48,163 nucleotides of DNA from Desulfobacteraceae bacterium (GTDB lineage Bacteria > Desulfobacterota > Desulfobacteria > Desulfobacterales > UBA11574). Position numbers and translations under genes: made by a program. Numbering within the stretch: position 1 is the first letter of the stretch; each line of letters begins with the position of its first letter. The stretch covers positions 1-48,163 of the forward strand of contig JAUVVL010000002.1 in the NCBI GenBank assembly GCA_030604635.1. The letters run 5' to 3'. Below are positions 1 through 48,163 of this stretch, one piece after another. Below the pieces are notes generated by a model. The model saw nothing but the letters and a program-made list of their open reading frames with translations, made no database searches and was not told where the DNA came from.

Positions 1-174
1 ATAGCTGTTGCGGAAAAGGTAAAAGATTTTTTGGAAAACCATACCGAAATCGACAATATGCTGACCAAAAACGGCGAGTTCAGGCTCTTTGTGTCAGATG
101 TCACCGACCAGTTTGAAAAAACGGCAATGACCACACTCAAAAGAAATGTTCTTCTTGAGCATGTAAAAATTTAA
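1..174 (+). CDS. 3' end of an unidentified CDS entering from the left edge
   Basis: Frame 1 is open from base 1 to TAA at 172-174 (..TLKRNVLLEHVKI*). No recognisable motif. It is the only plus-strand coding segment I accept. Confidence 0.3.
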   Translation: MAVAEKVKDFLENHTEIDNMLTKNGEFRLFVSDVTDQFEKTAMTTLKRNVLLEHVKI

Positions 175-184
175 TTTCAGGAAA

Positions 185-892
185 TTAGAAAAGCGCTCCC
201 GTGCAAAAAATGTTTTTTTCATCTGCCATCTGTGCTTTATAGAGTTGATAATACTTAACAACCTTTTTGACATAATGTTGGGTAGCCCTTATAGGCGGAA
301 CACCTTTATGCTCTCTGACCTTCCGGCTCCCGGCATTGTAGGCGGCAAGTGATAGTATGACATCTCCTTCAAATTGATTCATAATCTGTTTGAAGTACTT
401 GACACCGGCGTCGATATTGTGCTCCGGGTCGAAGCTGTCGACCACACCGAGCGATCTGGCAGTTGCGGGCATCAACTGCATCAGACCCTGCGCGCCCATT
501 TTGGAAACGGCCCTTGGGTTATACCCTGACTCCGCCATGATAATAGCCCTGATAAGCGCCGGATCAATCTCGTAACGTTGGGCCGTTTGAAGGATAATCG
601 GCTGAAATAAGAGTGCGGTTTTCCTTGCATGGGCAGACGAAGAGTTGTTTTCCGAAGAAGTATCAGAGTCTTTCTTTGGGAAAGATCCGGAAAGTTTTGC
701 CCCAAAGACTTCCGGCATCGCATTTGCCGGCTCGATTAGGTTTTGTTCCTGATGAAGGTAAGCAAGCGGCTTTTGTCTATCTTGAAAGGTACAAATATAC
801 GCAATGGTAATTATTGTAATAATGAATAGCCGGAGGGGCAAAGCGCCTGACGGCAAGTTTATGGGTGGCTTTTGATCTATTGATGGACTCAT
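185..892 (-). CDS. Lytic transglycosylase (SLT domain) with N-terminal membrane anchor
   Basis: Hydrophobic N-terminus (LRLFIITIITIAYI). Motifs AESGYNP, GAQGLMQLMPATA and AYNAG are typical of Slt-type catalytic domains. Confidence 0.85.
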   Translation of the reverse strand: MSPSIDQKPPINLPSGALPLRLFIITIITIAYICTFQDRQKPLAYLHQEQNLIEPANAMPEVFGAKLSGSFPKKDSDTSSENNSSSAHARKTALLFQPIILQTAQRYEIDPALIRAIIMAESGYNPRAVSKMGAQGLMQLMPATARSLGVVDSFDPEHNIDAGVKYFKQIMNQFEGDVILSLAAYNAGSRKVREHKGVPPIRATQHYVKKVVKYYQLYKAQMADEKNIFCTGALF

Positions 893-917
893 TTTTGCGC
901 TCCAACCAATATCCTGA

Positions 918-2885
918 TTATGGATCCAGGACCGTGCGCACCTGGTGCATCAAAATTTCCGGTGTAAAAGGCTTTTCGATAAAGTTTACCCCTGATTCCA
1001 AAACCCCATGATGAGAAATGGCGTTGTCCGTGTAACCGGACATAAATAACACTTTCACCTCCGGGTACAGAGGAATTATCCGTTCTGCCAACTCACGACC
1101 GTTCATCCCCGTCATCACCACATCGGTTATCAGCAGATGAATCGACCCTTCGTGCGCCTTGCTGACCCTTAAAGCATCTTCACCATTCTGCGCTTCAAGA
1201 ACGCTGTATCCTTGCTGCTTGAGAACTTTTCGTGCCAGGTTCAGAACCGACCTATCATCTTCCACCAGCAGGACGGTCTCGGAACCCTCGAGCCCCTTTA
1301 AGAGTGTGGGGTCCCTTTTCACCTGCTCAACCGCCGTTTCCACCCCCGGCAGGTAAATTTTGAAGGTCGTGCATTGTCCGGACTCGCTGTAAACCCAGAT
1401 GTAACCCTCCATTTGCTTTACAATTCCATAAACGGTAGACAGGCCCAGCCCCGTCCCCACACCTTTATCCTTGGTAGTGAAAAAGGGCTCGAATATATGG
1501 GACTTAGTCTCCTCGTCCATACCAAAGCCGGTGTCGCTCACCGCAAGCATCACATAAGGTCCGGATTTAAATTCTACACCGCGCTCGCGCCCATAAGACT
1601 CATCCAGATACACGTTCGCCGTCTCAATGGTGAGCTTCCCTCCGCGGGGCATGGCGTCTTTCGCATTGACCGCAAGGTTCATAATTACTTGCTCCATCTG
1701 ACCCGGGTCGGCCTTTACCGGCATCAAACCTGATTCCAAAACCGTCCCAACCTTCACGTCCTCACCGATCAGGCGCTCAAGCATCTTATTCATATCGGTG
1801 ATCACTTCATTGAGATTCAAGACCACGAGCCGTAAGGGTTGCTTGCGGCTAAAGGCCAGAAGCTGGCGGGTCAATAAGGCCGCACGGTCCCCTGCATCTC
1901 TAATCTCCTCCAGTTCTTCTCGTTGAGGATCTTCTTCGCGATGGCGCATCAACAGCAGCCCGACATTCCCTATTATGGTTGTCAGCAAGTTGTTAAAATC
2001 ATGAGCCACCCCTCCGGCCAACCTGCCAACAGCCTCCATTTTCTGGGACTGGATAAGCTGAGCCTCCAGCATCCTTTGTTCAGTGATGTCCTCATAAATG
2101 ACAAATTGGTCTCCTGCCTTCATATTTACCGGTAAAAACTGGATCATTTTTTTTGAGCCGTCTTTGCATATCGCTGTATATGTTAGGGTCCTGCACTGGC
2201 CGACTTTTGTTTCCTCAATAGCGGTGATCCAGGCAGAAATCGCTTGATTTCTGTATTCTTTATCAGGGTAAGCTTTTCTGAACCATTCTCGGCCTGTAGT
2301 AGGAATCTCGTCCAGGGTATAGCCGAACATGGCAACGAACCTGGGGTTGACGTATTTATAATCACCATCTTCCCCAATTATAGATACTCCCAACGGAAAT
2401 TCCTCTATAAGAACTTGAAATCTTTCTCTTTCCTTGTTTAAAGACTGCTCGGCCCGCTTGCGCTCGTCCAGTTCCCGCTGAACCTCCTCGTACAGCCTCC
2501 TGTTTTCTATTACCAGACGCCGCTTTTCAAGGGATTCTTTGACCGCAGCCAACACTTCATCCATGTTCAAAGGCTTGAGGATGTAAGCCGATGCCCCTTC
2601 GTTCAGGGCTCGCACCGCAGTTTCTACAGAGGCATAGCCGGTAATCATGGCCACCACCATGTCAGGCTGCATTCCCTTCAAAGCCGCAATCAGCTCCACC
2701 CCCTCCATGTCGGGGAGCCTGATGTCAATTAGAGCGACATCGAAGGTCGTTTGACCGGCCTTATCAACAGCCTCGCTACCGGTACCGGCAGTGACAACAC
2801 CATAGCCCCTCTCCCGGAATATATCGGAGAGGATCTCGCATGTATCCACATCGTCGTCTGTAATTAAAATTTTACTTACAGCCAT
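918..2885 (-). CDS. Hybrid sensor histidine kinase: REC, coiled coil, PAS, HisKA, HATPase_c, REC
   Basis: N-terminal REC (ILITDDD, LIDIRLPDMEG, LKP). H-box VAHDFNNLL, N-box NLAVNAKDAMP, G-boxes DTGFGMD and GTGLGLS. C-terminal REC (LLVEDD, LLITDVVMTGMNG, EKPF). Start moved to ATG 2885 (MAVSKIL), just after the upstream stop; the ORF track starts at 2909. Confidence 0.9.
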   Translation of the reverse strand: MAVSKILITDDDVDTCEILSDIFRERGYGVVTAGTGSEAVDKAGQTTFDVALIDIRLPDMEGVELIAALKGMQPDMVVAMITGYASVETAVRALNEGASAYILKPLNMDEVLAAVKESLEKRRLVIENRRLYEEVQRELDERKRAEQSLNKERERFQVLIEEFPLGVSIIGEDGDYKYVNPRFVAMFGYTLDEIPTTGREWFRKAYPDKEYRNQAISAWITAIEETKVGQCRTLTYTAICKDGSKKMIQFLPVNMKAGDQFVIYEDITEQRMLEAQLIQSQKMEAVGRLAGGVAHDFNNLLTTIIGNVGLLLMRHREEDPQREELEEIRDAGDRAALLTRQLLAFSRKQPLRLVVLNLNEVITDMNKMLERLIGEDVKVGTVLESGLMPVKADPGQMEQVIMNLAVNAKDAMPRGGKLTIETANVYLDESYGRERGVEFKSGPYVMLAVSDTGFGMDEETKSHIFEPFFTTKDKGVGTGLGLSTVYGIVKQMEGYIWVYSESGQCTTFKIYLPGVETAVEQVKRDPTLLKGLEGSETVLLVEDDRSVLNLARKVLKQQGYSVLEAQNGEDALRVSKAHEGSIHLLITDVVMTGMNGRELAERIIPLYPEVKVLFMSGYTDNAISHHGVLESGVNFIEKPFTPEILMHQVRTVLDP

Positions 2886-2886
2886 C

Positions 2887-4902
2887 CTATTTCCCATTGC
2901 CAAAAACAATTTCGCCTATCTTGTTCAAATCATCTATTCCCCGCACCTCATGCGGAAACATCGGCACATTTGTTATTGTGCGGGAGGAAAATATTGAATG
3001 GATCTTTTTGATATATCCTGCCTGCTCAACCCTTTTGGAAGAACAAAAATTACAATCAGTCTGCGGAATAACCATGTTAACTATAATGCTGCCGCAATGG
3101 ATCTTTGCATTATCCAAAGCGCTTACAAGCCGCTCCAACTCAAGTAATCCCATGGCCTCGGCAATAGTGACCGCTGCAAAATTCGTTTTATTGTGATCCA
3201 TAAAGGCTTCCTGAATTCTTCTGACATTTTTGGACATGGCTAAAGCCTTTTCAGCGGCCTTAGCCAGCCTGACCACTCCCTTGTATTTCAATAATAATCT
3301 AAAAAATGCATTTAACCATTCCCTGACCATATCGGGAAGCTCTAAAAAGCGAAGAAGGTGGCCGGTAGGCGATGTGTCCAGGACAAAGATGTCAAATTTT
3401 CCTTCCTTTCTCAGGTCCATGATCTTATCCAGGGCCATGATCTCATCGAGGCCAGGGGGTGCAAGGGTTAAAAGCTCCGTCATGACCTCACGGTCGAATT
3501 TTATATCAACCCCGCCGCCAAGAAATTTGTCGAATATCTCTTCTATCTCTTTTTTGAAATCCTGCTTAAAATCTTCAAACAACTTATCCGCATTTATCTC
3601 AAGAGCGTATAGATTGGTCTTTGGGTAGTGAAGATTGAAGATTGAAGATTGAAGATTTTGATGTATCGGTGTAATTTTATCCCCGATGGTCAATTTGAAT
3701 GAATCGGAGAGTGAATGAGCGGGATCTGTGCAGAAGACAAGTATGTTTTTATCCGGGTTACATTGTGCCAGATGAAGGGCGGCGGCTGAAGCAAGGGACG
3801 TCTTGCCTACTCCGCCCTTACCGCCAAAGAGAACAAATTCCAGGTTGGGATCGATAGCTAAATAGGCCTGGACTTCCTCAACACTGACAACAGCCTTAGG
3901 GGATTCATAAGGTTTGGATATTCCCATAAGATAATCCGCCAGACCCTTCAGTTCTTCCACCCCTCGGATTTCATTAGGAAACAATGGAACTTTGATCAAA
4001 CTATATTGAGAAAAACTCTCTTCGATCTCAGACAAAGGCTGTCTCTGATCCTCTTGCTTTGACGCGCAAAATGCACATTCATGAGCATCTGCCACCCTGT
4101 TGACAATAATCTCCGTCACTGGAATATTGTTTTTCTCTAGAGCACTTAACAATCTCTTTGTCTCAGATGTCGCCATGGGCTCAGGAATAGTTACGGGAAC
4201 AAAGCGGGTTGTCTGCTCGTCTGAAAGCAGTTTTTTAACGCTCTCAATATCAGAGGAAAGCTTATCAATGAAAAAATCACACTCATCTTTCACATACTTT
4301 TTGCCGGTAAAATGGACTGACATGAATCTGTGCTTTTGCTGCATTAAGTCCATGAACTCAATCCATTTTAGCATCTGTTCGGGGAGGCTGAGCATGCGCA
4401 CAGTGTGGCCGGTAGGGGCTGTATCAAGTATCAGGATATCATATATCCCCTCTTTCAAAATATTGGCTATCTCGATGACAGCCATGACCTCATCCATCCC
4501 GGGAAGTGAAAGATTAAAAAATTCAGTAATGTCATTCCTATCGAAATATGTTCCCCTGTCTGCAAGTTTCTTGATTACAGCCTCATTTTTCCGTTTAAAC
4601 TCATCCCCCAGCTTGACAGCATCCAACTCGCGGGCGTACAGATTGCGGATTGTTGATTGTTGATTGTTGATTGTTGACCCTCTGTCCTCTGTAACCTTAT
4701 CACCTATCTCGATGCCAAAGCTGTCCCCCAAAGAATGGGCAGGATCGGTCGAAATCACCAAAACTTTTTTGTCGTTTTGAAAAGACCGTGCAAGATGAAC
4801 AGCCGCAGCCGCAGCCATGGTTGTCTTGCCCACCCCGCCTTTTCCGCCAAAAAGGATAAGGCGAAGCTCTTTGTTTTGAAAATATTCGGGAACGTTAGTC
4901 AT
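2887..4902 (-). CDS. Internally duplicated Get3/TRC40/ArsA-family ATPase (two fused halves), copy 1
   Basis: Two deviant P-loops GGKGGVGKTT and GGKGGVGKTS. Each half carries DPAHSL and DTAPTGHT/L. Each half ends with a CxxCxxK/R motif (CAFCASKQ, CNFCSSKR), like the Get3 zinc-bridging CxxC. 671 aa. Confidence 0.9.
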   Translation of the reverse strand: MTNVPEYFQNKELRLILFGGKGGVGKTTMAAAAAVHLARSFQNDKKVLVISTDPAHSLGDSFGIEIGDKVTEDRGSTINNQQSTIRNLYARELDAVKLGDEFKRKNEAVIKKLADRGTYFDRNDITEFFNLSLPGMDEVMAVIEIANILKEGIYDILILDTAPTGHTVRMLSLPEQMLKWIEFMDLMQQKHRFMSVHFTGKKYVKDECDFFIDKLSSDIESVKKLLSDEQTTRFVPVTIPEPMATSETKRLLSALEKNNIPVTEIIVNRVADAHECAFCASKQEDQRQPLSEIEESFSQYSLIKVPLFPNEIRGVEELKGLADYLMGISKPYESPKAVVSVEEVQAYLAIDPNLEFVLFGGKGGVGKTSLASAAALHLAQCNPDKNILVFCTDPAHSLSDSFKLTIGDKITPIHQNLQSSIFNLHYPKTNLYALEINADKLFEDFKQDFKKEIEEIFDKFLGGGVDIKFDREVMTELLTLAPPGLDEIMALDKIMDLRKEGKFDIFVLDTSPTGHLLRFLELPDMVREWLNAFFRLLLKYKGVVRLAKAAEKALAMSKNVRRIQEAFMDHNKTNFAAVTIAEAMGLLELERLVSALDNAKIHCGSIIVNMVIPQTDCNFCSSKRVEQAGYIKKIHSIFSSRTITNVPMFPHEVRGIDDLNKIGEIVFGNGK
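3630..3657. repeat. Heptamer array (GAAGATT x4) inside the Get3-like CDS, encoding QNLQSSIFNL
   Basis: Four exact 7-nt units read through in-frame on the minus strand. It is the same unit as the intergenic CTTCAAT arrays. Confidence 0.9.
4641..4675. repeat. Heptamer array (GATTGTT/GATTGCG x5) inside the Get3-like CDS, encoding STINNQQSTI
   Basis: Five 7-nt units lie at the equivalent loop of the N-terminal half, just before NLYARELD. Confidence 0.85.
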
Positions 4903-4973
4903 TTGTCATTTGTCATTTGTTATTAGTTATTGGTTATTAATTATTGGTTATTAATTATTGGTTATTAATTATT
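4897..4973. repeat. STRR-like heptamer array, 11 units (AGTCATT/TGTCATT/GGTTATT/AATTATT)
   Basis: Exactly 77 nt (11 x 7). It fills the whole spacer between the stop of 4973..5872 and the start codon of 2887..4902. Confidence 0.9.
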
Positions 4974-5872
4974 CACTGGACCTTGGACAATCTTATTTCC
5001 AGCAGATTATTTCTAAGATGAACCTGCTGGCTATCGAAATTTGCTTCACAGGGCAGCTGGATGATTTCCGCCCAGGGGGAGCCGGTTTTTTCGGATTTGA
5101 CCACCAGCTCATCTCCGTGAATTTCCAGTTTTAAATCAGATGCCGCCACCCTTTTTGCTTCCATAATCACCCGGATGTGCGAGCCTTCATCGAATATGTC
5201 CAATAACCGGTCTTTGGTCTCTTTCCTCCATTTTTCCTGCTCTCCCATCAGCCACCAGCTAAATAAAACCTTTTCTCCGGTCTCGTGGTCTGTCCTGGCC
5301 CTTTCAAAAGAGAGAATCGGGCAGCCGACCACTTTCTCTGCGATGGGATTGATCGTCTCCTTAATGTTCAGAAGAACATGCATATGGTTTGGGGCATCGA
5401 TGAGTTTGGCCAGTTGGTCGATCCTGGCGTGACGGTTGTCCCGGAGGTACCACAAAATATCCTGGCCGTCAGGATCGAGTCTGGCAGAAATCTTTTCGAT
5501 AGTTTCCAGATCGATCTTCAAAAGAGAAGCCTGCATGATTATTCTTTTCTGCCAGGTTTCACAATCGTTTACCACGAACCAGATCCTGGAATCCCCTGAG
5601 GCTTTTCCAGCCTTATAAAAAAGACATACGGCTTGTTTTCTCCTTAAAACATAATGGAGTTTTTCTACCTTTAACGCTTTGATATCATTTACCAGGATTT
5701 TAAACCGAATAGTGCGTCCCTGGCAGATCATCAGCCTTTGATTGGTAAGATATAACCCGGCAATCTTCCACCCGGAGCGCAAGCTATCCTTATATGCCCC
5801 CTGGCCTTGGATGATAATATGCTCACCATCTTGAAGGTGGGGGATGCCGGTTTTTTGGAAATCTCTTTGCAT
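4973..5872 (-). CDS. Three-part protein: PH/GRAM-like domain, wHTH-like segment, C-terminal alpha-crystallin (Hsp20-like) domain
   Basis: N-terminal GWKIAGLYLTNQRLMICQG..W motif pattern of GRAM/GLUE-type PH domains. Middle DILWYLRDNRHARIDQLAKLI. C-terminal LLDIFDEGSHIRVIMEAKRVAASDLKLEIHGDELVV..IQLPCEAN..NNLLEIRLSK resembles an ACD. Confidence 0.55.
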   Translation of the reverse strand: MQRDFQKTGIPHLQDGEHIIIQGQGAYKDSLRSGWKIAGLYLTNQRLMICQGRTIRFKILVNDIKALKVEKLHYVLRRKQAVCLFYKAGKASGDSRIWFVVNDCETWQKRIIMQASLLKIDLETIEKISARLDPDGQDILWYLRDNRHARIDQLAKLIDAPNHMHVLLNIKETINPIAEKVVGCPILSFERARTDHETGEKVLFSWWLMGEQEKWRKETKDRLLDIFDEGSHIRVIMEAKRVAASDLKLEIHGDELVVKSEKTGSPWAEIIQLPCEANFDSQQVHLRNNLLEIRLSKVQ

Positions 5873-5906
5873 GGCATTTCACGATTGACTATTGACCACT
5901 GCCAAC

Positions 5907-7670
5907 TTACATCTTCTCCAACAATTTCCTAAGCGCTTCCGTCTTATTTTTGATGAGCCCGCTTTCACCTTGGGCCATGGCCTCTTTTACTTTAAATATG
6001 ACTGACTCAATCTGTCGAAGATAAGAAGTCGACAATTTTCCCTTTTTTTCCTCAACAACCAGTTCAGCCGCACGGATCATGCTGTCGGCCTGGATGTTAA
6101 TCTCCAATGACTCGCGTTTTTTCATATCTTCTTCGGCATGCGCTTCAGCCTCACTGACCGCCTGCTTTACCTGTTCATCCGACAACAGGTATGAAGCATC
6201 GATCTTGATGCCGGTCTGTTTTTCGGTGTGCAGCTCCTGAGCAGAGACTTTCACGATTCCGTTCACATCGATCTTAAAGGAGACCTCCACATGGGCCTTT
6301 CCCCTGGGCAGGGTTGGAATATCGGTCAACTGGAATTGCCCCAGGCTGAAATTGTCTACAGCCATCTCCCGCTCACCCTGGAGGACATGAATATCCATCA
6401 CGGCTTGATTATCCTCGGCGTTGGTAAATATCTGCCCGGCAGATGTGGGTATGGCGGCGTTTCTGTGGATGATCTTTGTAAAAAGACCGCCCTGTGTTTC
6501 AACACCTAATGAAAGCGGGGTTACGTCAACCAGTACAACATCGCTAATCTCTCCGGTCAAAACCCCGGCCTGGACAGCCGCCCCGATTCCCACTACCTCA
6601 TCAGGGTTGATCTTGACATAAGGTTTTTTATTAAAGATTTTTTCCACCAGTTCTCTTACAGACGGCATTCGGGTGGAGCCTCCCACCAACACGATCCGAT
6701 CGATCTCATCCGGAGACAGCCGGGCATCAGATAAGGCCAGCCGTGTAGGGCCGACGAGCTTTTCCCTCAAATCCGAAGTTATCGCTTCAAATGTTTCCCG
6801 ATCAATTGAGACCTCCGGATCTTTTAATTTGCCGTTTTGGGTCCTGCCCGCTCGTGCCCTGTCCGCCTCGCTCCACCCGGCAGGAGGGCAGGCGGGTTTG
6901 ATAAAAGGAAGGGAAATTTTGACACCGGGTTGGCAGGAAAGCTCCCTTTTGGCCTTTTCACAGGCCTCTTTCAAACGCTGTAGTGCGTATTTGTCTGATC
7001 TTATATCAACCCCATGTTCATTTAAAAATTTTTCAGCAAAGTAATCAAGCAGCCTTTGGTCCCAGTCATCGCCGCCAAGCCGGGTGTTGCCGCTGACAGC
7101 TTTGACATGAAAAAAACCGTCTCCCAGCTCCAGGATGGACACGTCAAACGTCCCTCCGCCCAGGTCCCAGACCAGGATCGTTTGAATATCTTCACGATCC
7201 AGCCCATAAGCCAGGGAGGCCGCCGTAGGCTCGTTGATTATCCTTATCACATCAAGGCCGGCTATCCTGCCGGCATCTTTGGTGGCCTGGCGCTGACCGT
7301 CATTGAAATAGGCAGGAACCGTGATAACGGCCTTTTTCACCTCTTCTCCAAGATAGTTCTCAGCGTCTGATTTTATCTTGCGCAAAATAAAGGAGGATAT
7401 CTCCTGGGGGGAATAGCTCCTGCCATTAAGAGAGACTCTGTAGTCGCTGCCAATATGCCTCTTAATGGACATGACCGTCTTTTCGGTATTGGCTGCGGCC
7501 TGGCTTTTGGCTACCGAGCCGACCAGTTTATGCCCCTGGGCTGTTTCCGCAAAAACAGAGGGCGTCAGATTTTCCCCTTCAGCGTTTTTAATCACTTTGG
7601 CCTGCCCATCTTCTATAATGGCTGCCACCGAGTAAGTAGTGCCAAGATCTATGCCGATTGCTTTAGTCAT
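5907..7670 (-). CDS. Atypical Hsp70/DnaK-family chaperone (short lid, extra loop insert)
   Basis: GIDLGTTYSVAA, DLGGGTFDVSIL, VLVGGSTRMP and a substrate-binding beta domain (VDVTPLSLGVET). 587 aa, so the C-terminal lid/tail is shorter than in DnaK. About 18 extra residues follow LPFI. Confidence 0.9.
   Translation of the reverse strand: MTKAIGIDLGTTYSVAAIIEDGQAKVIKNAEGENLTPSVFAETAQGHKLVGSVAKSQAAANTEKTVMSIKRHIGSDYRVSLNGRSYSPQEISSFILRKIKSDAENYLGEEVKKAVITVPAYFNDGQRQATKDAGRIAGLDVIRIINEPTAASLAYGLDREDIQTILVWDLGGGTFDVSILELGDGFFHVKAVSGNTRLGGDDWDQRLLDYFAEKFLNEHGVDIRSDKYALQRLKEACEKAKRELSCQPGVKISLPFIKPACPPAGWSEADRARAGRTQNGKLKDPEVSIDRETFEAITSDLREKLVGPTRLALSDARLSPDEIDRIVLVGGSTRMPSVRELVEKIFNKKPYVKINPDEVVGIGAAVQAGVLTGEISDVVLVDVTPLSLGVETQGGLFTKIIHRNAAIPTSAGQIFTNAEDNQAVMDIHVLQGEREMAVDNFSLGQFQLTDIPTLPRGKAHVEVSFKIDVNGIVKVSAQELHTEKQTGIKIDASYLLSDEQVKQAVSEAEAHAEEDMKKRESLEINIQADSMIRAAELVVEEKKGKLSTSYLRQIESVIFKVKEAMAQGESGLIKNKTEALRKLLEKM
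6834..6899. repeat. GC-rich REP-like segment embedded in-frame in the Hsp70 gene (encodes KPACPPAGWSEADRARAGRTQ)
   Basis: The sense strand cccgcctgccctcctgccgggtggagcgaggcggacagggcacgagcgggcagg closely matches the intergenic element at 43351-43400 and 45080-45130. Confidence 0.7.
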
Positions 7671-7739
7671 GTTCTCCTTCGTCGAACATTTTGGTCATTA
7701 GTCATTGGTGTTGACTGCCGATGACCACTGACCACTGTC

Positions 7740-8351
7740 CTAGGACTCATTTGAAAACTCTGATAGAAGCTTTAATATATTTTCCTCGGCAAATGGTTTA
7801 TCGATGAAGCTGCAGACCCCTTTGGCCGTTGCTTCTTCCATTCTTTCAGCACTGCCATATGCAGAAATGATGGCTACCAATGTCTCTGAGTTCATTTTTT
7901 TGATTTTAGAAAGGAGATCCATTCCATCACCATCAGGCAGTTTTAAATCTAAAAATACCAGATCGGGTGATTTCTTTAGACAGTCAGTGCCTTCACTTAT
8001 GGTATTGGCAACAATTACATTATACCCTTTGGCGCTTAAAATATTAGATAAAAGCCAACACAAATCCTCTTCGTCGTCTATTATCAAAATATTTTTTATC
8101 CGCTTTTTTGGAAACGAAATCGGCTTTATTTCTTGTTTGTTTCTTTTTAAATCCTCTTCGTCCTTTTGTTTAAAATAATGCCTCAGCTCTTCAAGCTCTT
8201 CAGGTTTACGCCAACCAGAGAGACCGCTTCGCCGTACAAGCGCCTCATCATGTTTTATTATTCCCTTAAGAATCCAACTCTCTAACCTGGACTGATGAAT
8301 TGCCCTGTATATATCCGCACCTCTTATGACATCGTATTTTATTGTTTTCAT
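7740..8351 (-). CDS. Response regulator with N-terminal GYF_2-like domain and C-terminal REC
   Basis: N-terminal LESWILKGIIKHDEALVRRSGLSGWRKPEELEEL (GYF-like). REC: ILIIDDEEDL, LVFLDLKLPDGDG, IIS, DKPF. Confidence 0.8.
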   Translation of the reverse strand: MKTIKYDVIRGADIYRAIHQSRLESWILKGIIKHDEALVRRSGLSGWRKPEELEELRHYFKQKDEEDLKRNKQEIKPISFPKKRIKNILIIDDEEDLCWLLSNILSAKGYNVIVANTISEGTDCLKKSPDLVFLDLKLPDGDGMDLLSKIKKMNSETLVAIISAYGSAERMEEATAKGVCSFIDKPFAEENILKLLSEFSNES

Positions 8352-8389
8352 GAGCTTTCCTCTTATACCCCCTTAAATACAGATCGTAT

Positions 8390-8529
8390 ATTGAAGATTG
8401 AATATTGAATACCTGCCCGACGGACGGCAGGCGGGTTTGTGGAAATCGCTCCTGTCTGCGTGCGGACACGCACAGGCAGGTCGCTCTGTTTTTTAAAAAA
8501 ATTGACGGAATTCCTTCAATCTTCAATTT
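8390..8529. mobile_element. MITE/REP-like element bounded by inverted heptamer arms (family R1, copy a)
   Basis: Left arm attgaagattgaatattgaat, right arm ttccttcaatcttcaat. Interior gtggaaatcgct..ctctgttttttaaaaaaattgacggaattcc is shared with copies at 22009, 40413 and 43247. Confidence 0.55.
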
Positions 8530-8535
8530 GCAGGT

Positions 8536-9261
8536 CTATTTTATAGGCAAAGAGATTGTAAAAATAGTGCCGTAGTAGGGCTTGCTTTCTACTGCTATGG
8601 TCCCATCATGACTAACAACGATTCCGTAGCATATAGATAGCCCCAAACCTACCCCCGATGATTTTGTGCTAAAAAATGGATCAAATATCCTGATAATATC
8701 TTCTTCCGGAATACCCCCCCCTGTATCTTTAATCTTTAGGATAAAATTGTCTCTATCATTCTCAGTAACAATAGTCATTTCGCCTTTTTCAGGCATAGAC
8801 TCAACCGCATTGATCATCACGTTTGAAAAAACACGCTTGATCTGTTCATTATCGACGTTTATTATTGATAATTCAGCATTTAACTTTTTGTGTACTTTCA
8901 CGTGTTGTGAAACAATTTTGGTTCTAACAGAATCTAAAACACTTTCCAGGACTTCATGAATATCATGAGGCTTAATATTCAGTTTCGGCGGCCTGGCACA
9001 GTTAAGGAGTTCGGTAATTAGAAAATTAATCCTTTCCGTATTTCTGGTAATAACCTCAATATGTTTGACCCAGGGGCTGTCTGGAGCACAACCCTTCTTA
9101 AGCTGCTGGACAGACATAGATACGTTACCGAGAGGATTTCTTATCTCATGGGCTATACTGGCGGCTATCCTGCCGGTGAAGGCAAGCCTTTCGGAACGAA
9201 CCAGCTCTTCCTTTCTATCACCAAATTCTCCATAAGAATGCTTGCCAACTGAGTTTGACAT
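8536..9261 (-). CDS. Soluble histidine kinase (HisKA + HATPase_c)
   Basis: H-box SIAHEIRNPL, N-box NVMINAVESMP, G-boxes DTGGGIPEE and GVGLGLSICYG. Start set at ATG 9261 (MSNSVGKH). The longer ORF-track N-terminus (MTNDQ..) is read out of a heptamer array. Confidence 0.8.
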   Translation of the reverse strand: MSNSVGKHSYGEFGDRKEELVRSERLAFTGRIAASIAHEIRNPLGNVSMSVQQLKKGCAPDSPWVKHIEVITRNTERINFLITELLNCARPPKLNIKPHDIHEVLESVLDSVRTKIVSQHVKVHKKLNAELSIINVDNEQIKRVFSNVMINAVESMPEKGEMTIVTENDRDNFILKIKDTGGGIPEEDIIRIFDPFFSTKSSGVGLGLSICYGIVVSHDGTIAVESKPYYGTIFTISLPIK

Positions 9262-9334
9262 GTTCTTCCTCCAGTTCTCATGTTCTCCTGTTCTCCTTCG
9301 TCGAACATTTTGGTCATTGGTCACTGGTCATTAG

Positions 9335-9700
9335 TCATTGGACTATCGGTTTCTTGCCTATAGATTTAATATAGGCGTTCAGCTTTTTACCGATCGCTTC
9401 TATGTCTTCATTCAGTGAATTGAACTCATCATCATTTAGCAATTTCCTGTTATTTCCCTTAGCAAGCCAAGTTCTTGTCTCATACAGTGAACCCCGTGCA
9501 TAATAACAGAACTGTTTGTTTTCCTTATAAGAGAAACGACCAAAACCCTCACTTAAATTTGCTGCCACTGAATCGGCGGATCTAACTAACTGCTTGCCTA
9601 TTGTGTCCTTAGCGAAATAATTCCATTGAATTACAATTTTCCAAACTTTCTCACCAAGTTCCATTGCGAGTTGATAAACTTGGAGATCTTCGATTTGCAT
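9335..9700 (-). CDS. Four-helix-bundle protein (23S rRNA intervening-sequence protein family), copy 1
   Basis: DLQVYQLAMELGEKVW..KDTIGKQLVRSADSVAANLSEGFGRFSYKENKQFCYYARGSLYET is characteristic of the family. About 85% identical to 10855..11226. Start at internal ATG 9700; the upstream MVISHWSLVIG is heptamer-derived. Confidence 0.8.
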   Translation of the reverse strand: MQIEDLQVYQLAMELGEKVWKIVIQWNYFAKDTIGKQLVRSADSVAANLSEGFGRFSYKENKQFCYYARGSLYETRTWLAKGNNRKLLNDDEFNSLNEDIEAIGKKLNAYIKSIGKKPIVQ

Positions 9701-9829
9701 AATCAACTCCTCACTTCTCAATAACCAATAACCAATGACTAATGACCAATGACTAATGACCACTAACCAGCCACTAACCCCTGTTCAGTACCCCCCCGCC
9801 TCGCAAGCCCGTCCGCCATTGGCTTCGCC

Positions 9830-10834
9830 TCAGGCGAATGCCGGGCGGGCGAGAGCGTTGCGGGCAGGCACTGCCCCCCGATCGGTTATGATTCGCCTGA
9901 ATATCTGATCCCACTCTTCCAGGGAATCACCCGAAAAAGAAACTAATCTCCTTGTACCGCTACCGGCATAGATAATATCCAGCACCCTTTTTTTCTTTAG
10001 GACGTCACTTAAGTTTCTGTTTTCCATTGCACAAGCAACGAGTTCTCCGATGGGAATTTCAAAGGCAACTTTTTGCTCAAAGTCATACCACCAACAAATT
10101 CTTTTATCGGTAAGATACAGGTGACCGGGTCTCCATGTATTGTCTATAATACCCTCGGTCTCCATCAGATACCACATCTTTCCACTGCAAATGACCTGCT
10201 CTCCAGTGGTTAAGAACTTCGCCGCACTCTCTTCAAAAACAGGAAGCGCAGGATCTTCTTCAGGGACAAGGCCCAGTTCATTCATCCTTTTCTCTATGGC
10301 CTTTTTCAATTGAGACACATCTAAAGCACTCAGCCTTGCGACCTTATTATCTCCCAGAAGCAGAGATAACTCGTCCCTCTCCTTTTTTTCAGTAAAATGT
10401 TCCCCTTTCTTGGTCACCAGACCCCGTATCTTTACCAGGGGAGTCTCAAATAAAACCTTCCCAAAATCTTCATGATAGAGAAACAGCCTCTCGCCGCTAA
10501 GAAAAAAGTAACCGTATCTCCAGGCAGTATATATCCCCTCACTTGAGTAGTATGCCCCTAACATCTTGAGAACGATCTTTTCTCCCTGGGCCAAAGAGCT
10601 TTTTTTCTTGCTCCTGTGTTCCCGTTCCCAGGCCCGTATACGCTCATCCCAGGACTGCATAATCCCATATTTCAGCATGGTCTCCATGCCGGCCAGGGCC
10701 GCGCGCAGGTTAACCCCGATCAAAGGAATGCCCGCAACCGAGACGATAATATCGGCATGGATCACCAGGCCCTTGTCCAGGACCCGGTCAAGAAGATCTA
10801 CCAGAGTTGCGTTAGTGCTGCGTTGTGGTTCCAT
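9830..10834 (-). CDS. gvpJ: GvpJ/GvpA-family domain fused to two PH/GRAM-like domains
   Basis: N-terminal TLVDLLDRVLDKGLVIHADIIVSVAGIPLIGVNLRAALAGMETMLKYG is the gas-vesicle shell fold signature. It is followed by two repeats with WRYGYFFLSGERLFLYHE and WRPGHLYLTDKRICWWYD. The last ~16 aa are read from a REP element. Confidence 0.75.
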   Translation of the reverse strand: MEPQRSTNATLVDLLDRVLDKGLVIHADIIVSVAGIPLIGVNLRAALAGMETMLKYGIMQSWDERIRAWEREHRSKKKSSLAQGEKIVLKMLGAYYSSEGIYTAWRYGYFFLSGERLFLYHEDFGKVLFETPLVKIRGLVTKKGEHFTEKKERDELSLLLGDNKVARLSALDVSQLKKAIEKRMNELGLVPEEDPALPVFEESAAKFLTTGEQVICSGKMWYLMETEGIIDNTWRPGHLYLTDKRICWWYDFEQKVAFEIPIGELVACAMENRNLSDVLKKKRVLDIIYAGSGTRRLVSFSGDSLEEWDQIFRRIITDRGAVPARNALARPAFA

Positions 10835-10854
10835 AATTAGTCATTTGTCATTTG

Positions 10855-11226
10855 TCACTGGTCATTTGTCATTGGTTGCTTTCCTATGGATCTAATGTAT
10901 GCATTCAACATCTTTCCTATCGTCTCAATATCCTGATTCAACGAATCAAATTCATTATTTCTTATCAATTTCCTGTTTTTCCCTTTAGTGAGCCAAGTTT
11001 TGGTCTCATACAATGAACCGCGAGCATAATAACAAAACTGTTTATTTTCTTTATATGAGAAACGACCAAACCCCTCACTTAAATTTGCAGCCACAGAATC
11101 TGCAGATCGAACTAACTGCTTGCCTATTGTGTCCTTAGCGAAATAATTCCACTGAGTTACAATACCCCAAACTTTTTCGCCGAGGGTCATTGCCATTTGA
11201 TAGACTTTCAGATCCTCCAAATTCAT
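10855..11226 (-). CDS. Four-helix-bundle protein (23S rRNA IVS protein family), copy 2
   Basis: Paralog of 9335..9700 (DLKVYQMAMTLGEKVW..FCYYARGSLYETKTWL). Start at ATG 11226. Confidence 0.8.
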   Translation of the reverse strand: MNLEDLKVYQMAMTLGEKVWGIVTQWNYFAKDTIGKQLVRSADSVAANLSEGFGRFSYKENKQFCYYARGSLYETKTWLTKGKNRKLIRNNEFDSLNQDIETIGKMLNAYIRSIGKQPMTNDQ

Positions 11227-11306
11227 GGTCTCCTCCTCATGCCTTCCGTTACCGATGACTAATGACCAATGACTAATGACCAATGACTAATGACCAGTGA
11301 CCACTG

Positions 11307-12071
11307 TTACACAAAACTATAAGGAGGCCAGGGTCCGGTGTAGCGGACGGAAAATCCATCCATAGCATCTATTTTTTCCAGCTCAGTTCCTAGTTCTTTA
11401 CTTCCATCCTTAGTAAGCAAACAAGATAGATTCATGAACATCTGTTTATCTGTGTCTTCTGTTTTTTTGGTCTTTTCCACGCGGAGATCATCCACATAGG
11501 GCTTGATTTTCGCATAGAACTCATTAAAGTATTGGTCTGCCTTATCTTCCATCTCTTTTTTTAAGATTCCCTCCAGTTTTTGCCTGTACATATAGGCCAG
11601 TCCTCTTGGCTTTGATTTGATTTCTTCGTTTAACTTTTTGATTTCAACACTTTCTTCGGCAAGGTTCTGAGCCATTACTTCCGAATCCCAGAAGATCTGA
11701 ACTCCATATTCAGCCTTATTGCCAACCTTTTCAATTTTTGTTTTAAAACTGTCATAGTCCCGCTTTAAGCAATTCTTCATATTCTCTTCAGGGCTGGTAA
11801 GCCCGTCACCCAGAATGATGGTATCAAAACCAAAAGGAAGCACGGTGCCAAATTTTTCCCAGGCAATATCAACCACCTTTTGATGTGTGCTTACCCAGCC
11901 CTTTAATATTTCTTCATTTTCCGACTGGTACAGCTCAGCATGACAATTATGGACTACAGCACTTAAATCTTTGTAAGGAACTGTATAGACACTATTGCCT
12001 TCTATGCCGATCCTGCCCAGATTAACGCTTTCGTTGCCCTTTACAATGCAGTAAAGATATCTACCGTTCAT
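11307..12071 (-). CDS. gvpF: GvpL/GvpF-family gas vesicle protein
   Basis: N-terminal GRYLYCIV..GIEGNSVYTVPYKDLSAVV and C-terminal YTGPWPPYSFV are hallmarks of GvpF/L. Confidence 0.9.
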   Translation of the reverse strand: MNGRYLYCIVKGNESVNLGRIGIEGNSVYTVPYKDLSAVVHNCHAELYQSENEEILKGWVSTHQKVVDIAWEKFGTVLPFGFDTIILGDGLTSPEENMKNCLKRDYDSFKTKIEKVGNKAEYGVQIFWDSEVMAQNLAEESVEIKKLNEEIKSKPRGLAYMYRQKLEGILKKEMEDKADQYFNEFYAKIKPYVDDLRVEKTKKTEDTDKQMFMNLSCLLTKDGSKELGTELEKIDAMDGFSVRYTGPWPPYSFV

Positions 12072-12255
12072 AGGTTCAAGGTTCAGAGGTTCAGAGGTTC
12101 ATGGTTGAATAAATAATGCTTAATAATCAATGGGTAACAATTAATAATTAACAATTGATTATTGATTATTAGATTGGGGTTCAGGTTCAGTGATCATTAG
12201 GCATTATCTAAATATTTATTCCTCAAATCTTCAATCTTCAATCTTCAATCTTCAA
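12072..12255. repeat. Composite STRR-like heptamer block (AGGTTCA, ATTGATT, CTTCAAT units)
   Basis: aggttcaaggttcagaggttcagaggttca .. attgattattgattatt .. cttcaatcttcaatcttcaatcttcaat fills the gvpF-gvpK spacer. Confidence 0.85.
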
Positions 12256-12558
12256 TTATCCATCCCACCTTTCAGGATTAATCATTTTGTCTAACAGCTC
12301 ATCTACGATATTATCCAGACCGTCTCTTACAGATTTAACCGACTCACTTATTCCCTGTTCTTTCTTTATCTCCTCGATCGCTGTGTCCAGATCCATCAGG
12401 GCTCGCCCCAACCTGTCAATCTCTTCTTCGGTAAGACTTCCCCCTTCCATTCTTTTTAGAGCCTGAAGCCTGAGGGCCTCCTTGATGATCTCCACCAGGG
12501 CTATAACTAATCCCAGGACCCCGTGTTTAAGATTTTTCTCGTCAATATCTATTGGCAT
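12256..12558 (-). CDS. gvpK: Gas vesicle protein GvpK
   Basis: GVLGLVIALVEIIKEALRLQALKRMEGGSLTEEEIDRLGRALMDLDTAIEEI matches the conserved GvpK core. The start overlaps the upstream gene by 10 nt. Confidence 0.85.
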   Translation of the reverse strand: MPIDIDEKNLKHGVLGLVIALVEIIKEALRLQALKRMEGGSLTEEEIDRLGRALMDLDTAIEEIKKEQGISESVKSVRDGLDNIVDELLDKMINPERWDG

Positions 12559-12956
12559 TTTCTAAAGTGTCCATTGGTCGTTGTATATATACGGCCTGAT
12601 GCTTTATATCCACAACTGAAGCAACCGCTATTATCGAATTCATCTCTTATTACTTGCCTTCCACAATGAGGGCAATGTATTCTATATAAACCGGTATTTC
12701 CCTTTGTGCCGTGACTACCCACCTGTCCTTGCTGATGATGCACGGATTGAGTCCCTGCCTGCTCCAGATCTTCTTCTGTTCCCTGCCAACCGCATAAATA
12801 GCAGCCCTTGTTCATCAACTCCTTTTTGACTACTCGCCTCCCGCAAGCAGGACACATCACCCAATAAGGGCTTCCATCTTTTCTTTCCGCTTCGTCTTTG
12901 ACTTCGTTTAAAACTTTTTGTACAATAGGGCCAAAAACCATATCTCCTGCTTTCAC
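12549..12956 (-). CDS. Double zinc-ribbon protein
   Basis: Two copies of CPxCGRxV-x8-GCxxCGW/Y (CPACGRRVVKKELMNKGCYLCGW; CPHCGRQVIRDEFDNSGCFSCGY). The same module ends the adjacent GvpJ-like protein. Confidence 0.6.
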   Translation of the reverse strand: MKAGDMVFGPIVQKVLNEVKDEAERKDGSPYWVMCPACGRRVVKKELMNKGCYLCGWQGTEEDLEQAGTQSVHHQQGQVGSHGTKGNTGLYRIHCPHCGRQVIRDEFDNSGCFSCGYKASGRIYTTTNGHFRKCQ

Positions 12957-13031
12957 CTTTCCTTTTTCAGCTTTACATCATGCATCCCATGCCCGCCCTG
13001 GCGGAAATGACCAATGACCAGTGACCACTGA

Positions 13032-13391
13032 CTAATGACCACTGACAACTTCTTGAGCCTTTGCCTTGGCACTGATCCACCCGCACCAGTGGCAGCCGGT
13101 GGTTATAAGATCCTCCACGGGAACCCTCTTATCACATTGAGGACAGTTTTCCTTGGCGATCAGAGCATCTTTCCAGGCTGCTGTCTCATAATTGGTTCCT
13201 GAAGGAAATTCCAAACCGTATTTGGCTGCTGTCTCAAAGGATGACAGGGCAGCCCTGATCTTGATGCCCAGCAGTTCGACTCCGGCCACAGATACAGTAA
13301 TGTCTGCGTTAATCACAAGTCCCTTGTCCAGTATCCTGTCTATTACGTCAGCTAAACCGCCACCACCATTTCGAGATGGTTCTATAGTCAT
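13032..13391 (-). CDS. gvpJ: GvpJ/GvpM/GvpA-family protein with C-terminal zinc ribbon
   Basis: GLADVIDRILDKGLVINADITVSVAGVELLGIKIRAALSSFETAAKYGL followed by CPQCDKRVPVEDLITTGCHWCGW. Confidence 0.85.
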   Translation of the reverse strand: MTIEPSRNGGGGLADVIDRILDKGLVINADITVSVAGVELLGIKIRAALSSFETAAKYGLEFPSGTNYETAAWKDALIAKENCPQCDKRVPVEDLITTGCHWCGWISAKAKAQEVVSGH

Positions 13392-13412
13392 TATTATCCT
13401 CCTTCAGTCCTA

Positions 13413-14324
13413 TTATCCTATCCTGAAAATTCCTTCACAATAGTCATTCCCATCGGGAAGAGTTGAATCAAATTCAAAACGGGCTCCTGGATTAATTGCC
13501 CGTGCTACGTTATTGATATACTCGATGCAATAAAAAGAGCAGCCTACCCATCCAGGCTCCTGATCCAGCCCCATACTCTTAATCACCGAATACTGCCAGC
13601 AGGCGTTCACCCTAATAGTTGATTCTACGTCACCTTTATCTACAACCTTAACCTTTGGACTCCCTATAATGGCAGACATTGCTCCATAAGTGTTAGCCAT
13701 GGCAGCGGCATCATTTCCTTTAATGCCCAATTTCTCCTTTGATGACAGATATTTTGCCCCGATTGAATCGAGGGCCAATTTCTTTGCCTTTAAAAGGCCT
13801 TTCCAGGTTCCTCCGTGCCTTTTAATCAAATCCCTCTCCATCTGATAAGTAGCCCCAATATACTTGACTAAGTACATGATCCTGACCCAATCTTTGCTTG
13901 CCAGTTCGAACTTTTCCCTGGTAGGAAGCTTTTTTATAACCTCTTCAATTGTATCAAAAAGAGCATCCTTCATTTCAGGCATCAATTCTTCAAATATTTC
14001 CCGTGCCCGGTGTATACATTCCACCGCCTTTTCGTGCTCTCCTCCGGCCTGGTGGATCTCACCGAGAGTTACATAGGGAAGTGTTTTGTCCTGCGCTTTA
14101 CTGATCGCTTTTTTCGCCCGCTCCATAGCCAGGTCAAGGTGACCGGTGTTCATATATGAATCTGCTAAATTATTGCAAATAAGAGCGGCGTTATCTGAGC
14201 CCCCATCTAAGGCTTGCCGGTAATGCTCGATTGAACCTGCATAATCTCCTTTCGAAGCACACCTGTATCCCATTTTCATGGAATGGCTCCAGCCTATTTT
14301 GTCCAGCCCATATTTAGCCATCAC
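13413..14324 (-). CDS. TPR-repeat protein with Cys-containing C-terminal domain (possibly ATC-hydrolase-like fold)
   Basis: N-terminal TPR-like helices (YRCASKGDYAGSIEHYRQALD..; GEHEKAVECIHRAREIFE). C-terminal NACWQYSVIKSMGL..CSFYCIEY..INPGARFEFDSTLPDGNDYCEGIFRI resembles that family from memory only. Confidence 0.45.
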   Translation of the reverse strand: MMAKYGLDKIGWSHSMKMGYRCASKGDYAGSIEHYRQALDGGSDNAALICNNLADSYMNTGHLDLAMERAKKAISKAQDKTLPYVTLGEIHQAGGEHEKAVECIHRAREIFEELMPEMKDALFDTIEEVIKKLPTREKFELASKDWVRIMYLVKYIGATYQMERDLIKRHGGTWKGLLKAKKLALDSIGAKYLSSKEKLGIKGNDAAAMANTYGAMSAIIGSPKVKVVDKGDVESTIRVNACWQYSVIKSMGLDQEPGWVGCSFYCIEYINNVARAINPGARFEFDSTLPDGNDYCEGIFRIG

Positions 14325-14333
14325 AGCACCTCG

Positions 14334-15713
14334 TCAAGCAAACTGGTAGAGCGCTTCTTTAAACTGAAACTCGTTAATGGCTCTTTCATATAGGTCATTG
14401 AGCTCTGCATAGGTGATATTTTCTAATTCTATAACACCTCTTTCAAGTTGATATGAGTATTGACTCCAATCGGAAGTTACTAACATGTCATTCATCTCAC
14501 AGTATTCGTATAATGGGGTTCCGGGGAAAGGGGTTACTATTGAAAATCCTGCGCTGTCCAGACCGTGATTTAGTGCCAGATCCTTGGCAAGGTTTATTGT
14601 ATCCTCAACTGTTTCAACAGTCTCTGTAGGGTAGCCCATCATGAAATATCCATAAGAAGATATGCCCGTTTTTGAAGTTATCTTTACAGTTTCCCGCACC
14701 TGATCGATGGTGAAACCTTTGTTGCAGAGGTCAAGTATCCTCTGGTTTCCGAATTCAATACCATAGAAAATTACAATACAGTTGGCCTTTTTCATCTCTT
14801 CAAGTAGCTCCTCTGACACCAAACTTACCCTCCCATCGCAGGCCCAGGCAAGATCATCAAGACCTCTCTCTGCCATACCCCGGCACAGGTCAATGGTCCA
14901 CTTTTTGTTTACAATGAGAAGGTCATCAAGGAATCTGATATATCTTACGCCAAACTCTTTATAAATCTGCTCCAGTTCATCCAGAACATTCTCCACGGAT
15001 CGCCTTCTGTGTTTTCTTCCCCATATACGAGGAGCAGCGCAGAATGCACAATGATAGGGGCATCCTCTTGTTGATAAGACAGGGCTGAATGTTTGGCCTT
15101 CAGTCCATAACCCGCGGTAGGCGGGATTGTGTAGTAAATTACGGGCAGGAAAAGCGAATGTGTCAAGGCTCTTAACAAAGGGCCGATCCGGATTAACGAT
15201 TATATCATTATCACGTTTGAAGGTTATACCTTTAATTGCGGTAAGATCGCCTCCCTTTGTTAGACAATTTATCAAATCCAGGCTGGTTATCTCACCTTCA
15301 CCCCTAACGCAAAAATCCACCGAATCATTATTAATAACAGTTTTATGCTCAAAATGTATATGAGGCCCTCCCAGAATTACTTTTATATCCGGACTGATTT
15401 TCTTTACCTTTTCTGCAAGATAAAGAGCGCTGTTTATGCGCGCTGTAATAGCTGTTATGCCAACGAATTGAGGAGCCTCTTTTTCAATCTTTTTTATGAC
15501 TTCATCATGGGAAAGGCTTCTTGTCCTGGCTTCGATCAAGCTAACATCTATGCTATTTTCCAACAACGTTGCGGCAATATATGCAAGACCAAGAGGGGGA
15601 TATACTTCGTGCATTTTAGTTGCATTAGTGGCCCCATGGCTTTTTGCCATGTCTGAAACCCGATCAGGCGGGTCGACCAAAACACATTTCACCCCTTGAT
15701 CCTTTCCAGTCAT
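14334..15713 (-). CDS. B12-binding-domain radical SAM enzyme, paralog 1
   Basis: N-terminal Rossmann-like cobalamin-binding region (PPLGLAYIAATL..GGPHIHF) and CxxxCxxC cluster motif STRGCPYHCAFCAAP. About half the residues are identical to 29507..30895. Confidence 0.85.
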   Translation of the reverse strand: MTGKDQGVKCVLVDPPDRVSDMAKSHGATNATKMHEVYPPLGLAYIAATLLENSIDVSLIEARTRSLSHDEVIKKIEKEAPQFVGITAITARINSALYLAEKVKKISPDIKVILGGPHIHFEHKTVINNDSVDFCVRGEGEITSLDLINCLTKGGDLTAIKGITFKRDNDIIVNPDRPFVKSLDTFAFPARNLLHNPAYRGLWTEGQTFSPVLSTRGCPYHCAFCAAPRIWGRKHRRRSVENVLDELEQIYKEFGVRYIRFLDDLLIVNKKWTIDLCRGMAERGLDDLAWACDGRVSLVSEELLEEMKKANCIVIFYGIEFGNQRILDLCNKGFTIDQVRETVKITSKTGISSYGYFMMGYPTETVETVEDTINLAKDLALNHGLDSAGFSIVTPFPGTPLYEYCEMNDMLVTSDWSQYSYQLERGVIELENITYAELNDLYERAINEFQFKEALYQFA

Positions 15714-15797
15714 CTCTTCCCCTTTGACCTGATTTCAGCATTGTAAATGTTTAACGACCTCTACAGCCTTCGTCTATTCCTGGTGCTGTTTTGGCTT

Positions 15798-16592
15798 CTA
15801 ATCCGGAACATATTGTACTTTATTCCTGCAATGTTTACATTCCATAACCCTTCCATCAGTTTTGAGTACTATATCTCCATCACAATATGGACATTTTTCT
15901 TTGCTTGTCGGTCCCGGTGGGGGTTTTGTGGACTTGCTTTTATGTGGCTTAAGCGGAGCCGGAGTATAGGGCTTAATTGGCACAGGAGTGTATGGCTTGA
16001 GTGGTGCTGGACTGTAGTCCTTAAGCGGAACTGGACTGTAGTCCTTAAGCGGAACCGGACTGTAGTCCTTTAACGGCGCTGGTTTGTACGGCTTAATAGG
16101 CACAGGAGTGTATGGCTTGAGTGGTGCTGGACTGTAGTCCTTAAGCGGAACTGGGCTGTAGTCCTTTAATGGCGCTGGCTTGTACGGCTTAATTGGCACA
16201 GGAGTATATGCCTTCAATGGTGCCGGCTTATATGGCTTGAGCGGAGCTGGGGTGTAGGACTTGAGTGGAACCGGGGCATAGTCCTTCAATTGCACTGGTT
16301 TGTATGGTTTAACAACTGGTGTGTACGGCTTCAACGGTGCTGGTTCGTATGGCTTAACCGGTACTGGACTGTAGTCCTTTAATGGCGCTGGTTTGTACGG
16401 CTTAACTGGCACAGGAGTATATGCCTTCAATGGTGCCGGCTTATATGGCTTGAGCGGCACAGGAGTATAGGCCTTCAGTCGCTTAGGGCTATAGGAAGAC
16501 CTGGATTTGGATCCTGGATGGTCTTTGCCACACTTTATAAATCTTTCCCGCCACCTTTTGTCCTTACTTAATGCCTCAATTCTTTCCTGCAT
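15798..16592 (-). CDS. Proline-rich tandem-repeat protein (about 22 x P-[AV]-P-[LIV]-K-x-Y-x) with C-terminal zinc ribbon
   Basis: PAPLKPYK/PVPLKDYS/PVPIKPYK units span aa ~34-212. C-terminal CPYCDGDIVLKTDGRVMECKHCRNK. Confidence 0.7.
   Translation of the reverse strand: MQERIEALSKDKRWRERFIKCGKDHPGSKSRSSYSPKRLKAYTPVPLKPYKPAPLKAYTPVPVKPYKPAPLKDYSPVPVKPYEPAPLKPYTPVVKPYKPVQLKDYAPVPLKSYTPAPLKPYKPAPLKAYTPVPIKPYKPAPLKDYSPVPLKDYSPAPLKPYTPVPIKPYKPAPLKDYSPVPLKDYSPVPLKDYSPAPLKPYTPVPIKPYTPAPLKPHKSKSTKPPPGPTSKEKCPYCDGDIVLKTDGRVMECKHCRNKVQYVPD
15957..16493. repeat. 24-bp-period coding tandem repeat (P-x-P-L-K-x-Y-x units)
   Basis: Reiterated cttaagcggaactggactgtagtc-type units with higher-order near-identical blocks (e.g. 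15990-16070 versus 16110-16160). Confidence 0.85.
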
Positions 16593-16634
16593 TTTTAGCT
16601 CCTTTCAAAGACCACCAATCTCAATATGAAGGCA

Positions 16635-16934
16635 TCATGAATGAATCCATCTCCTGTATTTTTCATCCGGTGATTCCGAATACTTCCCCTCGGAAGATAA
16701 CCGTCCTGTTTTGCCTAATTCTCTTTGCCCTGTATGTGTAAGTTCAACTTTTCCTGATCTGTATCCACCTTTGCCGGCTGCAAATACAAGAACAAACCCC
16801 TTCCTGCCTAATTGCTCTAGCACATTCTTTAAACTGTCAATTTCTGCGCCCATTTTACGAGCTAATTTGGATATAGTAATATATAAGCCTTCATCAAGGA
16901 TTAGGCTTAGAATTGTTTTTTCATAATGAGTCAC
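16635..16934 (-). CDS. Small winged-helix (MarR/TrmB-like) protein
   Basis: ILSLILDEGLYITISKLARKMGAEIDSLKNVLEQLGRKGFVLV is a helix-turn-helix plus wing pattern. Confidence 0.5.
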   Translation of the reverse strand: MTHYEKTILSLILDEGLYITISKLARKMGAEIDSLKNVLEQLGRKGFVLVFAAGKGGYRSGKVELTHTGQRELGKTGRLSSEGKYSESPDEKYRRWIHS

Positions 16935-16958
16935 ATTAAGTAGCCTCCACCTATTTTC

Positions 16959-17189
16959 CTACTTCCTCGACTTTCCCATATTTGCTAAGAATTCTTCACC
17001 TTTTAAGGTGATTTCATATCCCGTTAAAGTTGTTCCCCTTATATAGCCACCCCTCCATAGGGATTTGCAGAGGGTGGCTGAATACCCGGCCGAGAAACCC
17101 ATTTCTTCGCCTATCTCATCTGGCCCCGCCTTTTCTAACTCCTGAATTATCTGCAGCGCATACTGCTCACTTCCTACCACCCATGCCAT
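16959..17189 (-). CDS. Small wHTH protein of the S-x-[DE]-Y-A-x-x-x-C family
   Basis: ALQIIQELEKAGPDEIGEEMGFSAGYSATLCKSLWRGGYIRG..YEITLKGEEF. Paralogs at 23588, 25458, 30928, 31323, 32760 and within 28315. Confidence 0.6.
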   Translation of the reverse strand: MAWVVGSEQYALQIIQELEKAGPDEIGEEMGFSAGYSATLCKSLWRGGYIRGTTLTGYEITLKGEEFLANMGKSRK

Positions 17190-17338
17190 TTTGCCTATCC
17201 CTCATACTTTATGGGTTTTATAATTTCCTCTACTATCCTTAGGACTTTTAATTCAGTCCTACCATGCTTCTATTTAATACCTCCTAATACGTGGCCCTTT
17301 AAGGGGACTCCGCAGGAGGTTTTCGGATGGAGATTGAA

Positions 17339-17782
17339 CTATTTCCGAGCGACTCTGGTAACCCCTTTTCCTCCGCATGTAACACAGGGCAAAATGGAGT
17401 TTATTCGGGCCTTTCCACTTCCATCACAATCCTTGCAAGTCTCTCTGGATCCCGGGACCGTAACCCTGCCTTTTCCTCCACATACACTGCATGAAAGCCA
17501 TTCCTGACCATAATGCCGGCCAGCTCCCTCACAATAGGCACATTCTATGGAGGGCTCTTTGACGGTGACGAAACCCTTTCCCGCACATGTAGTACATGTA
17601 ATCCTCTGGCCAGGATGTTCACCAGTTCCTTCACAAAAGGGACAATCGAATGCGGGCTCAGAAGCCTTTATCATCCCCTTTCCTCCGCATACCTGACATT
17701 TAGATAGTGGAGACAGAATCCCGAAAGGATCCAATCCCTCGCCATTACAGTAAGCACATTTCTTTTCAGTAAACATGGCCAT
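17339..17782 (-). CDS. Stand-alone DnaJ-type zinc-finger protein, 8 CxxCxGxG repeats
   Basis: CAYCNGEG, CQVCGGKG, CPFCEGTG, CTTCAGKG, CAYCEGAG, CSVCGGKG, CKDCDGSG, CVTCGGKG. No J-domain. Confidence 0.85.
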   Translation of the reverse strand: MAMFTEKKCAYCNGEGLDPFGILSPLSKCQVCGGKGMIKASEPAFDCPFCEGTGEHPGQRITCTTCAGKGFVTVKEPSIECAYCEGAGRHYGQEWLSCSVCGGKGRVTVPGSRETCKDCDGSGKARINSILPCVTCGGKGVTRVARK

Positions 17783-17866
17783 CTCCTTTCTGTTTTAAAA
17801 GGGCCAGGTTCTTGCGTGCCTCTAAACTTGTAAAGAATATGGGCCAGGGCAAGCGACGGATCTTGC

Positions 17867-18601
17867 TTATCTGGCCACCTGGATGCTGTAAAAATCTCCC
17901 CTTTTTTCATAAGTTAATAATGAATTAGTTTTCAGTTCCTCAAGGCATTGAGCCAATTCGTCTCTGGCCTCGATAATTCTCGTTTTAGAAATTCCAGGAG
18001 ACTTTAGAAGATCACTTTCCCTGATTCGAAGTGTTTTCTGTTTCCCCTGATCTGCAATGGAAGAATAGATCTGAAATGCAGAGGGAGAAAGGTTGTCGCG
18101 GGTCTGGAAAAGCAATTTGTCCATCTTTTCTTGCAGAGCAAGATTGGAATTAATATATTTTATAATGGCAAAGTGCTTCGGGTTTTTTTCTTCCACTTCA
18201 ATTTCATTAGCAATCTCTTCGTATTTGAGCTTAAAGGTCTTTTGCAAGTTTACTCTATTTCCATTCTGCGAGAGTTTGGTTTCAGTATCTCTTATTTTTC
18301 CATTAAGGCTCTCTATGGTCATGAACGTATTATTAATATCTTGAATTTTCGGTATTAGTTCTTCGACAAATTGATTTATTCCCCGGTTAACTTCGCTCTC
18401 CTTTTGCTTTACTTCTCTGAAGAGAGGAGCAATTTCTGTGTCGATAATTTTCAGTTTTGCCTGCCATTCCGCTTCTGTGAAAGCCTCAGTCAGGTCTTCC
18501 AACTCCTGTTTGCTTCCTTCCTTTTTTGTTTCAAGTTTGGAAATTTCCTCTTTTTTTGCTTTGATCTTTTCCTGCAATTCTTCTATCTTTTTGTTCGCCA
18601 T
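17867..18601 (-). CDS. Coiled-coil protein with C-terminal wHTH-like domain
   Basis: Start set at ATG 18601 (MANKKIEELQEKIKAKKEE..) with a GGAGAGGGAA RBS. Long K/E heptad region. C-terminal SKTRIIEARDELAQCLEELKTNSLLTYEKRGDFYSI. Confidence 0.5.
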   Translation of the reverse strand: MANKKIEELQEKIKAKKEEISKLETKKEGSKQELEDLTEAFTEAEWQAKLKIIDTEIAPLFREVKQKESEVNRGINQFVEELIPKIQDINNTFMTIESLNGKIRDTETKLSQNGNRVNLQKTFKLKYEEIANEIEVEEKNPKHFAIIKYINSNLALQEKMDKLLFQTRDNLSPSAFQIYSSIADQGKQKTLRIRESDLLKSPGISKTRIIEARDELAQCLEELKTNSLLTYEKRGDFYSIQVAR

Positions 18602-18621
18602 TTCCCTCTCCTTCCCCAAAA

Positions 18622-18921
18622 TCAATCTTTTGTTTCCTTTTCTGCCTCTTCTTCCGGTCTTACATGGACTACCCCTTTGCCATGGCAGTTCCAGCAAAAG
18701 AGCTTGCTTCTGTAATAAACGCCGGTGCCCTCACAAGCGGGGCAGGTCTCATAAGGTTTTATGACATAAACGGTCTTATGGCCGTTGCAAACCGGGCAGT
18801 TTGAAAGAGGAGATAAGAGTTTAAATGGGTCTTTACCCTTCCCCTTGCAAAATACACAGGGAATTTTCTCCATCTCAGGCAAGATCGTTTCCGCGGACTT
18901 TTTTCTTCGCCTCTTAACCAT
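18622..18921 (-). CDS. Stand-alone DnaJ-type zinc-finger protein, 4 repeats
   Basis: CVFCKGKG, CPVCNGHK, CPACEGTG, CWNCHGKG. Confidence 0.8.
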   Translation of the reverse strand: MVKRRRKKSAETILPEMEKIPCVFCKGKGKDPFKLLSPLSNCPVCNGHKTVYVIKPYETCPACEGTGVYYRSKLFCWNCHGKGVVHVRPEEEAEKETKD

Positions 18922-18959
18922 CTTTTCTATCCTCCTTTTTATAACCTAAATTGCTCAAC

Positions 18960-19367
18960 TTAAGCATAAGTCTCGATAGTTTTTTTCCATTCCTTAAGGT
19001 TCCTGGCAAAAAGAAAAAATACTCTTTTAAGGCTATCACTCTGTTGCATGAGTTGCAGTTGCTCCACCTTCTTTTTGGGAACCCAATCCCTTAGTACAAT
19101 TGACGTGTCTTTTAGAGAATTCAATGATATCTCAAAAAGCTTGTTTGCCCCTTGCAGGAATATAAGGCGCTCTTTGGTCAGATATAGGTAACCGGGTTTC
19201 CAGTTGGCCCTGGTCACCATGCCATCCTGATAACTTGCCTGCCCGGACATGATGACATCTTCTCCTTCGATATCAGAAGGCATCTCCATCTCCCGGTGTA
19301 TCTCCAGGCCGCTCCTTAACCTCAATTGCGTCTGAGGATTAAAACGGCCGTACCCTGTCTTCTTCAT
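18960..19367 (-). CDS. PH/GRAM-like domain protein
   Basis: NWKPGYLYLTKERLIFLQG..RVFFLFARNLKEWKKTIE. Paralogous to the N-terminus of 4973..5872 and to the repeats of 9830..10834. Confidence 0.55.
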   Translation of the reverse strand: MKKTGYGRFNPQTQLRLRSGLEIHREMEMPSDIEGEDVIMSGQASYQDGMVTRANWKPGYLYLTKERLIFLQGANKLFEISLNSLKDTSIVLRDWVPKKKVEQLQLMQQSDSLKRVFFLFARNLKEWKKTIETYA

Positions 19368-19388
19368 CGCACCTGTATCCCTCTCGGT

Positions 19389-19446
19389 AATAGTTCAGCT
19401 ATTTTTAGACAGGATAAACAGGATTGACATGATAGTTTTTTTCATC
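19389..19446. repeat. Dispersed repeat R3-left (copy 1)
   Basis: taatagttcagctatttttagacaggataaacaggattgacatgatagtttttttcatc is nearly identical to 46651..46709. Confidence 0.8.
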
Positions 19447-19457
19447 CTGTTGATTTG

Positions 19458-19829
19458 TTACTTTAAATCCTTGATTTTACGTTTAACCTCAACTTTCCTT
19501 TCCCCAAAATTAAGAATAAGGCCTACAGGTTTTCCTGTAGCAACAAGGCAATTAACCACTTGTACTTCATGTGCTTTGATAATTCGTCTTACTGACTTCA
19601 GTTCCAAAATAATCGTATCATTAACTATAATATCAGATACAAATTCACCTACAATTTCATTTTCATAATAGACTGTAATAGCTTTTTGTGATTCTGCATT
19701 AAGTCCTGCTTTACGCAGTTCTATAAGCATACATTTCTCATAAACACTCTCAAGAAAACCAAATCCCATTCTATTGTAAACACGATAAGCACAGCCGATA
19801 ATTGTTTCCGTCACGTCTTTATATTCCAT
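19458..19829 (-). CDS. GxxExxY protein (PD-(D/E)XK-fold family often found with 23S rRNA IVS elements)
   Basis: TETIIGCAYRVYNRMGFGFLESVYEKCMLIELRKAGL..ILELKSV carries the diagnostic G-F-L-E-S-V-Y motif. Confidence 0.85.
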   Translation of the reverse strand: MEYKDVTETIIGCAYRVYNRMGFGFLESVYEKCMLIELRKAGLNAESQKAITVYYENEIVGEFVSDIIVNDTIILELKSVRRIIKAHEVQVVNCLVATGKPVGLILNFGERKVEVKRKIKDLK

Positions 19830-19846
19830 ATTACCTCCTTCAGGTT

Positions 19847-19926
19847 GTGATAAATAGTTTTGATTAACTGGATTTATATCATGTCTATCCTGTTATCTTG
19901 TCAAATATTTTGCCTGCGGTGAACTC
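19847..19926. repeat. Dispersed repeat R3-right (copy 1)
   Basis: gtgataaatagttttgattaactggatttatatcatgtctatcctgttatcttgtcaaatattttgcctgcggtgaact has about 4 mismatches to 47267..47346. Confidence 0.85.
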
Positions 19927-21951
19927 TTATCCGTATACCATCTCCGACAACCTTGTCAGATCCTCCACCCCTACGATCTGATTTGGAAAAAGGGGGACCT
20001 GGACGATATTATATTCCGGATTCTTTTGGGACAACTTTTGAATATATCTCTGCTCACCCCCCCTCTTGGAAGAACAAAAAGCACAACCTGATGGAGGTGT
20101 GACCATGTTGACGAATATATTGCTGCACGGAACACCCAATCTCTTTACCGATGCAATAAGCCGGGTGGTTTCTTCTACGCCCATGGCCTCAGGGATGGTC
20201 ACGGTAACCAGTTGACTGGCCTCCGGATTTGTAAGCATGTCATGTATTTTATTGACCAGTTGGGTTGATTTCAGAATCCTGTTTCCCAGTTCCTTCAGAT
20301 TGGTCAGGGCTATCTGGACCTGGTACTTGACCAGGCTGCGATAAGCACGGCTCAACCAGTCTCTTACCAGGTTGGGAAACTCAAGGAGAACCAGGAGATG
20401 GCCGGTGGGGGCGGTGTCCAGGATATACCAGTCAAACTTCTTCTCATTAATAAATTCGGTGATCTTTTCCAGCGCGAAGACCTCGTTCATGCCCGGCGGC
20501 ACGGTACGGGCAAACACGGCCATCACATTGCGGTCAAAACGCAGTTCCGTGATAGTCTCTCGCATGCTCTCCCAGGTATCAAAGGCATCCCGGATAATTG
20601 CCCGGTAATCTTCGATAAAATCATGGAGAAGATGCCCCGAATCGATCTCCATGGCAAAAAGATTGGGCATTGGGGATTGAAGATTGAAGATTGAAGATTG
20701 AAGATTTTGGTGTATCGGCGTAAGCTTATCTCCTATTTCCATTGCAAAGCTGTCCGCCAGAGAATGGGCAGGATCGACCGAATAGATCAGCACCTTTTGA
20801 TCAGGATATGTTTTGGCCAGATGGACAGCCATGGCAGCAGCCATTGAGGTCTTGCCCACCCCGCCCTTGCCCCCGAACATGACAAATTTCACATCCGGGT
20901 CAATCGAGGGACGACTTGTTGCGGGTACCTGAGAAACACCAGACTCGTTTGTATTAGCCTCCACCTCTATAGTTTGAATTTTGTCCATGAGAACATCCGC
21001 ATATTTTCCCAGGCTACTTATCCCCTGAACCTCATAAGGGAAAAGGGGCGTCTTGATCAGGTTGTAACCTTCAAACGCCTTTTCAATCTCCCTTATAGAT
21101 TCCGATTGATCCGCAATCTTGGAAGCACAAAACGGGCAGGTCCCATTGCTCCCCCTTACCCGGTTGATTACAATGTTGTTTACCTGGATCTGTTTATCTT
21201 TCAAAGCCCTGAGCAAATCTCCCGTCTCTTCGATGGCCATTACCTCGGGGATAAGCACCGGCACAAACTCGGTCTGTTCTCGATGGGTAAGCATTTCCTT
21301 GACGGACTTGAAGTCTGCCCGCATCTTTTCCACCATCTGATCCACGCGATCCCCCTCGTGATACTTGCTCCCCGACCTATAGAGACGAGGATGGATCTTA
21401 TATTTCAGGAGGGACTGATCCACCACATCCATCCACTCATCCATCATTTGGGGCATATCCAGGAGACGGAGGGTATGCCCGGTGGGAGCAGTGTCCAGCA
21501 CGATGATATCCGCTTCCTGAGGTTGATACCAGGTATATTTATATTTGTCGGCAACATGTAAGAATATCATCATATCATCCATGCCCGGAAGAGAAAAAGA
21601 GAGGAATTCCTTGACGTTGATCTGCCCGTAAAATCCGGCCCGTTTGATGATCTCGTTGATTTCCTTTTGATGCTTCTTCTTGAAAACTTCAAGCAGCGGG
21701 ACAGGCTCAATTTCCAGGGCCTCAAGGTTTGGTATCCCGTCAACACTCACCTTGTGTGGGCCAATGTGCCTCCCCAGGCTATCCCCCACGGAATGGGCCG
21801 GGTCACTGGAGATAAGCAGTATCTTTTTCGACGGGTTAAGTTTGGCCAGGCAGAGTGCCGAGGCCGCAGCAGAAGTAGTTTTTCCCGTGCCTCCTTTACC
21901 GCCAAAGATGACAAGTTTCAAATTCTCATTACTTAAAAAGCTGGGCAGCAT
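19927..21951 (-). CDS. Internally duplicated Get3/TRC40/ArsA-family ATPase, copy 2
   Basis: GGKGGTGKTT and GGKGGVGKTS P-loops, DPAHSV/DPAHSL, DTAPTGHT/L x2, CxxC motifs CPFCASKI and CAFCSSKR. ATG 21951 preferred over GTG 21960. Confidence 0.9.
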   Translation of the reverse strand: MLPSFLSNENLKLVIFGGKGGTGKTTSAAASALCLAKLNPSKKILLISSDPAHSVGDSLGRHIGPHKVSVDGIPNLEALEIEPVPLLEVFKKKHQKEINEIIKRAGFYGQINVKEFLSFSLPGMDDMMIFLHVADKYKYTWYQPQEADIIVLDTAPTGHTLRLLDMPQMMDEWMDVVDQSLLKYKIHPRLYRSGSKYHEGDRVDQMVEKMRADFKSVKEMLTHREQTEFVPVLIPEVMAIEETGDLLRALKDKQIQVNNIVINRVRGSNGTCPFCASKIADQSESIREIEKAFEGYNLIKTPLFPYEVQGISSLGKYADVLMDKIQTIEVEANTNESGVSQVPATSRPSIDPDVKFVMFGGKGGVGKTSMAAAMAVHLAKTYPDQKVLIYSVDPAHSLADSFAMEIGDKLTPIHQNLQSSIFNLQSPMPNLFAMEIDSGHLLHDFIEDYRAIIRDAFDTWESMRETITELRFDRNVMAVFARTVPPGMNEVFALEKITEFINEKKFDWYILDTAPTGHLLVLLEFPNLVRDWLSRAYRSLVKYQVQIALTNLKELGNRILKSTQLVNKIHDMLTNPEASQLVTVTIPEAMGVEETTRLIASVKRLGVPCSNIFVNMVTPPSGCAFCSSKRGGEQRYIQKLSQKNPEYNIVQVPLFPNQIVGVEDLTRLSEMVYG
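20675..20702. repeat. Heptamer array (GATTGAA x4) inside Get3-like copy 2, encoding QNLQSSIFNL
   Basis: Same position and same peptide (TPIHQNLQSSIFNL) as in copy 1 (3630..3657). Confidence 0.9.
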
Positions 21952-22008
21952 TGCTATCACCTATTCTACTATCACACGATAGTGTCCGTTGTTTGTTGCT
22001 GGCAATAG

Positions 22009-22116
22009 GATTGAAGATTGTCGATTGAATATTGAAGATTTGTGGAATCGCTTCGCTCTATCTTTTTATATAATTGAGAGGATTCCTTCAATATTCAATT
22101 TTCAATATTCAATATT
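22009..22116. mobile_element. MITE/REP-like element, family R1 copy b
   Basis: attgaagattgtcgattgaatattgaagatt .. gtggaatcgcttcgct .. gattccttcaatattcaattttcaatattcaat (inverted heptamer arms). Confidence 0.5.
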
Positions 22117-22149
22117 TATTAGTCCACTGACCACTTCATTCCCTGGTCA

Positions 22150-22455
22150 TCAATAATCAAAGCTCACCTTCTTAAATGATTTTTCAAAATCATCAACCGC
22201 TTCTTTACTTCTTTTCGAGAGTCTCTGCTTCTCCTGCAATTCTTTCTCCCTTATCTCTTGTTTCTTTGTCTCTATGGCATCGTCCATTTCTTCTGCCTTC
22301 AGATCTAACTCTATTCCGCAGGCATGTCGTATGGCTGCATTCTCACCGGTGGAATGTTTCAACCTTGAGCGTTTTTTTATCTTCCTTTCAAATTCGTCCC
22401 ATTCCATGGCCGTGGAATGTCTCACCATTGTTCCCCTTCCTGTAGAATACTTCAT
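22150..22455 (-). CDS. Small charged hypothetical protein
   Basis: 101-aa K/E-rich ORF, same strand, 3 nt after the upstream stop. Internal echo HSTAMEWDEFERK / HSTGENAAIRH. No recognisable domain. Confidence 0.4.
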   Translation of the reverse strand: MKYSTGRGTMVRHSTAMEWDEFERKIKKRSRLKHSTGENAAIRHACGIELDLKAEEMDDAIETKKQEIREKELQEKQRLSKRSKEAVDDFEKSFKKVSFDY

Positions 22456-22458
22456 TGC

Positions 22459-22716
22459 TTATGACCTCCTTCTTGAAATCTTTTGGAGAAACTGCCGAGC
22501 GCCTTTTCCAAAATTTTTAAGGTTCGCCACATTTTTTATCCGGTCCTCGCCTATCCCGATTCCACTAAAATAACTTATGAACTTGAGATTGGTGCGGGCC
22601 TGGGAGTGGCCGGGATCTATCTCCAACGCTTTTTTGTACGCATCAATCGCTTCCAGGTACAGGCCTTGCATGCTGAGCAACCTGCCCCTGCCAAAATGTT
22701 TTTCGGCATTATTCAT
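22459..22716 (-). CDS. Short TPR-motif protein
   Basis: GRLLSMQGLYLEAIDAYKKALEIDPGHSQARTNL is a canonical TPR unit. Confidence 0.5.
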   Translation of the reverse strand: MNNAEKHFGRGRLLSMQGLYLEAIDAYKKALEIDPGHSQARTNLKFISYFSGIGIGEDRIKNVANLKNFGKGARQFLQKISRRRS

Positions 22717-22777
22717 CTGAAAAACGAGTCGCCTCCTTTTTTAATTTTAATTTTTTTTGACAGGATAACAGAATTTA

Positions 22778-22850
22778 CCCACCCGCCTCGCCTGAGCACA
22801 AGCGCTTGAATTTCGCATATCTGGTTACGGCGAGTGCGATGGCGGGCAGG
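22778..22850. repeat. GC-rich REP module (family R1 core), inverted copy
   Basis: Reverse complement matches cctgcccgccatcgcactcgccgtaaccagatatgcgaaattcaagcgcttgtgctcaggc at 43293..43352 almost exactly. Confidence 0.8.
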
Positions 22851-22925
22851 CATGATTTCTTTATTTTCCTGCCTGCCGGCAGGCAGGTCTTATATCCTGT
22901 TATCCTGTCAAAAGAAGCTCAGCGG

Positions 22926-23519
22926 CTAAGTTAGGGTAACCTCCAGGATTCCGTTGTTATATATTTTCCTGATTATATTCTTAGAACCGTGAGGCAATTT
23001 AACGTTCTTGTAATAGCTTAAATTTCCCCGGCTTGCCGATATGATCAATGTGTCTTCATTTAAATCAAGCCTGATATCCTTTTCATTAACGCCGGGCAAT
23101 TCAGCAATCACACGCAGCTTATTCTCTTCCTCAAATATATCAACGGGGACATCTCTTTCACCTTTATCCATTGGGACATCTCCTGCCGTAAAAGTATCAA
23201 AATGCTTTTTAGGTCTTGTACCCCGGCGAGCAACAGATGGGGGGATGCCACTGGGAGGACGGCTTCGATGTCTTGTCAATCCGCCGGATATTTCTGCATC
23301 TGCCCCTTTTAATGGTGTTTCTTTTAATTTCCGGTCAATCTCCTCATCTATTGAATCAAGTCTTTCCATAAATGCATCAGACTTCTTCAATCCCTTTATA
23401 AGCCCGCCGAGTCCCGGTATAAGATCACCCATGCTGTCCAGGACGCTTTCGGCTACACCGCCGGAATCTTCCCCTGCCTTCTCCTTTTCAGAGTTTTCTT
23501 TGTCTTTTTCCTTTTTCAT
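22926..23519 (-). CDS. Hsp20/alpha-crystallin protein (GvpH-like), copy 1
   Basis: ACD: PVDIFEEENKLRVIAELPGVNEKDIRLDLNEDTLIISA..NGILEVTL. Gly-rich N-terminal segment GDLIPGLGGLIKGLKK shared with 39414..39971. Confidence 0.8.
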   Translation of the reverse strand: MKKEKDKENSEKEKAGEDSGGVAESVLDSMGDLIPGLGGLIKGLKKSDAFMERLDSIDEEIDRKLKETPLKGADAEISGGLTRHRSRPPSGIPPSVARRGTRPKKHFDTFTAGDVPMDKGERDVPVDIFEEENKLRVIAELPGVNEKDIRLDLNEDTLIISASRGNLSYYKNVKLPHGSKNIIRKIYNNGILEVTLT

Positions 23520-23587
23520 ACCCTGCCCAATTCCTTTGGTTCTTCATGCGTTTCAGGCTGGTAAAGCAAGATTCACCCTCCGAACTT

Positions 23588-23791
23588 TTACCCTTCACGG
23601 ACCTGATACTTTAATCCCTTCTTAACAAATCTACCCTGCCAGACCATATCCCTGCACAGTTGTTCCGCATAATCGCCACTGATGCCCATCTCCTTTCCAA
23701 TGGCTGTTGGGTGTGCAGTACCTCCCAACTTTTTAACGGCCCCCAAAATTTCTTTTTCCCTGGATGTTAAATTTGCCATTTTATACTTCAT
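23588..23791 (-). CDS. Small wHTH protein (S-x-D-Y-A-x-x-L-C family)
   Basis: REKEILGAVKKLGGTAHPTAIGKEMGISGDYAEQLCRDMVWQGRFVKKGLKYQV. ATG 23791 has an AAAGGAGAG RBS; the ORF track starts at 23830. Confidence 0.6.
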   Translation of the reverse strand: MKYKMANLTSREKEILGAVKKLGGTAHPTAIGKEMGISGDYAEQLCRDMVWQGRFVKKGLKYQVREG

Positions 23792-23826
23792 GATTGTCTC
23801 TCCTTTCACTTTAACCTGGTCTTCCA

Positions 23827-24243
23827 TCAATTTACCCCCGGCCTCTCCGGCGCTGACCTTTGACGAACGATACCCTGACCATTACATCTGAGACAATGCT
23901 GCCTGTAGGAACCAAGATAAAGCCCGGTACCATTGCAATCGGGACATTCTACTGATGTCTCAATGGCCGTCACCCAGCCTTTGCCCTTGCAGGCCGTGCA
24001 GTGAAGCCGGTCAGTGGTATGAGGTTGTACGCCGCTGCCTTTGCAAAAGGCACATTTCACAACAGGTCCCCTTATTCTCACTTCCCCTTTGCCCTTACAT
24101 ACCTGACAGGCTGATAAATGGGAAAGTACTCCAAATGGGTCCCTGCCGGTTCCATTACAAAAGGCACACGTAACCGATACCATGTCTGCCATGAGCTTTT
24201 CGAGCTCTTCGGGACTGGTTGTTTTACCTCTTCTTCTGGCCAT
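23827..24243 (-). CDS. Stand-alone DnaJ-type zinc-finger protein, 6 repeats
   Basis: CAFCNGTG, CQVCKGKG, CAFCKGSG, CTACKGKG, CPDCNGTG, CLRCNGQG. Start at ATG 24243 (MARRRGK). Confidence 0.85.
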   Translation of the reverse strand: MARRRGKTTSPEELEKLMADMVSVTCAFCNGTGRDPFGVLSHLSACQVCKGKGEVRIRGPVVKCAFCKGSGVQPHTTDRLHCTACKGKGWVTAIETSVECPDCNGTGLYLGSYRQHCLRCNGQGIVRQRSAPERPGVN

Positions 24244-24257
24244 TTTGCACCTCCCTC

Positions 24258-24464
24258 TCAACCCGTTTCTCTCATTCCAGCCAACCTCGTTCCACAGGAG
24301 GGACAGAATTTGCGGTCCTCCTTATAATAATAGCGCCACGTTTCTAAGCACTCAGGACATTCCATGTTGAGTGACTGGCCACATTCTGTACAAAACTCTA
24401 GATGTCCCCAGGTAGTGGTGCCACACCTTGGGCATTTAAACGCGCCTTTTGGATCTCCACCCAT
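24258..24464 (-). CDS. Double zinc-ribbon protein
   Basis: CPRCG..CTECG and CPEC..CPSCG pairs in 68 aa. Confidence 0.6.
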   Translation of the reverse strand: MGGDPKGAFKCPRCGTTTWGHLEFCTECGQSLNMECPECLETWRYYYKEDRKFCPSCGTRLAGMRETG

Positions 24465-24480
24465 AATTGATACCTCCGTT

Positions 24481-24632
24481 TTGGTTATTGGTTGCTCGTT
24501 GCTCGTTGCTGGTTGTTAGTTATTAGTCATTGGTCTATATTTTTTATTGAATATTGGGAGGAATCAATAACCGAACTTCAATCCCCAAATTCCTCAATTC
24601 CTTAATCCGAAATCCCTAAATATTCAATCCCT
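24481..24632. repeat. STRR-like heptamer block (GGTTATT, GTTGCTC, AGTCATT, then CTTCAAT-derived degenerate units)
   Basis: ttggttattggttgctcgttgctcgttgctggttgttagttattagtcattggtc .. cttcaatccccaaattcctcaattccttaatccgaaatccctaaatattcaatccc. Confidence 0.8.
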
Positions 24633-25409
24633 TCACCATTTCACCACGATTTCAACAAAATTGGCTGGTGGTATAGGCCCTACGTACTTCAATTTTATTC
24701 TTCCATTATTGATTTCGTCCAATTGATTCACGCAGGAGTCAAACTTCTCACCCTGAACCTGATCTACTAAAAATGCCGCGTTCAAAAGCATCCTGTCGCT
24801 AAACGTATCGTTGATCCGATTGTCAACGAAAAACTTCTTTAATCTATTCAATATCTTGTTTGCCTCTTTTTCCTTTTTTCTTTCTAAGGCAGATTTAACA
24901 AGCCCGCCCAACCTTATTCTCTCATTATGCCCCTCCGTTCCTTTCATGGAAGCAATCTTCTTTTTCAATATCCTGATTTCCCTGCTTGACTCCAAAATCT
25001 CCTCGAATATCAGGTCAACATCCGTCCACAGGGCCTTGAGGCCAAGCTCTGCCTTATTCTCCATTTCTGTAAGCAAGGCATTGAACTCATCATATCTTTC
25101 TTTCAATATCTTATCTTTAATTCTATCCTTTGAGGAAATCCCTTCCTTATCCTCGGCAATAGTGCAAAACCTCACCGGAAGAATCGTATATTCTTTCATC
25201 ACCTCTTCCATCACCAACTGATGGGCAACGGTATTTTTCCTGCTAACAGGATATTTCACAACAGGTGAGTCGCTGATAACCGCCCCTATATTTTGATGGC
25301 AAATACTATAGACCCTGTCTCCTCTGTCACCTATTCCTTTAACTGGAAAATCCCGCTCTTCATTCATCGCAGTAATGCAATAAATATAATGTCCTTGTTT
25401 TTCCTTCAT
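24633..25409 (-). CDS. gvpF: GvpL/GvpF-family gas vesicle protein
   Basis: GHYIYCIT..GIGDRGDRVYSICHQNIGAVIS.. and C-terminal KYVGPIPPANFVEI. Confidence 0.9.
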   Translation of the reverse strand: MKEKQGHYIYCITAMNEERDFPVKGIGDRGDRVYSICHQNIGAVISDSPVVKYPVSRKNTVAHQLVMEEVMKEYTILPVRFCTIAEDKEGISSKDRIKDKILKERYDEFNALLTEMENKAELGLKALWTDVDLIFEEILESSREIRILKKKIASMKGTEGHNERIRLGGLVKSALERKKEKEANKILNRLKKFFVDNRINDTFSDRMLLNAAFLVDQVQGEKFDSCVNQLDEINNGRIKLKYVGPIPPANFVEIVVKW

Positions 25410-25457
25410 AAGGATATGGTCTCCGCAACTTCAGGCACTTTTTGGGTTTATCCGTGT

Positions 25458-25799
25458 CTAGGCATTTCTAAATTTCTTTATCGTTCTCCCCTTCACATAG
25501 TCCTCATAATCGCCTATTCTTCTATTTACATTATCTATCATGCGAATGTGTCCATATGCCCGAGCCGCCAGGATACCCTTCATATGATGGAGTTGAAATA
25601 ACAGGGCATCCGCTCCCTTTGTCGTAAGCTCGAACTTCCCCGGGGAAACAATCGACAAACAATCTTTTCTGTAAAGAGACTTTAATAAATACTCTGCATA
25701 CTCGGTGGTGATTTCCATTTTTCGGCTGATCTTCCGTTTGGTTATAGGACCAAGTTCCATAGCCGTCCGCAAAACTGTTAATTCGTTTGGGCTAGGCAT
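25458..25799 (-). CDS. wHTH protein (same family, longer C-terminus)
   Basis: LTVLRTAMELGPITKRKISRKMEITTEYAEYLLKSLYRKDCLSIVSPGKFELTTKGADAL. Confidence 0.55.
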   Translation of the reverse strand: MPSPNELTVLRTAMELGPITKRKISRKMEITTEYAEYLLKSLYRKDCLSIVSPGKFELTTKGADALLFQLHHMKGILAARAYGHIRMIDNVNRRIGDYEDYVKGRTIKKFRNA

Positions 25800-25828
25800 T
25801 TTTACTATCCCTTTCTGATATAGTTAGT

Positions 25829-26042
25829 GCCTGAACGGAAAGTCATATTCAGGCAAAATACGAATATCGAAATCCGAAACTCGAAACAAATCCGAATACC
25901 AAATTAGAAAATGACCAAAACCAAGTAATTGGAAATCAGTGGTTTTTGTTTTTGGAGCATTTGTATTTTTGTCATTGTTTCGTATTTCGTGCTTCGGATT
26001 TCGAATTTCTGACCGAAAAATATGAGGTTTTCGTTCAGACAC
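25829..26042. mobile_element. About 210-bp imperfect palindromic (MITE-like) element
   Basis: Arms cctgaacggaaa..gaatatcgaaatccgaaactcgaaacaa and ttgtttcgtatttcgtgcttcggatttcgaatttc..tttcgttcag are reverse complements. It explains the low-complexity ORF 25824..26042. Confidence 0.5.
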
Positions 26043-26118
26043 TAGTTAGTGGTTTTTTGCCACGGACAACGGACAACTGACTTCTTTCATGGTTCGTTGT
26101 GCTCGTGAACCATAGCGG

Positions 26119-27045
26119 TTAGTTACAATAGGTGCTAATCAGGCCCATCACGCTATCTTGGATCTCCTTGGGCTCAAGGCCTTCACTACCGTTCTGTGAC
26201 TCTGCACCGAGAATATCCAGACATGTTTCTACAAAGGCCTGATCATCGGCCATGGGTCTTGCACCACAAAGTTTGATTACCTTTGCTATGATTATGCTGG
26301 CACGGATCGTTGGGCTCATCCCATTTTGACAGATCTCTCTGAAGCCCCGAACGACATCTACAATTCGCTGAGCATCCTGTTCTGAGACAGCCGCCTTGGC
26401 CTGCGCAATGGCAATCTCTGTTTCCCGGTCGTAATGGTCCAATTTTACGGTAATCATCCTGTCTTTCAGGGCATCCTGGGCTTTGTAAACCCCGGCATAT
26501 TCCTCAGGGTTGCTGGTAAATATAGCTCTAAAGTTCGGGTCCACCCTGAGATGACCTTCTTCCCCTCTGGCGGCCGGCAGGTCCAGCATCTTTTCTTCTA
26601 AGACCGAGAGTAATACATTGTTTGCTTCCGGCCGGGAACGGGTAAATTCGTCATAAATCAGGGTAAATCCATATTTGCAGGCCACGGTCAGGCGATCGTC
26701 CACCCATCTGGAGGATACATCCTCCTCTGTCTTGAGTACCGACTGGATATAATTGTCGACAACCTTCTTTCTCCTGAACCCGTACTGTCCCCCAACCAGA
26801 TCCGAAGAGCCGATTTCTTCATCCCCGTGGATCAATATTACCGGCTGTCCTAGCTGGGCCGCCATGTACAAGGCCAGCGTTGTCTTTCCTGTACCTGCCG
26901 GCCCGCTGAAGTGAACCGGATAACCTATCTGAACGTATCTCGTGGCCTTTCTGATTACCCCCTCCACATAGGGTGTTTCTACAAAGCCAGGCTGGCCCTT
27001 GGGAATCATTATCGGTTTTACCTCTGACATTGCGTGAATTGGCAT
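26119..27045 (-). CDS. gvpN: Gas vesicle AAA+ ATPase GvpN, copy 1
   Basis: FVETPYVEGVIRKATRYVQIGYPVHFSGPAGTGKTTLA, Walker B TLIYDEFTRSRPEANNVLLSVLEE. Strongly similar to 40509..41426. Confidence 0.92.
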   Translation of the reverse strand: MPIHAMSEVKPIMIPKGQPGFVETPYVEGVIRKATRYVQIGYPVHFSGPAGTGKTTLALYMAAQLGQPVILIHGDEEIGSSDLVGGQYGFRRKKVVDNYIQSVLKTEEDVSSRWVDDRLTVACKYGFTLIYDEFTRSRPEANNVLLSVLEEKMLDLPAARGEEGHLRVDPNFRAIFTSNPEEYAGVYKAQDALKDRMITVKLDHYDRETEIAIAQAKAAVSEQDAQRIVDVVRGFREICQNGMSPTIRASIIIAKVIKLCGARPMADDQAFVETCLDILGAESQNGSEGLEPKEIQDSVMGLISTYCN

Positions 27046-27137
27046 GACTTGTTCCCTCCTTTTTTATAATATCTTTAACTCTTTCTTATGAAGCTAAACT
27101 ATCTCCCTATAAATATTCAGCGTTCAATCTTCAATCT

Positions 27138-27476
27138 TCAATAATCAATGACCACCGTTTTCATGGGTTTTACCGGTTTTCTTTTCTTATGTTTTGGGCT
27201 GTCAGTCCCTGTAGCTTTGATGTCAGAGTGACTATCGGGTTCGGCTATACCCACCTTCCTTCGCAATTTTCCAAACTCTTTATCGAGGTCTTTGATATCT
27301 TCCTCGGTATTTTCTATAGTCTCACTTATCACCTCATGATAACGTAGCATCCGCTCCTTTTCTTTAGTCATCAAGTAAAGCTCCAGATATTCCTGACCTT
27401 CAACCCTTGGTTTTGAACGAAGTTTGGATTTCTGGGCCGTCTTTATCTTTTTGATACCACCTATCTTCTGGCTCAT
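27138..27476 (-). CDS. Small basic/coiled-coil protein (possibly GvpV-like; unverified)
   Basis: KSKLRSKPRVEGQEYLELYLMTKEKERMLRY.. then a coiled coil. Position just downstream of gvpN. The family assignment is from memory only. Confidence 0.4.
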   Translation of the reverse strand: MSQKIGGIKKIKTAQKSKLRSKPRVEGQEYLELYLMTKEKERMLRYHEVISETIENTEEDIKDLDKEFGKLRRKVGIAEPDSHSDIKATGTDSPKHKKRKPVKPMKTVVIDY

Positions 27477-27487
27477 GTTATCCCACC

Positions 27488-27967
27488 TTAGTATTCAATT
27501 TCCATAACCTGCCATTTTTTCTTATTCCATTTGCCCTTTCCACTTATGCTCTTGCCGCTTTTAGGCTGCACGCCCATTCTCTCCTGCAAAGAAGTCAACC
27601 TCCTTTGGCCCCGGCTTTTAATAACCAACCATGGGGCATTGGTTGGCCCGACCATCTTGAACTCCAACCAATTCGTCACGCCGGGTTCAAATTCGCTTTC
27701 TTCGATAACCCGATCATCCAGGGTCATCCGTCTCTCGGCATCGATGCGGCATAGACACTGGTAGAAGATTGCCTCGTAAGGGCTAAGCTGGGGCTCTATC
27801 TCCGGCCTGTGTATGATTAAATATGGTTTTCGGCTGCTCTCCTTTATCCGCATCACATTCAATATGACTAATGAATCCAGCTCCAAACCAAGGTGAATCA
27901 AGAAATTCCGTCCCAGGGCAACCATTCCATTCTCATCCACTCCTCCAAAACCTCGCAGTAAAGTCAT
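27488..27967 (-). CDS. Hypothetical protein
   Basis: 159-aa ORF from ATG 27967 (GGAG RBS); the longer track ORF begins inside a heptamer array. No recognisable motif. Confidence 0.45.
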   Translation of the reverse strand: MTLLRGFGGVDENGMVALGRNFLIHLGLELDSLVILNVMRIKESSRKPYLIIHRPEIEPQLSPYEAIFYQCLCRIDAERRMTLDDRVIEESEFEPGVTNWLEFKMVGPTNAPWLVIKSRGQRRLTSLQERMGVQPKSGKSISGKGKWNKKKWQVMEIEY

Positions 27968-28015
27968 TTTAACTCCGTTGTAATTGGTCATTAGTCATTA
28001 GTCAGTGGTCGTTAT

Positions 28016-28288
28016 TCACCGCAAAGGCGCAGAGGACGCAGAGGTTACTTCTTTTTTTGTTTTCCCCTGAGAGGGGGGAAAACAAAAAGGAACATCTGGC
28101 TGACTACCCCTTTACGTTGTTTACAATTCGCACTATACCATCTCGCATAACAGGCGCACTAATTTGCTAATGTGCATCACGGTTCAATTGTTTCAATATC
28201 ATGAAGGGATTAGTTTTTTCCTTTCTGTCCTCTCAACAGAAAGGAAAACTTATTGTCTCTCTGCGAACTCTGCGCCTCTGCGGTGAAC
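28016..28288. mobile_element. MITE-like element with ~30-bp terminal inverted repeats and subterminal hairpins
   Basis: Left ttcaccgcaaaggcgcagaggacgcagagg versus the reverse complement of right ctctgcgaactctgcgcctctgcggtgaa. Inner hairpins gttttcccc/ggggaaaac and ttcctttctg/cagaaaggaa. Confidence 0.6.
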
Positions 28289-28314
28289 CCTGCTCTCTGT
28301 TCACTGCCCACTGA

Positions 28315-29256
28315 TCACTGGACCTTATGCTTTTCCAATGCCTTCTTTCCTTTGCCAGCCAGCAGGATCCTTCCGTTGAGCAGCATGTCTAAAAAATCCT
28401 TCTTAGCCATTGCTCCGGTAATCTTCTGTACCTGATCTACAGGAATACGAGACCTGGCACTAAGATCGGCGATGGTCGATTCTCCTTCTTCCACAAGGCC
28501 CAGCAAAAGCACCTGTTGGGAGGTCACTTTTTCAAGCTCAACCGCTTCGTCTTTGGCGAAAAGCGTCTCACATTCCGGCGTAAGCACATAAATACCCCGT
28601 GCCACCTTTTCGAGATAGCCTTTTTTGATCATGGATTCGCAGACAAAGGCCACATAGTCGGAAGTCAAACCCAGTCTTCTTGCAATCTGGGTCTTGCCGG
28701 CCTCTTTCATGTCGTAAACCACTCTTCCAATATCGCCGGCCGTTCCGCTGGGACGGCCAAAAAATTTTTTCGCACCATGTTTCACGTTGACCACCCCCCT
28801 GCCCTTGCACCCACTGCAGTAAAGGTTCGAGTTATCTAATTCGCGACCCCGGCCCCGGCACTGAGGACACGGTTCTATAGGCTCCTCCACCGCTATTACG
28901 CCGGCTCCCTTACAGGCCAGACAGGTCACATCGCTGCCCACCTTGTCTTCACCAGTACCCCGGCAAAAACCACAGACAATCGCTGTTCCTGTCTTGATAT
29001 GAACCTCTCCTTTGCCTTTACAAACAGGGCAGACCATCGCTCCCTTCCGGCTTCCGGTACCTGAACAAAAACCGCATTCCTGCGAGTCCCCCCTCAATAT
29101 CGTCTTTTCGGGCAGCCTTTGCCCACCTCTGGCCCTGCCTGGCCCTGCCTTTACAGGGCTCCATATGAGCCCTTCCTGCTGACCTGAACCAGCCTCCCTG
29201 TATCTCAGTCTATTTGTTGCTGTGCCCGATTTATTTGCTGTCTGCCAGTCTCCCAT
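28315..29256 (-). CDS. DnaJ-type zinc-finger (6 repeats) fused to two wHTH domains
   Basis: CGFCSGTG, CPVCKGKG, CGFCRGTG, CLACKGAG, CPQCRGRG, CSGCKGRG. These are followed by KTQIARRLGLTSDYVAFVCESMIKKGYLEK and a second wHTH, STIADLSARSRIPVDQVQKITGAMAKKDFL. ATG 29256 has a GGAGG RBS; the upstream part of the track ORF lies in a palindromic repeat. Confidence 0.8.
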   Translation of the reverse strand: MGDWQTANKSGTATNRLRYREAGSGQQEGLIWSPVKAGPGRARGGQRLPEKTILRGDSQECGFCSGTGSRKGAMVCPVCKGKGEVHIKTGTAIVCGFCRGTGEDKVGSDVTCLACKGAGVIAVEEPIEPCPQCRGRGRELDNSNLYCSGCKGRGVVNVKHGAKKFFGRPSGTAGDIGRVVYDMKEAGKTQIARRLGLTSDYVAFVCESMIKKGYLEKVARGIYVLTPECETLFAKDEAVELEKVTSQQVLLLGLVEEGESTIADLSARSRIPVDQVQKITGAMAKKDFLDMLLNGRILLAGKGKKALEKHKVQ

Positions 29257-29326
29257 TCCAGTTCCTCCCTCTAAATTAGCCAAAAGTAAAAATGGAAATT
29301 CCTGTACCAACAAGTTATTATTAATT

Positions 29327-29402
29327 CTTAGCCACAGACACACACGGACGAACAGAGACTTTCATTATCTTGTCTGTGCCTGTCTGTGTGGGTCTGTGGC
29401 TG
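29327..29402. repeat. Imperfect palindrome built of CAGACAC-type heptamers
   Basis: agccacagacacacacggacgaacagagac ..loop.. gtctgtgcctgtctgtgtgggtctgtggct. Confidence 0.6.
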
Positions 29403-29506
29403 AATCTAAAAAAATGGGAATTCCTCTACCATGAATTAGTTGTCTTTGCTCTCAATTAGCCGCACGGTTGAGCTGTTAGGTCGAGTCTTGAAACTCGGTT
29501 TTCTTC

Positions 29507-30895
29507 TTAATAATTAGCCATTTCCTGCTCGAATTCGTCTTTAATGTGTTTAAAATGAAAAGTATAGCGAGCCTCTCTGTATAAATTCATCAGCTCTTCG
29601 TCCGGCAGATGATTTAATTTTATAATCCCTCCCCGTGGATTGAACATATTGAACTCCTCCCAGTTATCGGTTTTGAGCATTCCATGCTTCCGGCAATAAT
29701 GAAACAGGTCCGTGCCGGGAAAAGGGGTGACGACTGAAAAACTGGCCTGGTCCAGATCTAGAGTCCTGGCCAGTTCGATAGTTCGACCAATGGTTTTATG
29801 GTCTTCCGCAGGGTATCCGATCATAAAATTGCCGTGTGGGAAGATGCCGGCCTTCCTGGTCATTTCGACGGCCCGGTGAATTTGACGCAAAGTGGTCCCC
29901 TTGCCTGAGAAATCAAGGATCGACTGGTCTCCGAATTCTATGCCGTAAAAAATCACCCTGCAATTTGCTTTTTTCATCTCTATGAGAATATCTTCGCTAA
30001 TGGTATCCACCCTGCTGTCGCAAGACCATGCCACTTTATCGGACAGCCCCCTGTTAATCATTCCCCGGCAGAACCCTGTAAGCCATCTTTTGTTTAGTGA
30101 AAGATTTTCGTCAGTAAAACGAATATTGCTGATTTTGTGGACACTGTAAATTTGTTCCAATTCGTCCAACACGTTCTCCACAGACCTTCTTCTTTGCGTG
30201 GGCCAAAGATGGGGTACGGAACAAAACCTGCACCGAAATGCGCAACCCCTGGTGGCGGTCACTGCTGCAAACCTCTTTTTCTCGCCGTCACCTATAATGG
30301 CTTTATAGATATTTACCGGCAGAAGTTCCCGCGCTGGAAAGGGCAGGCTGTCCAGGTCTGAAATGGGTGGCCTGTCGGAATTAACCACAACGCTGCCGTC
30401 TGCCTTGAAGCTCAGGCCTTTTATTTTCCTGAGATTAGACCCGTTGCCCAGAGCCTCTATGAGTTCTGCCAGGGCATATTCGCCCTCACCCCTGATGCAA
30501 AAATCAATAAATGGCTTCCGGATTATACTCTCGTGCTCAAAGTGGATGTGGGGACCTCCCGCCACTATCATGGTAAAGGGAAGTGATTCTTTGATTTTTT
30601 GGCATAGATTCAGGACGCTTTTTAGCTGGGTGGTAAAAACCGTAACACCAACCACCTCCGCCAGTTTTTCTGCGCTGACCATCTTAATCACTTCATCGTG
30701 CGACAACATCAGCGACTTGGCGTCTATGATGTTGACTGCCACACCCCTTTGTTTGAGGACGGCCGCCAGATAGGCCAACCCCACCGGCGGATAAGCCGAG
30801 TCCTGCCGGTAGGCATCCGCGATGCCTTCCTCGCCTGAAAGATTAACCGGTAATACAGGCGGATCAATCAATATGCATTTAATCTGTTTAGCCAT
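29507..30895 (-). CDS. B12-binding-domain radical SAM enzyme, paralog 2
   Basis: PPVGLAYLAAVL..GGPHIHFEH and cluster motif ATRGCAFRCRFCSVP. Collinear similarity to 14334..15713. Confidence 0.85.
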   Translation of the reverse strand: MAKQIKCILIDPPVLPVNLSGEEGIADAYRQDSAYPPVGLAYLAAVLKQRGVAVNIIDAKSLMLSHDEVIKMVSAEKLAEVVGVTVFTTQLKSVLNLCQKIKESLPFTMIVAGGPHIHFEHESIIRKPFIDFCIRGEGEYALAELIEALGNGSNLRKIKGLSFKADGSVVVNSDRPPISDLDSLPFPARELLPVNIYKAIIGDGEKKRFAAVTATRGCAFRCRFCSVPHLWPTQRRRSVENVLDELEQIYSVHKISNIRFTDENLSLNKRWLTGFCRGMINRGLSDKVAWSCDSRVDTISEDILIEMKKANCRVIFYGIEFGDQSILDFSGKGTTLRQIHRAVEMTRKAGIFPHGNFMIGYPAEDHKTIGRTIELARTLDLDQASFSVVTPFPGTDLFHYCRKHGMLKTDNWEEFNMFNPRGGIIKLNHLPDEELMNLYREARYTFHFKHIKDEFEQEMANY

Positions 30896-30927
30896 AACTT
30901 GAATCTATCCCTGGGCAGTCCCTTTGG

Positions 30928-31248
30928 TCACGATATCATCCAACGTTGATACTTTTCATGCCGGGTTTCGGGCTCTTTCTTTTTGGCTTCAGCAGACCCA
31001 TCTTCTGCGGCTTCCTCCCCTTCCGGCGGTACCACGTCTTTGCCGCCCACGGCCTTCCACCCCTTGGAGGTAAGCCTTATCTTCCCCGAACGGAATATGT
31101 CCAGATAATCGGCCATGCCCAGGGAGCGGCACACGATTCTGGCGTAATCACTGCTCAACCTTATCTCGCTGGCCACTCCGAATAAATTGGTCTCCCCTCC
31201 TCTTTTCTTAATCGCTTTTAAGGCCTCCATCTCGGTGCCGGTCGGCAT
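30928..31248 (-). CDS. wHTH protein (S-S-D-Y-A-x-x-V-C) with acidic/basic tail
   Basis: EMEALKAIKKRGGETNLFGVASEIRLSSDYARIVCRSLGMADYLDIFRSGKIRLTSKGWK. Confidence 0.55.
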   Translation of the reverse strand: MPTGTEMEALKAIKKRGGETNLFGVASEIRLSSDYARIVCRSLGMADYLDIFRSGKIRLTSKGWKAVGGKDVVPPEGEEAAEDGSAEAKKKEPETRHEKYQRWMIS

Positions 31249-31322
31249 AAATTACCTCCTCTCCGGATAGTCCAGAATTTTCCTTTTCCGCTTTGAGCTT
31301 TGATCTTTCAGCTAATTTATGT

Positions 31323-31505
31323 TTATCCTGCCTTGATCTTGAACTTTAAACCTTGCTTAACGAACTCACACTTCCAGACCATGTCTCTACAGAGCTGCTC
31401 AGCATAGTCGGCTGAAATGCCCATCTCTTTTCCAATTTTTGTGGGGTGGGCAATGCCCCCAAGCTTTTTCACAGCCTCAAAAACCTCTTTTTCTCTTGCA
31501 GTCAT
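31323..31505 (-). CDS. Small wHTH protein (close paralog of 23588..23791)
   Basis: AREKEVFEAVKKLGGIAHPTKIGKEMGISADYAEQLCRDMVWKCEFVKQGLKFKI. ATG 31505 is preceded by GGGAGGAG. Confidence 0.6.
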   Translation of the reverse strand: MTAREKEVFEAVKKLGGIAHPTKIGKEMGISADYAEQLCRDMVWKCEFVKQGLKFKIKAG

Positions 31506-31510
31506 GGCAA

Positions 31511-31966
31511 TCACTCCTCCCTTTTTTCTTCTTCTACCAGTTTGTCCAGTTCTTTTTGCAGCTCCACAGATTTTTCTTTATACTCTTCCTCTGTTATCTC
31601 CCCAATTTCCCGGCGCATTTGCAGTTCCAGAAGAGCATCCTTGAGCCTGGCTTCCTGATCCATCTCCTCATCGGCAATAGCACCCATCCTTCCGGCCAGT
31701 TTCGCTACCCCGGTCAGCGGGCTCAGAGGAACGGTGACCGGAGCTTTCAGGATCGTACCCAGCAGTCCTTTTTCCACCGGACGGAGGGTTTTCCTGCGCT
31801 TCATGCTTTTGCCCCAACCCCAGGAAGGCATCAATCCCCAGAACCGTGGCAGGGTTATCCGGGGAATTCCACTAACCAGGCCAATAACACTGCCAACCAG
31901 CGGAAATCTGCCCTTTTGAAAGTGGACCTTATCCATTTTCTTTGGTTTATTTCCCTTCTTTGCCAC
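31511..31966 (-). CDS. GvpG-like protein with ~75-aa basic/hydrophobic N-terminal extension
   Basis: C-terminal half LKAPVTVPLSPLTGVAKLAGRMGAIADEEMDQEARLKDALLELQMRREIGEITEEEYKEKSVELQKELD parallels GvpG (31969..32208). Confidence 0.6.
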   Translation of the reverse strand: MAKKGNKPKKMDKVHFQKGRFPLVGSVIGLVSGIPRITLPRFWGLMPSWGWGKSMKRRKTLRPVEKGLLGTILKAPVTVPLSPLTGVAKLAGRMGAIADEEMDQEARLKDALLELQMRREIGEITEEEYKEKSVELQKELDKLVEEEKREE

Positions 31967-31968
31967 GA

Positions 31969-32208
31969 TTAATCCTCCTCCTTATACTTCCTGATTTCCT
32001 CTAACTTTTCCATCAGCCTGGTCTCTTGTTTCTCAAACTCTTCGTCGGCAATCTCTCCCAACTCATAACGCATCTGAAGCTCTAACAAGTCTTCGTATAT
32101 CCTGGAATCATCTGTTTTCTCTTGCTCGGCGGATTCGGCCAGCTTTCTGGAAACCCATACCGGGAACTTGATGGGAGCAAGAACTATGTCGTCTACGATA
32201 AGCGCCAT
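31969..32208 (-). CDS. gvpG: Gas vesicle protein GvpG
   Basis: MALIVDDIVLAPIKFPVWVSRKLAESAEQE..LLELQMRYELGEIADEEFEKQETRLMEKLEEI is the canonical GvpG pattern. Confidence 0.85.
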   Translation of the reverse strand: MALIVDDIVLAPIKFPVWVSRKLAESAEQEKTDDSRIYEDLLELQMRYELGEIADEEFEKQETRLMEKLEEIRKYKEED

Positions 32209-32333
32209 ATGTTGATTCCCTCGACGTTGTGTATAATTATGGGTTACTCCCCACTACTCGAATGAGCAGCAGAGGACAGGTCCGGGGAAATAATGCCCCC
32301 GGACCCGGGGTTAGTGTTGCTGGAAAAGGTTAA

Positions 32334-32672
32334 CTATAGTTCATTTCCCAGCTTGTTTTCCCACTCAGCGTGGATCTTGAGATGCTTTTGACGATAGCTC
32401 TCAGTTACAGCCTGAAGATCTTTGACCTTCTTCAGATCTTCCTTTGCCCTGGCCGCGCTCTTGGCCTTGATCTCGTTCATCCCGGCCGCAAACTTCTTGG
32501 ACATCTCCGTCTGTTTGTCTGTCCGCTCCTTTTCATAGGCCTGATATTTCGTCAGTTTTTCCAGGCGGTCATTGGAATACTTCCTGCTTATATCCTGATA
32601 GTGTTTTACCTTCTTCAGATCTTCCTTTGCCCTGCGGGCAGACTCAGCCCTTTCTTTATCCATATACCTCAT
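32334..32672 (-). CDS. Small coiled-coil protein with an internal duplication
   Basis: SARRAKEDLKKVKHYQDISRKYS.. and SAARAKEDLKKVKDLQAVTESYR.. repeats. No known domain. Confidence 0.45.
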   Translation of the reverse strand: MRYMDKERAESARRAKEDLKKVKHYQDISRKYSNDRLEKLTKYQAYEKERTDKQTEMSKKFAAGMNEIKAKSAARAKEDLKKVKDLQAVTESYRQKHLKIHAEWENKLGNEL

Positions 32673-32759
32673 GCTTTTTCACCTCCTTTCCTCCAGGGGA
32701 AAAGCGTTTCTTTTCACCTGCTTATTTGAGCAGAGGACCATGCGTTGCCGGATGCTCCT

Positions 32760-33002
32760 CTACGCTCCCCTCAACACGGCAATAGGGCCGCGGCTTAAGG
32801 TACGATTGACTGCTCGTTCTCCCTTGGGGCTAAGCATATATTCCCCAGGGCCGATTTTGGAAAGGTACCCGTCCTCAAGCAGATTTCCGCAAACCTCGCC
32901 GGCATACTCTGCCGACATTGACATCTTGCGGGCAATCCTTTCGGTCCTGCATGAACCAAGTTCCCTTATGATCTTTAATACTTGTTCTTCGCTCCCTTTC
33001 AT
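32760..33002 (-). CDS. Small wHTH protein (S-A-E-Y-A-x-x-V-C)
   Basis: EEQVLKIIRELGSCRTERIARKMSMSAEYAGEVCGNLLEDGYLSKIGPGEYMLSPKGERA. Confidence 0.6.
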   Translation of the reverse strand: MKGSEEQVLKIIRELGSCRTERIARKMSMSAEYAGEVCGNLLEDGYLSKIGPGEYMLSPKGERAVNRTLSRGPIAVLRGA

Positions 33003-33017
33003 TTTTAGTCCCCTTTT

Positions 33018-34082
33018 CTAATGTATAACCTTCCTTGACCCAAGCACCTGCAGGTTGGTGTCAAACTTGAGTTCATAGATCACAATTGGGGGCCTGCCTG
33101 CCCGCTCAATATTGCGCGTGCGCATCTCTTCCCAGGGCTCCACCATTGCCCTCCACCCACCGTTCTCCTGGTTGAGGTTGACAACCCTGCCGGCCTCGCT
33201 GATGGCCTTTTCGAGCACTTTAATGCCTACCTGAGGGGCTTTTTCACGGATAACATTCATCAAAGGCTTGAGAAAGTGCCTAACCTGTTCTGCCCGCTTC
33301 TTCTTTTCATCTTTTATTTTTTCGTAAGAGCTGATCTTCAATTCCTGATCGACACGAAGCTCATAGAGACTCGGTTCTGTGCGGTGCTCCTTACGCCGCC
33401 GTTTTTTTTCCTCCCAGGGCTCGATCACGGCCATGCATCCGTCCCCCTCCCATTTCAGGTCCACCACTTCACCCAGAGCATCGAATGCCTCCTCAAAAAA
33501 CCCGGCAGCCATATCAGGGGTTACATTGTGCCTGGCCTCGTACAATTTTTTGCTGAAAATGCGCAGGCAAGCCTGCAATTGGGCCTTTTGCTCCTCCATT
33601 CTTCGCTTCTCCTCTGCCTCTTGCCTCTTTCTGGCCTCTCGCGTCTCCTTCCATGTAGCTGCTTCTTTCTCCAGAGCAACCACCCGGGGATCGGGACGAG
33701 TTATTCCCCTGGCCCTGCGCCATTCCATGGCCATCAGCTTCTTTCTGATTGCCACAACGGTGGCCGTGTTTATAGAAATTGGTTTGGCTTCTTTTTTATC
33801 CTTTTTTTTCTGAGGCATCCATGAATCCAGCATTGAATGCGATGATCTCTTCTTTGTAAATTCCTCGGAGGATACCTCGTGAAAAGCTATAGCTGAGGTG
33901 GTATCTCCTACAGGAGTTGCAGCCGCCGGTTTCGATTGAAGCCTTTGATATTCAAAATCCCTCTTTACAGCCTCGGATTCTCTTTCGATGGCAGATTTAT
34001 CCGGATACTTTTTCCCGAACATTCGTGCTTTTTCCTTAGCAATTTCGTCTATGGCTGTTTTTCTGAGACCTGCACTCTTCAT
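33018..34082 (-). CDS. Protein with two tandem GvpO-like domains
   Basis: Start at ATG 34082, overlapping the upstream TGA (ATGA). The two segments FEEAFDALGEVVDLKWEGDGCMAVIEPWEE..SLYELRVDQELKI and LEKAISEAGRVVNLNQENGGWRAMVEPWEE..VIYELKFDTNLQV mirror the GvpO core (..DSDGWLVSIEVIEK..LATYETKLDPDGNM). Confidence 0.6.
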   Translation of the reverse strand: MKSAGLRKTAIDEIAKEKARMFGKKYPDKSAIERESEAVKRDFEYQRLQSKPAAATPVGDTTSAIAFHEVSSEEFTKKRSSHSMLDSWMPQKKKDKKEAKPISINTATVVAIRKKLMAMEWRRARGITRPDPRVVALEKEAATWKETREARKRQEAEEKRRMEEQKAQLQACLRIFSKKLYEARHNVTPDMAAGFFEEAFDALGEVVDLKWEGDGCMAVIEPWEEKKRRRKEHRTEPSLYELRVDQELKISSYEKIKDEKKKRAEQVRHFLKPLMNVIREKAPQVGIKVLEKAISEAGRVVNLNQENGGWRAMVEPWEEMRTRNIERAGRPPIVIYELKFDTNLQVLGSRKVIH

Positions 34083-34579
34083 ACTCCCCCTCCTTTTACT
34101 GTCACCACTCCTTTTCCCCTGCACTCGACGCAGGGGAGCTTGCTGTGAGAATCTACCGCCCGCCCTTTGCATCTGCGGCACTGCTCCAGGGGTTCTCTGA
34201 CCGGCACCACACCCTTTCCTCGACAGACCACGCAGGTGATGTTGGTGCGGGGGCGTTCCTCGCCCCGGCCCTTGCAAAAAACGCAAATCATGGCAGGGGG
34301 GGTAACCGAAACCAGACCTTTGCCCCGGCACACAGGGCACGTACTTCCCCTGGGCTTTTCGCCGGAGCCCTGGCAGAACGCACACGGATAAGTTTCTTTA
34401 CGGAGTATCCCCCTGATCTGCTGACCCATTAGGCCCGGATCGTACTGCTCACCAATCTCTTTTACGTCAACCGGCTCCCAGAGCAAACCGCTGTCATGAA
34501 ACCGCGCTTCGCCGTCCCTCTGGTTTTCCGCCTTTTTCAGGTTATGCGAAGGTGTTACATATTCAAATTCCAAAGTCAT
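34079..34579 (-). CDS. Stand-alone DnaJ-type zinc-finger protein, 6 repeats (paralog of the N-terminal half of 28315..29256)
   Basis: CAFCQGSG, CPVCRGKG, CVFCKGRG, CVVCRGKG, CRRCKGRA (degenerate), CVECRGKG. Shared N-terminal motif GLLWEPV / GLIWSPV. ATG 34579 has a GGGAGGA RBS. Confidence 0.8.
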   Translation of the reverse strand: MTLEFEYVTPSHNLKKAENQRDGEARFHDSGLLWEPVDVKEIGEQYDPGLMGQQIRGILRKETYPCAFCQGSGEKPRGSTCPVCRGKGLVSVTPPAMICVFCKGRGEERPRTNITCVVCRGKGVVPVREPLEQCRRCKGRAVDSHSKLPCVECRGKGVVTVKGGGV

Positions 34580-34794
34580 TCCTCCCGTTACCACAATAAT
34601 CCACGGACTTTTTTGACAGGCCCGCCCTGGCGCGACGTAAGAAACTTTGTTTAGGTTTAGCTATTAATCATTAGATTCCGGATATCGATAGCCGCTGCTC
34701 TTTTAACCAGGTCTGGGCCAGGGATTAACTGGATTTATTACCCGGCAGGCAGGTCTTATATCCTGATCATCTTGTACATCCTGTCATTTAAGTT

Positions 34795-35061
34795 TTAGTC
34801 TTCTACGTCTTCCGTATCGATTCGCTTGCGCATCCTGACCCGCTTGAATTCCAGCATATTTCCGTCGGGATCCAACTTGGTTTCGTATGTGGCCAGAACA
34901 TCCATACCGTCAGGAAGGGAATGCTTTTCAATGACCTCTATACTCACCAGCCACCCGTCACTATCTCTGGCCGCCCCCAAGGTTGATCCAACCTCTAAAG
35001 CGGTAAGCAAACTTAATTCTGACCGTGCCTTTTCTATTACTTCTCTTATACCTAAAGCCAT
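34795..35061 (-). CDS. gvpO: Gas vesicle protein GvpO
   Basis: IEKARSELSLLTALEVGSTLGAARDSDGWLVSIEVIEKHSLPDGMDVLATYETKLDPDGNMLEFKRVRMRKR. Start at ATG 35061. Confidence 0.85.
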   Translation of the reverse strand: MALGIREVIEKARSELSLLTALEVGSTLGAARDSDGWLVSIEVIEKHSLPDGMDVLATYETKLDPDGNMLEFKRVRMRKRIDTEDVED

Positions 35062-35100
35062 TTTGTTTTGCCTCCTTTTGTGAAATAATATTGAATAACT

Positions 35101-35175
35101 CACGAAAATCTGTGTAATCTGCGCCTGCCCCGTGGGTCCGGAAGATCGTACTGGGGTAATCTGTGGATTAAAATT
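35101..35175. repeat. 75-nt dispersed repeat R2, copy 1
   Basis: cacgaaaatctgtgtaatctgcgcctgccccgtgggtccggaagatcgtactggggtaatctgtggattaaaa has about 4 mismatches to 41498..41570. Confidence 0.85.
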
Positions 35176-35215
35176 AATAGAATTCCTTCAATCTTCATTC
35201 TTCAATCTTCAATCT

Positions 35216-35884
35216 TCAATTCATCAGGTATTCACCCAGCTCATCGAACTTTTCTTCATCACCTCCGGAGATGAGTATTTTAAAATAGGCCTTCATCTTT
35301 TCCCGTTTTTTTACCTCTTCAACCTCAATATCTTCGGCAAGTAGAGAAAGCACATCATGATAAGCCCCTATGAAAAGAACCCCCATTTCTTCCGCTTTAA
35401 GAGTCTGATTTATAGTGTCGGCAATAAATCTGTCCCTTTTGTCCATAAGTTTATCTCTGTGAAATCTGTATCCTATGTAAGCCGTAGTCCTTTCCCAGAG
35501 CGATTTGCTCTGGGCAAGCTTGAGGATTCGATCGTATTCTTCCTTAAGAAGCGTTATATCTTCTGTCTTTCTTATCTCAGCACCTCTTCTGATCAGGTCA
35601 AGGACAATCCGGTAATTTCTGCTACCTTTTTGTGCTCCTTCCTCGATAATCTTTTGACCAAGCTCGCCATCTGCCATTAATCCATCCTGATAGATTTTCA
35701 AATTATCGGCATTTAAATTCTTGAAATATTCCTCAATATTATCCCAAAATGTGGATACAGTCTGTTTATGTCTTTCCCACCGTTCTCTCCCGCATATCTG
35801 TGTACTTCTTTTGTCGATAGCAGGCGCGATGCCCCCTAAATCAGATTCTACATGAATAACCGGCACATAGAGTAATTTTCTCAT
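35216..35884 (-). CDS. Hypothetical protein (222 aa)
   Basis: Clean ORF between heptamer arrays. No motif recognised by eye. Confidence 0.5.
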   Translation of the reverse strand: MRKLLYVPVIHVESDLGGIAPAIDKRSTQICGRERWERHKQTVSTFWDNIEEYFKNLNADNLKIYQDGLMADGELGQKIIEEGAQKGSRNYRIVLDLIRRGAEIRKTEDITLLKEEYDRILKLAQSKSLWERTTAYIGYRFHRDKLMDKRDRFIADTINQTLKAEEMGVLFIGAYHDVLSLLAEDIEVEEVKKREKMKAYFKILISGGDEEKFDELGEYLMN

Positions 35885-35885
35885 T

Positions 35886-35968
35886 ATTCTTCAATATGCA
35901 ATCTTCAATTGTTTCGGTCTTCAATCTTCAATCTTCACTCTTCAATTGTCTTGGTCTTCACTCTTCAA
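35886..35968. repeat. STRR-like CTTCAAT heptamer block
   Basis: ttcttcaatatgcaatcttcaattgtttcggtcttcaatcttcaatcttcactcttcaattgtcttggtcttcactcttcaatcttcaat. Confidence 0.85.
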
Positions 35969-35971
35969 TCT

Positions 35972-36994
35972 TCAATTAACCACTGATCTCCTGACATCTA
36001 TCCACCCCCTGACATCCGCTTCCTTAAATGAACACCGGTCCTCCCGGCAGTAATCGCTGAGCATATGATAGGCCTTGTTGATCTTCTCAAACCTCTGATG
36101 AACTTCCGGATCACCCGGATACTTATCGGGATGAAACTTTTTGCTCAATTCCTTGTACGCTTCCCTCATTTCAAAAGTCTCGGCTTCTTCCCCTAACCCC
36201 AGCATTTTTCTGGCCTCGTTGATCTCATCAAATTCCGCCTTTTTAATCTCCAGCGTGTTGAAACTGTATGGGGGAAGGGGGCCTATAATTCTAAAATTGA
36301 TTGCGTTTTTGAATCGTTTGTCCAGTTGGTCCACTTTCAACTCAAAGGTTTTTTGATTATCTTTCTTTATTAAAAAAGCGCTGTTCATTATCATAGAATC
36401 ATCCATAACTTCATGCGTCCGGTAAGTTTCAGCTTCTTTTCTCAATACATTCAATATGTTTGAAACGCATTTATCCCTCTTTTTATCCAACGTGTCCTTG
36501 ACCATTTTCCCCAGGTTTATTTTAATTTCAAATAGTTGATCAGCCGGTTTAGATGCCGCTTCTTCCTTAAGTTTTTTAATCTCTTCTTCTCTTCCTATTT
36601 CCTTTAAAACCGTCTCCATGTCGCTCCATAGTGCCGCTACATCGAGCTCTATTTTGTTCTCCATTTCCTTGAGGTTTGTGTTGATTCGTCGATAGCCCTT
36701 TTTTAGGATTATCTTAAGCTCTTCCTGTCCTTGAACCATTGTTCCGAATTTCACCGGTATAATGTGATGACTTTTCATCACCTTTTCGATGACAGCTTGA
36801 TAAACGGCCAAATTGCGGAGGAGAGTTTCTTTGGGTAGAGAATCAAATTGTATGAGCGGCAAATCGCTAACCACAGCAGCGATATCCTGATAGGAAAAGG
36901 TGTAAACTTCTCCCTGATCTAAACCTATGGCGCCAAAATTTTCATGTTCACTTTTATTGACAAAACCATAAATGTATCTTCCTTCTATGGCCAT
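35972..36994 (-). CDS. gvpF: GvpL/GvpF-family protein fused to a C-terminal DnaJ J-domain
   Basis: N-terminal GRYIYGFV..GLDQGEVYTFSYQDIAAVVS and IIGPLPPYSFNTLEI (GvpF/L). C-terminal LGLGEEAETFEMREAYKELSKKFHPDKYPGDPEVHQRFEKINKAYHMLSD has the HPD tripeptide. Single uninterrupted ORF. Confidence 0.9.
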   Translation of the reverse strand: MAIEGRYIYGFVNKSEHENFGAIGLDQGEVYTFSYQDIAAVVSDLPLIQFDSLPKETLLRNLAVYQAVIEKVMKSHHIIPVKFGTMVQGQEELKIILKKGYRRINTNLKEMENKIELDVAALWSDMETVLKEIGREEEIKKLKEEAASKPADQLFEIKINLGKMVKDTLDKKRDKCVSNILNVLRKEAETYRTHEVMDDSMIMNSAFLIKKDNQKTFELKVDQLDKRFKNAINFRIIGPLPPYSFNTLEIKKAEFDEINEARKMLGLGEEAETFEMREAYKELSKKFHPDKYPGDPEVHQRFEKINKAYHMLSDYCREDRCSFKEADVRGWIDVRRSVVN

Positions 36995-37006
36995 TTCTTA
37001 TCCTCC

Positions 37007-37137
37007 GAAGCTGGTTGCTCGTTACTCGTTGCTTGTTACTGGTTGCTACCCACTAACCACTCTCCGACCTCTGACTACTGACCTCTGATCTCTGACCTCC
37101 GACTTCTGATCTCTGACATCCGACCTCCGATCACTGG
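37007..37137. repeat. STRR-like heptamer block (GTTGCTC/GTTACTC then CTGACCT/CCGACTT/CTGATCT units)
   Basis: ctggttgctcgttactcgttgcttgttactggttgct .. cgacctctgactactgacctctgatctctgacctccgacttctgatctctgacatccgacctccgatcactggtca. Confidence 0.85.
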
Positions 37138-39264
37138 TCACCGTACTTCCTTTAATGCTTCCTGAAAGTGCTTTCCTGAAACCAAAAGCTTGGACTCATC
37201 CCGGCCTCCATTTTGAATAAATTCTCTTATGGCTGTCATTGAGGCCTTCCTGCAAATTAATTCTATATCCGCTCCAACAAGCCTCTCCGTTGCACCGGCC
37301 AGTGCCTTAAGGTCCACGTTCTTGGCCAAAGGTTTCCCTCTGGTATGGACTTTAAATATCTCTAATCTTGTCTCCTCATCCGGGATGGGAAGCTCCAGCA
37401 GGAAATCGAATCTGCCGGCCCTGAGCAAGGCCGAATCGACAATATCCAGTCTGTTAGTAGCCGCCAGAACCACAATCCCCTTGAGTTCCTCGATTCCGTC
37501 CAGCTCGGTCAGAAATTGGCTGATGACGCGATCGACCACATGGGATGCAGCTTCGGAACCGCGCCTGGGAACCACACTGTCTATTTCATCGAAAAATATG
37601 ATACATGGAGAGGCCTGCTTGGCTTTCTTGAAAACCTCACGAACGCCTTTTTCGCTTTCTCCAACCCACTTGGAGAGGATCTCCGGGCCTTTGATTGAAA
37701 TAAAATTCACCTCTGATTCAGAGGCAACTGCCTTGGCAAGTAATGTCTTGCCTGTTCCGGGTGGACCATATAGCAATATACCTTTGGAAGGGTTTGTTTT
37801 GGCATGTTCAAACAACTTATCGTATTTCAGGGGCCATTCGATGGTTTCCTTTAGCACCCTTTTTATTTCGGAAAGTCCGCCGACATCGCTCCACTTTACA
37901 TCCGGAATTTCTGTGAACACTTCCCTGATGGCTGAAGGCTCAACTTCCTTAAGGGCCTCCATGAAATCATCCATAGTCACCTGAAGTTTCATCAAAGTCT
38001 CGTAAGGGATCTCTTCCATCTGGAAGTCAATGCTGGGGAAGAGTTCTCTCAGGGTAACCATCGCCGCTTCCCGGGAAAGGGCCTCCAGATCAGCACCAAC
38101 AAACCCATGAGTAATCTCGGATATACGCACCAAATCCACGTCCTCGGCCAGAGGCATTCCCCGTGTGTGGACATCCAGTATTTCAAGGCGGCCGTTTTTG
38201 TCGGGTATGCTGATTTCTATCTCTCGATCGAAACGTCCCGGCCTTCTCAAGGCTGGATCAAGGACATTGGGGATGTTGGTGGCGCCGATAACGATCACCT
38301 GACCTCTGGAGGAAAGGCCGTCCATCAATGCCAGAAGCTGGGCTACCACCCGCTTTTCCAGTTGTTTCTCGCCTCCCATCTCCTCCCGCTTGGGAGCAAC
38401 GGAGTCAATCTCGTCTAAAAATATAATGCTTGGAGCATGCACAGAGGCCTCATCAAATATCCTTCTGAGATGGGCCTCGCTTTCGCCATAGTACTTGTGC
38501 ATGATCTCCGGGCCGCTAATATGTCCAAAGTGTGCATCGGTCTCATTGGCCACAGCGCGGGCGATGAGGGTCTTTCCGCATCCGGGGGGACCGTGTAAAA
38601 GAACTCCTTTGGGAGGCTCGATGCCGAGCCTTTCAAAGACCTGGGGATATTTTAACGGCAGTTCGATCATCTCTCGAATCCGCCGGATTTCCTTGCCCAA
38701 CCCGCCGATATCTTCATAGGATATCCTGGCCATGGCCACACCAACGCCCTTCTTCTCCTGAATCCTCATAACAGTCTTGGGGTTGATTATCACCACGCCT
38801 GCGGGCTTGGTGGAAACAACTTTAAAATCCTGGGTTCGAGTTCCGATAAGTCTTGCTCTTACCATGTCACCCACTAATAGCGGCAAACCCTCCAGGAGGC
38901 TTCCGATGTAGCGGGCATCGTAGGAACGCATCAAGGTTAAAGGGGCAACAACAATTTTTTGGGCCGGCATGAAATCAGACTTTGTGACGGAAATTTTTTC
39001 GTCAAGGCCGACACGGGCATTTTCGCGGGTGATCCCATCCAGGCGAATCAAACTCTTGCCCCGGTCTTCCATATAGGCAGGCAAAACCTTGGCCACGGTT
39101 TCCCTTTTCCCTTTGATGGTCACCACATCTCCCACTTCAACCCCTATTTTTTTAAAATCGGCGGGGTCAAAACGGACAATGCCGCGACCTACATCTTTGG
39201 AACCAGCCTCTGCCACTTTTAGGGTAATGGTTTTGTTTTCTATGTTCTTTTTTTGGGCTTTCAT
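37138..39264 (-). CDS. Cdc48/VCP/VAT-like double-ring AAA+ ATPase (N-domain, D1, D2)
   Basis: N-domain [34 protein letters not shown]1 [11 protein letters not shown] / [10 protein letters not shown]2 [11 protein letters not shown] / IIFFDEIDS. Second-region-of-homology arginines are present. Confidence 0.92.
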
Positions 39265-39413
39265 TTAGCTGCTCGTTGCTGGTTGCTGGTCAATGAAGAT
39301 TGAATATTCGACAAATCAATCGCCTTTCTTTAAATCCGCAATGGGCGAACACAAGGTTCGCCCCTACAATTTCCTATACGTTCTAATCCCTAAATCCTTC
39401 AATTCCTAAATTC

Positions 39414-39971
39414 CTAAATTGTCTTTATCTTAATCTCCAGTATCCCGTTTTTATATGACCAGGTCATATCCTCGGTCTTGACCGGGCGGGAGAGGAGGAC
39501 CTCTTTCTGATATTTTCTGCTTGCTCCCTCGGCAATAATATTCAGGATGTCCCCTTTAATCTCAAGGCTGATGTCCTTTTTCTCGATACCCGGCATCTCT
39601 GCAATAATATTAATCTCCCCGGGTTCTTCAAACACGTCCACGATAGGCTCGCGCATCTCCTCTACCACAGGACCCTTGGGAGTTTTTTTGATATTCCCAA
39701 AGGGCTGAATGGATGGCTTGCCGTCGGCCATGGTGCGTACCCTGACCCCGTAAACGCCTTTCAGATCCTTGAGCCCCTTGATCTTTTCGAGGCCGCTGAA
39801 ACGGATCTCGCCTGTTTTGGAAAGCTCTTCGCCCTTTTCAGCCAACTTAGTAGCTGTATCGATCAGATTACCCAGCCCCTTGAAGAGCCCGCCAAGACCA
39901 AAATCAATTCCAATGCCCTCGTCTTTTTTTTCTTCTTCAGGTTTTTCCTTCTTCTTTTTTTCTTCCGTCAT
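39414..39971 (-). CDS. Hsp20/alpha-crystallin protein (GvpH-like), copy 2
   Basis: IVDVFEEPGEINIIAEMPGIEKKDISLEIKGDILNIIAEG..NGILEIKIK. N-terminal LGGLFKGLGNLIDTATKLAEKGE. Confidence 0.8.
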   Translation of the reverse strand: MTEEKKKKEKPEEEKKDEGIGIDFGLGGLFKGLGNLIDTATKLAEKGEELSKTGEIRFSGLEKIKGLKDLKGVYGVRVRTMADGKPSIQPFGNIKKTPKGPVVEEMREPIVDVFEEPGEINIIAEMPGIEKKDISLEIKGDILNIIAEGASRKYQKEVLLSRPVKTEDMTWSYKNGILEIKIKTI

Positions 39972-40005
39972 TGCTTACTCCTATTTTTAGTCATTGGTCA
40001 TTGGG

Positions 40006-40097
40006 CTATAGGTTTCTTGCCTATTAATAAGCCAGGTCTTTGTCTCATATAGTGAACCATGGGCATAATAACAAAAACTGTTTTGTGCAAAGCTCAT
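40006..40097 (-). pseudogene. Decayed remnant of a four-helix-bundle (IVS protein) gene
   Basis: Retains ..FCYYAHGSLYETKTWL.. and the 3' end ctataggtttcttgcctat, matching 9335-9356 and 9455-9515. Large internal deletions and a frame change. Confidence 0.55.
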
Positions 40098-40145
40098 TCA
40101 CCAATGGCTAATGACCAGTGTGTACTGTTCACTGACCACTGTTCA

Positions 40146-40316
40146 TTATCTGGCACTTTGTCGTTTGCTAATAGTAATAAATTGGGCTCGATTCGTACCA
40201 GCCAGTTTAATTTCAACCAACTGACCTTCTTTTAAATCTGCTTTCCTTTGAATATTTTTGGGAATAGGAATTTTACCTTCTTTATCTACCCTTGCAAAAG
40301 CACGCATTAAAGCCAT
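40146..40316 (-). CDS. AbrB/SpoVT/MazE-type small DNA-binding protein (56 aa, below the ORF-track cutoff)
   Basis: MALMRAFARVDKEGKIPIPKNIQRKADLKEGQLVEIKLAGTNRAQFITISKRQSAR. The KEGKIPIPKNIR..L.EGQ.VEI pattern is the swapped-hairpin signature. G-rich RBS 8 nt upstream. Confidence 0.65.
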   Translation of the reverse strand: MALMRAFARVDKEGKIPIPKNIQRKADLKEGQLVEIKLAGTNRAQFITISKRQSAR

Positions 40317-40343
40317 TTGTATACCCCCCTTTTGAGATTGACG

Positions 40344-40392
40344 ATTCAGCCGTCGTAGCTAATTCAGCCGTCGTAGCTAATTCAGCAGCTAC
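40344..40392. repeat. 18-bp direct repeat (2 full units plus a partial third) just upstream of the AbrB-like ORF
   Basis: attcagccgtcgtagcta | attcagccgtcgtagcta | attcagcagctac. Confidence 0.85.
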
Positions 40393-40412
40393 TTTGGCGA
40401 AGTCGGCTTGGC

Positions 40413-40506
40413 GATTGATGATTGAAGGAATTCTGCCAATTTATTAAAAAAACGGAGCGTAGCGATTTCCACAAATATTCAATATTCAATCGACAATATT
40501 CAATTT
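40413..40506. mobile_element. MITE/REP-like element, family R1 copy c (inverted orientation)
   Basis: gattgatgattgaaggaattctgccaatttattaaaaaaacggagcgtagcgatttccac aaatattcaatattcaatcgacaatattcaat. Confidence 0.5.
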
Positions 40507-40508
40507 TA

Positions 40509-41426
40509 TTAGCAGTGTTGATCAATCAATTCTCCAATAACCTCTTTGACTTTGTCCTGGTTGGACTTGCTGCCGATGCGGCTGGTCTCTGATGACAAAA
40601 TATCCATACAGGTTTGTTTGAAAATTTCGTCATTCTTGTTGACCAAAGCCCTTCGGACCTTAAGAGTCTTGGCAATCATAACGCTGCCCCTTATGGTGGG
40701 AGCAAATTCGTACACATCGGAATCCCTCAGTCCCCGGACAATTTTAACAATCCTGGAGGCATCACCATTGGCAAGGCCTGATTTGGTTTCGGTGATACGA
40801 ACCTCCGTCTCTTCGTCGAAATGATCGAGATCAAGGGTGATCATTCGATCTCGGAGGGCATCCTGGCTGCGGTGCACGCCGGCATATTCCTCCGGGTTGC
40901 TGGTAAAAAGCGCCGTAAAGTCCGGGTCAACCCGCAGATAGTTCTCATCCCCCTCACGAGCCGCCGGCAGGTCCAGCATTTTTTCCTGGAGCACTGATAA
41001 AAGTACGTTATTGGCCTCGGGCCTGGAACGGGTAAATTCATCGTAAATGAGCGTGAACCCATACTTGCAGGCTACGGTCAGACGATTGTCCACCCACTTT
41101 TTTTGCAGATTCTCCTCGGTCTTAAGTACTGAATGGATGAAGTTATCCACCACCTTGCGCATACGATAACCATGCTCGCCGCCAACCAGGTCGGACGTGG
41201 AGAACTCCTCATCCCCGTGTATCATGACCACCGGCCGGCCGATCTTGCTGGCTACATGCATGGCCAGGGTGGTCTTGCCTGTTCCGGAAATCCCGCGCAA
41301 ATGAAGTGGAAAACCGGCCGCAATATAGGCCAGAGCCCTCTCGGTAATATCCTTTACAAACGGGGTTTCTACGAAGTTGGGCAGGGGACGCGGTTCCAAC
41401 ACAGTTGTCATTTCATCTATCGCCAT
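40509..41426 (-). CDS. gvpN: Gas vesicle AAA+ ATPase GvpN, copy 2
   Basis: FVETPFVKDITERALAYIAAGFPLHLRGISGTGKTTLA, TLIYDEFTRSRPEANNVLLSVLQE. Confidence 0.92.
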   Translation of the reverse strand: MAIDEMTTVLEPRPLPNFVETPFVKDITERALAYIAAGFPLHLRGISGTGKTTLAMHVASKIGRPVVMIHGDEEFSTSDLVGGEHGYRMRKVVDNFIHSVLKTEENLQKKWVDNRLTVACKYGFTLIYDEFTRSRPEANNVLLSVLQEKMLDLPAAREGDENYLRVDPDFTALFTSNPEEYAGVHRSQDALRDRMITLDLDHFDEETEVRITETKSGLANGDASRIVKIVRGLRDSDVYEFAPTIRGSVMIAKTLKVRRALVNKNDEIFKQTCMDILSSETSRIGSKSNQDKVKEVIGELIDQHC

Positions 41427-41497
41427 ATTTTCCTCCTTTAAAAATTAAAATCCGGCAGGCGGCATGAAAAAAAGTGAGCGATAGGCAGTCGAATATA

Positions 41498-41570
41498 CAC
41501 GAAAATCTGTGTAATCTGCGCCTGCCCCGTAGGTCCGGAAGATCGTACTGGGGCAATCTGTGTATTAAAA
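41498..41570. repeat. 75-nt dispersed repeat R2, copy 2, enclosed by a perfect 13-bp inverted repeat (41478-41490 / 41577-41589)
   Basis: gcgataggcagtc .. R2 .. gactgcctatcgc. Confidence 0.85.
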
Positions 41571-41596
41571 CTACCTGACTGCCTATCGCATTCCGC

Positions 41597-41950
41597 CTAC
41601 TTCTTACTCACAACCCCCTTACCCCCGCATTTCGAGCAAGGGAGGTAATCGCCTGATTTGATACCCTTGCCCTCGCAGTCGGGGCAGGTCTCATACGGCT
41701 CTTTTATGTTTACCATGCCTTTTCCGCCGCAGGCAATACAGGTCAGGCGCTGGTCACGGTGAATACCTGTGCCGCCACAGAAAACACACTCGATGGCCGG
41801 TTCCGGGATGGTCACTTCTCCCCGGCCGCCACAGACCTGGCAGGTGGAGAGCTTGGACAAAAGCTCAAACGGGTCGGTCCCCTTTCCCTGACAGAAGGCG
41901 CATGTGGCAGTGACCCTCCCCTCTTCTCCTTGTAATATTTCGATACTCAT
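41597..41950 (-). CDS. Stand-alone DnaJ-type zinc-finger protein, 6 repeats
   Basis: CAFCQGKG, CQVCGGRG, CVFCGGTG, CIACGGKG, CPDCEGKG, CSKCGGKG. Confidence 0.85.
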   Translation of the reverse strand: MSIEILQGEEGRVTATCAFCQGKGTDPFELLSKLSTCQVCGGRGEVTIPEPAIECVFCGGTGIHRDQRLTCIACGGKGMVNIKEPYETCPDCEGKGIKSGDYLPCSKCGGKGVVSKK

Positions 41951-42011
41951 TGTATTTGCCTCCGTTATTTGATTACCGTTATGAGCGAAAAGTGCTGATT
42001 TTAGGGCCTAT

Positions 42012-43079
42012 TCAGGCAATAAAATAGGTTGAATCTTCCTTCCTTACTTCTCCGTCGTCAAGGAGCTGTCTCATAACGGGAATCAGGGATCTCCAGCTTT
42101 CAATACCCAGGATGTCAGCCATCTCGACCATCCTCAGACCATCGGGATGGTCTTCAAGTATCCCTATGACCCCATCAGCCAGGCCCTCCTCCTCAGGCTC
42201 TTCTTCCTCTGCGAGATCCTCTTCCGGTTCCTCAATGACCTCCTCGGCAGATTCCTCTGCCGGTTCCTCGATGACCTCCTCAGCCGGTTCAACCTCCTCG
42301 GCAGCTTTTACCCTGGCCGGTCCTCTGGCCGACTGCATGGTAGCTAAAAGTTCCTTCCAGGCGACGGCCGTTTCTTCGCGTTCTTGTTTAAATTCCTTTA
42401 AGAGGTCATCAATATACTCCCTCCGAGGAGCATGCTCTGTCTTGAATTCTGCAATTAAATCCGCAACTTCCCTGGCTCGCCTAGGTCCCTCTGCCTTGAA
42501 TTCAGAAATCAGATCCGCAACTTCCCTGGCTCGCTCAGGTCCCTCTGCCGCAAATTCAGAAATCAGATCCGCAACCTCCCTGGCTCGCTCAGGTCCCTCT
42601 GCCTTGAATTCAGATATTAAATCGGCAACTTCCTTGGCTCGCTCAGGTCCCTCTGCCGCAAATTCAGAAATCAGGTCGGCAACCTCCCTGGCTCGCTCAG
42701 GTCCCTCTGCCTTGAATTCAGATATTAAATCGGCAACTTCCTTGGCTCGCTCAGGCCCCTCTGCTTTGAATTCAGAAATTAAATCAGCAACCTCCCTGGC
42801 TCGCTCAGGCCCCTCTGCTTTGAATTCAGAAATTAAATCAGCAACCTCCCTGGCTCGATCAGGCCCCTCTGCTTTGAATTCAGAAATTAAATCAGCAACC
42901 TCCTTGGCTCGCTCAGGCCCCTCTGCTTTGAATTCAGAAATTAAATCAGCAACCTCAGCCCTGCGCTCCTCATTTGCTGTTTTGCATTCAGATAACAGAT
43001 CTTGCACAAAATCCTTCCTGTCCCTATAGGCGCTGGCCATTTCATCTGCCAATCCTCTCAAATCGTCTGCATTTGCCAT
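42012..43079 (-). CDS. Acidic protein with ~10 tandem 18-aa repeats (EVADLISEFKAEGPERA[KR]), acidic linker and C-terminal wHTH-like domain
   Basis: Repeats span aa 42-221. The linker is EEVEPAEEVIEEPAEESAEEV... The C-terminus is ILEDHPDGLRMVEMADILGIESWRSLIPVMRQLLDDGEVRKE. It is the second gene downstream of gvpA. Confidence 0.7.
   Translation of the reverse strand: MANADDLRGLADEMASAYRDRKDFVQDLLSECKTANEERRAEVADLISEFKAEGPERAKEVADLISEFKAEGPDRAREVADLISEFKAEGPERAREVADLISEFKAEGPERAKEVADLISEFKAEGPERAREVADLISEFAAEGPERAKEVADLISEFKAEGPERAREVADLISEFAAEGPERAREVADLISEFKAEGPRRAREVADLIAEFKTEHAPRREYIDDLLKEFKQEREETAVAWKELLATMQSARGPARVKAAEEVEPAEEVIEEPAEESAEEVIEEPEEDLAEEEEPEEEGLADGVIGILEDHPDGLRMVEMADILGIESWRSLIPVMRQLLDDGEVRKEDSTYFIA
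42417..42956. repeat. 54-bp coding tandem repeat, ~10 units, near-identical
   Basis: Reiterated cctctgc[ct]ttgaattcaga[at]at[ct]a[ag]atc[ag]gcaac[ct]tcc[ct]tggctcgctcagg[ct]c units. Confidence 0.9.
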
Positions 43080-43246
43080 GTCGTTTCCTCCTTAAAATTA
43101 ATAATCTCTTATTAAAGACATGCCCGGGAATGCACACCTGCCTATAGAGGGGTGATCTTACACCTCTATACCCTCAAGGATGCCCTGAAAGTTTATGATG
43201 GCGAACCTGCTATGAGCACAAGAACTACTCGCACAGATTGGCGTTT

Positions 43247-43538
43247 CGATTGAATATTGTCGATTGAATATTGACGCTTTGTGGAAGTCGCTCCTGCCCG
43301 CCATCGCACTCGCCGTAACCAGATATGCGAAATTCAAGCGCTTGTGCTCAGGCCCGCCCTCCTGCCAAGCGGAGTGAGGCGGACGGGCGAGGCGGGCGGG
43401 TCGCTCTGTTTTTTTAAAAAACTGACAGAATTCCTTCAATCTTCAATTCCTTCAATCTTCAATTCTTCAATCTTCAATTCTTCAATCTTCAATCTTCAAT
43501 TCTTCAATCTTCAATTCTTCAATCTTCAATCTTCAATT
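43247..43538. mobile_element. MITE/REP-like element, family R1 copy d (full length, with GC-rich module and long CTTCAAT arm)
   Basis: cgattgaatattgtcgattgaatattgac | gtggaagtcgct | cctgcccgccatcgca..gcgggcgggtcgctctgtttttttaaaaaactgacagaattcc | (c)ttcaat array 43431-43538. Confidence 0.6.
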
Positions 43539-43540
43539 GT

Positions 43541-44176
43541 CTATCCACTCACCCTTGCCACTGATTGCCACTGGCCCTGGACCCTGGCCCTGACGACGTC
43601 AAAGTCATCCAGCATTCTGGTTAATTCAACATCACGATCGCTCTGCTGAGCCCTTATTGAATTGAGCATGACCTTGAAGTCTTTAACTTTAACCCCCTCT
43701 CCTTTTGATAGAAGTTTTTTAAGCCCGGCCCTGAATTCCTCCAGCTCGATCTGGAAGCATTTGAGTGTCTTGATTACTTTTTTCTCACGCTCTTTTTGTC
43801 GTGTTGAAATATCCTCTTTAATGGCCTCCATATCTTGCAGGGTTGAGCTACTCACGCCTAGAACGATCTTCCTGAGCCGGCTGATCATTTCTTTTTCCTG
43901 TTCCTGGAAAAGCTTAAGGCTGTGTTTGGCCTCTTCCTCGCTCTGCCGGCGGCATTCTACCACATCACTGATCATACGATCAAAGTCCTTTTTTCTCAGG
44001 CTTTCCGCTTTAGCAAGATTGTCCCTCAGCCGGACGATCATGTTCTCGATCTCCGTTTGAAAGCTTTTAAGGAAATGATATGCTTGATCCATCAATGTGT
44101 TTACTGTCTTCACACGCATTTCATAAGAATCTATGATACTGTTGGCCAATGCCTTTAAATCCTCTCCAGCCCCCAT
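43541..44176 (-). CDS. Coiled-coil protein immediately downstream of gvpA, distantly related to the 18-aa-repeat protein
   Basis: N-terminal EDLKALANSIIDSYEMRVKTV parallels DDLRGLADEMASAYRDRKDFV of 42012..43079. Degenerate D-F-x-x-M-I-S motifs recur (KKDFDRMISDV, VKDFKVMLNSI). Confidence 0.55.
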   Translation of the reverse strand: MGAGEDLKALANSIIDSYEMRVKTVNTLMDQAYHFLKSFQTEIENMIVRLRDNLAKAESLRKKDFDRMISDVVECRRQSEEEAKHSLKLFQEQEKEMISRLRKIVLGVSSSTLQDMEAIKEDISTRQKEREKKVIKTLKCFQIELEEFRAGLKKLLSKGEGVKVKDFKVMLNSIRAQQSDRDVELTRMLDDFDVVRARVQGQWQSVARVSG

Positions 44177-44479
44177 CTTTTCACCTCAACATAAAAAAAC
44201 CGCAAACAAATCGGACAATTACTTTATCAATTCCCTTTATAGCATTTTCAAACCGCAACTTTGTTGGTCTCGTAACTGGATTCCCGCTCCCCGATCGGGT
44301 CGAGGACAAGCTTCGCGGGAATGACGATAGCGTGTGTTTTTGACTTGTTACGGGACAATCAACTTTGTGCGAATGCTATTTTTGAAGGGAGTATTGTCAG
44401 ATTTATTTGCGGCTTTTAAAAAAATGCCATCGGAGATTTCAGATATGCTCAAGATAAAGATTTACCTACCCTATTGTCT

Positions 44480-44507
44480 GCTGAGGGGTTTTATAAAACG
44501 CCTCAGC
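44480..44507 (-). other. Stem-loop 45 nt downstream of the gvpA stop (possible partial terminator or mRNA stabiliser)
   Basis: gctgaggggttttataaaacgcctcagc: ~11-bp stem with one mismatch and no U-tract. Confidence 0.35.
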
Positions 44508-44551
44508 AATCCCAAGGATATCTGGCAATCCCCCTTCTTAATTAACGGATA

Positions 44552-44758
44552 CTAAGCGGCCTCGGGTAATAGTCCAACGGCCTCAGCGTATTTCAAGAAA
44601 GTCTCAACGCCAGCTATGACGATCCTGGCCTCAATAGCTAAAAGCTCAATGCCGACCAGGGAAATCCTGACCCATGCATCGACCACAACGCCCTTGTCGA
44701 GAATTCTATCGACAACCTCTACCAAACTTGAAGATGCTATTGCTTTTTCTACTGCCAT
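44552..44758 (-). CDS. gvpA: Major gas vesicle structural protein GvpA
   Basis: [63 protein letters not shown] is near-canonical GvpA. GGGGAGGTG RBS. Confidence 0.97.
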
Positions 44759-44799
44759 GTAAATTCACCTCCCCTCTTTGTGGTTTTACATGGTTATAA

Positions 44800-44815
44800 A
44801 GCACTTATCATGCCA
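44800..44815 (-). promoter_or_regulatory. Sigma54 (-24/-12) promoter candidate for gvpA
   Basis: The minus strand reads TGGCATgataaGTGCT, with GG and GC at the exact consensus spacing (TGGCAC-N5-TTGCW), about 40 nt upstream of the gvpA ATG. An NtrC-type activator gene is adjacent. Confidence 0.6.
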
Positions 44816-45019
44816 ATAAAGCACTTCTTTTCATATCTGTTTGAATTCATAGCTAAACATATAAAAACGCGTATATGTTATAAGGACAGCATGTAGCCAG
44901 GCGGTATGGCATTGCCGCCCAAATTAGGGCACGAGTGGGATATTCGACATTCATTATTCCTTGTTCGACCTGCCCGCAATGCCTTTGGGCAGATTAGAGA
45001 TAGCACCTCAATGTTTATA

Positions 45020-45135
45020 CCTGCCCGCCATCGCACCCGCTATACCCAGATATGCGAAATTCAAGCACTTGTGCTCAGGCCCGCCCTTCCTGCCAAGCGG
45101 AGTGAGGCGGACGGGCGAGAGCGTTGCGGGCAGGA
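45020..45135. repeat. GC-rich REP module (family R1 core), copy in the gvpA upstream region
   Basis: cctgcccgccatcgcacccgctatacccagatatgcgaaattcaagcacttgtgctcaggcccgcccttcctgccaagcggagtgaggcggacgggcgagagcgttgcgggcagg. Confidence 0.8.
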
Positions 45136-45174
45136 ACGAAATGAGCTTAAGTCAACAACATTGGGGGGAAGGGA

Positions 45175-46635
45175 TCACTTTTTGGCTGCTAACAACTGAC
45201 CGCTGACCACTGTCCACTGTCCACTGTTTATCTGATACCTCTTAATCTTTCTAAGCAAAGTTTTATAATCGATGCCGAGCCTGCGGGATGCCGCAGTTTT
45301 ATTCCCTTTTGTTTCGTTTAACATCTGAGTTATTATCTTTTTTTCCACGGTTTGGGAAATAGACTTAACTATCTCCGAGAGAGTTTTTCCCGCATCATTG
45401 TCAGGGATAGAGGCTTTTATTTCTGAAGTGCAATGTATGATATTAGAATTAAATATAAAGTGAATTGGTTTAATTGAAACATTTTCCTCGCTGATAAGCA
45501 CGGCCTGGCGTATAACATTTCGCAATTCACGAACATTCCCGGGCCATGGATATGAGGCCAGTGATTGAAGAGCCACCTTAGAAATCCCCTGACATTTTTT
45601 TTTGAGTTCCTGCTGAACTTCATTCATAAATCTATAAGCAAGATAGGAGATATCCTCTTTTCTTTCTCTGAGTGCAGGGACTTTCACGGCAAATTCCTTT
45701 AAGCGGAAATAGAGGTCGGGACGGAACTTTCCGGACTCTATATCTTTTTCCAGAGGCTGATTTGTAGCCGCAATAATTCGGACCTGAACGGATTTAGCTT
45801 TTTTTGATCCCAATCTTTGAATACAACGCTCCTGCATTGCTCGAAGAATTTTTTGCTGCGCCTGATATGGCAGATTGCCGATTTCATCTAAAAACAGAGT
45901 ACCTTTGTTAGCCAACTCAAACTGCCCTGGTTTGTCAGTGTAAGCTCCGGTAAAAGCTCCCTTCATATAACCGAATAGTTCACTTTCAATCAGGGTTTCC
46001 GGAATTGCACCGCAGTCGACGGCCACAAACGGTCCTTTTTTCACCATACTCATATCGTGAATGGCACGGGCCACAAGCTCCTTGCCTGTGCCGCTCTCTC
46101 CTTCTATTAAAACTGTAAATAAAGTGGGGGCAACCTTCTCCACAAGATTGGCAAGCTTCTTGATCTGATCACTTTTTCCCATAAGCTTATAAAGGGAGTC
46201 CCTTTCACTTATAACCTTTCTTAAATGTTCGATCTCTTGCACAAGATTTTTCTTCTCAAACGCCCGTTGGATGGTAAAGAGGAGGGCGCTGTTATCTATC
46301 GGCTTTGTAATATAGTCGTGTACGCCTACCTTTATGGCCTTAACCACGGACTTTACATCTGCATAGGCCGAAATCATGATAATCGGTATTGCTGGAAAAC
46401 GTCGCCTCATAACCTCGGCAACGCGCTGGCCATTCTGCCCGGGCATCCGGTAGTCTAATAAAATCATGTCAGGGATATTCTTCTCCAGCAAACTCAGAGC
46501 TTCATCCCCATCTTGCGCCTGAGCCACCATGTATCCTGCTCCCTGAAGGACATTGGTTATTGCCCAACGAAAATCAGAATCGTCATCCACCACCAGCATC
46601 TTCCTTGCGGGCGATATATGTTTCTCAGCAGTCAT
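45175..46635 (-). CDS. NtrC-family sigma54-dependent response regulator (REC, AAA+ sigma54-interaction domain, Fis-type HTH)
   Basis: MLVVDDD..ILLDYRMPGQNG; GESGTGKE Walker A; KGAFTGA (GAFTGA loop); LFLDEI; C-terminal AASRRLGIDYKTLLRKIKRY. The last ~15 aa run into a heptamer array. Confidence 0.92.
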   Translation of the reverse strand: MTAEKHISPARKMLVVDDDSDFRWAITNVLQGAGYMVAQAQDGDEALSLLEKNIPDMILLDYRMPGQNGQRVAEVMRRRFPAIPIIMISAYADVKSVVKAIKVGVHDYITKPIDNSALLFTIQRAFEKKNLVQEIEHLRKVISERDSLYKLMGKSDQIKKLANLVEKVAPTLFTVLIEGESGTGKELVARAIHDMSMVKKGPFVAVDCGAIPETLIESELFGYMKGAFTGAYTDKPGQFELANKGTLFLDEIGNLPYQAQQKILRAMQERCIQRLGSKKAKSVQVRIIAATNQPLEKDIESGKFRPDLYFRLKEFAVKVPALRERKEDISYLAYRFMNEVQQELKKKCQGISKVALQSLASYPWPGNVRELRNVIRQAVLISEENVSIKPIHFIFNSNIIHCTSEIKASIPDNDAGKTLSEIVKSISQTVEKKIITQMLNETKGNKTAASRRLGIDYKTLLRKIKRYQINSGQWTVVSGQLLAAKK

Positions 46636-46650
46636 TTTTTCTTGCTCCCT

Positions 46651-46709
46651 TAATAGTTCATCTATTTTTTGACAGGATAAACAGGATTGACATGATAATT
46701 TTTTTCATC
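46651..46709. repeat. Dispersed repeat R3-left (copy 2)
   Basis: taatagttcatctattttttgacaggataaacaggattgacatgataatttttttcatc. Confidence 0.8.
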
Positions 46710-46726
46710 GCCCATTACCTCCCATA

Positions 46727-46766
46727 AACAAAAAAACCCACCGGTCTTCTCAGGAGAACCGATGGG
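46727..46766 (-). terminator. Rho-independent terminator (minus strand)
   Basis: The minus strand reads cccatcggtt-ctcctgagaa-gaccggtggg followed by TTTTTTTG: about a 10-bp stem (two G-U pairs) and a U7 tract. Confidence 0.55.
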
Positions 46767-46827
46767 CTTACTCTTACTACTAAGTTTTTGGAATATTTGT
46801 AAAAATAAAGTGTTACATAGAAGAGAG

Positions 46828-46843
46828 AGCAAAAACTGTGCCA
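46828..46843 (-). promoter_or_regulatory. Near-consensus sigma54 promoter
   Basis: The minus strand reads TGGCACagtttTTGCT, matching every fixed position of TGGCAC-N5-TTGCW. It points toward the terminator at 46727-46766 and the NtrC-like gene. Confidence 0.55.
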
Positions 46844-47266
46844 AGATAGCTGCTATGAGGTCTTCTATACTTATAATAGAAGTCAAAATTTGCATAGCTC
46901 CAATCGATGCATTCTGGTACCCACGTTTCATGGGCACATGAAGGTTTACGGCTTCGTAAAAAGTCAAAACTTGTTGAATTATTCAATTTTGCGCATTCAT
47001 AATGTCTTTAAATGATTCGCAATTCCTTAATCCATGTAAAAAGGACTTTTTACGAGACCATCAAGGTTAGACAAACAAGGTTAGACAAAAATTTAGTGGA
47101 AAGATTTGCAGAATTGATTTTAATCATCATTTTTATCTGATAGTATATTGTCATGCGAGTTTCAGATATTTTACATTTTATTATAAGCGAACGAGTCTTT
47201 TATCATGTAATTATTATTCACCAGAACTTTTTGAGAAGTTACGCTGTAATGAGTTTTTGTGATGTG

Positions 47267-47346
47267 GTGATAAATGGTTTTGATTAACTGGATTTATATC
47301 ATGTCTATCCTGTTATCCTGCCAAATATTTTGCCTCCGGTGAACTG
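47267..47346. repeat. Dispersed repeat R3-right (copy 2)
   Basis: gtgataaatggttttgattaactggatttatatcatgtctatcctgttatcctgccaaatattttgcctccggtgaact. Confidence 0.85.
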
Positions 47347-47634
47347 TTTCCCTCTGCCTCAATGCCTGGATGGCATCATCAATGATGGAAGAACCGGTGA
47401 GAACAATAATCTCCAAATCTTCATCCAACTCCTTGAGTTGCCGTATGAACTTCTGTCCTTTCAGTTTAGGCATTCTCAATTCAGTGATAACGAGTGCAAA
47501 GGATTTGGACTTTAAAAAACCAATCGCCTCGTCGCTCCCTGAGGCTGTCCTTACCTGATAGCCTTTTTTTGCTAAGATGGTCTCAAGGTCCTTCCGGATA
47601 TCCGGTTCATGGTCGATGATAAGTATTTTTTCAT
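47294..47634 (-). pseudogene. Disrupted CheY-like receiver gene (5' frameshift in an A-run and 3' truncation by repeat R3)
   Basis: ATG 47634 has an AAGGAG RBS but the REC frame (KILIIDHEPDIRKDLETILAKKGYQV..ALVITELRMPKLKG..IIVLTG..) is offset by 1 nt. A6 is seen where A7 would give MKKILIID. The domain ends prematurely (..AIQALRQ) as it reads into the R3 repeat. Confidence 0.6.
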
Positions 47635-47916
47635 CCCTTGCTCCTTGATGCTAAATACTTTATACACATTCAGATCCCGAAAATCACTTCCCAATTTCTC
47701 TGACATACTTTTCTCTTCTCAACAATTCAACCACTCAACTATTTGACGATGTCTGTGATTAAAGGATGTCAGAAACAGCTCACTGTTGTAAATCGGGAGA
47801 ATTCTGATTTTCTATGGGGAATTGCTGGAAAATGATGAAATGGTTTGAAGTCTAATGGTTGGGGATGGTTAACTGGGCGAAATTACAGAAGAAATAGGGA
47901 AAGTAAAAGATGCGGG

Positions 47917-47945
47917 AGAAAAATCGGGTGCGGCAAAACCCGAAC
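47917..47945 (-). terminator. Possible rho-independent terminator after the LuxR-type gene
   Basis: The minus strand reads tcgggt-tttgccgc-acccga followed by TTTTT: 6-bp stem. Confidence 0.4.
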
Positions 47946-48043
47946 TTTGTTTCATGCTCAAACAACAATATGTTGTTTAGTACTTGGGCTGTCCATACCA
48001 GATAAAGGGGGTTTTAGTAGAAAGCGCCTGTTCAGGAAAATCC

Positions 48044-48163
48044 CTAAAGCTTGATCAGGTTTTTCCTGATAGCGATCTTGGTAAGATCGACTATTGATGC
48101 TGCATGCAGTTTTTCCATGATATTGTATTTATGGGATTCCACGGTTTTCGGGCTTATATACAA
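48044..48163 (-). CDS. 3' end of a LuxR/FixJ (GerE) HTH protein, probably a NarL-type response regulator (partial)
   Basis: LYISPKTVESHKYNIMEKLHAASIVDLTKIAIRKNLIKL*. The S-x-K-T-V-E-x-H pattern is diagnostic. Runs off the right edge. Confidence 0.7.
   Translation of the reverse strand: MYISPKTVESHKYNIMEKLHAASIVDLTKIAIRKNLIKL

Follow-up and report, generated by a model that had tools for sequence, protein, structure and literature searches.

A family of serial zinc-knuckle proteins in gas-vesicle gene clusters and its probable role as an assembly helper

Introduction

The stretch of DNA analysed here (48,163 nucleotides; hereafter, the window) holds a large gas-vesicle (gvp) cluster, from a Desulfobacterales-like organism, that includes six minus-strand ORFs with CxxCxGxG motifs, designated ZnF1 to ZnF6. 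What are these proteins, and why are they encoded among gvp genes? In the absence of chaperones, proteins of the GvpA family aggregate (PMC9501494), and a probable chaperone of GvpA is GvpF (PMC9501494, PMC11445434). J-less DnaJ-like zinc-finger proteins acting as assembly factors or chaperones are known, including PSA2 (PMC4806229) and ZnJ6 (PMC7865324), and those of plastids are assembly chaperones for one particular complex (PMC4806229, PMC7865324, PMC8999238). The initial annotation proposed that the six ORFs encode client-specific holdases or thiol-active assembly factors for gas-vesicle proteins. We investigated their family membership, architecture, genomic context and possible function.

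Family membership of the six ORFs

All six ORFs were present, and all lie on the minus strand (Table 1). They contain 36 CxxC pairs, in agreement with the number of motifs counted initially, but only 34 of these are strict CxxCxGxG; the other two are CPVCNGHK in ZnF2 (three strict knuckles) and CRRCKGRA in ZnF5 (five strict knuckles). In a six-frame scan of the window, all 34 strict motifs fell inside the six ORFs and none outside, whereas 100 shuffles gave 0.23 motifs on average and never more than 2. All six ORFs exceeded the gathering threshold of PF00684 (DnaJ_CXXCXGXG, 32.7 bits) with scores of 39–59 bits, and a Pfam profile search detected no J domain (PF00226) in any of them, which confirms their assignment as J-less DnaJ-type zinc-finger proteins. 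ZnF1–5 were 35–54% identical to ZnF6, and the mutual phmmer E-values ranged from 1e-13 to 1e-45. At the level of sequence, the six ORFs are true paralogues, as had been supposed. The description "stand-alone" does not extend to ZnF4, which carries two C-terminal winged-helix domains in its AF2 model and whose 313 residues match the length recorded for this very product in the protein collection.

The paralogues fall into type A, with a "DPF..LS..LS" loop, and type B, with an N-terminal Trp motif. The N-terminal extensions of the type B proteins ZnF4 and ZnF5, approximately 50–65 residues long, contain "GLIWSPV" (in a disordered N-terminus) and "GLLWEPV", respectively, and the first loop of ZnF5 is short. 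ZnF6, for which 158 homologues were found, is the core member of the family; the loop of its module 1 reads "DPFxLLSxLS". We found nothing in the literature or in curated families that describes this group, which apparently is an undescribed protein family of gas-vesicle clusters.

The six proteins contain 74 cysteines in total, and oxidising or isomerase DnaJ-like zinc-finger proteins are known (ZnJ6, PMC7865324). By analogy with plant CYO1/LQY1 and with the activity reported for the DnaJ cysteine-rich domain, the ZnF proteins might be thiol-disulfide oxidoreductases or isomerases, but we regard this as highly improbable. The cysteines are nearly invariant, and every one of them fits the geometry of a metal-binding knuckle. 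Judging from the Desulfobacterales/Syntrophales affiliation of the closest loci, the host probably lives under strictly anaerobic conditions and keeps its cytoplasm reduced. No catalytic features were found in the ZnF proteins. The thiol-active role suggested initially is unlikely with respect to GvpA because GvpA has no cysteine.

Table 1. Positions of the ZnF genes and neighbouring features in the window.
Feature	Position	Strand	Description	PF00684 (bits)
Hsp70/DnaK paralogue	5907..7670	-	read by eye	
wH_b	16635-16934	-	winged helix, directly downstream of ZnF1	
wH_a	16959-17189	-	winged helix, directly downstream of ZnF1	
ZnF1	17339..17782	-	147 aa, 8 motifs, four modules, type A	59.4
ZnF2	18622..18921	-	99 aa, 4 CxxC, two modules, type A	39.1
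wH_c	23588..23830	-	winged helix, directly downstream of ZnF3	
ZnF3	23827..24243 (ORF to 24261)	-	138 aa, 6 motifs, type A	52.2
wH_d	25458..25799	-	winged helix, downstream of gvpN2	
gvpN2	26119..27045	-	second AAA+ copy, three genes downstream of ZnF4	
ZnF4	28315..29256 (ORF to 29343)	-	313 aa, 6 motifs, type B; zinc-knuckle domain ~28786-29100, winged helices ~28582-28743 and ~28321-28521	
wH_e	30928-31248	-	winged helix	
wH_f	31323-31514	-	winged helix	
wH_g	32760-33002	-	winged helix, after the 354-aa protein gene	
354-aa protein	33018..34082	-	basic, Lys/Glu/Arg-rich, translationally coupled to ZnF5	
ZnF5	34079..34579 (ORF to 34594)	-	166 aa, 6 CxxC, type B	45.7
gvpL/F	35972..36994	-	PF06386 200.8 bits; C-terminal J domain (PF00226 55.4 bits) with HPD motif, ~36053-36208	
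CDC48-like	37138-39264	-	double AAA+	
Hsp20	39414-39971	-		
gvpN1	40509..41426	-	AAA+ ATPase (AAA_5), immediately downstream of ZnF6	
ZnF6	41597..41950	-	117 aa, 6 CxxCxGxG, three two-knuckle modules, type A	42.2
gvpA	44552..44758	-	shell protein, 68 aa, pI 4.5	
The ATG codons at 24243, 29256 and 34579 are the likely starts of ZnF3, ZnF4 and ZnF5, respectively.

Arrangement of the zinc knuckles

The AlphaFold (AF2) model of ZnF6 (pLDDT 92.8) shows strand pairs of equal length, (5,5), (3,3) and (3,3) residues, which are bridged at positions 25/36, 63/70 and 97/104, and in the ZnF4 model a tight i/i+3 bridge (residues 70/73) joins knuckles 1 and 2. The spacing between modules is fixed at 18 residues, whereas that within modules is variable, and the consensus alternates between odd and even knuckles. 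The number of motifs per protein is 4, 6, 8 or 18. The model, the spacing and these variants indicate a series of zinc-ribbon modules, each made of two knuckles and resembling Anti-TRAP, and not the nested two-zinc hairpin of DnaJ. The initial annotation had equated four motifs with the two zinc centres of DnaJ; the predicted unit here is instead an adjacent knuckle pair, present two to four times in series. Each module most likely holds one metal ion through the four cysteines of its two adjacent knuckles. Zinc is the presumed metal; in an anaerobe it could also be iron, which rubredoxin-type knuckles bind.

In Foldseek, the only low-rmsd match was Anti-TRAP (1.1–1.4 Å over 29 columns, 45–48% identity). 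Anti-TRAP (RtpA; PF15777; PDB 2BX9, 3LD0) likewise places one zinc ion on two adjacent knuckles and is a purely protein-binding module that blocks the surface of another protein, but it is a single oligomerising module of 53 residues in Bacillus trp regulation, whereas ZnF proteins comprise 2–4 covalently joined modules in a gvp context. The ZnF ORFs scored 29–51 bits against NCBIfam RtpA, below its cutoff of 65.

The DnaJ cysteine-rich domain is a protein-binding, client-transfer element. This domain of type I J-domain proteins (DnaJ/Ydj1; PF00684; PDB 1EXK, 2CTT) shares the CxxCxGxG knuckle with ZnF, but the ZnF6 model did not superpose on DnaJ domains (TM 0.25 or less, rmsd 13–15 Å). The ZnF ORFs also lack the G/F region and the C-terminal client-binding domains, carry 4, 6 or 8 knuckles where DnaJ has 4, and pair adjacent knuckles serially in place of the nested 1+4 and 2+3 pairing. 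BSD2 (PDB 6EKB) was among the top structural matches of the ZnF6 model and, like PSA2, LQY1, ORANGE and ZnJ6, is a stand-alone or J-less CxxCxGxG protein. These factors are eukaryotic plastid proteins that have four motifs and bind two zinc ions, in contrast to the three (or 2–4) serial modules of ZnF, whose proposed client is a gas-vesicle component. The ZnF ORFs scored 10–13 bits against Pfam BSD2_CRD, below its cutoff of 27.

Genomic context and conservation

Across 80 species genomes (more than 12 phyla), a scan by two peptide patterns, which samples the closer relatives only, placed gvp genes beside a ZnF6 relative in 79. This association is much stronger than the gas-vesicle link noted initially. 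The loci include that of the cultured Polaribacter filamentus and those of two MAGs labelled archaeal, and a distant representative with enough context (L092; n = 1) also lay in a gvp cluster. The usual gene order is gvpA-(p211)-ZnF-gvpN, and GvpN was the next recognised gene after the ZnF ORF in 64 of 103 cases. ZnF5-type genes follow GvpO or GvpN in other loci and gvpO in the window, where the stop codon of ZnF5 and the start codon of the next gene share bases (ATGA) and an AAGGAGG ribosome-binding site lies within the ZnF5 3′ end; the 354-aa product of that next gene gave no Pfam match. ZnF3 is preceded by a double-zinc-ribbon gene.

A tblastn search with ZnF6 against 72,556 plasmids gave no match, though 44 of these records hold a gvpA/gvpJ-family gene (including those of Halobacterium and Nostoc), so the family is not universally required for gas-vesicle formation. 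Most loci contain one or two copies, which makes six copies uncommon, as the initial annotation stated, but not without parallel: the Anaerolineae-type loci L029 and L031 have four tandem ZnF genes, and the Phycisphaerales locus L055 has six ZnF units, three of them merged into one 18-motif ORF. Syntenic metagenome contigs retain at least ZnF3, ZnF4 and ZnF5, and the orthologues of the tested paralogues were 67–79% identical (ZnF5, 78% in L089; ZnF3, 79% in L090), compared with 35–54% between paralogues. Because each tested paralogue has its own orthologue, the copies are old and retained.

Chaperone-type genes accompany the family. Among loci of at least 15 kb, 39 of 40 encode a CDC48-like AAA+ protein and 36 of 40 an Hsp20. 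The only J domain of the cluster in the window is that fused to GvpL/F. DnaK-like ORFs lie beside gvpA in L009, L010 and L032 (phmmer, with the window DnaK as the query), and the related cluster L091 has an HSP70 Pfam match. We rejected a "split DnaJ" mechanism as a general one because ZnF has a wider distribution than either cluster-encoded DnaK, present in 7 of 80 loci, or the GvpF-J fusion, present in 39 of 85.

The slot between gvpA and gvpN raises a structural alternative, since gvpC occupies it in the Halobacterium locus L094, as it also does in cyanobacteria. ZnF rods could decorate the outer face of the GvpA shell like GvpC, or dock GvpN at the shell, with one module per lattice unit. 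The tandem repeat of approximately 34 residues, reaching 18 motifs in the L055 ORF, is consistent with this idea, as are the basic pI values of ZnF1–5 (8.5–9.2) against the acidic GvpA; the pI of ZnF6, however, is 6.55. In haloarchaeal GvpC, the C-terminal zinc-finger domain is the part that experimentally binds GvpN, GvpO and the accessory proteins GvpF, GvpH, GvpI and GvpL (PMC9372576), and this small module, too, is encoded in the interval from gvpA to gvpN. It is not a homologue of ZnF, however, and consists of one CxxC...H...H finger attached to helical repeats. The resemblance is one of position and possibly of role only. Better GvpC-like candidates are encoded between gvpA and ZnF6, namely p211 and an acidic protein with 18-aa repeats, although no Pfam family, GvpC included, fitted either of them apart from evidently spurious repeat-driven matches. 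The companion genes are also overwhelmingly of the chaperone type, and we consider a structural role unlikely.

Winged-helix partners and possible regulation

The window encodes nine copies of a gvp-cluster-specific winged-helix (wHTH) family, most of them basic. This family is the only recurrent fusion partner of ZnF, a link absent from the initial annotation, and no fusion of ZnF to a Gvp domain was found. The ZnF-wH-wH arrangement of ZnF4 has 34 full-length homologues with identities down to 37%, L097 has the order wH-ZnF-wH, giving at least two domain orders, and further fusions with type A ZnF exist.

These fusions would fit a regulatory role in which the ZnF proteins cooperate with the winged-helix paralogues, or target them, to control gvp expression. 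They could antagonise a nucleic-acid-binding protein in the manner of Anti-TRAP, or sense redox state through zinc-thiolate centres and so tie buoyancy to the oxic-anoxic boundary. The closest local structural match is Anti-TRAP, a fusion homologue bears the name "predicted transcriptional regulator" in one database source, and wHTH genes directly follow ZnF1 and ZnF3 and follow ZnF5 with one gene between. On the other hand, a rough, uncomputed estimate is that chance alone would place a wHTH gene directly after approximately 0.6 of the five unfused ZnF genes, compared with two observed. The core gvpA-ZnF-gvpN arrangement is mostly without a nearby wHTH gene (found in 6 of 80 loci), and the Foldseek matches of the wHTH pair were generic, including the RNA- or protein-binding winged helices of SelB, RPC62 and ScpB. 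Moreover, six ZnF proteins and nine wHTH domains in one operon-like array far exceed regulatory need, and a sigma-54 activator and two-component genes are present in the cluster already. Regulation therefore appears a rather improbable function.

Proposed function

We give about an even chance to the proposal, based on genomic association and analogy, that the ZnF proteins bind other proteins as zinc-stabilised chaperones or adaptors of assembly and act between GvpA and GvpN. Each protein would form a short rod of 2–4 independent modules serving as multivalent protein binders during gas-vesicle assembly. ZnF6-type proteins may hold or present subunits of the GvpA family, which are prone to aggregate, or a different Gvp partner, to the AAA+ ATPase GvpN, alongside Hsp20, the CDC48-like AAA+ protein, the J-domain GvpF/L and DnaK. 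The holdase-type role proposed initially is in keeping with these neighbours. The winged-helix domains, the sole recurrent fusion partners, are usually nucleic-acid binders, which counts against a chaperone.

The extra copies in the window appear to be old duplicates whose partner-binding elements (the type A loop and the type B Trp motif) have diverged, and several of them may act together with the winged-helix family. Because its gene sits between gvpA and gvpN in many bacterial and some archaeal phyla, the ZnF family is probably an overlooked gas-vesicle assembly helper.

Zinc-finger ORFs of the gas-vesicle cluster

Coding in the window lies almost wholly on the minus strand and includes a very large gas-vesicle (gvp) cluster, recognized with Pfam and, for further genes, by phmmer or by eye. 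The shell and accessory genes are gvpA, two GvpJ-like genes, GvpK, GvpO, two GvpG, three GvpL/F, and two GvpN, and the chaperone-type genes encode two Hsp20 proteins, a CDC48-like double AAA+ protein, and a DnaK paralogue. Two tandem ArsA-type ATPases, two B12-binding radical-SAM genes, a sigma-54 activator, and two-component genes were also found, and much of the cluster is duplicated.

The six CxxCxGxG ORFs (ZnF1–ZnF6) named by the initial annotation are present where it placed them, and its count of 36 motifs and its description of the proteins as lacking a J domain were both borne out: 36 CxxC pairs were counted, and none of the six ORFs matched the J domain family PF00226. Within the cluster, a J domain is found solely on a GvpL/F protein. 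The strict CxxCxGxG pattern is found in 34 of the 36 pairs, the exceptions being CPVCNGHK (ZnF2) and CRRCKGRA (ZnF5). In a six-frame scan of the window, these 34 motifs were confined to the six ORFs; 100 shuffles gave a mean of 0.23 strict motifs by chance.

In the proposed check with the DnaJ_CXXCXGXG HMM, the whole-protein scores of all six ORFs exceeded the Pfam PF00684 gathering threshold (32.7 bits). The full-length DnaJ equivalog TIGR02349 gave 32–50 bits against a cutoff of 377, with the zinc-finger segment alone aligning. The scores for the Anti-TRAP (RtpA) NCBIfam equivalog NF058604, a model for a single-module protein of approximately 53 aa, were 29–51 bits against a cutoff of 65. 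Five of the six ORFs reached Pfam PF15777 (32.5–39.7 bits against 32), where stronger PF00684 matches overlapped, and the BSD2-type Pfam PF25436 gave 10.6–13.1 bits, where reported, against a threshold of 27. No NCBIfam family fitted the six ORFs.

The other ZnF proteins share 35–54% identity with ZnF6, and their phmmer E-values range from 1e-13 to 1e-45; the six ORFs are real paralogues. All 12 ZnF6 cysteines are invariant in the closer homologues and nearly invariant in wider alignments. Two subtypes were distinguished. Type A (ZnF1, ZnF2, ZnF3, and ZnF6, and 90 of 111 ORFs elsewhere) is recognized by a conserved DPFxLLSxLS loop in the first module; in type B (ZnF4 and ZnF5), the first loop is short and the N-terminus bears a Trp motif. 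ZnF4 and ZnF5 carry N-terminal extensions. The description of the six proteins as stand-alone does not hold for ZnF4, which is a fusion with two C-terminal domains of a winged-helix family (wHTH).

Positions of the features discussed; window coordinates unless another locus is named.
Feature	Position	Strand	Remarks
ZnF1	17339-17782	-	8 CxxC pairs; PF00684 59.4 bits
ZnF2	18622-18921	-	4 CxxC pairs; 39.1 bits
ZnF3	23827-24243	-	6 CxxC pairs; 52.2 bits
ZnF4	28315-29256	-	6 CxxC pairs; 40.4 bits
ZnF5	34079-34579	-	6 CxxC pairs; 45.7 bits
ZnF6	41597-41950	-	6 CxxC pairs; 42.2 bits
488-aa ORF of L055	2523-3986 (L055)		three complete 6-motif ZnF units; 18 CxxC pairs; Lys/Ala-rich linkers
Stand-alone wHTH	16635-16934, 16959-17189, 23588-23830, 25458-25799, 30928-31248, 31323-31514, 32760-33002	-
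GvpL/F with C-terminal J domain	35972-36994; J domain ~36053-36208	-	PF00226 55 bits; HPD motif
B12-binding radical-SAM paralogues	14334-15713, 29507-30895	-	inside the gvp cluster; likewise in L091
Acidic repeat protein	42012-43079	-	pI 4.3; about ten 18-aa repeats 'EVADLISEFKAEGPERAR' and a C-terminal globular domain; between p211 and ZnF6
p211, conserved	43541-44176	-	directly after gvpA; in 32/80 ZnF loci; no Pfam match
p222, conserved	35216-35884	-	in 31/80 ZnF loci; no Pfam match
Double-zinc-ribbon (DZR) gene	24258-24464	-	directly upstream of ZnF3
Related zinc ribbons	13032-13391 (GvpJ-like), 12549-12956, end of 15798-16592
23S-rRNA-IVS/bAvd-like four-helix-bundle genes, near-identical	9335-9763, 10855-11283	-	flank the GvpJ-PH-domain fusion 9830-10834
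Remnant of third 23S-rRNA-IVS/bAvd-like gene	39987-40097	-	after gvpN1
AbrB/SpoVT (MazE-like) ORF, 56 aa	40146-40316	-	downstream of gvpN1
PH/GRAM-like domain family, four occurrences	4973-5872, 9830-10834, 18960-19367	-
Sigma-54-type -24/-12 element	44800-44815	-	TGGCAT-N5-GTGCT; 42 nt upstream of gvpA
Sigma-54-type element, perfect	46828-46843	-	TGGCAC-N5-TTGCT; upstream of the sigma-54 activator gene
Tandem-domain ArsA/Get3-like ATPases, two	2887-4902, 19927-21960	-

Distribution and genomic context of the ZnF family

ZnF6 has 158 database homologues, named, if at all, "DnaJ-class molecular chaperone". One genome per species was scanned using two peptide patterns from the closer alignment of ZnF6 homologues, as the broad alignment had no stretch conserved enough, and 80 ZnF loci were obtained. 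They belong to Desulfobacteraceae, Syntrophaceae/Syntrophales, Desulfomonilaceae, Zixibacteria, Ignavibacteria, Dehalococcoidia, Anaerolineae, Planctomycetota, Acidobacteriota, Armatimonadota, Treponemataceae, Victivallales, Brocadiaceae, and Actinomycetota. Also among them are two archaeal-labelled MAGs and Polaribacter filamentus ATCC 700397, a gas-vacuolate organism in culture.

The six-frame ORFs of the 80 loci were searched with the proteins of the window. The co-occurrence with gvp genes that the initial annotation proposed to test was found in 79 of the 80 loci, the exception being a 2-kb contig. The usual gene order is gvpA-(p211)-ZnF-gvpN, and GvpN is the next recognized gene for 64 of 103 ZnF ORFs. 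In loci of 15 kb or more (40 in all), GvpA/J was found in 40, GvpN in 40, GvpF in 39, the CDC48-like AAA+ protein in 39, and Hsp20 in 36. Exactly six CxxC pairs are present in 101 of 112 ZnF ORFs. A profile search of 1.84 billion cluster representatives gave 415 at E <1e-10; of four distant representatives looked up, the one with enough context has its ZnF gene between two gvpN genes, and the other three are on contigs of 1.4–2.7 kb. The ZnF–gvp association is robust. If a gas-vesicle accessory protein is taken operationally as one whose gene recurs specifically in gvp clusters, the ZnF family is such a protein, its linkage to gvpA, gvpN, and gvpF being kept across distant taxa.

A tblastn search with ZnF6 gave no match in 72,556 plasmids, 44 of which carry a gvpA/gvpJ-family gene, including those of Halobacterium, Nostoc, Octadecabacter, Methylocella, and Rhodococcus. 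The ZnF family is therefore the mark of one broad class of gvp clusters and not of gas vesicles generally.

Probable serial-module architecture

The AlphaFold2 model of ZnF6, built from a 50-sequence alignment, was confident (pLDDT 92.8, pTM 0.84). Its strands lie just before the odd knuckles and just after the even ones, with matching lengths of (5,5), (3,3), and (3,3) residues and single bridges between residues 25/36, 63/70, and 97/104. Knuckles 1 and 2 of the ZnF4 model are bridged in an i/i+3 fashion (residues 70 and 73), which geometrically allows only a tight hairpin joining these two knuckles. The distance from one pair to the next was constant in 101 six-motif ORFs (18 residues from motif 2 to 3 in 100 of the 101 and 18–19 from motif 4 to 5), and the spacing within pairs was variable. 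The consensus is Ca(F)CxGxG for odd knuckles and CxxCxGkGxv for even knuckles, and the 4-, 8-, and 18-motif variants differ by whole pairs gained or lost. The modelled strand and bridge pattern (DSSP), the ZnF4 bridge, the spacing statistics, and the whole-pair variants indicate that the ZnF proteins are probably serial modules, each a pair of adjacent knuckles with one presumed Cys4 metal site. On this reading, ZnF6 would hold three zinc ions and ZnF1 four.

The initial annotation had assigned four motifs to the two zinc centres of DnaJ. The nested topology of those centres (1+4 and 2+3) probably does not apply to the ZnF proteins, in which six (or four or eight) knuckles are predicted to form serial pairs. 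In Foldseek comparisons, the DnaJ cysteine-rich domain, a nested two-centre hairpin (1EXK and 2CTT), aligned to ZnF6 only at an rmsd of 13.6–14.7 Å, and BSD2 aligned at 6.5 Å. Anti-TRAP, in which one zinc lies between two adjacent knuckles, aligned at 1.1–1.4 Å over 29 columns. The nearest relatives of ZnF in sequence and structure, namely Anti-TRAP, BSD2-type assembly factors, and the DnaJ cysteine-rich domain, are protein-binding modules.

Copy number and the winged-helix proteins

Six copies in one locus had been called highly unusual. One or two per locus are indeed typical, but four tandem ZnF genes occur in each of two other loci (L029 and L031), and the Phycisphaerales locus L055 is multi-unit, with two 4-motif genes, one type-B gene, and the 488-aa ORF. 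Synteny with the window at 18.9–34.6 kb is seen in two metagenome contigs (L089 and L090), and the identities of their orthologues (ZnF5, 78%; ZnF4, 67–68%; ZnF3, 79%) are similar to those of neighbouring gvp genes. From these identities, the ZnF copies are old and individually conserved, and the expansion is a lineage trait.

The wHTH family, a small domain with the motif S.DYA..C, has seven stand-alone paralogues in the window and two copies in ZnF4; no Pfam family recognized these proteins. The 151 database homologues are unnamed or "hypothetical", except one labelled at source as a DtxR-family regulator, and the two examined in the context of long contigs (L097 and L098) are encoded within gvp clusters of other phyla. 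A wHTH gene directly follows ZnF1 and ZnF3 and follows ZnF5 with one gene between. ZnF5 is translationally coupled to a 354-aa basic protein by an ATGA overlap with an internal AAGGAGG. Additional wHTH domains considered at the C-termini of the products of 17867-18697 and of the acidic repeat gene gave no match to the wHTH-family HMM, so the idea that every ZnF has a wHTH neighbour was rejected.

The ZnF4 layout is kept in 34 proteins down to 37% identity, and a distant member is encoded in another gvp-type cluster (L091) with ArsA, Hsp70, radical-SAM, GvpL/F, and Hsp20 genes. A wHTH-ZnF-wHTH protein in the Actinomycetota cluster L097 has a different domain order, and further type-A ZnF-wHTH fusions exist; no fusion of ZnF to a Gvp domain was seen among the fusions found. 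By a rough estimate, ZnF-wHTH adjacency alone is not significant; what truly supports a link is that fusions occur repeatedly and independently. A regulatory role of ZnF together with the wHTH proteins is improbable in our judgement.

Other genes of the cluster

The GvpL/F protein with the J domain implies recruitment of Hsp70 to the GvpF/L-GvpA complex. Of 85 related loci, 39 encode this fusion, those of Polaribacter filamentus and the Actinomycetota MAG among them, and no paper on it was found. The radical-SAM pair suggests post-translational modification of some gas-vesicle component. The acidic repeat protein resembles haloarchaeal GvpC in its layout of repeats and a C-terminal domain, and it gave no match to the GvpC Pfam family.

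The DZR gene and the related zinc ribbons give the cluster an unusual abundance of Cys4 modules, and the gvp clusters L055, L097, and L098 have DZR genes as well. The 23S-rRNA-IVS/bAvd-like family is likewise present in the Actinomycetota cluster, and a 56-aa gene lies at a position equivalent to that of the MazE-like ORF in L001, L004, and L092, with a MazE_antitoxin Pfam match in L001 and L092. One PH/GRAM-like domain is fused to a GvpJ-like N-terminus and one to an Hsp20-like C-terminus, the latter in the 4973-5872 product. The number of sigma-54 promoter-like matches across the window was not above chance, and only the positions of the two tabulated sites are suggestive. ArsA lies beside ZnF in 21 of 80 loci, and its occurrence in gvp clusters was noted earlier (PMC2963123).

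Proposed function

In gvpN mutants, vesicle formation arrests at the bicone stage. GvpA-family proteins aggregate without helpers, and GvpF is probably a GvpA chaperone (PMC9501494, PMC11445434); GvpN, which contacts GvpA, is the driver of elongation (PMC11445434). The location of the ZnF gene between gvpA and gvpN, together with Hsp20, the CDC48-like AAA+ protein, and often GvpF-J, favours a holdase or adaptor function. We consider it about evenly balanced whether ZnF is a zinc-stabilized, multivalent holdase or adaptor at the GvpA-to-GvpN step. The extra paralogues would be specialized for other partners, including the wHTH proteins.

ZnF might instead be bound to the shell, in a GvpC-like or GvpN-docking role. 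The zinc-finger C-terminal domain of haloarchaeal GvpC binds GvpN and GvpO (PMC9372576), but this finger is not homologous to the ZnF family, as determined from the GvpC sequence, and we regard such a role as unlikely. The ZnF proteins have no catalytic signature, and the thiol-active option of the initial annotation is disfavoured because GvpA has no cysteine; thiol-disulfide chemistry is accordingly highly improbable. A "split DnaJ", with the J domain on GvpF/L, ZnF in trans, and the cluster DnaK, has all three parts in the window; it was rejected as a general mechanism since many ZnF clusters have no DnaK (present in just 7 of 80 loci) or no J fusion (present in 39 of 85). A role for ZnF beside the two radical-SAM enzymes, as their reductant or partner, was also rejected, as radical-SAM genes were within 10 kb in none of the 80 ZnF loci.

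Beyond the holdase or adaptor reading, we tentatively suggest, with some doubt, that ZnF may be an unrecognized core Gvp protein in a major gvp class of broad phylogenetic range whose clusters also encode CDC48-like AAA+ and Hsp20 proteins: a zinc-knuckle rod, not GvpC, that would connect the elongation ATPase GvpN with GvpA or the shell. Where clusters are expanded, as in the window, six ZnF proteins, nine winged-helix modules, and short Trp motifs might then form a modular adaptor network routing different Gvp clients to ATPases and the Hsp70 system.

Significance

J-less DnaJ-type finger proteins of plastids are known as dedicated assembly factors. The prokaryotic, gas-vesicle-specific, serial-module ZnF family is not described in any searchable paper and has no Pfam or NCBIfam family of its own; in the full-text literature, with subscription journals outside coverage, no paper was found that connects gvp clusters with CDC48, J domains, or zinc fingers of the DnaJ type. 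Many gvp clusters fail on transfer to E. coli for acoustic reporter genes, but that of Desulfobacterium vacuolatum DSM 3385 (FWXY01000008, 1268-24724) yields vesicles there at 30 °C (PMC10344784). On the practical side, unannotated helpers such as ZnF are easily omitted from transferred clusters, which may matter.

How the very hydrophobic GvpA stays soluble, is delivered, and is inserted by GvpN is an open problem, and nearly all work on the mechanism has come from Halobacterium, cyanobacteria, Bacillus megaterium, and Serratia. The ZnF gene is conserved beside gvpA and gvpN in Thermodesulfobacteriota, Bacteroidota, Chloroflexota, Planctomycetota, Acidobacteriota, Zixibacteria, other phyla, and archaeal-labelled MAGs, and has no match on the gvp plasmids of Halobacterium and Nostoc. 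The family thus points to a different, widespread solution for the handling of GvpA and provides a concrete protein for study. It would carry the idea of J-less DnaJ-finger assembly factors from plastids to prokaryotic organelles, with a serial-module architecture.

Follow-up and report, generated by a model that had tools for sequence, protein, structure and literature searches.

A GvpF-like protein with a C-terminal J-domain, probably a co-chaperone, encoded in gas-vesicle gene clusters with an Hsp70 and a Cdc48-like ATPase

The function of GvpF/L proteins, and the way in which the extremely hydrophobic, aggregation-prone GvpA is kept soluble and inserted, are open questions of gas-vesicle research. 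In Fe-S cluster assembly, HscB and HscA are a dedicated J-protein and Hsp70; HscB carries its J-domain at the N terminus and has IscU as its client. Auxilin/GAK carries a C-terminal J-domain on a lattice-binding module and brings Hsc70 to the clathrin shell for uncoating. In gas vesicles, GvpF is suggested to act as a chaperone-like primary binder that holds the hydrophobic face of GvpA transiently, and the GvpF/L proteins so far known to bind GvpA or other Gvp proteins and to be needed for vesicle formation are those of Halobacterium, B. megaterium and cyanobacteria (PMC11445434). Genes of Hsp20 and of ArsA-like two-domain ATPases have been described among the gvp genes of Geobacter, Chlorobi, Bacteroidetes and cyanobacteria (Castillo & Saier 2010, PMC2963123); these clusters are of the same type as the one studied here, but a J-domain, an Hsp70 and a Cdc48-like ATPase are not mentioned there. 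The cluster of the cultured Desulfobacterium vacuolatum (FWXY01000008:1268-24724) makes vesicles in E. coli, and DnaK, DnaJ and Cdc48 are absent from the text and supplements of the paper on it. Our literature search found nothing that links GvpF/L with a J-domain, and the statement in a preliminary description of this DNA that no J-domain gvp protein had been described agreed with the literature searched.

The window analysed in this work was a stretch of 48,163 nucleotides from a Desulfobacteraceae bacterium (assembly GCA_030604635.1, contig JAUVVL010000002.1, positions 1 to 48,163). Its gvp genes encode GvpA, GvpN (two), GvpO, GvpG (two), GvpK, GvpJ/M-type proteins (13032-13391, 9830-10834) and, besides the fusion, two GvpF/L proteins. 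The fusion gene and its parts were located as follows.

35972..36994, minus strand: coding sequence of the GvpF-like/J-domain fusion, 340 aa, ATG start, stop codon at 35972-35974
36260..36982, minus strand: GvpL/GvpF domain, aa 5-245, from Pfam and PDB/Foldseek matches
36050..36232, minus strand: J-domain helices I-III, without helix IV, aa 255-315, from Pfam, PDB alignment, Foldseek and AF2
36125..36133, minus strand: HPD tripeptide, aa 288-290, in the loop between helices II and III
35975..36049, minus strand: C-terminal tail past the J-domain, aa 316-340

The single uninterrupted ORF of 340 aa that had been claimed at 35972..36994 was borne out with an ATG start, but the strand had been left out of that claim; the plus-strand translation of the same interval is full of stops. 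PF06386 and PF00226 were the only significant Pfam domains of the protein. The AF2 model reached a pLDDT of 92.6 and a pTM of 0.81, and the region linking the GvpF and J parts was conserved across homologues and confidently modelled.

The hallmark GvpF/L peptides reported earlier for the first ~250 aa were present verbatim, GRYIYGFV at aa 5-12 and IIGPLPPYSF at aa 236-245, and Pfam GvpL_GvpF (PF06386) was matched with an E value of 4.8e-59 and 200.8 bits (cut-off 23.6) over positions 1-243 of the 245 in the profile. GvpF structure 6l5d was matched in the PDB sequence search (E 1.2e-13), as was 4qsg, and the Foldseek search with the fusion model returned 6l5d_B (E 1.7e-14, prob 1.00, TM(target) 0.69) and 4qsg (E 1.7e-13). 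The same two-subdomain alpha/beta fold and the location in a gvp cluster are shared with GvpF of Microcystis aeruginosa (4QSG) and Anabaena PCC 7120 (6L5D), whereas the C-terminal J-domain and the Cys-containing tail set the fusion apart from GvpF and other PF06386 proteins. Both NCBIfam equivalogs were missed, with 81.5 against a cut-off of 350 for GvpF (NF052351) and 69.6 against 200 for GvpL (NF045778). The two other family members in the window were assigned to separate clades.

24633..25409, minus strand: canonical GvpF paralogue of ~250 aa (PF06386 E 3.9e-58), in the GvpF 'b' clade with bootstrap 100
11307..12071, minus strand: GvpL-type paralogue adjoining gvpK (PF06386 E 3.1e-65), in the GvpL 'c' clade with bootstrap 100

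In the final GvpF/L tree, which was built from sequences with the J-domain trimmed off, the fusion formed a clade of its own, apart from the GvpF and GvpL of the cluster. That it is simply the GvpF or GvpL of its cluster was ruled out, because both canonical paralogues are also there and the fusion has its own clade. It is a member of the GvpL/GvpF family but a distinct third paralogue beside canonical GvpF and GvpL, probably with one single origin; the family membership had been recognised before, but this third-paralogue status had been overlooked. By extrapolation from GvpF of other organisms, the paralogue may bind GvpA.

The C-terminal part had been read as a J-domain with an intact HPD motif, and scoring with an HMM agreed with that reading. 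Pfam DnaJ (PF00226) was matched by aa 263-314 with an E value of 6.6e-15 and 55.4 bits (cut-off 27.8), covering 4-55 of the 63 profile positions, and the segment LGLGEEAETFEMREAYKELSKKFHPDKYPGDPEVHQRFEKINKAYHMLSD was found verbatim in the translation at aa 265-314. Three helices were modelled by AF2 at residues 255-264, 273-286 and 296-315. The domain aligned to the J-domain of E. coli DnaJ (1bqz/5nro_B) with 42% identity; in Foldseek, superposition of 54 residues gave an rmsd of 1.1 A to DnaK-bound DnaJ 5nro_B and of 1.1-1.6 A to many J-domains. H288, P289 and D290, as well as Y280, the counterpart of DnaJ Y25, were invariant in an alignment of 63 sequences. R277, K281, K285 and K286 of helix II, and K291 past the HPD, align with DnaJ R22, K26, M30, K31 and R36, and the acidic E278 and E282 of helix II stand where DnaJ has K23 and R27; in DnaJ bound to DnaK (5NRO), the basic face of helix II contacts the Hsp70 NBD.

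The match to TIGR02349 DnaJ (47.1 against a cut-off of 377.2) was limited to the J-domain portion. A G/F region, a zinc finger and the C-terminal domains of DnaJ are all missing from the fusion, which is a class C (type III) feature, and by fold, HPD and domain content it is assigned to the class C J-domain proteins and predicted to stimulate Hsp70 ATPase. TopJ, of terminal-organelle assembly in Mycoplasma, is likewise a bacterial J-domain protein dedicated to one cellular structure, but outside the J-domain it bears no relation to the fusion; the fusion scored 29.8 against the NCBIfam cut-off of 300, over the J-domain only, and is not a member.

The tail past the J-domain was modelled with short strands. 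A motif Y-C-x4-C-S-F (aa 315-323) begins at Y315, one residue before the tail; Y315 and C316 were invariant, and C321, S322 and F323 were at least 90% conserved. The motif was confined to the closer subfamily and was found in 20 of 141 distant members. This extra conserved tail with its Cys residues, the missing helix IV, the pTM of 0.81, which may suggest fixed packing against the GvpF body, and the position of the gene, with Cdc48 and a 222-aa protein as its tightest genomic partners, all speak for a degenerate J-like appendage that would not regulate Hsp70 and might serve, for instance, in oligomerisation or in the docking of Cdc48 or the 222-aa protein. Such an appendage is very improbable, however, since the HPD was invariant among the 63 aligned sequences and kept in 137 of 141 distant full-length homologues down to ~30% identity, which argues for purifying selection on the catalytic motif, and since the fold superposes at 1.1 A on a J-domain bound to DnaK. 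A degenerate J-like domain was rejected because the HPD and Y280 are invariant; known J-like domains have lost the HPD.

A database search for further GvpF/L-J fusions, which had been proposed as a check, showed that, of the 120 best-scoring clusters (90% identity), 118 have PF06386 and PF00226 in one protein of ~340-350 aa, the two exceptions being truncated entries. Among the 150 top-ranking representatives at 50% identity, ~140 were fusions, with identities down to ~30%. The homologues were all ~330-355 aa long, and HPD was present in 118 of the 120 close ones. The taxa include Desulfobacterales, Syntrophales, Desulfuromonadales, Atribacteria and Ca. Hakubella, and the copies of the latter two have an intact HPD. 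An artefact of assembly or gene calling, in which a GvpF gene was joined to a neighbouring DnaJ-like gene, had been named as a possible refutation and can be practically dismissed: nothing was found in its favour, and the same single ORF recurs in all these clusters and representatives, which were drawn from independent assemblies of four data providers (NCBI, JGI, ENA and Logan).

An Hsp70 in the same window had been named as the partner of the fusion. It was located, together with the gene that follows it, at these positions.

5907..7670, minus strand: short DnaK paralogue (Hsp70), 587 aa (PF00012 E 1.8e-199, covering 4-586)
4973..5872, minus strand: 299-aa protein with a C-terminal alpha-crystallin (sHSP) domain, directly after the Hsp70

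The claim of an Hsp70 at 5907..7670 was correct. Its description as atypical was right in that the protein is C-terminally short and fails TIGR02350 (729.4 against 822.55), but overstated in that it passes PRK00290 (745.9 against 648). Compared to DnaK, ~35-50 C-terminal residues are missing and an insertion of ~20 aa lies at about aa 258-278. By sequence, the most fitting description is a DnaK paralogue that is short at the C terminus and belongs to a family of ~569 aa. In the alignment to DnaK 2v7y, RIINEPTAA with the R167-equivalent and the DVVLVDVTPLSLG linker are retained, and the interdomain linker is hydrophobic, then Asp. The R167-equivalent and the interdomain linker are used for J-domain coupling. 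In the 299-aa protein, aa 215-296 gave a profile match to the sHSP 4rzk (E 2.1e-11), and an NCBIfam Hsp20 match was also obtained; an sHSP-domain gene directly follows the Hsp70 in L006, L007, L008, L022, L024 and L025 as well. Further sHSP-domain proteins are encoded at other places of the cluster.

The short Hsp70 was present in 9 of 9 fusion loci that reach at least ~7 kb downstream, or 10 of 10 with the window, so that the proposed co-occurrence held in every locus long enough; it was gvp-embedded in 5 of 5 Hsp70-seeded loci. Compact clusters carry it 5-8 kb downstream of the fusion and on its strand; the distance between the two genes is ~28 kb in the window, and in locus L003 they are on opposite strands. 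The window and all locus tables hold no other PF00226 gene, which makes the fusion the sole J-domain, and no GrpE.

The cluster Hsp70 is likely the partner of the fusion J-domain, as judged from these sequences and their neighbourhood. J-domains are promiscuous and commonly serve several Hsp70s, so that the actual partner, or a further one, could be housekeeping DnaK; that the J-domain works with housekeeping DnaK/GrpE, and that the cluster Hsp70 has some other, J-independent or differently regulated purpose, seems unlikely to us. The lack of a GrpE gene in the cluster, the ~28 kb between the two genes and the similarity of the fusion J-domain, which is greatest to the canonical one of E. coli DnaJ (42% identity), are in keeping with a housekeeping partner, but the fusion and the short Hsp70 occur together in every cluster long enough to judge, and no J-domain other than that of the fusion is encoded alongside. 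Moreover, one would expect an Hsp70 whose linker and J-coupling surface are intact to need a J-protein.

The best functional analogy for the fusion and its putative Hsp70 partner would be HscB/HscA. Both systems have a J-domain attached to a client-specific domain and, in the pathway operon, the gene of a dedicated Hsp70 paralogue, with no GrpE alongside. In contrast to HscB, with its N-terminal J-domain and its client IscU, the fusion has a C-terminal J-domain and a structural shell protein as presumed client, and there is no sequence relationship outside the J-domain. NCBIfam matches of the fusion to HscB and of the cluster Hsp70 to HscA were weak, and this Hsp70 is nearer to DnaK than to HscA.

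The immediate neighbours of the fusion are two other genes.

37138..39264, minus strand: Cdc48-family double-ring AAA+ ATPase, directly upstream of the fusion, from TIGR01243 and Pfam
35216..35884, minus strand: conserved 222-aa protein, directly downstream of the fusion (AF2 pLDDT 90.4)

The Cdc48-like ATPase scored 947 bits with TIGR01243 (cut-off 802.65) and contains CDC48_N, CDC48_2 and two AAA domains. The partner first named for the fusion was the Hsp70, and this adjacent gene had been overlooked. It adjoins the fusion upstream in 16 of 16 loci with upstream DNA included, and the two reading frames often overlap or nearly abut; no Cdc48 gene precedes a very distant fusion member (L021, 28% identity). 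The start of the 222-aa gene overlaps the stop of the fusion by 4 nt in L003, L007 and L022. The terminator scan found no terminator-like hairpins in the intergenic gaps from Cdc48 through the fusion and the 222-aa gene to gvpO; those around the fusion were all within coding regions and their number was at chance. The fusion is apparently embedded in an operon directly after the Cdc48-like ATPase.

The strict adjacency of a double-ring AAA+ unfoldase (16 of 16 loci), the sHSP-domain proteins mentioned above and the presence of canonical GvpF and GvpL, which remain for assembly, would all suit a role in recycling, in which the J-domain loads Hsp70 on GvpA of collapsed or mis-assembled shells and the Cdc48-like unfoldase extracts subunits, as a gas-vesicle-specific counterpart of DnaK-DnaJ-ClpB. 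Chaperones of the DnaK-DnaJ-ClpB/sHSP kind are induced on gas-vesicle collapse in a cyanobacterium, and that disaggregase likewise combines an Hsp70 and a J-protein with a hexameric AAA+ unfoldase, while sHSPs serve as holdases. The AAA+ protein of the cluster, however, is of the Cdc48 type (CDC48_N plus D1/D2), not ClpB, and Cdc48-like proteins are without the ClpB M-domain for Hsp70 coupling. The fusion differs from the DnaJ of the disaggregase in the missing G/F, zinc-finger and C-terminal client-binding domains. The genes of the gas-vesicle components belong to the cluster of the organelle itself and lie inside a biosynthetic operon beside gvpF/G/O and not in a separate stress regulon. A recycling role, with the same recruitment of Hsp70 to shell protein, is possible, but we think it less probable than a co-chaperone function in assembly; the observations do not separate the two.

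For that co-chaperone function, the presumed client is encoded at this position.

44552..44758, minus strand: gvpA, major shell protein (NF006874 124.1 bits, cut-off 100)

The fusion is probably a specialised class-C (type III) J-domain co-chaperone, with the GvpF-like domain as its client-binding module. In line with the proposal for GvpF, the GvpF-like domain would bind the hydrophobic shell protein GvpA or its GvpJ/M-type relatives. The HPD loop would dock at the NBD/linker interface of the cluster Hsp70 and trigger ATP hydrolysis, upon which the Hsp70 would clamp onto the bound shell protein. GvpA would thereby stay soluble and be passed on for insertion into the growing shell, and the neighbouring Cdc48-like unfoldase may act on mis-assembled material. 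That the fusion always occurs in clusters with their own Hsp70 and Cdc48-type motor points to a dedicated, so far undescribed chaperone system for the gas-vesicle shell protein. Delivery of Hsp70 to the assembling vesicle, chaperoning of GvpA before assembly and recycling of collapsed shell fit equally well. Auxilin/Hsc70 is a conceptual parallel for assembly and recycling alike, but it is eukaryotic, has an unrelated binding domain and no AAA+ partner, and its homology to the fusion is limited to the J-domain. Several observations count against a co-chaperone, namely the missing helix IV and the acidic E278/E282 in helix II, the Hsp70 gene at ~28 kb in the window and on the opposite strand in L003, and Cdc48, not Hsp70, as the strictest neighbour of the fusion.

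A broader and more tentative proposal for this widespread type of cluster is that the GvpF-like J-protein is a targeting subunit, which would couple a private Hsp70 with its sHSP partner and the Cdc48-like unfoldase to the GvpA lattice and form a proteostasis machine of one organelle that both inserts and extracts subunits. Stand-alone DnaJ-type zinc-finger proteins, Get3/ArsA-like ATPases and the 222-aa protein might be further parts. If this were true, a structure thought only to be built and passively collapsed would undergo reversible remodelling driven by ATP.

That nature has joined a GvpF paralogue to a J-domain and conserved the product gives independent evolutionary evidence for the recent proposal of GvpF as a chaperone of GvpA, and it would pinpoint a specific ATP-driven partner, the cluster-encoded Hsp70, plus the Cdc48-like unfoldase. 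Beside HscB/HscA and auxilin/Hsc70, a bacterial J-protein/Hsp70 pair dedicated to a structural organelle would be added. Most gas-vesicle clusters do not assemble in E. coli or mammalian cells, since GvpA is proteotoxic, and a client-targeted J-protein/Hsp70 module could serve as a helper for acoustic reporter genes.

The 222-aa neighbour gave no match to Pfam, NCBIfam or PDB profiles and a best Foldseek E value of 0.17; its 438 homologues are annotated as 'hypothetical' without exception. In the scan for sigma-54 promoters the total count was at chance, and the positions of two sites were suggestive.

The 340-aa ORF at 35972..36994 proved real, with an ATG start on the minus strand (the same coordinates are stop-rich on the plus strand), and the peptides quoted in the preliminary description, where it was read as a GvpF/L protein fused to a DnaJ J-domain, were found verbatim in its translation. 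A GvpL_GvpF domain was assigned by Pfam to aa 5-245 (E 4.8e-59, 200.8 bits), and the J-domain was recognized in the C-terminus by the DnaJ profile at aa 263-314 (E 6.6e-15, 55.4 bits vs a gathering cut-off of 27.8). The DnaJ models of NCBIfam matched the J-domain part only, and the protein stayed far under the NCBIfam equivalog cut-offs for GvpF (81.5 vs 350) and GvpL (69.6 vs 200). The following positions were derived from the translation:

36050-36232, minus strand: J-domain, aa 255-315
36125-36133, minus strand: HPD tripeptide, aa 288-290

The AlphaFold2 model of the fusion, built from 63 homologues, was confident along the whole length (mean pLDDT 92.6, pTM 0.81). When it was compared with the PDB by Foldseek, the N-terminal 250 residues matched the GvpF crystal structures 6L5D (E 1.7e-14) and 4QSG (E 1.7e-13) with probability 1.00, and the C-terminal part matched dozens of J-domains; the DnaK-bound J-domain of E. 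coli DnaJ (5NRO chain B) was matched at 1.1 A rmsd over 54 residues with 42% identity. PDB sequence searches gave the same picture. Helices I-III of the J-domain were present and helix IV was absent, and the 25-residue tail after helix III was modelled as short strands. The conserved tail motif was Y-C-x4-C-S-F, in which Y315 and C316 were invariant and C321, S322 and F323 at least 90% conserved.

Other GvpF/L-J fusions were sought in databases and a large family was revealed. In a 5.8-billion-protein collection, 118 of the 120 best clusters, drawn from NCBI, JGI, ENA and Logan assemblies, carried PF06386 and PF00226 in one protein of ~340-350 aa at identities of 50-85%, and the other two were truncated entries. 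This shared single-protein architecture ruled out an assembly artefact as the source of the fusion. When 1.84 billion 50%-identity representatives were searched exhaustively with phmmer, 372 proteins reached E <= 1e-30; among the best 150 of these 372, 141 were at least 310 aa long and aligned in one stretch through the J-domain, with identity down to ~30%. HPD stood in the right place in 137 of these 141 distant full-length homologues, while one, a distant family member outside the window (P0342), carried a natural QPD, the classical inactivating substitution. The named sources were Desulfobacterales, Syntrophales, Desulfuromonadales and Thermodesulfobacteriota MAGs; Methanosarcinaceae and Patescibacteria were represented by one bin each, possibly through mis-binning. 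Further carriers came from the genome collection, each with an intact HPD: Geopsychrobacter, an Atribacteria MAG (40% identity) and the actinobacterium Ca. Hakubella thermalkaliphila. These results showed a covalent link between a GvpF-fold domain and a J-domain whose HPD is under strong purifying selection.

Three orthologous GvpF/L groups were distinguished in the clusters: the fusion, a GvpF type of ~250 aa and a GvpL type of 330-390 aa adjoining gvpK. In a neighbour-joining tree of the GvpF/L domain alone, with the J-domain trimmed off, the nine fusion proteins sampled formed one clade (bootstrap 62; core seven, 82), apart from the GvpF clade (bootstrap 100) and the GvpL clade (bootstrap 100); judging by these sequences, the fusion probably arose once. 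The canonical types were also present in the window, and therefore have not been replaced by the fusion:

24633-25409: GvpF-type paralogue
11307-12071: GvpL-type paralogue

A total of 25 loci, found from the fusion or from the Hsp70, were examined and scored by tblastn. The Cdc48-like gene lay immediately upstream of the fusion in 16 of 16 loci with upstream DNA, the very distant L021 (fusion 28% identity) being the sole exception, and the two frames abutted (13-27 nt apart in L004, L007 and L022) or overlapped (by 20 nt in L023). The 222-aa gene came after the fusion in 10 loci, and in L003, L007 and L022 its start overlapped the fusion stop by 4 nt. Co-occurrence with the Hsp70 held in both directions: a short Hsp70, 51-77% identical to that of the window, was found in every locus reaching at least ~7 kb downstream (L003, L006, L007, L008, L011, L012, L014, L022, L023 and the window), and, in reverse, Hsp70 homologues at 67-75% identity lay in gvp clusters in five of five loci, with the fusion in all three that extended far enough upstream. 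In genomic terms, the fusion is coupled strictly to the Cdc48-like unfoldase and consistently to a private Hsp70.

The compact order was Cdc48 - fusion - (222 aa) - GvpF - GvpG - GvpO - zinc-finger protein, followed on the same strand by GvpJ - GvpK - GvpL - GvpM-like - (HK - RR) - Hsp70 - sHSP-like - ArsA, and it was kept on one strand at fusion identities of 34-37% (L022, L023). Compared with these ~20-kb clusters found elsewhere, the window is enlarged and in part duplicated, which accounts for the ~28 kb between its Hsp70 and the fusion. The ArsA/Get3-type ATPase, GvpN, Hsp20 and GvpG are present twice; at the DNA level the two ArsA copies still resemble each other in part, as do the two GvpN copies. 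A single, very large gas-vesicle region on the minus strand takes up almost all of the window; it includes GvpJ/M-type proteins, GvpK and the following:

45175-46635, minus strand: sigma-54 activator, NtrC-type, just upstream of gvpA
44552-44758: gvpA
42012-43079, minus strand: acidic repeat protein, 355 aa, between gvpA and gvpN
41597-41950, 34079-34594, 28315-29343, 23827-24261, 18622-18921, 17339-17782, all minus strand: six DnaJ-type zinc-finger proteins
40509-41426, 26119-27045: two GvpN
39414-39971, 22926-23519: two Hsp20
37138-39264: Cdc48-family AAA+
35216-35884, minus strand: 222-aa protein, immediately downstream of the fusion
34795-35103: GvpO
31511-31966, 31969-32208: two GvpG
19927-21960, 2887-4902: two ArsA/Get3-type ATPases
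14334-15713 (459 aa), 29507-30895 (462 aa), minus strand: two B12-binding radical SAM enzymes
15798-16592, minus strand: 264-aa ORF, mostly 24-nt (8-aa) tandem repeats
9335-9763, 10855-11283, 19458-19829, minus strand: two '23S rRNA intervening sequence protein' genes and a PDDEXK_3 nuclease-fold protein
7740-8351, 8536-9324, minus strand: histidine kinase and response regulator
5907-7670: Hsp70
4973-5872, minus strand: sHSP-like protein, 299 aa, C-terminal alpha-crystallin domain

The cluster Hsp70, previously called atypical, was below the NCBIfam cut-off for TIGR02350 (729.4 vs 822.55) and lacked the C-terminal tail of DnaK; but the term is too strong, as the protein passed PRK00290 (745.9 vs 648) and aligned to DnaK from residue 1, with Geobacillus DnaK 2V7Y as the best PDB match (E 4.5e-186). 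By sequence, 'short DnaK paralogue' is the most fitting name. It retains the RIINEPTAA segment, with the equivalent of E. coli R167, and the hydrophobic interdomain linker followed by Asp (DVVLVDVTPLSLG). R167 pairs with the HPD aspartate, according to DnaJ-DnaK genetics and the 5NRO structure. The J-domain of the fusion is the only one in the window, and no GrpE was found among the window genes; housekeeping DnaK may be used in place of, or besides, the cluster Hsp70.

J-domains trigger ATP hydrolysis by Hsp70, which then clamps the client brought by the J-protein. We consider it likely that the fusion is a client-specific class-C J-protein through which the cluster Hsp70 receives GvpA (or GvpJ/M-type proteins): its GvpF-like domain would bind one of these proteins as client, and the fusion would hand the client over. 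The earlier proposal that the fusion would recruit this Hsp70 to the vesicle is supported as far as sequence, predicted structure and genome comparison reach. A published proposal casts GvpF as a chaperone-like protein that is the primary and transient binding partner of the GvpA hydrophobic face (PMC11445434). The purpose may be either productive assembly, with GvpA kept soluble and passed to GvpG or the shell, or extracting and recycling shell that is mis-assembled or has collapsed. The nearest functional analogues of the fusion and Hsp70 are HscB/HscA and auxilin/Hsc70; the nearest sequence relatives of the fusion are GvpF and the DnaJ J-domain.

That gvp clusters can contain ArsA-like ATPases and Hsp20 has been on record since 2010 (PMC2963123). 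In the full-text literature searched, with subscription journals outside coverage, no paper linked GvpF/L to a J-domain and no Hsp70 or Cdc48 was described as a gvp-cluster gene, in agreement with the earlier statement that no described J-domain gvp protein was known; 'undescribed' is provisional owing to that coverage. Of such genes, the Hakubella genome paper listed only gvp and hsp20, and no J-domain, Hsp70 or Cdc48 genes were mentioned in the text and supplements of an acoustic-reporter screen in which E. coli expressed the Desulfobacterium vacuolatum cluster of 23.4 kb. Public annotations already show both domains of the fusion, and the proposed mechanism follows established J-protein logic. 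The protein is named 'GvpL/GvpF family gas vesicle protein' at NCBI and 'DnaJ-domain-containing protein 1' or 'hypothetical' at JGI. The new element is a probable class-C J-protein whose client module would be GvpF-like, a marker of a chaperone-rich gas-vesicle cluster type. It would surprise gas-vesicle specialists, and makes the hypothesis that GvpF is a GvpA chaperone directly testable.

Several neighbouring products were also characterized. The 222-aa protein (438 homologues; best 120 at 66-90% identity; all annotated 'hypothetical') had no Pfam, NCBIfam or PDB sequence match, and its AlphaFold2 model showed a confident alpha/beta fold (pLDDT 90.4, pTM 0.86) with a best Foldseek match in the PDB of E 0.17; it may be an orphan fold of the Cdc48/J-fusion module. 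The 299-aa protein, always directly downstream of the Hsp70, consisted of ~210 unassigned N-terminal residues, bearing GCPILSFER and a conserved motif, GW-x6-LT-x2-R (GWKIAGLYLTNQRL in the window), and an alpha-crystallin (sHSP) domain in the C-terminal ~85 residues (4rzk, E 2.1e-11), and may be a dedicated holdase or adaptor for the Hsp70. The histidine kinase and response regulator pair lay directly upstream of the Hsp70 in most loci (including L003, L006-L008, L024 and L025), which suggests a separate sensory input to the chaperone part of the cluster. The six zinc-finger proteins stand alone and carried the DnaJ central domain PF00684 with CXXCXGXG repeats, one being fused to winged-helix domains, and several of the compact clusters (L004, L006, L008, L022 and L025) also had at least one gene of this kind. 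Together with the J-domain on a GvpF paralogue, they make the cluster look like a 'split DnaJ', which recalls plant assembly chaperones such as BSD2.

The acidic protein at 42012-43079 contained ~10-13 tandem 18-aa repeats (54-nt period, ~89% identical, consensus ERAREVADLISEFKAEGP); it had no GvpC profile match and is a candidate GvpC-like outer-surface reinforcing protein. No family match was obtained for the 264-aa ORF. The two B12-radical-SAM genes shared regions ~77% identical in DNA, and a Gvp protein might be modified by their enzymes. The small '23S rRNA intervening sequence protein' genes (two copies, 82% identical DNA) and the PDDEXK_3 gene were scattered among gvp genes, and both families occurred again in L003, L006 and L024.

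More than 20 tandem heptamer arrays filled the intergenic spacers of the window cluster, with coding-strand sequences of (ATTGAAG)n, (TGGTCAT/TAGTCAT)n and (GRTCRGA)n; they made up the spacers on both sides of the fusion gene, and a few fell within ArsA genes. Comparable repeats are the STRR heptamers in filamentous cyanobacteria and the TAACTGA arrays in Beggiatoaceae. The arrays included:

35888-35976, 37062-37136, 43434-43537, 35186-35220, 12226-12256, 4895-4973, 9310-9341: heptamer arrays
9719-9762, 10836-10876, 11251-11303, 13006-13046, 20675-20706, 22009-22040: further heptamer arrays, not exhaustive

A -24/-12-like element, TGGCAT-N5-GTGC, was located at 44801-44815 (minus strand), 43 nt before the gvpA start, and an exact TGGCAC-N5-TTGC at 46829-46843 (minus strand), ~195 nt before the sigma-54 activator gene; the count of sigma-54-type promoter matches across the window was at chance, so their positions alone are suggestive. 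A sigma-54 activator also bordered the clusters in L022 and L025. Finally, non-coding segments of 59-87 nt, mostly adjoining gene starts, were repeated tens of kb apart at 90-95% identity, and may be shared regulatory elements or small mobile repeats:

19388-19446 and 46651-46709: repeated segment pair
19844-19928 and 47264-47348: repeated segment pair
35101-35187 and 41498-41584: repeated segment pair
43293-43360 and 45020-45087: repeated segment pair

Follow-up and report, generated by a model that had tools for sequence, protein, structure and literature searches.

Gene content of the gas-vesicle locus

The window, by which we mean the whole 48,163-nucleotide stretch of DNA analysed, comes from a marine-sediment metagenome and contains a gas-vesicle (GV) supercluster of ~44 kb. 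Inside this supercluster, a gene for a CDC48/VAT-type double-ring AAA+ ATPase (37138..39264, minus strand; hereafter Cdc48) lies between an Hsp20 gene and a gene for a GvpF/L protein fused to a DnaJ J domain, both on the same strand. The directly upstream gene (39414..39971) encodes an Hsp20/alpha-crystallin small heat-shock protein (sHsp) of the archaeal Hsp20 type, which matched PF00011 at 22.2 bits (cutoff 20.8) and the NCBIfam archaeal Hsp20 family at 141.1 bits (cutoff 140). The directly downstream gene (35972..36994) encodes the fusion, with a GvpL_GvpF match of 200.8 bits and a J domain of 55.4 bits in which the HPD motif is present. Both neighbours had been named in an earlier sequence-only reading; its label 'GvpH-like' for the Hsp20 holds by analogy only, because the Pfam scan at E ≤ 0.01 returned HSP20, CS and ArsA_HSP20 and no GvpH-named family. 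HPD-bearing J domains were found in 34 related loci, adjoining or within a GvpF/L match wherever both were mapped. The J domain of the fusion probably partners the cluster-encoded Hsp70 (5907..7670, minus strand; PF00012, 664 bits), whose gene is found at the end of related clusters too.

The spacers on either side of the Cdc48 gene are short and repetitive. The 149-nt Hsp20–Cdc48 spacer (39265..39413, minus strand) contains a GC-rich hairpin (ggggcgaac-cttgt-gttcgccc) as well as short tandem repeats, with a period of 8 at 39385-39420 according to TRF and, by eye, CAGCAAC-like heptads before the ATG; it showed no obvious Shine–Dalgarno sequence before the Cdc48 ATG and no T-tract terminator was called in it. 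An alignment of eight such spacers contained lineage-specific heptamer repeats only and revealed no conserved regulatory element. The 143-nt spacer between Cdc48 and the GvpF/L-J gene (36995..37137, minus strand) consists mostly of tandem heptanucleotide repeats, after which comes a GGAGG Shine–Dalgarno sequence for the fusion gene; terminator-like sites were found in neither spacer. Sigma-70 matches were uninformative.

Elsewhere on the minus strand, the cluster encodes the canonical GV AAA+ protein GvpN (40509..41426; TIGR02640, 340.9 bits), a 222-aa protein of an unnamed family (35216..35884) and the major shell protein GvpA (44552..44758), the presumed ultimate client of Cdc48, near which a sigma-54-like promoter lies (44800-44815). 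A second GvpN copy lies at 26119-27045. The single metatranscriptome of the sample from which the window derives covers none of 28000-47000.

Domain architecture and catalytic motifs

The Cdc48 gene is an uninterrupted open reading frame with an ATG start that encodes 708 amino acids, and its product is a member of the CDC48/VAT/p97 family: it matched TIGR01243 (CDC48 family AAA ATPase, NCBIfam) at 947.2 bits over residues 13-707, against a curated cutoff of 802.65. An N domain (~1-178), made up of the double-psi barrel CDC48_N (PF02359, residues 14-96, 96.7 bits) plus the beta-clam CDC48_2 (PF02933, residues 117-171, 42 bits), precedes D1 (~179-455) and D2 (~456-708), which together account for two PF00004 AAA modules (305.8 bits summed) and two AAA_lid_3 domains in Pfam. 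Each ring carries Walker A (D1, GPPGCGKT at 225; D2, GPPGTGKT at 500), Walker B (IIFLDEID at 280; IIFFDEID at 555), Sensor-1 (GATN; AATN), arginine fingers (RRPGRFDRE; LRAGRFD) and an aromatic pore loop (KYYGESE at 257; KWVGESE at 532), and these catalytic and pore-loop motifs are intact in every gvp-linked homologue as well. The Pfam and TIGR01243 matches and the motif check thus confirm the anatomy first read from the letters, namely a full N domain and both AAA+ modules with intact Walker motifs. Other assignments were rejected: the IteA anti-phage ATPase family matched the D2 module only (236.9 bits, cutoff 510), and every further NCBIfam AAA family scored under its cutoff.

Among solved structures, Thermoplasma VAT (5g4f) gave the best match, aligned end to end at 753.6 bits. 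VAT and archaeal CDC48 have the same N-D1-D2 architecture; VAT has an identical D2 pore loop, and its D1 loop (KYYGQSE) differs from that of the window protein in one residue that leaves the Tyr-Tyr pair in place; the pore loops are of the archaeal unfoldase type. By homology, a hexameric double ring that threads substrates with the energy of ATP is predicted. The window protein differs from its archaeal relatives in being bacterial and encoded in GV clusters, in the cysteine of its D1 Walker A, which is shared across the Gram-negative gvp clade, and in ending without the HbYX motif and C-terminal tail through which they couple to the 20S proteasome.

This last difference bears on whether Cdc48 could, like many of its archaeal counterparts, work in degradation as an ATPase coupled to the proteasome or another protease. 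The HbYX motif, [small/hydrophobic][F/Y]x at the extreme C terminus, is needed for 20S activation by archaeal CDC48 (PMC3493965), but the window protein ends in ...KEVR with no tail past the D2 lid, the tail is 0–13 residues in all gvp-linked sequences, and none of these has the penultimate F/Y. With both motif and tail missing, the window protein is not the proteasome-docking form, and proteasome coupling was rejected. A non-canonical hydrolase partner might instead be sought in the 222-aa protein, possibly a distant TraB/Tiki-like hydrolase with invariant His, Glu, Asp and Arg. This protein accompanies Cdc48 in Desulfobacterota and lies directly downstream of it in four of five alphaproteobacterial loci (L011–L014). 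However, it is missing from many Cdc48-containing clusters, the TraB/Tiki link is drawn entirely from weak, recurrent HMM matches to that superfamily, and its AlphaFold model, confident as it is (pLDDT 90.8), matched no PDB fold at E < 0.1 or TM > 0.3. The ORFs scanned in the window also yielded no match to 20S, ClpP or any further peptidase family. We regard coupling to any protease as very improbable.

The combination of a holdase sHsp, an AAA+ double ring, a J domain and Hsp70 in one cluster resembles the sHsp–Hsp70/J-protein–ClpB/Hsp104 triad. The AAA+ component is nevertheless of the Cdc48 type and has neither Clp_N nor the Hsp70-docking M-domain insertion of ClpB/Hsp104; D1 aligns with VAT without large insertions, which leaves no room for an M domain. 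Coupling of Cdc48 to Hsp70 is therefore speculative, and cooperation among Hsp20, Cdc48, the J domain and Hsp70 is something we infer from their shared cluster only.

Linkage to gvp clusters across phyla

Linkage to gvp genes in related genomes, one of the points on which the sequence-only reading had staked its proposal beforehand, held across at least four phyla. Sixteen informative bacterial loci were anchored on Cdc48 at ≥55% identity, and in 15 of them the gene lay in a gvp cluster on the same strand, in Desulfobacterota, Planctomycetota, Alphaproteobacteria and Dethiobacter; the exception was a Nitrospinota homologue (L010, 62% identity) located away from gvp genes. A Bacillota metagenome-assembled genome (L034) with a Cdc48 of 49% identity was gvp-linked as well, as was locus L048; independent gene calls agreed with the linkage. 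When metagenome loci with at least 8 kb downstream were anchored on GvpN, Cdc48 was present in 21 of 23. The immediate neighbours also recur: of 50 loci, 37 have a same-strand Hsp20 gene no more than 2.5 kb upstream of Cdc48, and 28 have GvpF/L directly downstream. A Methanosarcinales contig (L016) carries the Hsp20–Cdc48 pair in a non-gvp context. The gvp cluster of Desulfobacterium vacuolatum, which makes vesicles in E. coli, corresponds to FWXY01000008:1268-24724.

Several closely related gvp clusters lack Cdc48 and are otherwise complete (L060, L087 and others), and Hsp20 and Cdc48 are gained and lost together in modular fashion; Hsp20–(small ArsA)–Cdc48 therefore constitutes an optional module. 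Cdc48 is also absent from all gvp clusters of a 2022 review (PMC9501494) and so, given both sets of clusters, is not essential for GV formation generally. The accessible part of Castillo and Saier 2010 (PMC2963123) reports that ArsA and Hsp20, both of which occur in the window cluster, accompany gvp genes as conserved accessories in several phyla; its gene lists comprise ArsA, Hsp20 and standard gvp genes, without Cdc48. We found no paper on Cdc48 in gvp clusters in the searchable literature, in which matches to 'Cdc48' and gas vesicles were haloarchaeal papers or reviews, one of them mentioning Cdc48d as a Ni-NTA contaminant. A GV role for an archaeal-type Cdc48 in gvp clusters would thus appear to be new to that literature.

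The same distribution can be set against the hypothesis that Cdc48 is an assembly motor, which unfolds or primes new GvpA/J/M or strips GvpF/L or Hsp20 from them, feeds the growing shell and provides a second energy source alongside GvpN. Cdc48 does sit among assembly genes (GvpN, GvpF/L, GvpG and GvpO), neither flank has a called terminator, its frequent adjacency to GvpF/L fits, and the several extra ATPases in the cluster (two GvpN, two ArsA and one Hsp70) suggest an elaborate assembly line. Against this, the Cdc48-free relatives are otherwise complete, and threading unfoldases normally dismantle assemblies instead of building them; we consider an assembly motor unlikely.

Phylogeny and divergence

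In a neighbour-joining tree, the only type of tree built and with sequences sampled by similarity to the query, the Gram-negative gvp-linked Cdc48 sequences formed one clade (98% bootstrap) with GPPGCGKT as the common D1 Walker A, while its three archaeal sequences (Methanosarcinales, Methanothrix and Thermoplasmata) fell outside the bacterial group (99% bootstrap). The findings as a whole suggest that an archaeal-type Hsp20–Cdc48 pair was transferred into bacterial organelle clusters. A Firmicutes-type Cdc48 (Moorella/Neomoorella, Syntrophomonadaceae and others), of the same family and architecture and at 48–54% identity, grouped with the bacterial sequences; it has no gvp genes nearby, many of its tails extend ~30 residues and end in ...GR (clade range 7–33), and it lies in another conserved neighbourhood, where a GntR-like regulator precedes Cdc48 and three oxidoreductase-like genes and then a permease-like gene come after it. 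Since this clade at ~50% identity keeps such different company, gvp linkage is clade-specific and not a generic property of bacterial Cdc48. Across gvp clusters, pairwise Cdc48 divergence correlated with that of the GvpN (rho 0.93) and the Hsp20 (rho 0.93) encoded alongside.

These data weigh heavily against the notion of a general housekeeping Cdc48 that ended up among the gvp genes by chance or by insertion and has no GV-specific role. Such a protein would explain why bacterial Cdc48 occurs in other contexts (the Nitrospinota locus and the Firmicutes-type clade) and why the window protein has no obviously GV-specific domain, but chance co-location would not persist on the same strand across four phyla, with divergence that tracks GvpN and Hsp20 and in a supported clade with its own signature residues. 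We strongly disfavour this explanation and assign it a very small probability.

Cdc48 and GvpN are both AAA+ ATPases of gvp clusters that co-occur and diverge in step, and each presumably drives steps of vesicle biogenesis. The two differ in kind, since GvpN is a single-module protein of the AAA_5/MoxR-dynein type (TIGR02640) without an N domain or Cdc48-type aromatic threading pore loops, and in distribution, since GvpN is conserved in all gvp clusters (PMC9501494) whereas Cdc48 is optional.

A putative unfoldase for shell proteins

Because a complete Cdc48, usually accompanied by an sHsp, lies inside gvp clusters of several phyla, we propose that its role is probably that of a chaperone or segregase dedicated to aggregation-prone shell proteins. 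Rather more probable than its competitors taken together, in our judgement, is that Cdc48 is an active, stand-alone hexameric unfoldase of the Cdc48/VAT type recruited as an accessory factor of GV formation. According to published work, GvpA, GvpJ and GvpM form aggregates when chaperones are missing, and GvpF binds GvpA in its monomeric form (PMC9501494). The most likely clients would be GvpA-family proteins, handled together with the sHsp and the J-domain/Hsp70 system. Hsp20 would first hold its clients so that they can still be extracted, whether these are members of the very hydrophobic GvpA/J/M family or shell material that has misassembled or collapsed; the Cdc48 N domain would then bind these clients, and ATP-driven threading through the aromatic D1 and D2 pores would pull subunits from off-pathway aggregates or dead-end assemblies. 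Released chains would finally be cleared or returned to an assembly line consisting of GvpF/L as the GvpA binder, its fused J domain, the cluster Hsp70 and GvpN. We caution that this scheme only infers the substrate, the hand-over to Hsp70 and the net effect, which may be quality control during assembly or the recycling of shells.

The general idea of the sequence-only reading, a GV-dedicated Cdc48/VAT segregase encoded beside GvpN, is supported by the linkage and by divergence that tracks GvpN and Hsp20, while the Gvp target and the disassembly that it attached to this idea keep the standing of conjecture. Cdc48 may disassemble shells or GvpA aggregates, but assembly-side chaperoning or the unfolding of a regulator would match the genomic evidence equally well. 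In its strongest form, disassembly would make Hsp20–(small ArsA)–Cdc48, in some lineages joined by the 222-aa TraB/Tiki-like protein, a dedicated machine that extracts GvpA from collapsed or unwanted vesicles for recycling or degradation; we hold this form to be doubtful.

A regulatory unfoldase, by which Cdc48 would remove or inactivate a wHTH or AbrB-like regulator or a GvpC-like outer repeat protein and so tune GV production or shell stiffness, has candidate substrates within the cluster: an AbrB-like protein (40146-40316), several small wHTH proteins and a repeat protein with 9.7 copies of an 18-aa unit (42012-43079). There is also an engineered precedent, in that the AAA+ unfoldase ClpXP can strip GvpC from vesicles (PMC9501494). 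However, the conserved partners of Cdc48 are of the chaperone type (Hsp20, small ArsA and GvpF/L-J) and not regulators, wHTH genes do not consistently adjoin it, and no degron or adaptor points to such a role; we consider regulation a distinctly improbable main function.

Implications for gas-vesicle biology

The conserved, optional unfoldase module offers a handle on two puzzles of GV biology. The first is how GvpA, an amyloid-like protein of extreme hydrophobicity, stays in solution and enters the shell; the second is what becomes of misassembled or collapsed shells. Natural gvp clusters with and without the module permit comparison. In E. coli, most gvp clusters either do not work or prove toxic because shell protein outpaces the capacity for assembly (PMC10344784; PMC12848028), and a matched sHsp–Cdc48 module might ease such heterologous failure or toxicity, or allow acoustic reporters to be erased. 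The proposed role, if true, would give AAA+ biology an example of a bacterial Cdc48 whose client system is defined and independent of the proteasome. The searchable GV literature describes no enzyme for ATP-driven buoyancy loss or shell turnover, and if the disassembly reading were true, cells carrying the module would exert active, ATP-driven control over both.

A CDC48/VAT-type ATPase without a proteasome-docking tail

The Cdc48 gene (37138-39264, minus strand) is a single unbroken open reading frame of 708 residues, and its sequence-only reading as a Cdc48/VAT-like unfoldase with an N domain and D1 and D2 modules bearing intact Walker A and B motifs was borne out. Pfam placed CDC48_N at residues 14-96 (96.7 bits) and CDC48_2 at residues 117-171 (42 bits), together with two AAA modules and two AAA_lid_3 domains, and the NCBIfam model TIGR01243 ('CDC48 family AAA ATPase') matched residues 13-707 at 947.2 bits (curated cutoff, 802.65 bits). 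Among solved structures, Thermoplasma acidophilum VAT comes closest (5g4f; 753.6 bits, alignment spanning residues 10-708), ahead of eukaryotic p97/Cdc48 at ~600-690 bits. Both rings have intact Walker A, Walker B, sensor-1, arginine fingers and pore-loop-1; the D2 pore loop (KWVGESE) is identical to that of VAT, and the D1 loop (KYYGESE) keeps VAT's Tyr-Tyr pair. All sequence criteria tested place the protein in the CDC48/VAT family. By such criteria it is not a ClpB-type disaggregase, and public annotation of these proteins says 'CDC48 family AAA ATPase' and nothing further.

The protein ends at the end of the D2 lid, and neither a C-terminal tail nor an HbYX motif was found at its C terminus. 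Archaeal CDC48 needs HbYX to activate the 20S proteasome (PMC3493965). Lacking both motif and tail, the protein falls outside this proteasome-activating subset, and coupling to a protease seems to us very improbable. All Gram-negative gvp-linked Cdc48 proteins (loci L001-L015 and L042) have GPPGCGKT as D1 Walker A, with Cys at residue 229 in place of Thr, which was absent from all other Cdc48 sequences sampled; the D2 Walker A of p97 has the same Cys, redox-sensitive there. This clade also shows a few N-domain signature residues.

The surrounding gas-vesicle supercluster

Cdc48 lies inside a minus-strand gvp supercluster extending from ~2.9 to ~46.6 kb of the window (about 2900-46600). In the direction of transcription, the genes encode a sigma-54 activator (45175-46635), GvpA (44552-44758), a coiled-coil protein (43541-44176), a repeat protein (42012-43079), a DnaJ-type zinc-finger protein (41597-41950), GvpN (40509-41426; TIGR02640, 340.9 bits), an AbrB-like protein (40146-40316), Hsp20 (39414-39971), Cdc48, GvpF/L carrying a fused, HPD-containing J domain (35972-36994), an unnamed 222-aa protein (35216-35884), GvpO (34795-35103) and two GvpG-like proteins (31511-32208), with additional zinc-finger proteins scattered among them. 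Farther downstream are a second gvpN, two more gvpF, gvpK, two GvpJ/M-like genes, a second Hsp20, two two-domain ArsA ATPases, two B12-radical-SAM enzymes and an Hsp70 (5907-7670), so that GvpN, two-domain ArsA, Hsp20 and the B12-radical-SAM enzyme are each duplicated. The supercluster holds at least four GvpF/L, at least seven DnaJ-type CxxCxGxG zinc-finger proteins and many small wHTH proteins. The Hsp20 beside Cdc48, previously labelled 'GvpH-like', matched HSP20 (Pfam) and 'archaeal Hsp20' (NCBIfam), and the label found no family match. The repeat protein encoded between gvpA and gvpN carries an 18-aa unit (AREVADLISEFKAEGPER-like) in 9.7 copies and is a possible GvpC analogue; a second repeat protein (15798-16592, minus strand) consists of 8-aa P/K/Y-rich units (PAPLKPYK-like).

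Neither spacer beside Cdc48 (149 nt upstream, 143 nt downstream) showed a terminator-like site. Both contain short tandem repeats, which in the upstream spacer are CAGCAAC-like heptads plus a period-8 array. Tandemly repeated heptanucleotides (period 7, 4-14 copies) fill many of the spacers between supercluster genes, including the one directly downstream of Cdc48 (37014-37136; further examples at 4895-4973, 9719-9762, 11251-11303, 13006-13046, 35888-35976 and 43434-43537); repeats of like kind and differing sequence occupy spacers of related loci, and we take them to resemble cyanobacterial STRR repeats. A sigma-54-type -24/-12 site (TGGCATGATAAGTGCT; 44800-44815, minus strand) lies 42 nt upstream of gvpA, and a perfect TGGCAC-N5-TTGCT (46828-46843, minus strand) ~190 nt upstream of the activator gene; the window-wide total of such matches is no higher than chance, and it is their positions alone that are suggestive. 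A ~100-bp dispersed repeat occurs in both orientations (43293-43391, 45020-45119 and 22790-22850); the source-metagenome contig covering it has a depth of ~3300 versus ~100 for the rest of the window, which marks it as a high-copy REP/MITE-like element.

Conserved, clade-specific linkage to gvp genes

A scan of one genome per species gave 47 loci with Cdc48 relatives, nearly all on MAG or metagenome contigs, each of which was searched with all window proteins. Sixteen bacterial loci had informative flanks and an identity of 55% or more; in 15 of them Cdc48 lay within a gvp cluster and shared its strand, so the linkage on which the sequence-only reading depended does recur in related genomes. 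These 15 are MAGs of Desulfobacteraceae and Syntrophales (83-89% identity), one MAG of Planctomycetota (67%), five of Alphaproteobacteria (59-61%), and Dethiobacter alkaliphilus (56%). The linkage extends to a Bacillota MAG of 49% identity (L034), and an independently annotated 325-kb JGI contig has a matching arrangement with Pfam-labelled neighbours. One locus labelled 'Patescibacteria' is probably mis-binned, since its cluster is 84-87% identical to Desulfobacterota ones.

Exceptions were a Nitrospinota contig (62% identity) with RimK-like and aminotransferase neighbours, a Methanosarcinales contig with an Hsp20-Cdc48 pair and then Mch and an ABC transporter, and a Methanothrix contig, where no gvp gene matches were found within 10 kb. 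In the Methanosarcinales locus L016 (452-3089), Hsp20 lies 16 nt upstream of a Cdc48 with 59% identity to the window's, in a non-gvp context, which suggests that Hsp20-Cdc48 is an archaeal-type module that predates its capture by bacterial gvp clusters. Firmicutes-type homologues (~50% identity, ~23 loci) share a different conserved neighbourhood, by-eye assignments giving a GntR-like regulator, Cdc48, three 2-oxoacid:ferredoxin oxidoreductase-subunit-like genes and a permease-like gene; gvp linkage is therefore clade-specific and no general trait of bacterial Cdc48. This clade (L019-L046, for example L025 9072-17482) includes Moorella/Neomoorella, Syntrophomonadaceae and Thermosediminibacter, among others, and many of its members have a C-terminal tail of ~30 residues ending in GR.

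In a distance-based neighbour-joining tree (692 columns, 200 bootstraps), a single clade (98%) unites the Gram-negative gvp-linked sequences, Desulfobacterota and Planctomycetota cluster together (100%), three archaeal sequences split from all bacterial ones (99%), and Dethiobacter and L034 diverge close to the base of the Firmicutes-type clade. Across ten clusters, pairwise Cdc48 identities track those of GvpN and Hsp20 (Spearman 0.93 for each; because the pairs are non-independent, the P values are given no weight), and Desulfobacterota are nearer to Planctomycetota than to Alphaproteobacteria in all three proteins. These matching divergences are consistent with a gene travelling with its cluster. 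A housekeeping gene that merely hitch-hikes could draw on the non-gvp loci; set beside the recurrent linkage and shared divergence, we find that account hardly credible.

The 222-aa protein travels with Cdc48, directly 3' of it in alphaproteobacterial clusters and one gene farther in Desulfobacterota. Its family (1037 representative clusters at E<=1e-3) received no Pfam assignment, and its confident AlphaFold model (pLDDT 90.8) gave no significant PDB fold match; weak, recurrent matches were to TraB/PrgY/GumN and ChaN (Tiki superfamily). Its invariant residues are H11, D67, E108, E116, R150, D151 and H176. Additional matches were seen in one remote member to GvpL_GvpF, probably reflecting a fusion, and in two to a response-regulator receiver domain.

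An optional Hsp20-(small ArsA)-Cdc48 module

A second set comprised 80 GvpN-anchored metagenome loci, in each of which GvpN has 70% or more identity to the window's copy. Cdc48 was present in 21 of the 23 reaching at least 8 kb downstream, and several otherwise complete gvp clusters (L060 and L087; also L063, L074, L079 and L110, all six with GvpN 71-75% identical to the window's) have no Hsp20-Cdc48 module. These retain GvpF/L-J; L060 and L087, which are long enough, also retain full-length ArsA, and Hsp70 is visible at the end of L060. Among 50 Cdc48-bearing loci, 37 have an Hsp20 on the same strand no more than 2.5 kb upstream, 20 have a small ArsA-like gene in between, and 28 have GvpF/L directly after Cdc48. 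From this pattern, Hsp20-(small ArsA)-Cdc48 behaves as an optional module on a J-domain/Hsp70-containing gvp cluster type; with both sets drawn by their resemblance to the window and the second anchored on GvpN, the counts have little bearing on its frequency among all gvp clusters. A true assembly motor would sit well with GvpF/L directly following in 28 of 50 loci and less well with the complete clusters lacking the gene, and we consider that role unlikely. A regulatory unfoldase with wHTH/AbrB regulators or the GvpC-like protein as its targets would find its substrates in the supercluster; next to the recurrent Hsp20 and GvpF/L neighbours, it appears more doubtful still.

Proposed role and significance

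VAT/Cdc48 hexamers unfold proteins and pull them out of assemblies. The window's Cdc48 is a complete, apparently active threading ATPase of VAT type, without a proteasome-docking tail and encoded with an sHsp inside gvp clusters. GvpA, GvpJ and GvpM are hydrophobic and aggregate without chaperones, GvpF binds monomeric GvpA (PMC9501494), and shell protein in excess is proteotoxic in heterologous hosts (PMC12848028). We propose that GvpA-family proteins or misassembled material would be held by the sHsp, then extracted and unfolded by Cdc48. Released chains might be cleared, or Hsp70 from the cluster and the GvpF/L-borne J domain might, with GvpN, feed them back into assembly. The sequence-only reading had Cdc48 disassembling or remodelling shells or GvpA aggregates: its gas-vesicle linkage is strong, and the activity itself is a proposal. 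We regard a gas-vesicle-dedicated segregase or quality-control factor as the probable role, favouring neither assembly-side proofreading nor recycling of collapsed shells. The Cdc48-less clusters are natural comparators for module function.

That gvp clusters can include ArsA and Hsp20 genes was described in 2010 (PMC2963123); a 2022 review (PMC9501494) and the assembly-factor list of a 2025 paper (PMC12848028) name no AAA+ protein other than GvpN. Full-text searching turned up no publication that connects Cdc48, VCP or VAT with gvp clusters, and, within the limits of the searchable literature, the conserved association looks undescribed. It places a known enzyme family, CDC48, in a new and conserved organelle context.

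Follow-up and report, generated by a model that had tools for sequence, protein, structure and literature searches.

ORF355, a 355-aa protein encoded on the minus strand (42012..43079) of the 48,163-nt Desulfobacteraceae sequence analyzed here (the window), belongs to a widespread family of gas-vesicle-cluster proteins that had not been annotated before, and is a lineage-specific variant within it. The best reading of the sequence data is that this family represents a third, sequence-unrelated class of GvpC-like shell-binding proteins. We give about an even chance to the more specific proposal that its members, which fill the "GvpC slot" between gvpA and gvpN, act as shell-bracing coat proteins with the winged helix serving as a protein-interaction head.

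Layout and repeat array of ORF355

The gene was present both in the program-made ORF list and in the sequence. Its product consists, in this order, of an N-terminal helix, ten 18-aa units, a Trp-containing conserved helix, a 45-aa acidic linker and a winged helix.

42012..43079 (-), ORF355 whole gene, repeat and winged-helix protein (stop codon 42012-42014; homologues P0001-P0015)
43087..43093 (-), Shine-Dalgarno AAGGAGG, strong, 7 nt 5' of the ATG (read from the sequence)
42957..43079 (-), aa 1-41, conserved N-terminal helix MANADDLRxLAxEMAxAYxxR... (alignment, hhalign, AF2 helix)
42417..42956 (-), aa 42-221, ten 18-aa (54-bp) units (TRF, unit table, AF2, periodicity)
42327..42416 (-), aa 222-251, conserved last helical module (YIDDLLKEFKQEREETAVAWKELL...), in which A238 and W241 are invariant across the family (invariant columns, local alignments)
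42192..42326 (-), aa 252-296, acidic linker, predicted disordered (AF2 pLDDT <50 at 252-297; charge)
42015..42191 (-), aa 297-355, winged-helix domain H1-S1-H2-H3-S2-S3 (AF2, Foldseek)

An antisense ORF (42112..43029 (+), 305 aa, Ser/Ala-rich) was rejected as a by-product of the repeats; Shine-Dalgarno sequence, family conservation and third-position variation all belong to the minus frame.

The roughly ten 18-aa repeats described in the first-pass annotation were recovered as ten units, nine of them near-identical and in register (EVADLISEF[KA]AEGP[EDR]RA[KR]) and the tenth degenerate (EVADLIAEFKTEHAPRRE). Tandem Repeats Finder (TRF) placed the array at 42435-42956 (period 54, 9.7 copies, 89% matches, score 750). 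Each unit is predicted to form a helix of ~14-16 residues that carries a hydrophobic V-L-I-F stripe and ends at a Gly-Pro pair, and in the AF2 model, whose confidence over the array is low (pLDDT 40-60), the helices are interrupted at each of these Gly-Pro pairs. The underlying DNA had been called almost invariant, which holds for units 1-4 (96-100% identity) and for the identical pairs 1 and 4, and 5 and 7, but not for the remaining pairs (80-91%). Similarly, the suggested recent expansion fits units 1-4 only, whereas the other units carry many synonymous differences. Among the 15 variable nucleotide columns of units 1-9, nine are third-codon positions and eight are purely synonymous, and thus the repeat peptide is better conserved than its DNA. 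Because the differences between units are mostly synonymous, the repeat peptide is under selection.

When the unit was used as an exact DNA pattern and as a back-translated peptide pattern, no matches were found in the metagenome contigs, and it was absent from all 15 protein homologues matched (P0001-P0015). The 18-aa array is unique to the ORF355 lineage, with no second copy in the collections searched, and ORF355 does not contain the 33-aa module that dominates its relatives. Local alignments make the last helical module conserved in the family (aa 222-251) the likely template from which the unit was amplified. Pfam matches of ORF355 to Nebulin (E 2.5e-16, 59 bits, with no single stretch passing) and EcoR124_C (34 bits) were treated as artefacts, caused either by adding up the scores of ten near-identical helices or by composition; they are absent from other family members. 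An Rfam scan of the whole window gave no match.

The poly-acidic linker and the winged-helix-like C-terminus noted earlier were both confirmed. Residues 266-300 include 20 D/E and no K/R; the linker contains its own 36-bp tandem duplication (42205-42281, TRF) and differs in length among homologues. The winged helix was modeled with high confidence (AF2 pLDDT 97), and Foldseek matched it to Zalpha, IclR and MarR domains (TM 0.86-0.89, prob 1.0, E about 1e-2). A second winged-helix protein of the cluster (28315-29343) was considered as a relative and rejected, as its winged helices are unrelated to that of ORF355 (hhalign 1.9%).

A family between gvpA and gvpN

At 50% identity, the family resolves into about 294 clusters. 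It is covered by no Pfam or NCBIfam model, we found no description of it in the literature, and its members, as well as those of the 211-aa paralogue family described below, have so far been annotated as hypothetical proteins. The invariant columns of the family alignment are A238, W241, G314, W329, K347, E348 and Y352, and the best-conserved winged-helix motif is LLDxG(E/K)(V/I)RKE(D/N)xxY(F/Y). ORF355 has all the family hallmarks: the N-terminal helix, which is common to the whole winged-helix/repeat family and to the 211-aa paralogue (alignment, hhalign), the invariant A-x-x-W helix, and the C-terminal winged helix with LLDxG.(V/I)RKE. The winged helix is C-terminal in nearly all of the best 150 representatives. 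In one lineage it is a separate ORF, and a covalent link is therefore dispensable.

In each of the 36 loci examined (counted as L001-L029, L034-L037 and the window itself), gvpA and gvpN flank a homologue, the 211-aa paralogue being either present on the gvpA side or absent. Homologues occurring mainly outside gvp loci, which the first-pass annotation had named as an outcome that would speak against its idea, were thus not found. The loci belong mostly to Desulfobacterota, and also to ANME-1, Chloroflexi and Stahlbacteria. The place X in gvpA-X-gvpN is that of gvpC in Halobacterium and Nostoc. Neighboring features of the window are as follows.

45175-46635, sigma-54 activator gene
44801..44815 (-), sigma-54-type -24/-12 promoter-like site TGGCAT-N6-TGC, 5' of gvpA (consensus match only)
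44552..44758 (-), gvpA, 68 aa (Pfam Gas_vesicle, E 1.9e-16)
44501..44517 (-), terminator-like hairpin and T-run just after gvpA (consensus match only)
43541..44176 (-), 211-aa helical paralogue without winged helix (hhalign, homologue search, periodicity)
41597..41950 (-), 117-aa DnaJ-type CxxCxGxG zinc-finger protein, downstream neighbor of ORF355 (syntenic in most loci)
40509..41426 (-), gvpN, AAA+ ATPase, far end of the gvpA...gvpN slot (NCBIfam TIGR02640, E 4.8e-102)

ORF355 is, as had been stated, the second gene after gvpA, and the gene for the 211-aa protein directly follows gvpA. The N-terminal motif that the two proteins were said to share was borne out, and the similarity includes the helical region as well (hhalign probability 96%, E 2e-9, 149 columns; reversed-sequence control 0.5%). 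By this sequence comparison, the 211-aa protein is a true paralogue of ORF355, homologous over the helical region. Its family, with 346 matches, has a fixed length and, among the 120 matches listed, identities of 65-84%; ORF355 is much more variable.

Dedicated sigma-54 activators flank the gvp operon, and the sigma-54-type consensus has 2 matches in the window vs 1.6 expected by chance. It is possible that the hairpin after gvpA is an attenuator that fixes the ratio of GvpA to the downstream proteins. The cluster also contains two GvpN and a set of chaperone-type genes (Hsp20, CDC48, a GvpL/F-J-domain fusion and at least five DnaJ-type zinc-finger proteins). For Desulfobacterium vacuolatum, vesicle production in E. 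coli has been reported (PMC10344784).

Repeat periods across the family are 18, 33, 40, 44, 51, 58, 62, 65 and 105 aa, and every one of them corresponds to an integral number of helical turns (3.60-3.67 residues per turn). The usual unit is 33-65 aa, and several members have the 33-aa period, as in cyanobacterial GvpC. Many family members and the 211-aa paralogue (3.63 residues) show a hydrophobic periodicity peak at 99.25-99.5 degrees (z up to 9); that of Nostoc GvpC is at 98.5 degrees. ORF355 itself has a strong 100-degree harmonic that stays in phase throughout the array, and a 120-degree harmonic of equal strength. The hydrophobic moment of a single 16-residue helix is modest (0.38-0.42) and not significant against shuffles (p 0.07-0.25). 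We also considered whether repeat length is commensurate with the GvpA spacing of 12.1-12.7 A (33 aa corresponding to 4 subunits and 18 aa to ~2.1-2.2), and dropped this as evidence because with 5% tolerance nearly any longer period fits. The length variation that had been suggested was seen four times in the family, as pairs of otherwise identical proteins that differ solely by whole repeat units.

Comparison with the two GvpC classes

ORF355 did not match the cyanobacterial repeat model PF01304 (Gas_vesicle_C) at E<=0.01, and 10 diverse family members did not match it at E<=1; Nostoc GvpC, the positive control, scored E 7.5e-48. Likewise, neither ORF355 nor the 10 members (E<=1) matched PF05465 (Halo_GVPC), for which H. 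salinarum GvpC served as the control (E 3.4e-74), and the 211-aa paralogue had no match to either model. When the family helical region was compared by hhalign with cyanobacterial GvpC, using a profile of only two sequences, Prob was a marginal 21% (E 1e-3, 157 columns; reversed control E 0.16); with haloarchaeal GvpC it was 0.2%. The earlier claim of non-homology to GvpC is in line with these results: since there is no detectable membership in either repeat family, "non-homologous analogue" is a fair wording for ORF355.

Several features resemble those of cyanobacterial GvpC, whose gene is also downstream of gvpA and upstream of gvpN. The repeat region of ORF355 is predicted to be all-alpha with putatively amphipathic units, like the repeats of GvpC, the hydrophobic periodicity is similar (about 3.63-3.66 residues per turn), and the repeat number of GvpC varies between strains just as ORF355 relatives gain or lose whole units. 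The one-sided Arg/Leu/Phe pattern of GvpC, a face needed for its binding (PMC9994262), has a possible counterpart in R16-V2-L5-F9 of the ORF355 unit, which lie on one helical face within 80-140 degrees. The GvpA partner is alike as well: GvpA of the window shares 81% identity with that of Nostoc, and its alpha2 helix, on which GvpC docks, is conserved and keeps E52 and E59 (docking residues taken from PMC9994262). On the other hand, cyanobacterial GvpC has 33-residue repeats and neither an acidic linker nor a C-terminal globular domain, whereas the unit of ORF355 is 18 aa long and interrupted by Gly-Pro.

In these last respects ORF355 resembles haloarchaeal GvpC (e.g. H. salinarum p-vac), likewise an acidic protein, whose gene is also located between gvpA and gvpN. 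In both, helical repeats are followed by a long acidic linker and then by a compact C-terminal domain of a nucleic-acid-binding-type fold; in H. salinarum GvpC we found seven Halo_GVPC repeats, the linker and a ROS_MUCR zinc finger (28.3 bits vs 25.4 cutoff). However, its repeats are 32-40 aa (18 aa in ORF355, 33-105 aa in relatives), and ORF355 clusters carry a second paralogue. As the C-terminal folds differ, a winged helix here and a ROS/MucR zinc finger there, the likeness to haloarchaeal GvpC is architectural and does not amount to family membership. This parallel in three-part architecture was overlooked in the first-pass annotation, as were the large family and the apparent origin of the unit in the last helical module.

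Proposed shell bracing and alternative roles

According to the bracing proposal, the all-helical N-terminal two-thirds of ORF355 would run along the ribs on the outer face of the GvpA shell, its hydrophobic R/V/L/I/F stripe turned toward the conserved GvpA alpha2 helices. This part, made up of the N-terminal helix, the ten proline-punctuated 18-aa amphipathic helices and the Trp helix (~250 residues, 37 nm if extended), would brace the shell as GvpC does. Gain or loss of units would change the length of the protein and thereby the span braced per molecule, and the 211-aa paralogue may be a fixed-length companion coat protein. The 45-aa disordered acidic linker would keep the small acidic winged helix off the shell, and the latter might serve as a protein-protein interaction head, either through self-association into a network or by docking assembly factors such as GvpN, GvpO, GvpF/L or the zinc-finger proteins, as has been demonstrated for the zinc-finger domain of haloarchaeal GvpC.

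With so unusually many chaperone-type genes in the cluster (Hsp20, CDC48, J-domain, zinc fingers), an assembly role would be equally natural. ORF355 could be a scaffold or holdase whose amphipathic helices cover hydrophobic surfaces of GvpA (or GvpJ/M) until or while these proteins are inserted, much as phasins or exchangeable apolipoproteins do; its winged helix would pass the cargo on to GvpN, CDC48 or the zinc-finger/J-domain machinery, and the mature vesicle would lack the protein. The low AF2 confidence of the array is consistent with folding on binding, and the C-terminal domain of haloarchaeal GvpC is known as a protein-interaction hub that binds many accessory proteins (GvpC, GvpN, GvpO, F, H, I, L; PMC9372576). 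Sub-threshold Pfam matches to surface-coating amphipathic-helix families (ApoLp-III, Apolipoprotein, PhaP, CsmC) recur in the family and agree with a surface coat as well as with a holdase, although the apolipoprotein-type ones, all under curated cutoffs, are probably compositional. Exchangeable apolipoproteins and apolipophorin-III, with their helices of 11 and 22 residues, do share with ORF355 tandem amphipathic helices punctuated by Pro and periods that are multiples of whole helical turns, but their cellular context is unlike. The slot, the repeat turnover and the whole-turn periods fit a surface-lying structural protein, a holdase would not obviously need variable length, and the gene is close to gvpA, in a part of the operon whose expression is presumably high. 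We consider an assembly role unlikely.

A DNA-binding role for the winged helix, as an autoregulator of gvp genes (the free protein repressing or activating, and being titrated by the growing shell) or as a nucleoid tether for vesicle positioning or partition, appears less likely than protein interaction, and we regard it as distinctly improbable. It is suggested by the best structural matches, which bind DNA or Z-DNA (Zalpha, TtgV, MarR), and by the conserved basic residues R330, R337, R346 and K347. In addition, the split winged-helix ORF is named an IclR-family regulator in one database, and haloarchaeal GvpC independently has a DNA-binding-type zinc finger. The ~57-residue H1-S1-H2-H3-S2-S3 fold agrees with Zalpha of ADAR1/ZBP1/ORF112 and with IclR- and MarR-type domains at an rmsd of about 1 A; however, identity is 12-25%, and the ORF355 domain is a C-terminal appendage of a helical organelle-cluster protein and acidic rather than basic. 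Its net charge is about -7 (12 D/E vs 5 K/R, pI 4.2); over 86 family representatives the mean is -3.1 (range -12 to +9). This acidity, together with the poly-acidic linker before it, argues against DNA binding, although charge by itself is not decisive. The Zalpha contact residues for Z-DNA (N/Y in helix 3 and PPxW in the wing) are absent, and Foldseek also retrieved winged helices that do not bind DNA, e.g. O-methyltransferase dimerisation domains. ORF355 matched no Pfam HTH family, and among 11 relatives no HTH model reached its curated threshold, with weak MarR_2, HTH_IclR and HTH_24 matches in 3-4 of them (best E 1.7e-4 to 5.5e-3); in a scan of 10 diverse members the best was HTH_24 on the L027 protein (20.6 bits vs 21.9 cutoff). 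The winged-helix profile found nothing better than E 0.15 among PDB chain sequences. Finally, the operon is already flanked by its own sigma-54 activators.

Other organelle-associated proteins join an amphipathic or shell-binding part to a DNA-binding-type domain, such as the phasins PhaF and PhaM of PHA granules and the EutK shell protein with its C-terminal winged helix. These have no homology with ORF355 (EutK_C matched one distant family member weakly, E 0.006), for which charge disfavors DNA binding. It is conceivable, if a long shot, that gas-vesicle coat proteins twice independently gained a nucleic-acid-binding-type head on an acidic tether, ROS/MucR in haloarchaea and the winged helix here, and that the head of this family really binds nucleic acid. 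Such a head would connect the surface of the organelle with the chromosome, or else with transcripts or promoters of gvp genes, either for vesicle positioning and partition at division, as with PhaF/PhaM, or for feedback, the free coat protein reporting an unfinished shell.

The least probable explanation, which we consider very doubtful, is that the 211-aa paralogue is the true brace, as its place directly after gvpA, its 3.63-residue periodicity, and its fixed length and high identity (as expected for a partner of the conserved GvpA) next to the far more variable ORF355 might suggest, and that ORF355 is an adaptor that connects vesicles with one another or with some other structure of the cell, e.g. 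by clustering through the acidic linker and multivalent repeats; but in the distant clusters L024, L025 and L029 the winged-helix protein alone fills gvpA-X-gvpN, and the two proteins, given their homology in the helical region, probably attach to surfaces of one type.

GvpC is the main handle for tuning and functionalising gas vesicles, both as a natural determinant of buoyancy and as an engineered part of acoustic reporter genes. To our knowledge, only two GvpC sequence classes, the cyanobacterial and the haloarchaeal, are well characterized. The ORF355 family is a candidate for a third, accompanied by a 211-aa paralogue family of hundreds, and both typically occur where anaerobes (Desulfobacterota, ANME-1 and others) have large gvp clusters rich in chaperones. 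Seen beside the zinc-finger head of haloarchaeal GvpC, the winged helix raises the general question of why DNA-binding-type domains occur on gas-vesicle coat proteins. If the family does brace the shell, its modular units (18 to 105 aa) would provide a natural series of brace lengths in which coat length can be related to vesicle width and strength, and the winged-helix head would be a ready docking site on the vesicle surface.

A chaperone-rich gas-vesicle cluster

The window's minus strand carries a large cluster of gas-vesicle genes, and ORF355, the repeat and winged-helix protein under study, is encoded within it.

Genes of the cluster (strand in brackets where assigned individually)
45175-46635, sigma-54 activator
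44552-44758 (-), gvpA
43541-44176 (-), 211-aa gene, paralogue of ORF355
42012-43079 (-), ORF355, 355 aa
41597-41950 (-), DnaJ-type zinc-finger protein
40509-41426 (-), gvpN
40146-40316, AbrB/MazE-like small gene
39414-39971, Hsp20
37138-39264, CDC48
35972-36994, GvpL/F fused to a J domain
34795-35103, gvpO
31511-31966, gvpG
26119-27045 (-), second gvpN-like AAA+ gene

Further downstream are more GvpF/L genes, zinc-finger proteins, B12-radical-SAM enzymes and ArsA ATPases. A -24/-12-like site (44801-44815) upstream of gvpA and a hairpin with a T-run (44501-44517) after it are consensus matches only, and a strong ribosome-binding site for ORF355 (AAGGAGG, 43087-43093) was read from the sequence.

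The cluster is unusually rich in chaperones. In addition to Hsp20, the CDC48 ATPase and the GvpL/F-J-domain fusion, it encodes at least five proteins with the DnaJ central cysteine-rich CxxCxGxG region (41597-41950, 34079-34594, 28315-29343, 23827-24261 and 17339-17782, all on the minus strand). Such a setting would suit an assembly holdase or scaffold, a conceivable, if unlikely, role for ORF355.

Several other features of the region were observed. In the 342-aa product of 28315-29343, the zinc-finger region precedes two segments resembling winged helices (weak MarR_2 and TrmB matches), which are unrelated in sequence to the winged helix of ORF355. The second gvpN is 71-80% identical to the first at the DNA level, and the duplication is also present in the comparison loci L001, L006 and L008. 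A 264-aa protein (15798-16592, minus strand) is made up of a proline-rich 8-aa unit, P-x-P-L-K-x-Y-x, repeated about 25 times (24-nt period in the DNA), and a zinc ribbon, CxxC...CxxC, at its C-terminus; it had no Pfam match. Two B12-binding radical-SAM enzymes (29507-30895 and 14334-15713, minus strand) and an ArsA-type double ATPase (19927-21960, minus strand) lie within or beside the cluster, and DNA repeats D8 and D15 suggest a second ArsA-like copy at 2887-4902. A MITE-like intergenic repeat occurs in both orientations in 85-94% identical copies (43239-43538, 40414-40515, 8475-8528, 22000-22100, 22790-22859 and 45017-45087); it adjoins tandem arrays of heptamers such as CTTCAAT and AATGACC, and arrays of this kind occupy many of the window's intergenic gaps, among them the 460 bp that separate ORF355 from the 211-aa gene. 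Finally, an 87-nt direct repeat (90% identical, both copies intergenic) lies, in terms of the coding strand, upstream of gvpO (35101-35187) and of gvpN (41498-41584). The two copies may represent a common regulatory or RNA element; Rfam gave no match.

The 18-residue array and the ORF355 family

Tandem Repeats Finder detected a 54-bp period at 42435-42956 (9.7 copies, 89% matches, score 750), and ten in-register 18-aa units make up residues 42-221 of ORF355 (window 42417-42956). Nine of the ten follow EVADLISEF[K/A]AEGP[E/D/R]RA[K/R], unit 10 being degenerate. The first-pass annotation regarded the DNA units as almost invariant, suggesting recent expansion or contraction. Near-invariance holds for units 1-4 (96-100% identical, although short-read assembly may have collapsed their copy number), and only these look recently amplified; the remaining pairs are 80-91% identical, with many synonymous differences. 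Units 1 and 4 have identical DNA, as do units 5 and 7. The first nine units differ at 15 of their 54 nucleotide columns (nine at third-codon positions, eight purely synonymous), and the 18-aa peptide is therefore under purifying selection. The repeat also gives rise to an antisense ORF (42112..43029), which was rejected.

A search of 5.8 billion proteins yielded 15 relatives of ORF355. Their alignment showed that all have the N-terminal helix (MANADDLxRLAxE..AYEER), an acidic linker, a conserved helix in which A238 and W241 are invariant and a winged helix that is 53-93% identical, whereas their repeat regions are quite unlike that of ORF355. Neither this search nor two metagenome-contig scans turned up another copy of the 18-aa unit. 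Its best alignment was to the last, conserved helical module of the family (ERKxxVxxMLDEFRKE; z 2.4-4.7), and the 33-aa module of the relatives is absent from ORF355; thus, judging by sequence, the array looks like a lineage-specific amplification of this last module. The array itself is a lineage-specific curiosity inside the family.

When a winged-helix profile was scored against 1.84 billion representatives, 294 clusters reached E<=1e-3, of which 69 passed E<=1e-10, and among the best 150 of the 294 representatives the domain was nearly always at the extreme C-terminus of 200-520-aa proteins. The family has no Pfam or NCBIfam model, its members are named hypothetical in their sources, and we found no description of it in the literature.

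Scanning one genome per species identified 25 loci, mostly in Desulfobacteraceae, Syntrophaceae and Desulfatiglandales MAGs, with others in a Methanophagales (ANME-1) archaeon, a Stahlbacteria MAG, a Chloroflexi MAG and a few more. The homologue is located between gvpA and gvpN in all 25 and in metagenome loci L001-L004 and L034-L037; in L024, L025 and L029 it alone fills this interval, the place that gvpC takes in Halobacterium and Nostoc. Homologues are therefore clearly not found mainly outside gvp loci, the outcome that the first-pass annotation had named as contrary to its reading.

In one lineage (16 contigs; L035:391-1769, also L036 and L037) the homologue is split into a 392-aa helical ORF ending in the linker and a separate 67-aa winged-helix ORF, whose GTG start overlaps the TGA stop of the former (GTGA). 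The arrangement reflects either translational coupling across a natural split or a frameshift site. The winged-helix head is thus an autonomous module.

Winged helix, helix geometry and known GvpC proteins

AlphaFold2 (alignment of 16 sequences) predicted helices at residues 4-251, interrupted at every Gly-Pro within the array (pLDDT 40-75), a disordered acidic linker at 252-296 and a confidently folded domain at 297-355. Residues 266-300 contain 20 D/E and no K/R, in line with the poly-acidic linker seen initially. The linker of ORF355 has its own 36-bp duplication (42205-42281). In the family, linkers are built from short tandem units (EEPEQ, VEEAIEEP; P0009 versus P0011, P0184 versus P0185), and in these two otherwise identical pairs their length differs independently of the helical repeats.

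The C-terminal domain, predicted alone with 11 homologues, reached pLDDT 97 with topology H-S-H-H-S-S, and Foldseek against PDB identified it as a winged helix (TM 0.86-0.89, rmsd about 1 A), as had been suspected. Matches included Zalpha domains, TtgV (IclR type), MarR proteins and SelB, as well as non-DNA-binding winged helices of O-methyltransferases; owing to the small size of the domain, E-values were only around 1e-2. Matches to the sequence models MarR_2, HTH_IclR and HTH_24 were all sub-threshold and occurred in some relatives only. The fold favours a DNA-binding regulator or nucleoid tether, but the domain is acidic (pI 4.2, net charge -7), and we consider such a role quite improbable.

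Repeat periods in the family, from autocorrelation, are 18 (ORF355 only), 33, 40, 44, 51, 58, 62, 65 and 105 aa. At 3.60-3.67 residues per turn these correspond to 5, 9, 11, 12, 14, 16, 17, 18 and 29 turns, all whole, a condition satisfied by only about three integers in ten, the periods not being mutually independent. In Fourier analysis, many members and the 211-aa paralogue had a hydrophobicity peak at 99.25-99.5 degrees (3.62-3.63 residues per turn, z up to 9), and Nostoc GvpC at 98.5 degrees; a pattern near 99 degrees is expected for long amphipathic helices with one face kept surface-ward. The exact 18-aa period restricts the ORF355 signal to harmonics of 20 degrees, and its 100- and 120-degree harmonics were roughly equal in strength. 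A single 16-residue helix had a modest hydrophobic moment (0.38-0.42; p 0.07-0.25 versus shuffles), with R16, V2, L5 and F9 inside 80-140 degrees of the helical wheel. Length variation, as predicted initially, was seen in four pairs of otherwise identical proteins that differ by whole units (P0002/P0003, 51 aa; P0009/P0011, 51 aa plus 20 aa of linker, 2 mismatches; P0010/P0012, 58 aa; P0184/P0185, 102 aa plus 16 aa of linker), though short-read assembly may collapse repeats.

Nostoc and H. salinarum GvpC, used as positive controls, matched Gas_vesicle_C (E 7.5e-48) and Halo_GVPC (E 3.4e-74), respectively, whereas ORF355 and ten diverse relatives matched neither even at E<=1. With hhalign, the family gave nothing against haloarchaeal GvpC and a marginal 21% probability against a cyanobacterial profile of two sequences (E 1e-3; reversed control E 0.16). 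The two accepted classes, cyanobacterial and haloarchaeal, also showed no similarity to each other; thus, GvpC is a functional and positional label, and it is on these grounds only that the ORF355 family can be called GvpC-like.

In architecture, haloarchaeal GvpC is a close parallel: its helical repeats lead through a long acidic linker to a compact domain at the C-terminus. This "zinc-finger" domain in H. salinarum (L030:1501-2649) scored above the Pfam ROS_MUCR gathering threshold (28.3 versus 25.4 bits), so that here, too, a DNA-binding-type fold follows an acidic linker. Split-GFP data showed that it makes GvpC-GvpC contacts and binds GvpN, GvpO, F, H, I and L (PMC9372576). In cyanobacterial GvpC, each 33-residue repeat covers four GvpA subunits along the rib, a conserved Leu/Phe/Arg face binding GvpA helix alpha2 (PMC9994262, PMC10185304). 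The window GvpA is 81% identical to that of Nostoc and keeps alpha2, with E52 and E59.

The 211-aa paralogue and a proposed role for ORF355

The intervening gene, which the first-pass annotation had thought akin to ORF355, encodes a fixed-length protein with 346 matches (65-84% identical to the window's protein among the 120 listed, and hypothetical throughout the matches listed). Profile-profile comparison of the two families gave 96% probability (E 2e-9 to 5e-9, 149-199 columns; reversed-sequence controls 0.5%), and thus the gvpA-proximal region encodes two homologous helical proteins. The 211-aa protein is the conserved one, fixed in length, and ORF355 the length-variable one carrying linker and winged helix. 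That the 211-aa protein is the real brace and ORF355 an adaptor or clustering protein seems to us very unlikely.

The likeliest reading, at roughly even odds, is that ORF355 is a vesicle-surface protein of GvpC type. Its helical part would run along the GvpA ribs, binding and bracing the shell, and the tethered, acidic winged helix would act as a head for protein-protein interactions. Our data establish the anatomy, the fold, the family, synteny, paralogy and the turnover of repeats, from which shell binding, bracing and the function of the head are inferred. The family is best filed as a GvpC-like coat protein of unrelated sequence, with unusual modular repeats and a winged-helix head.
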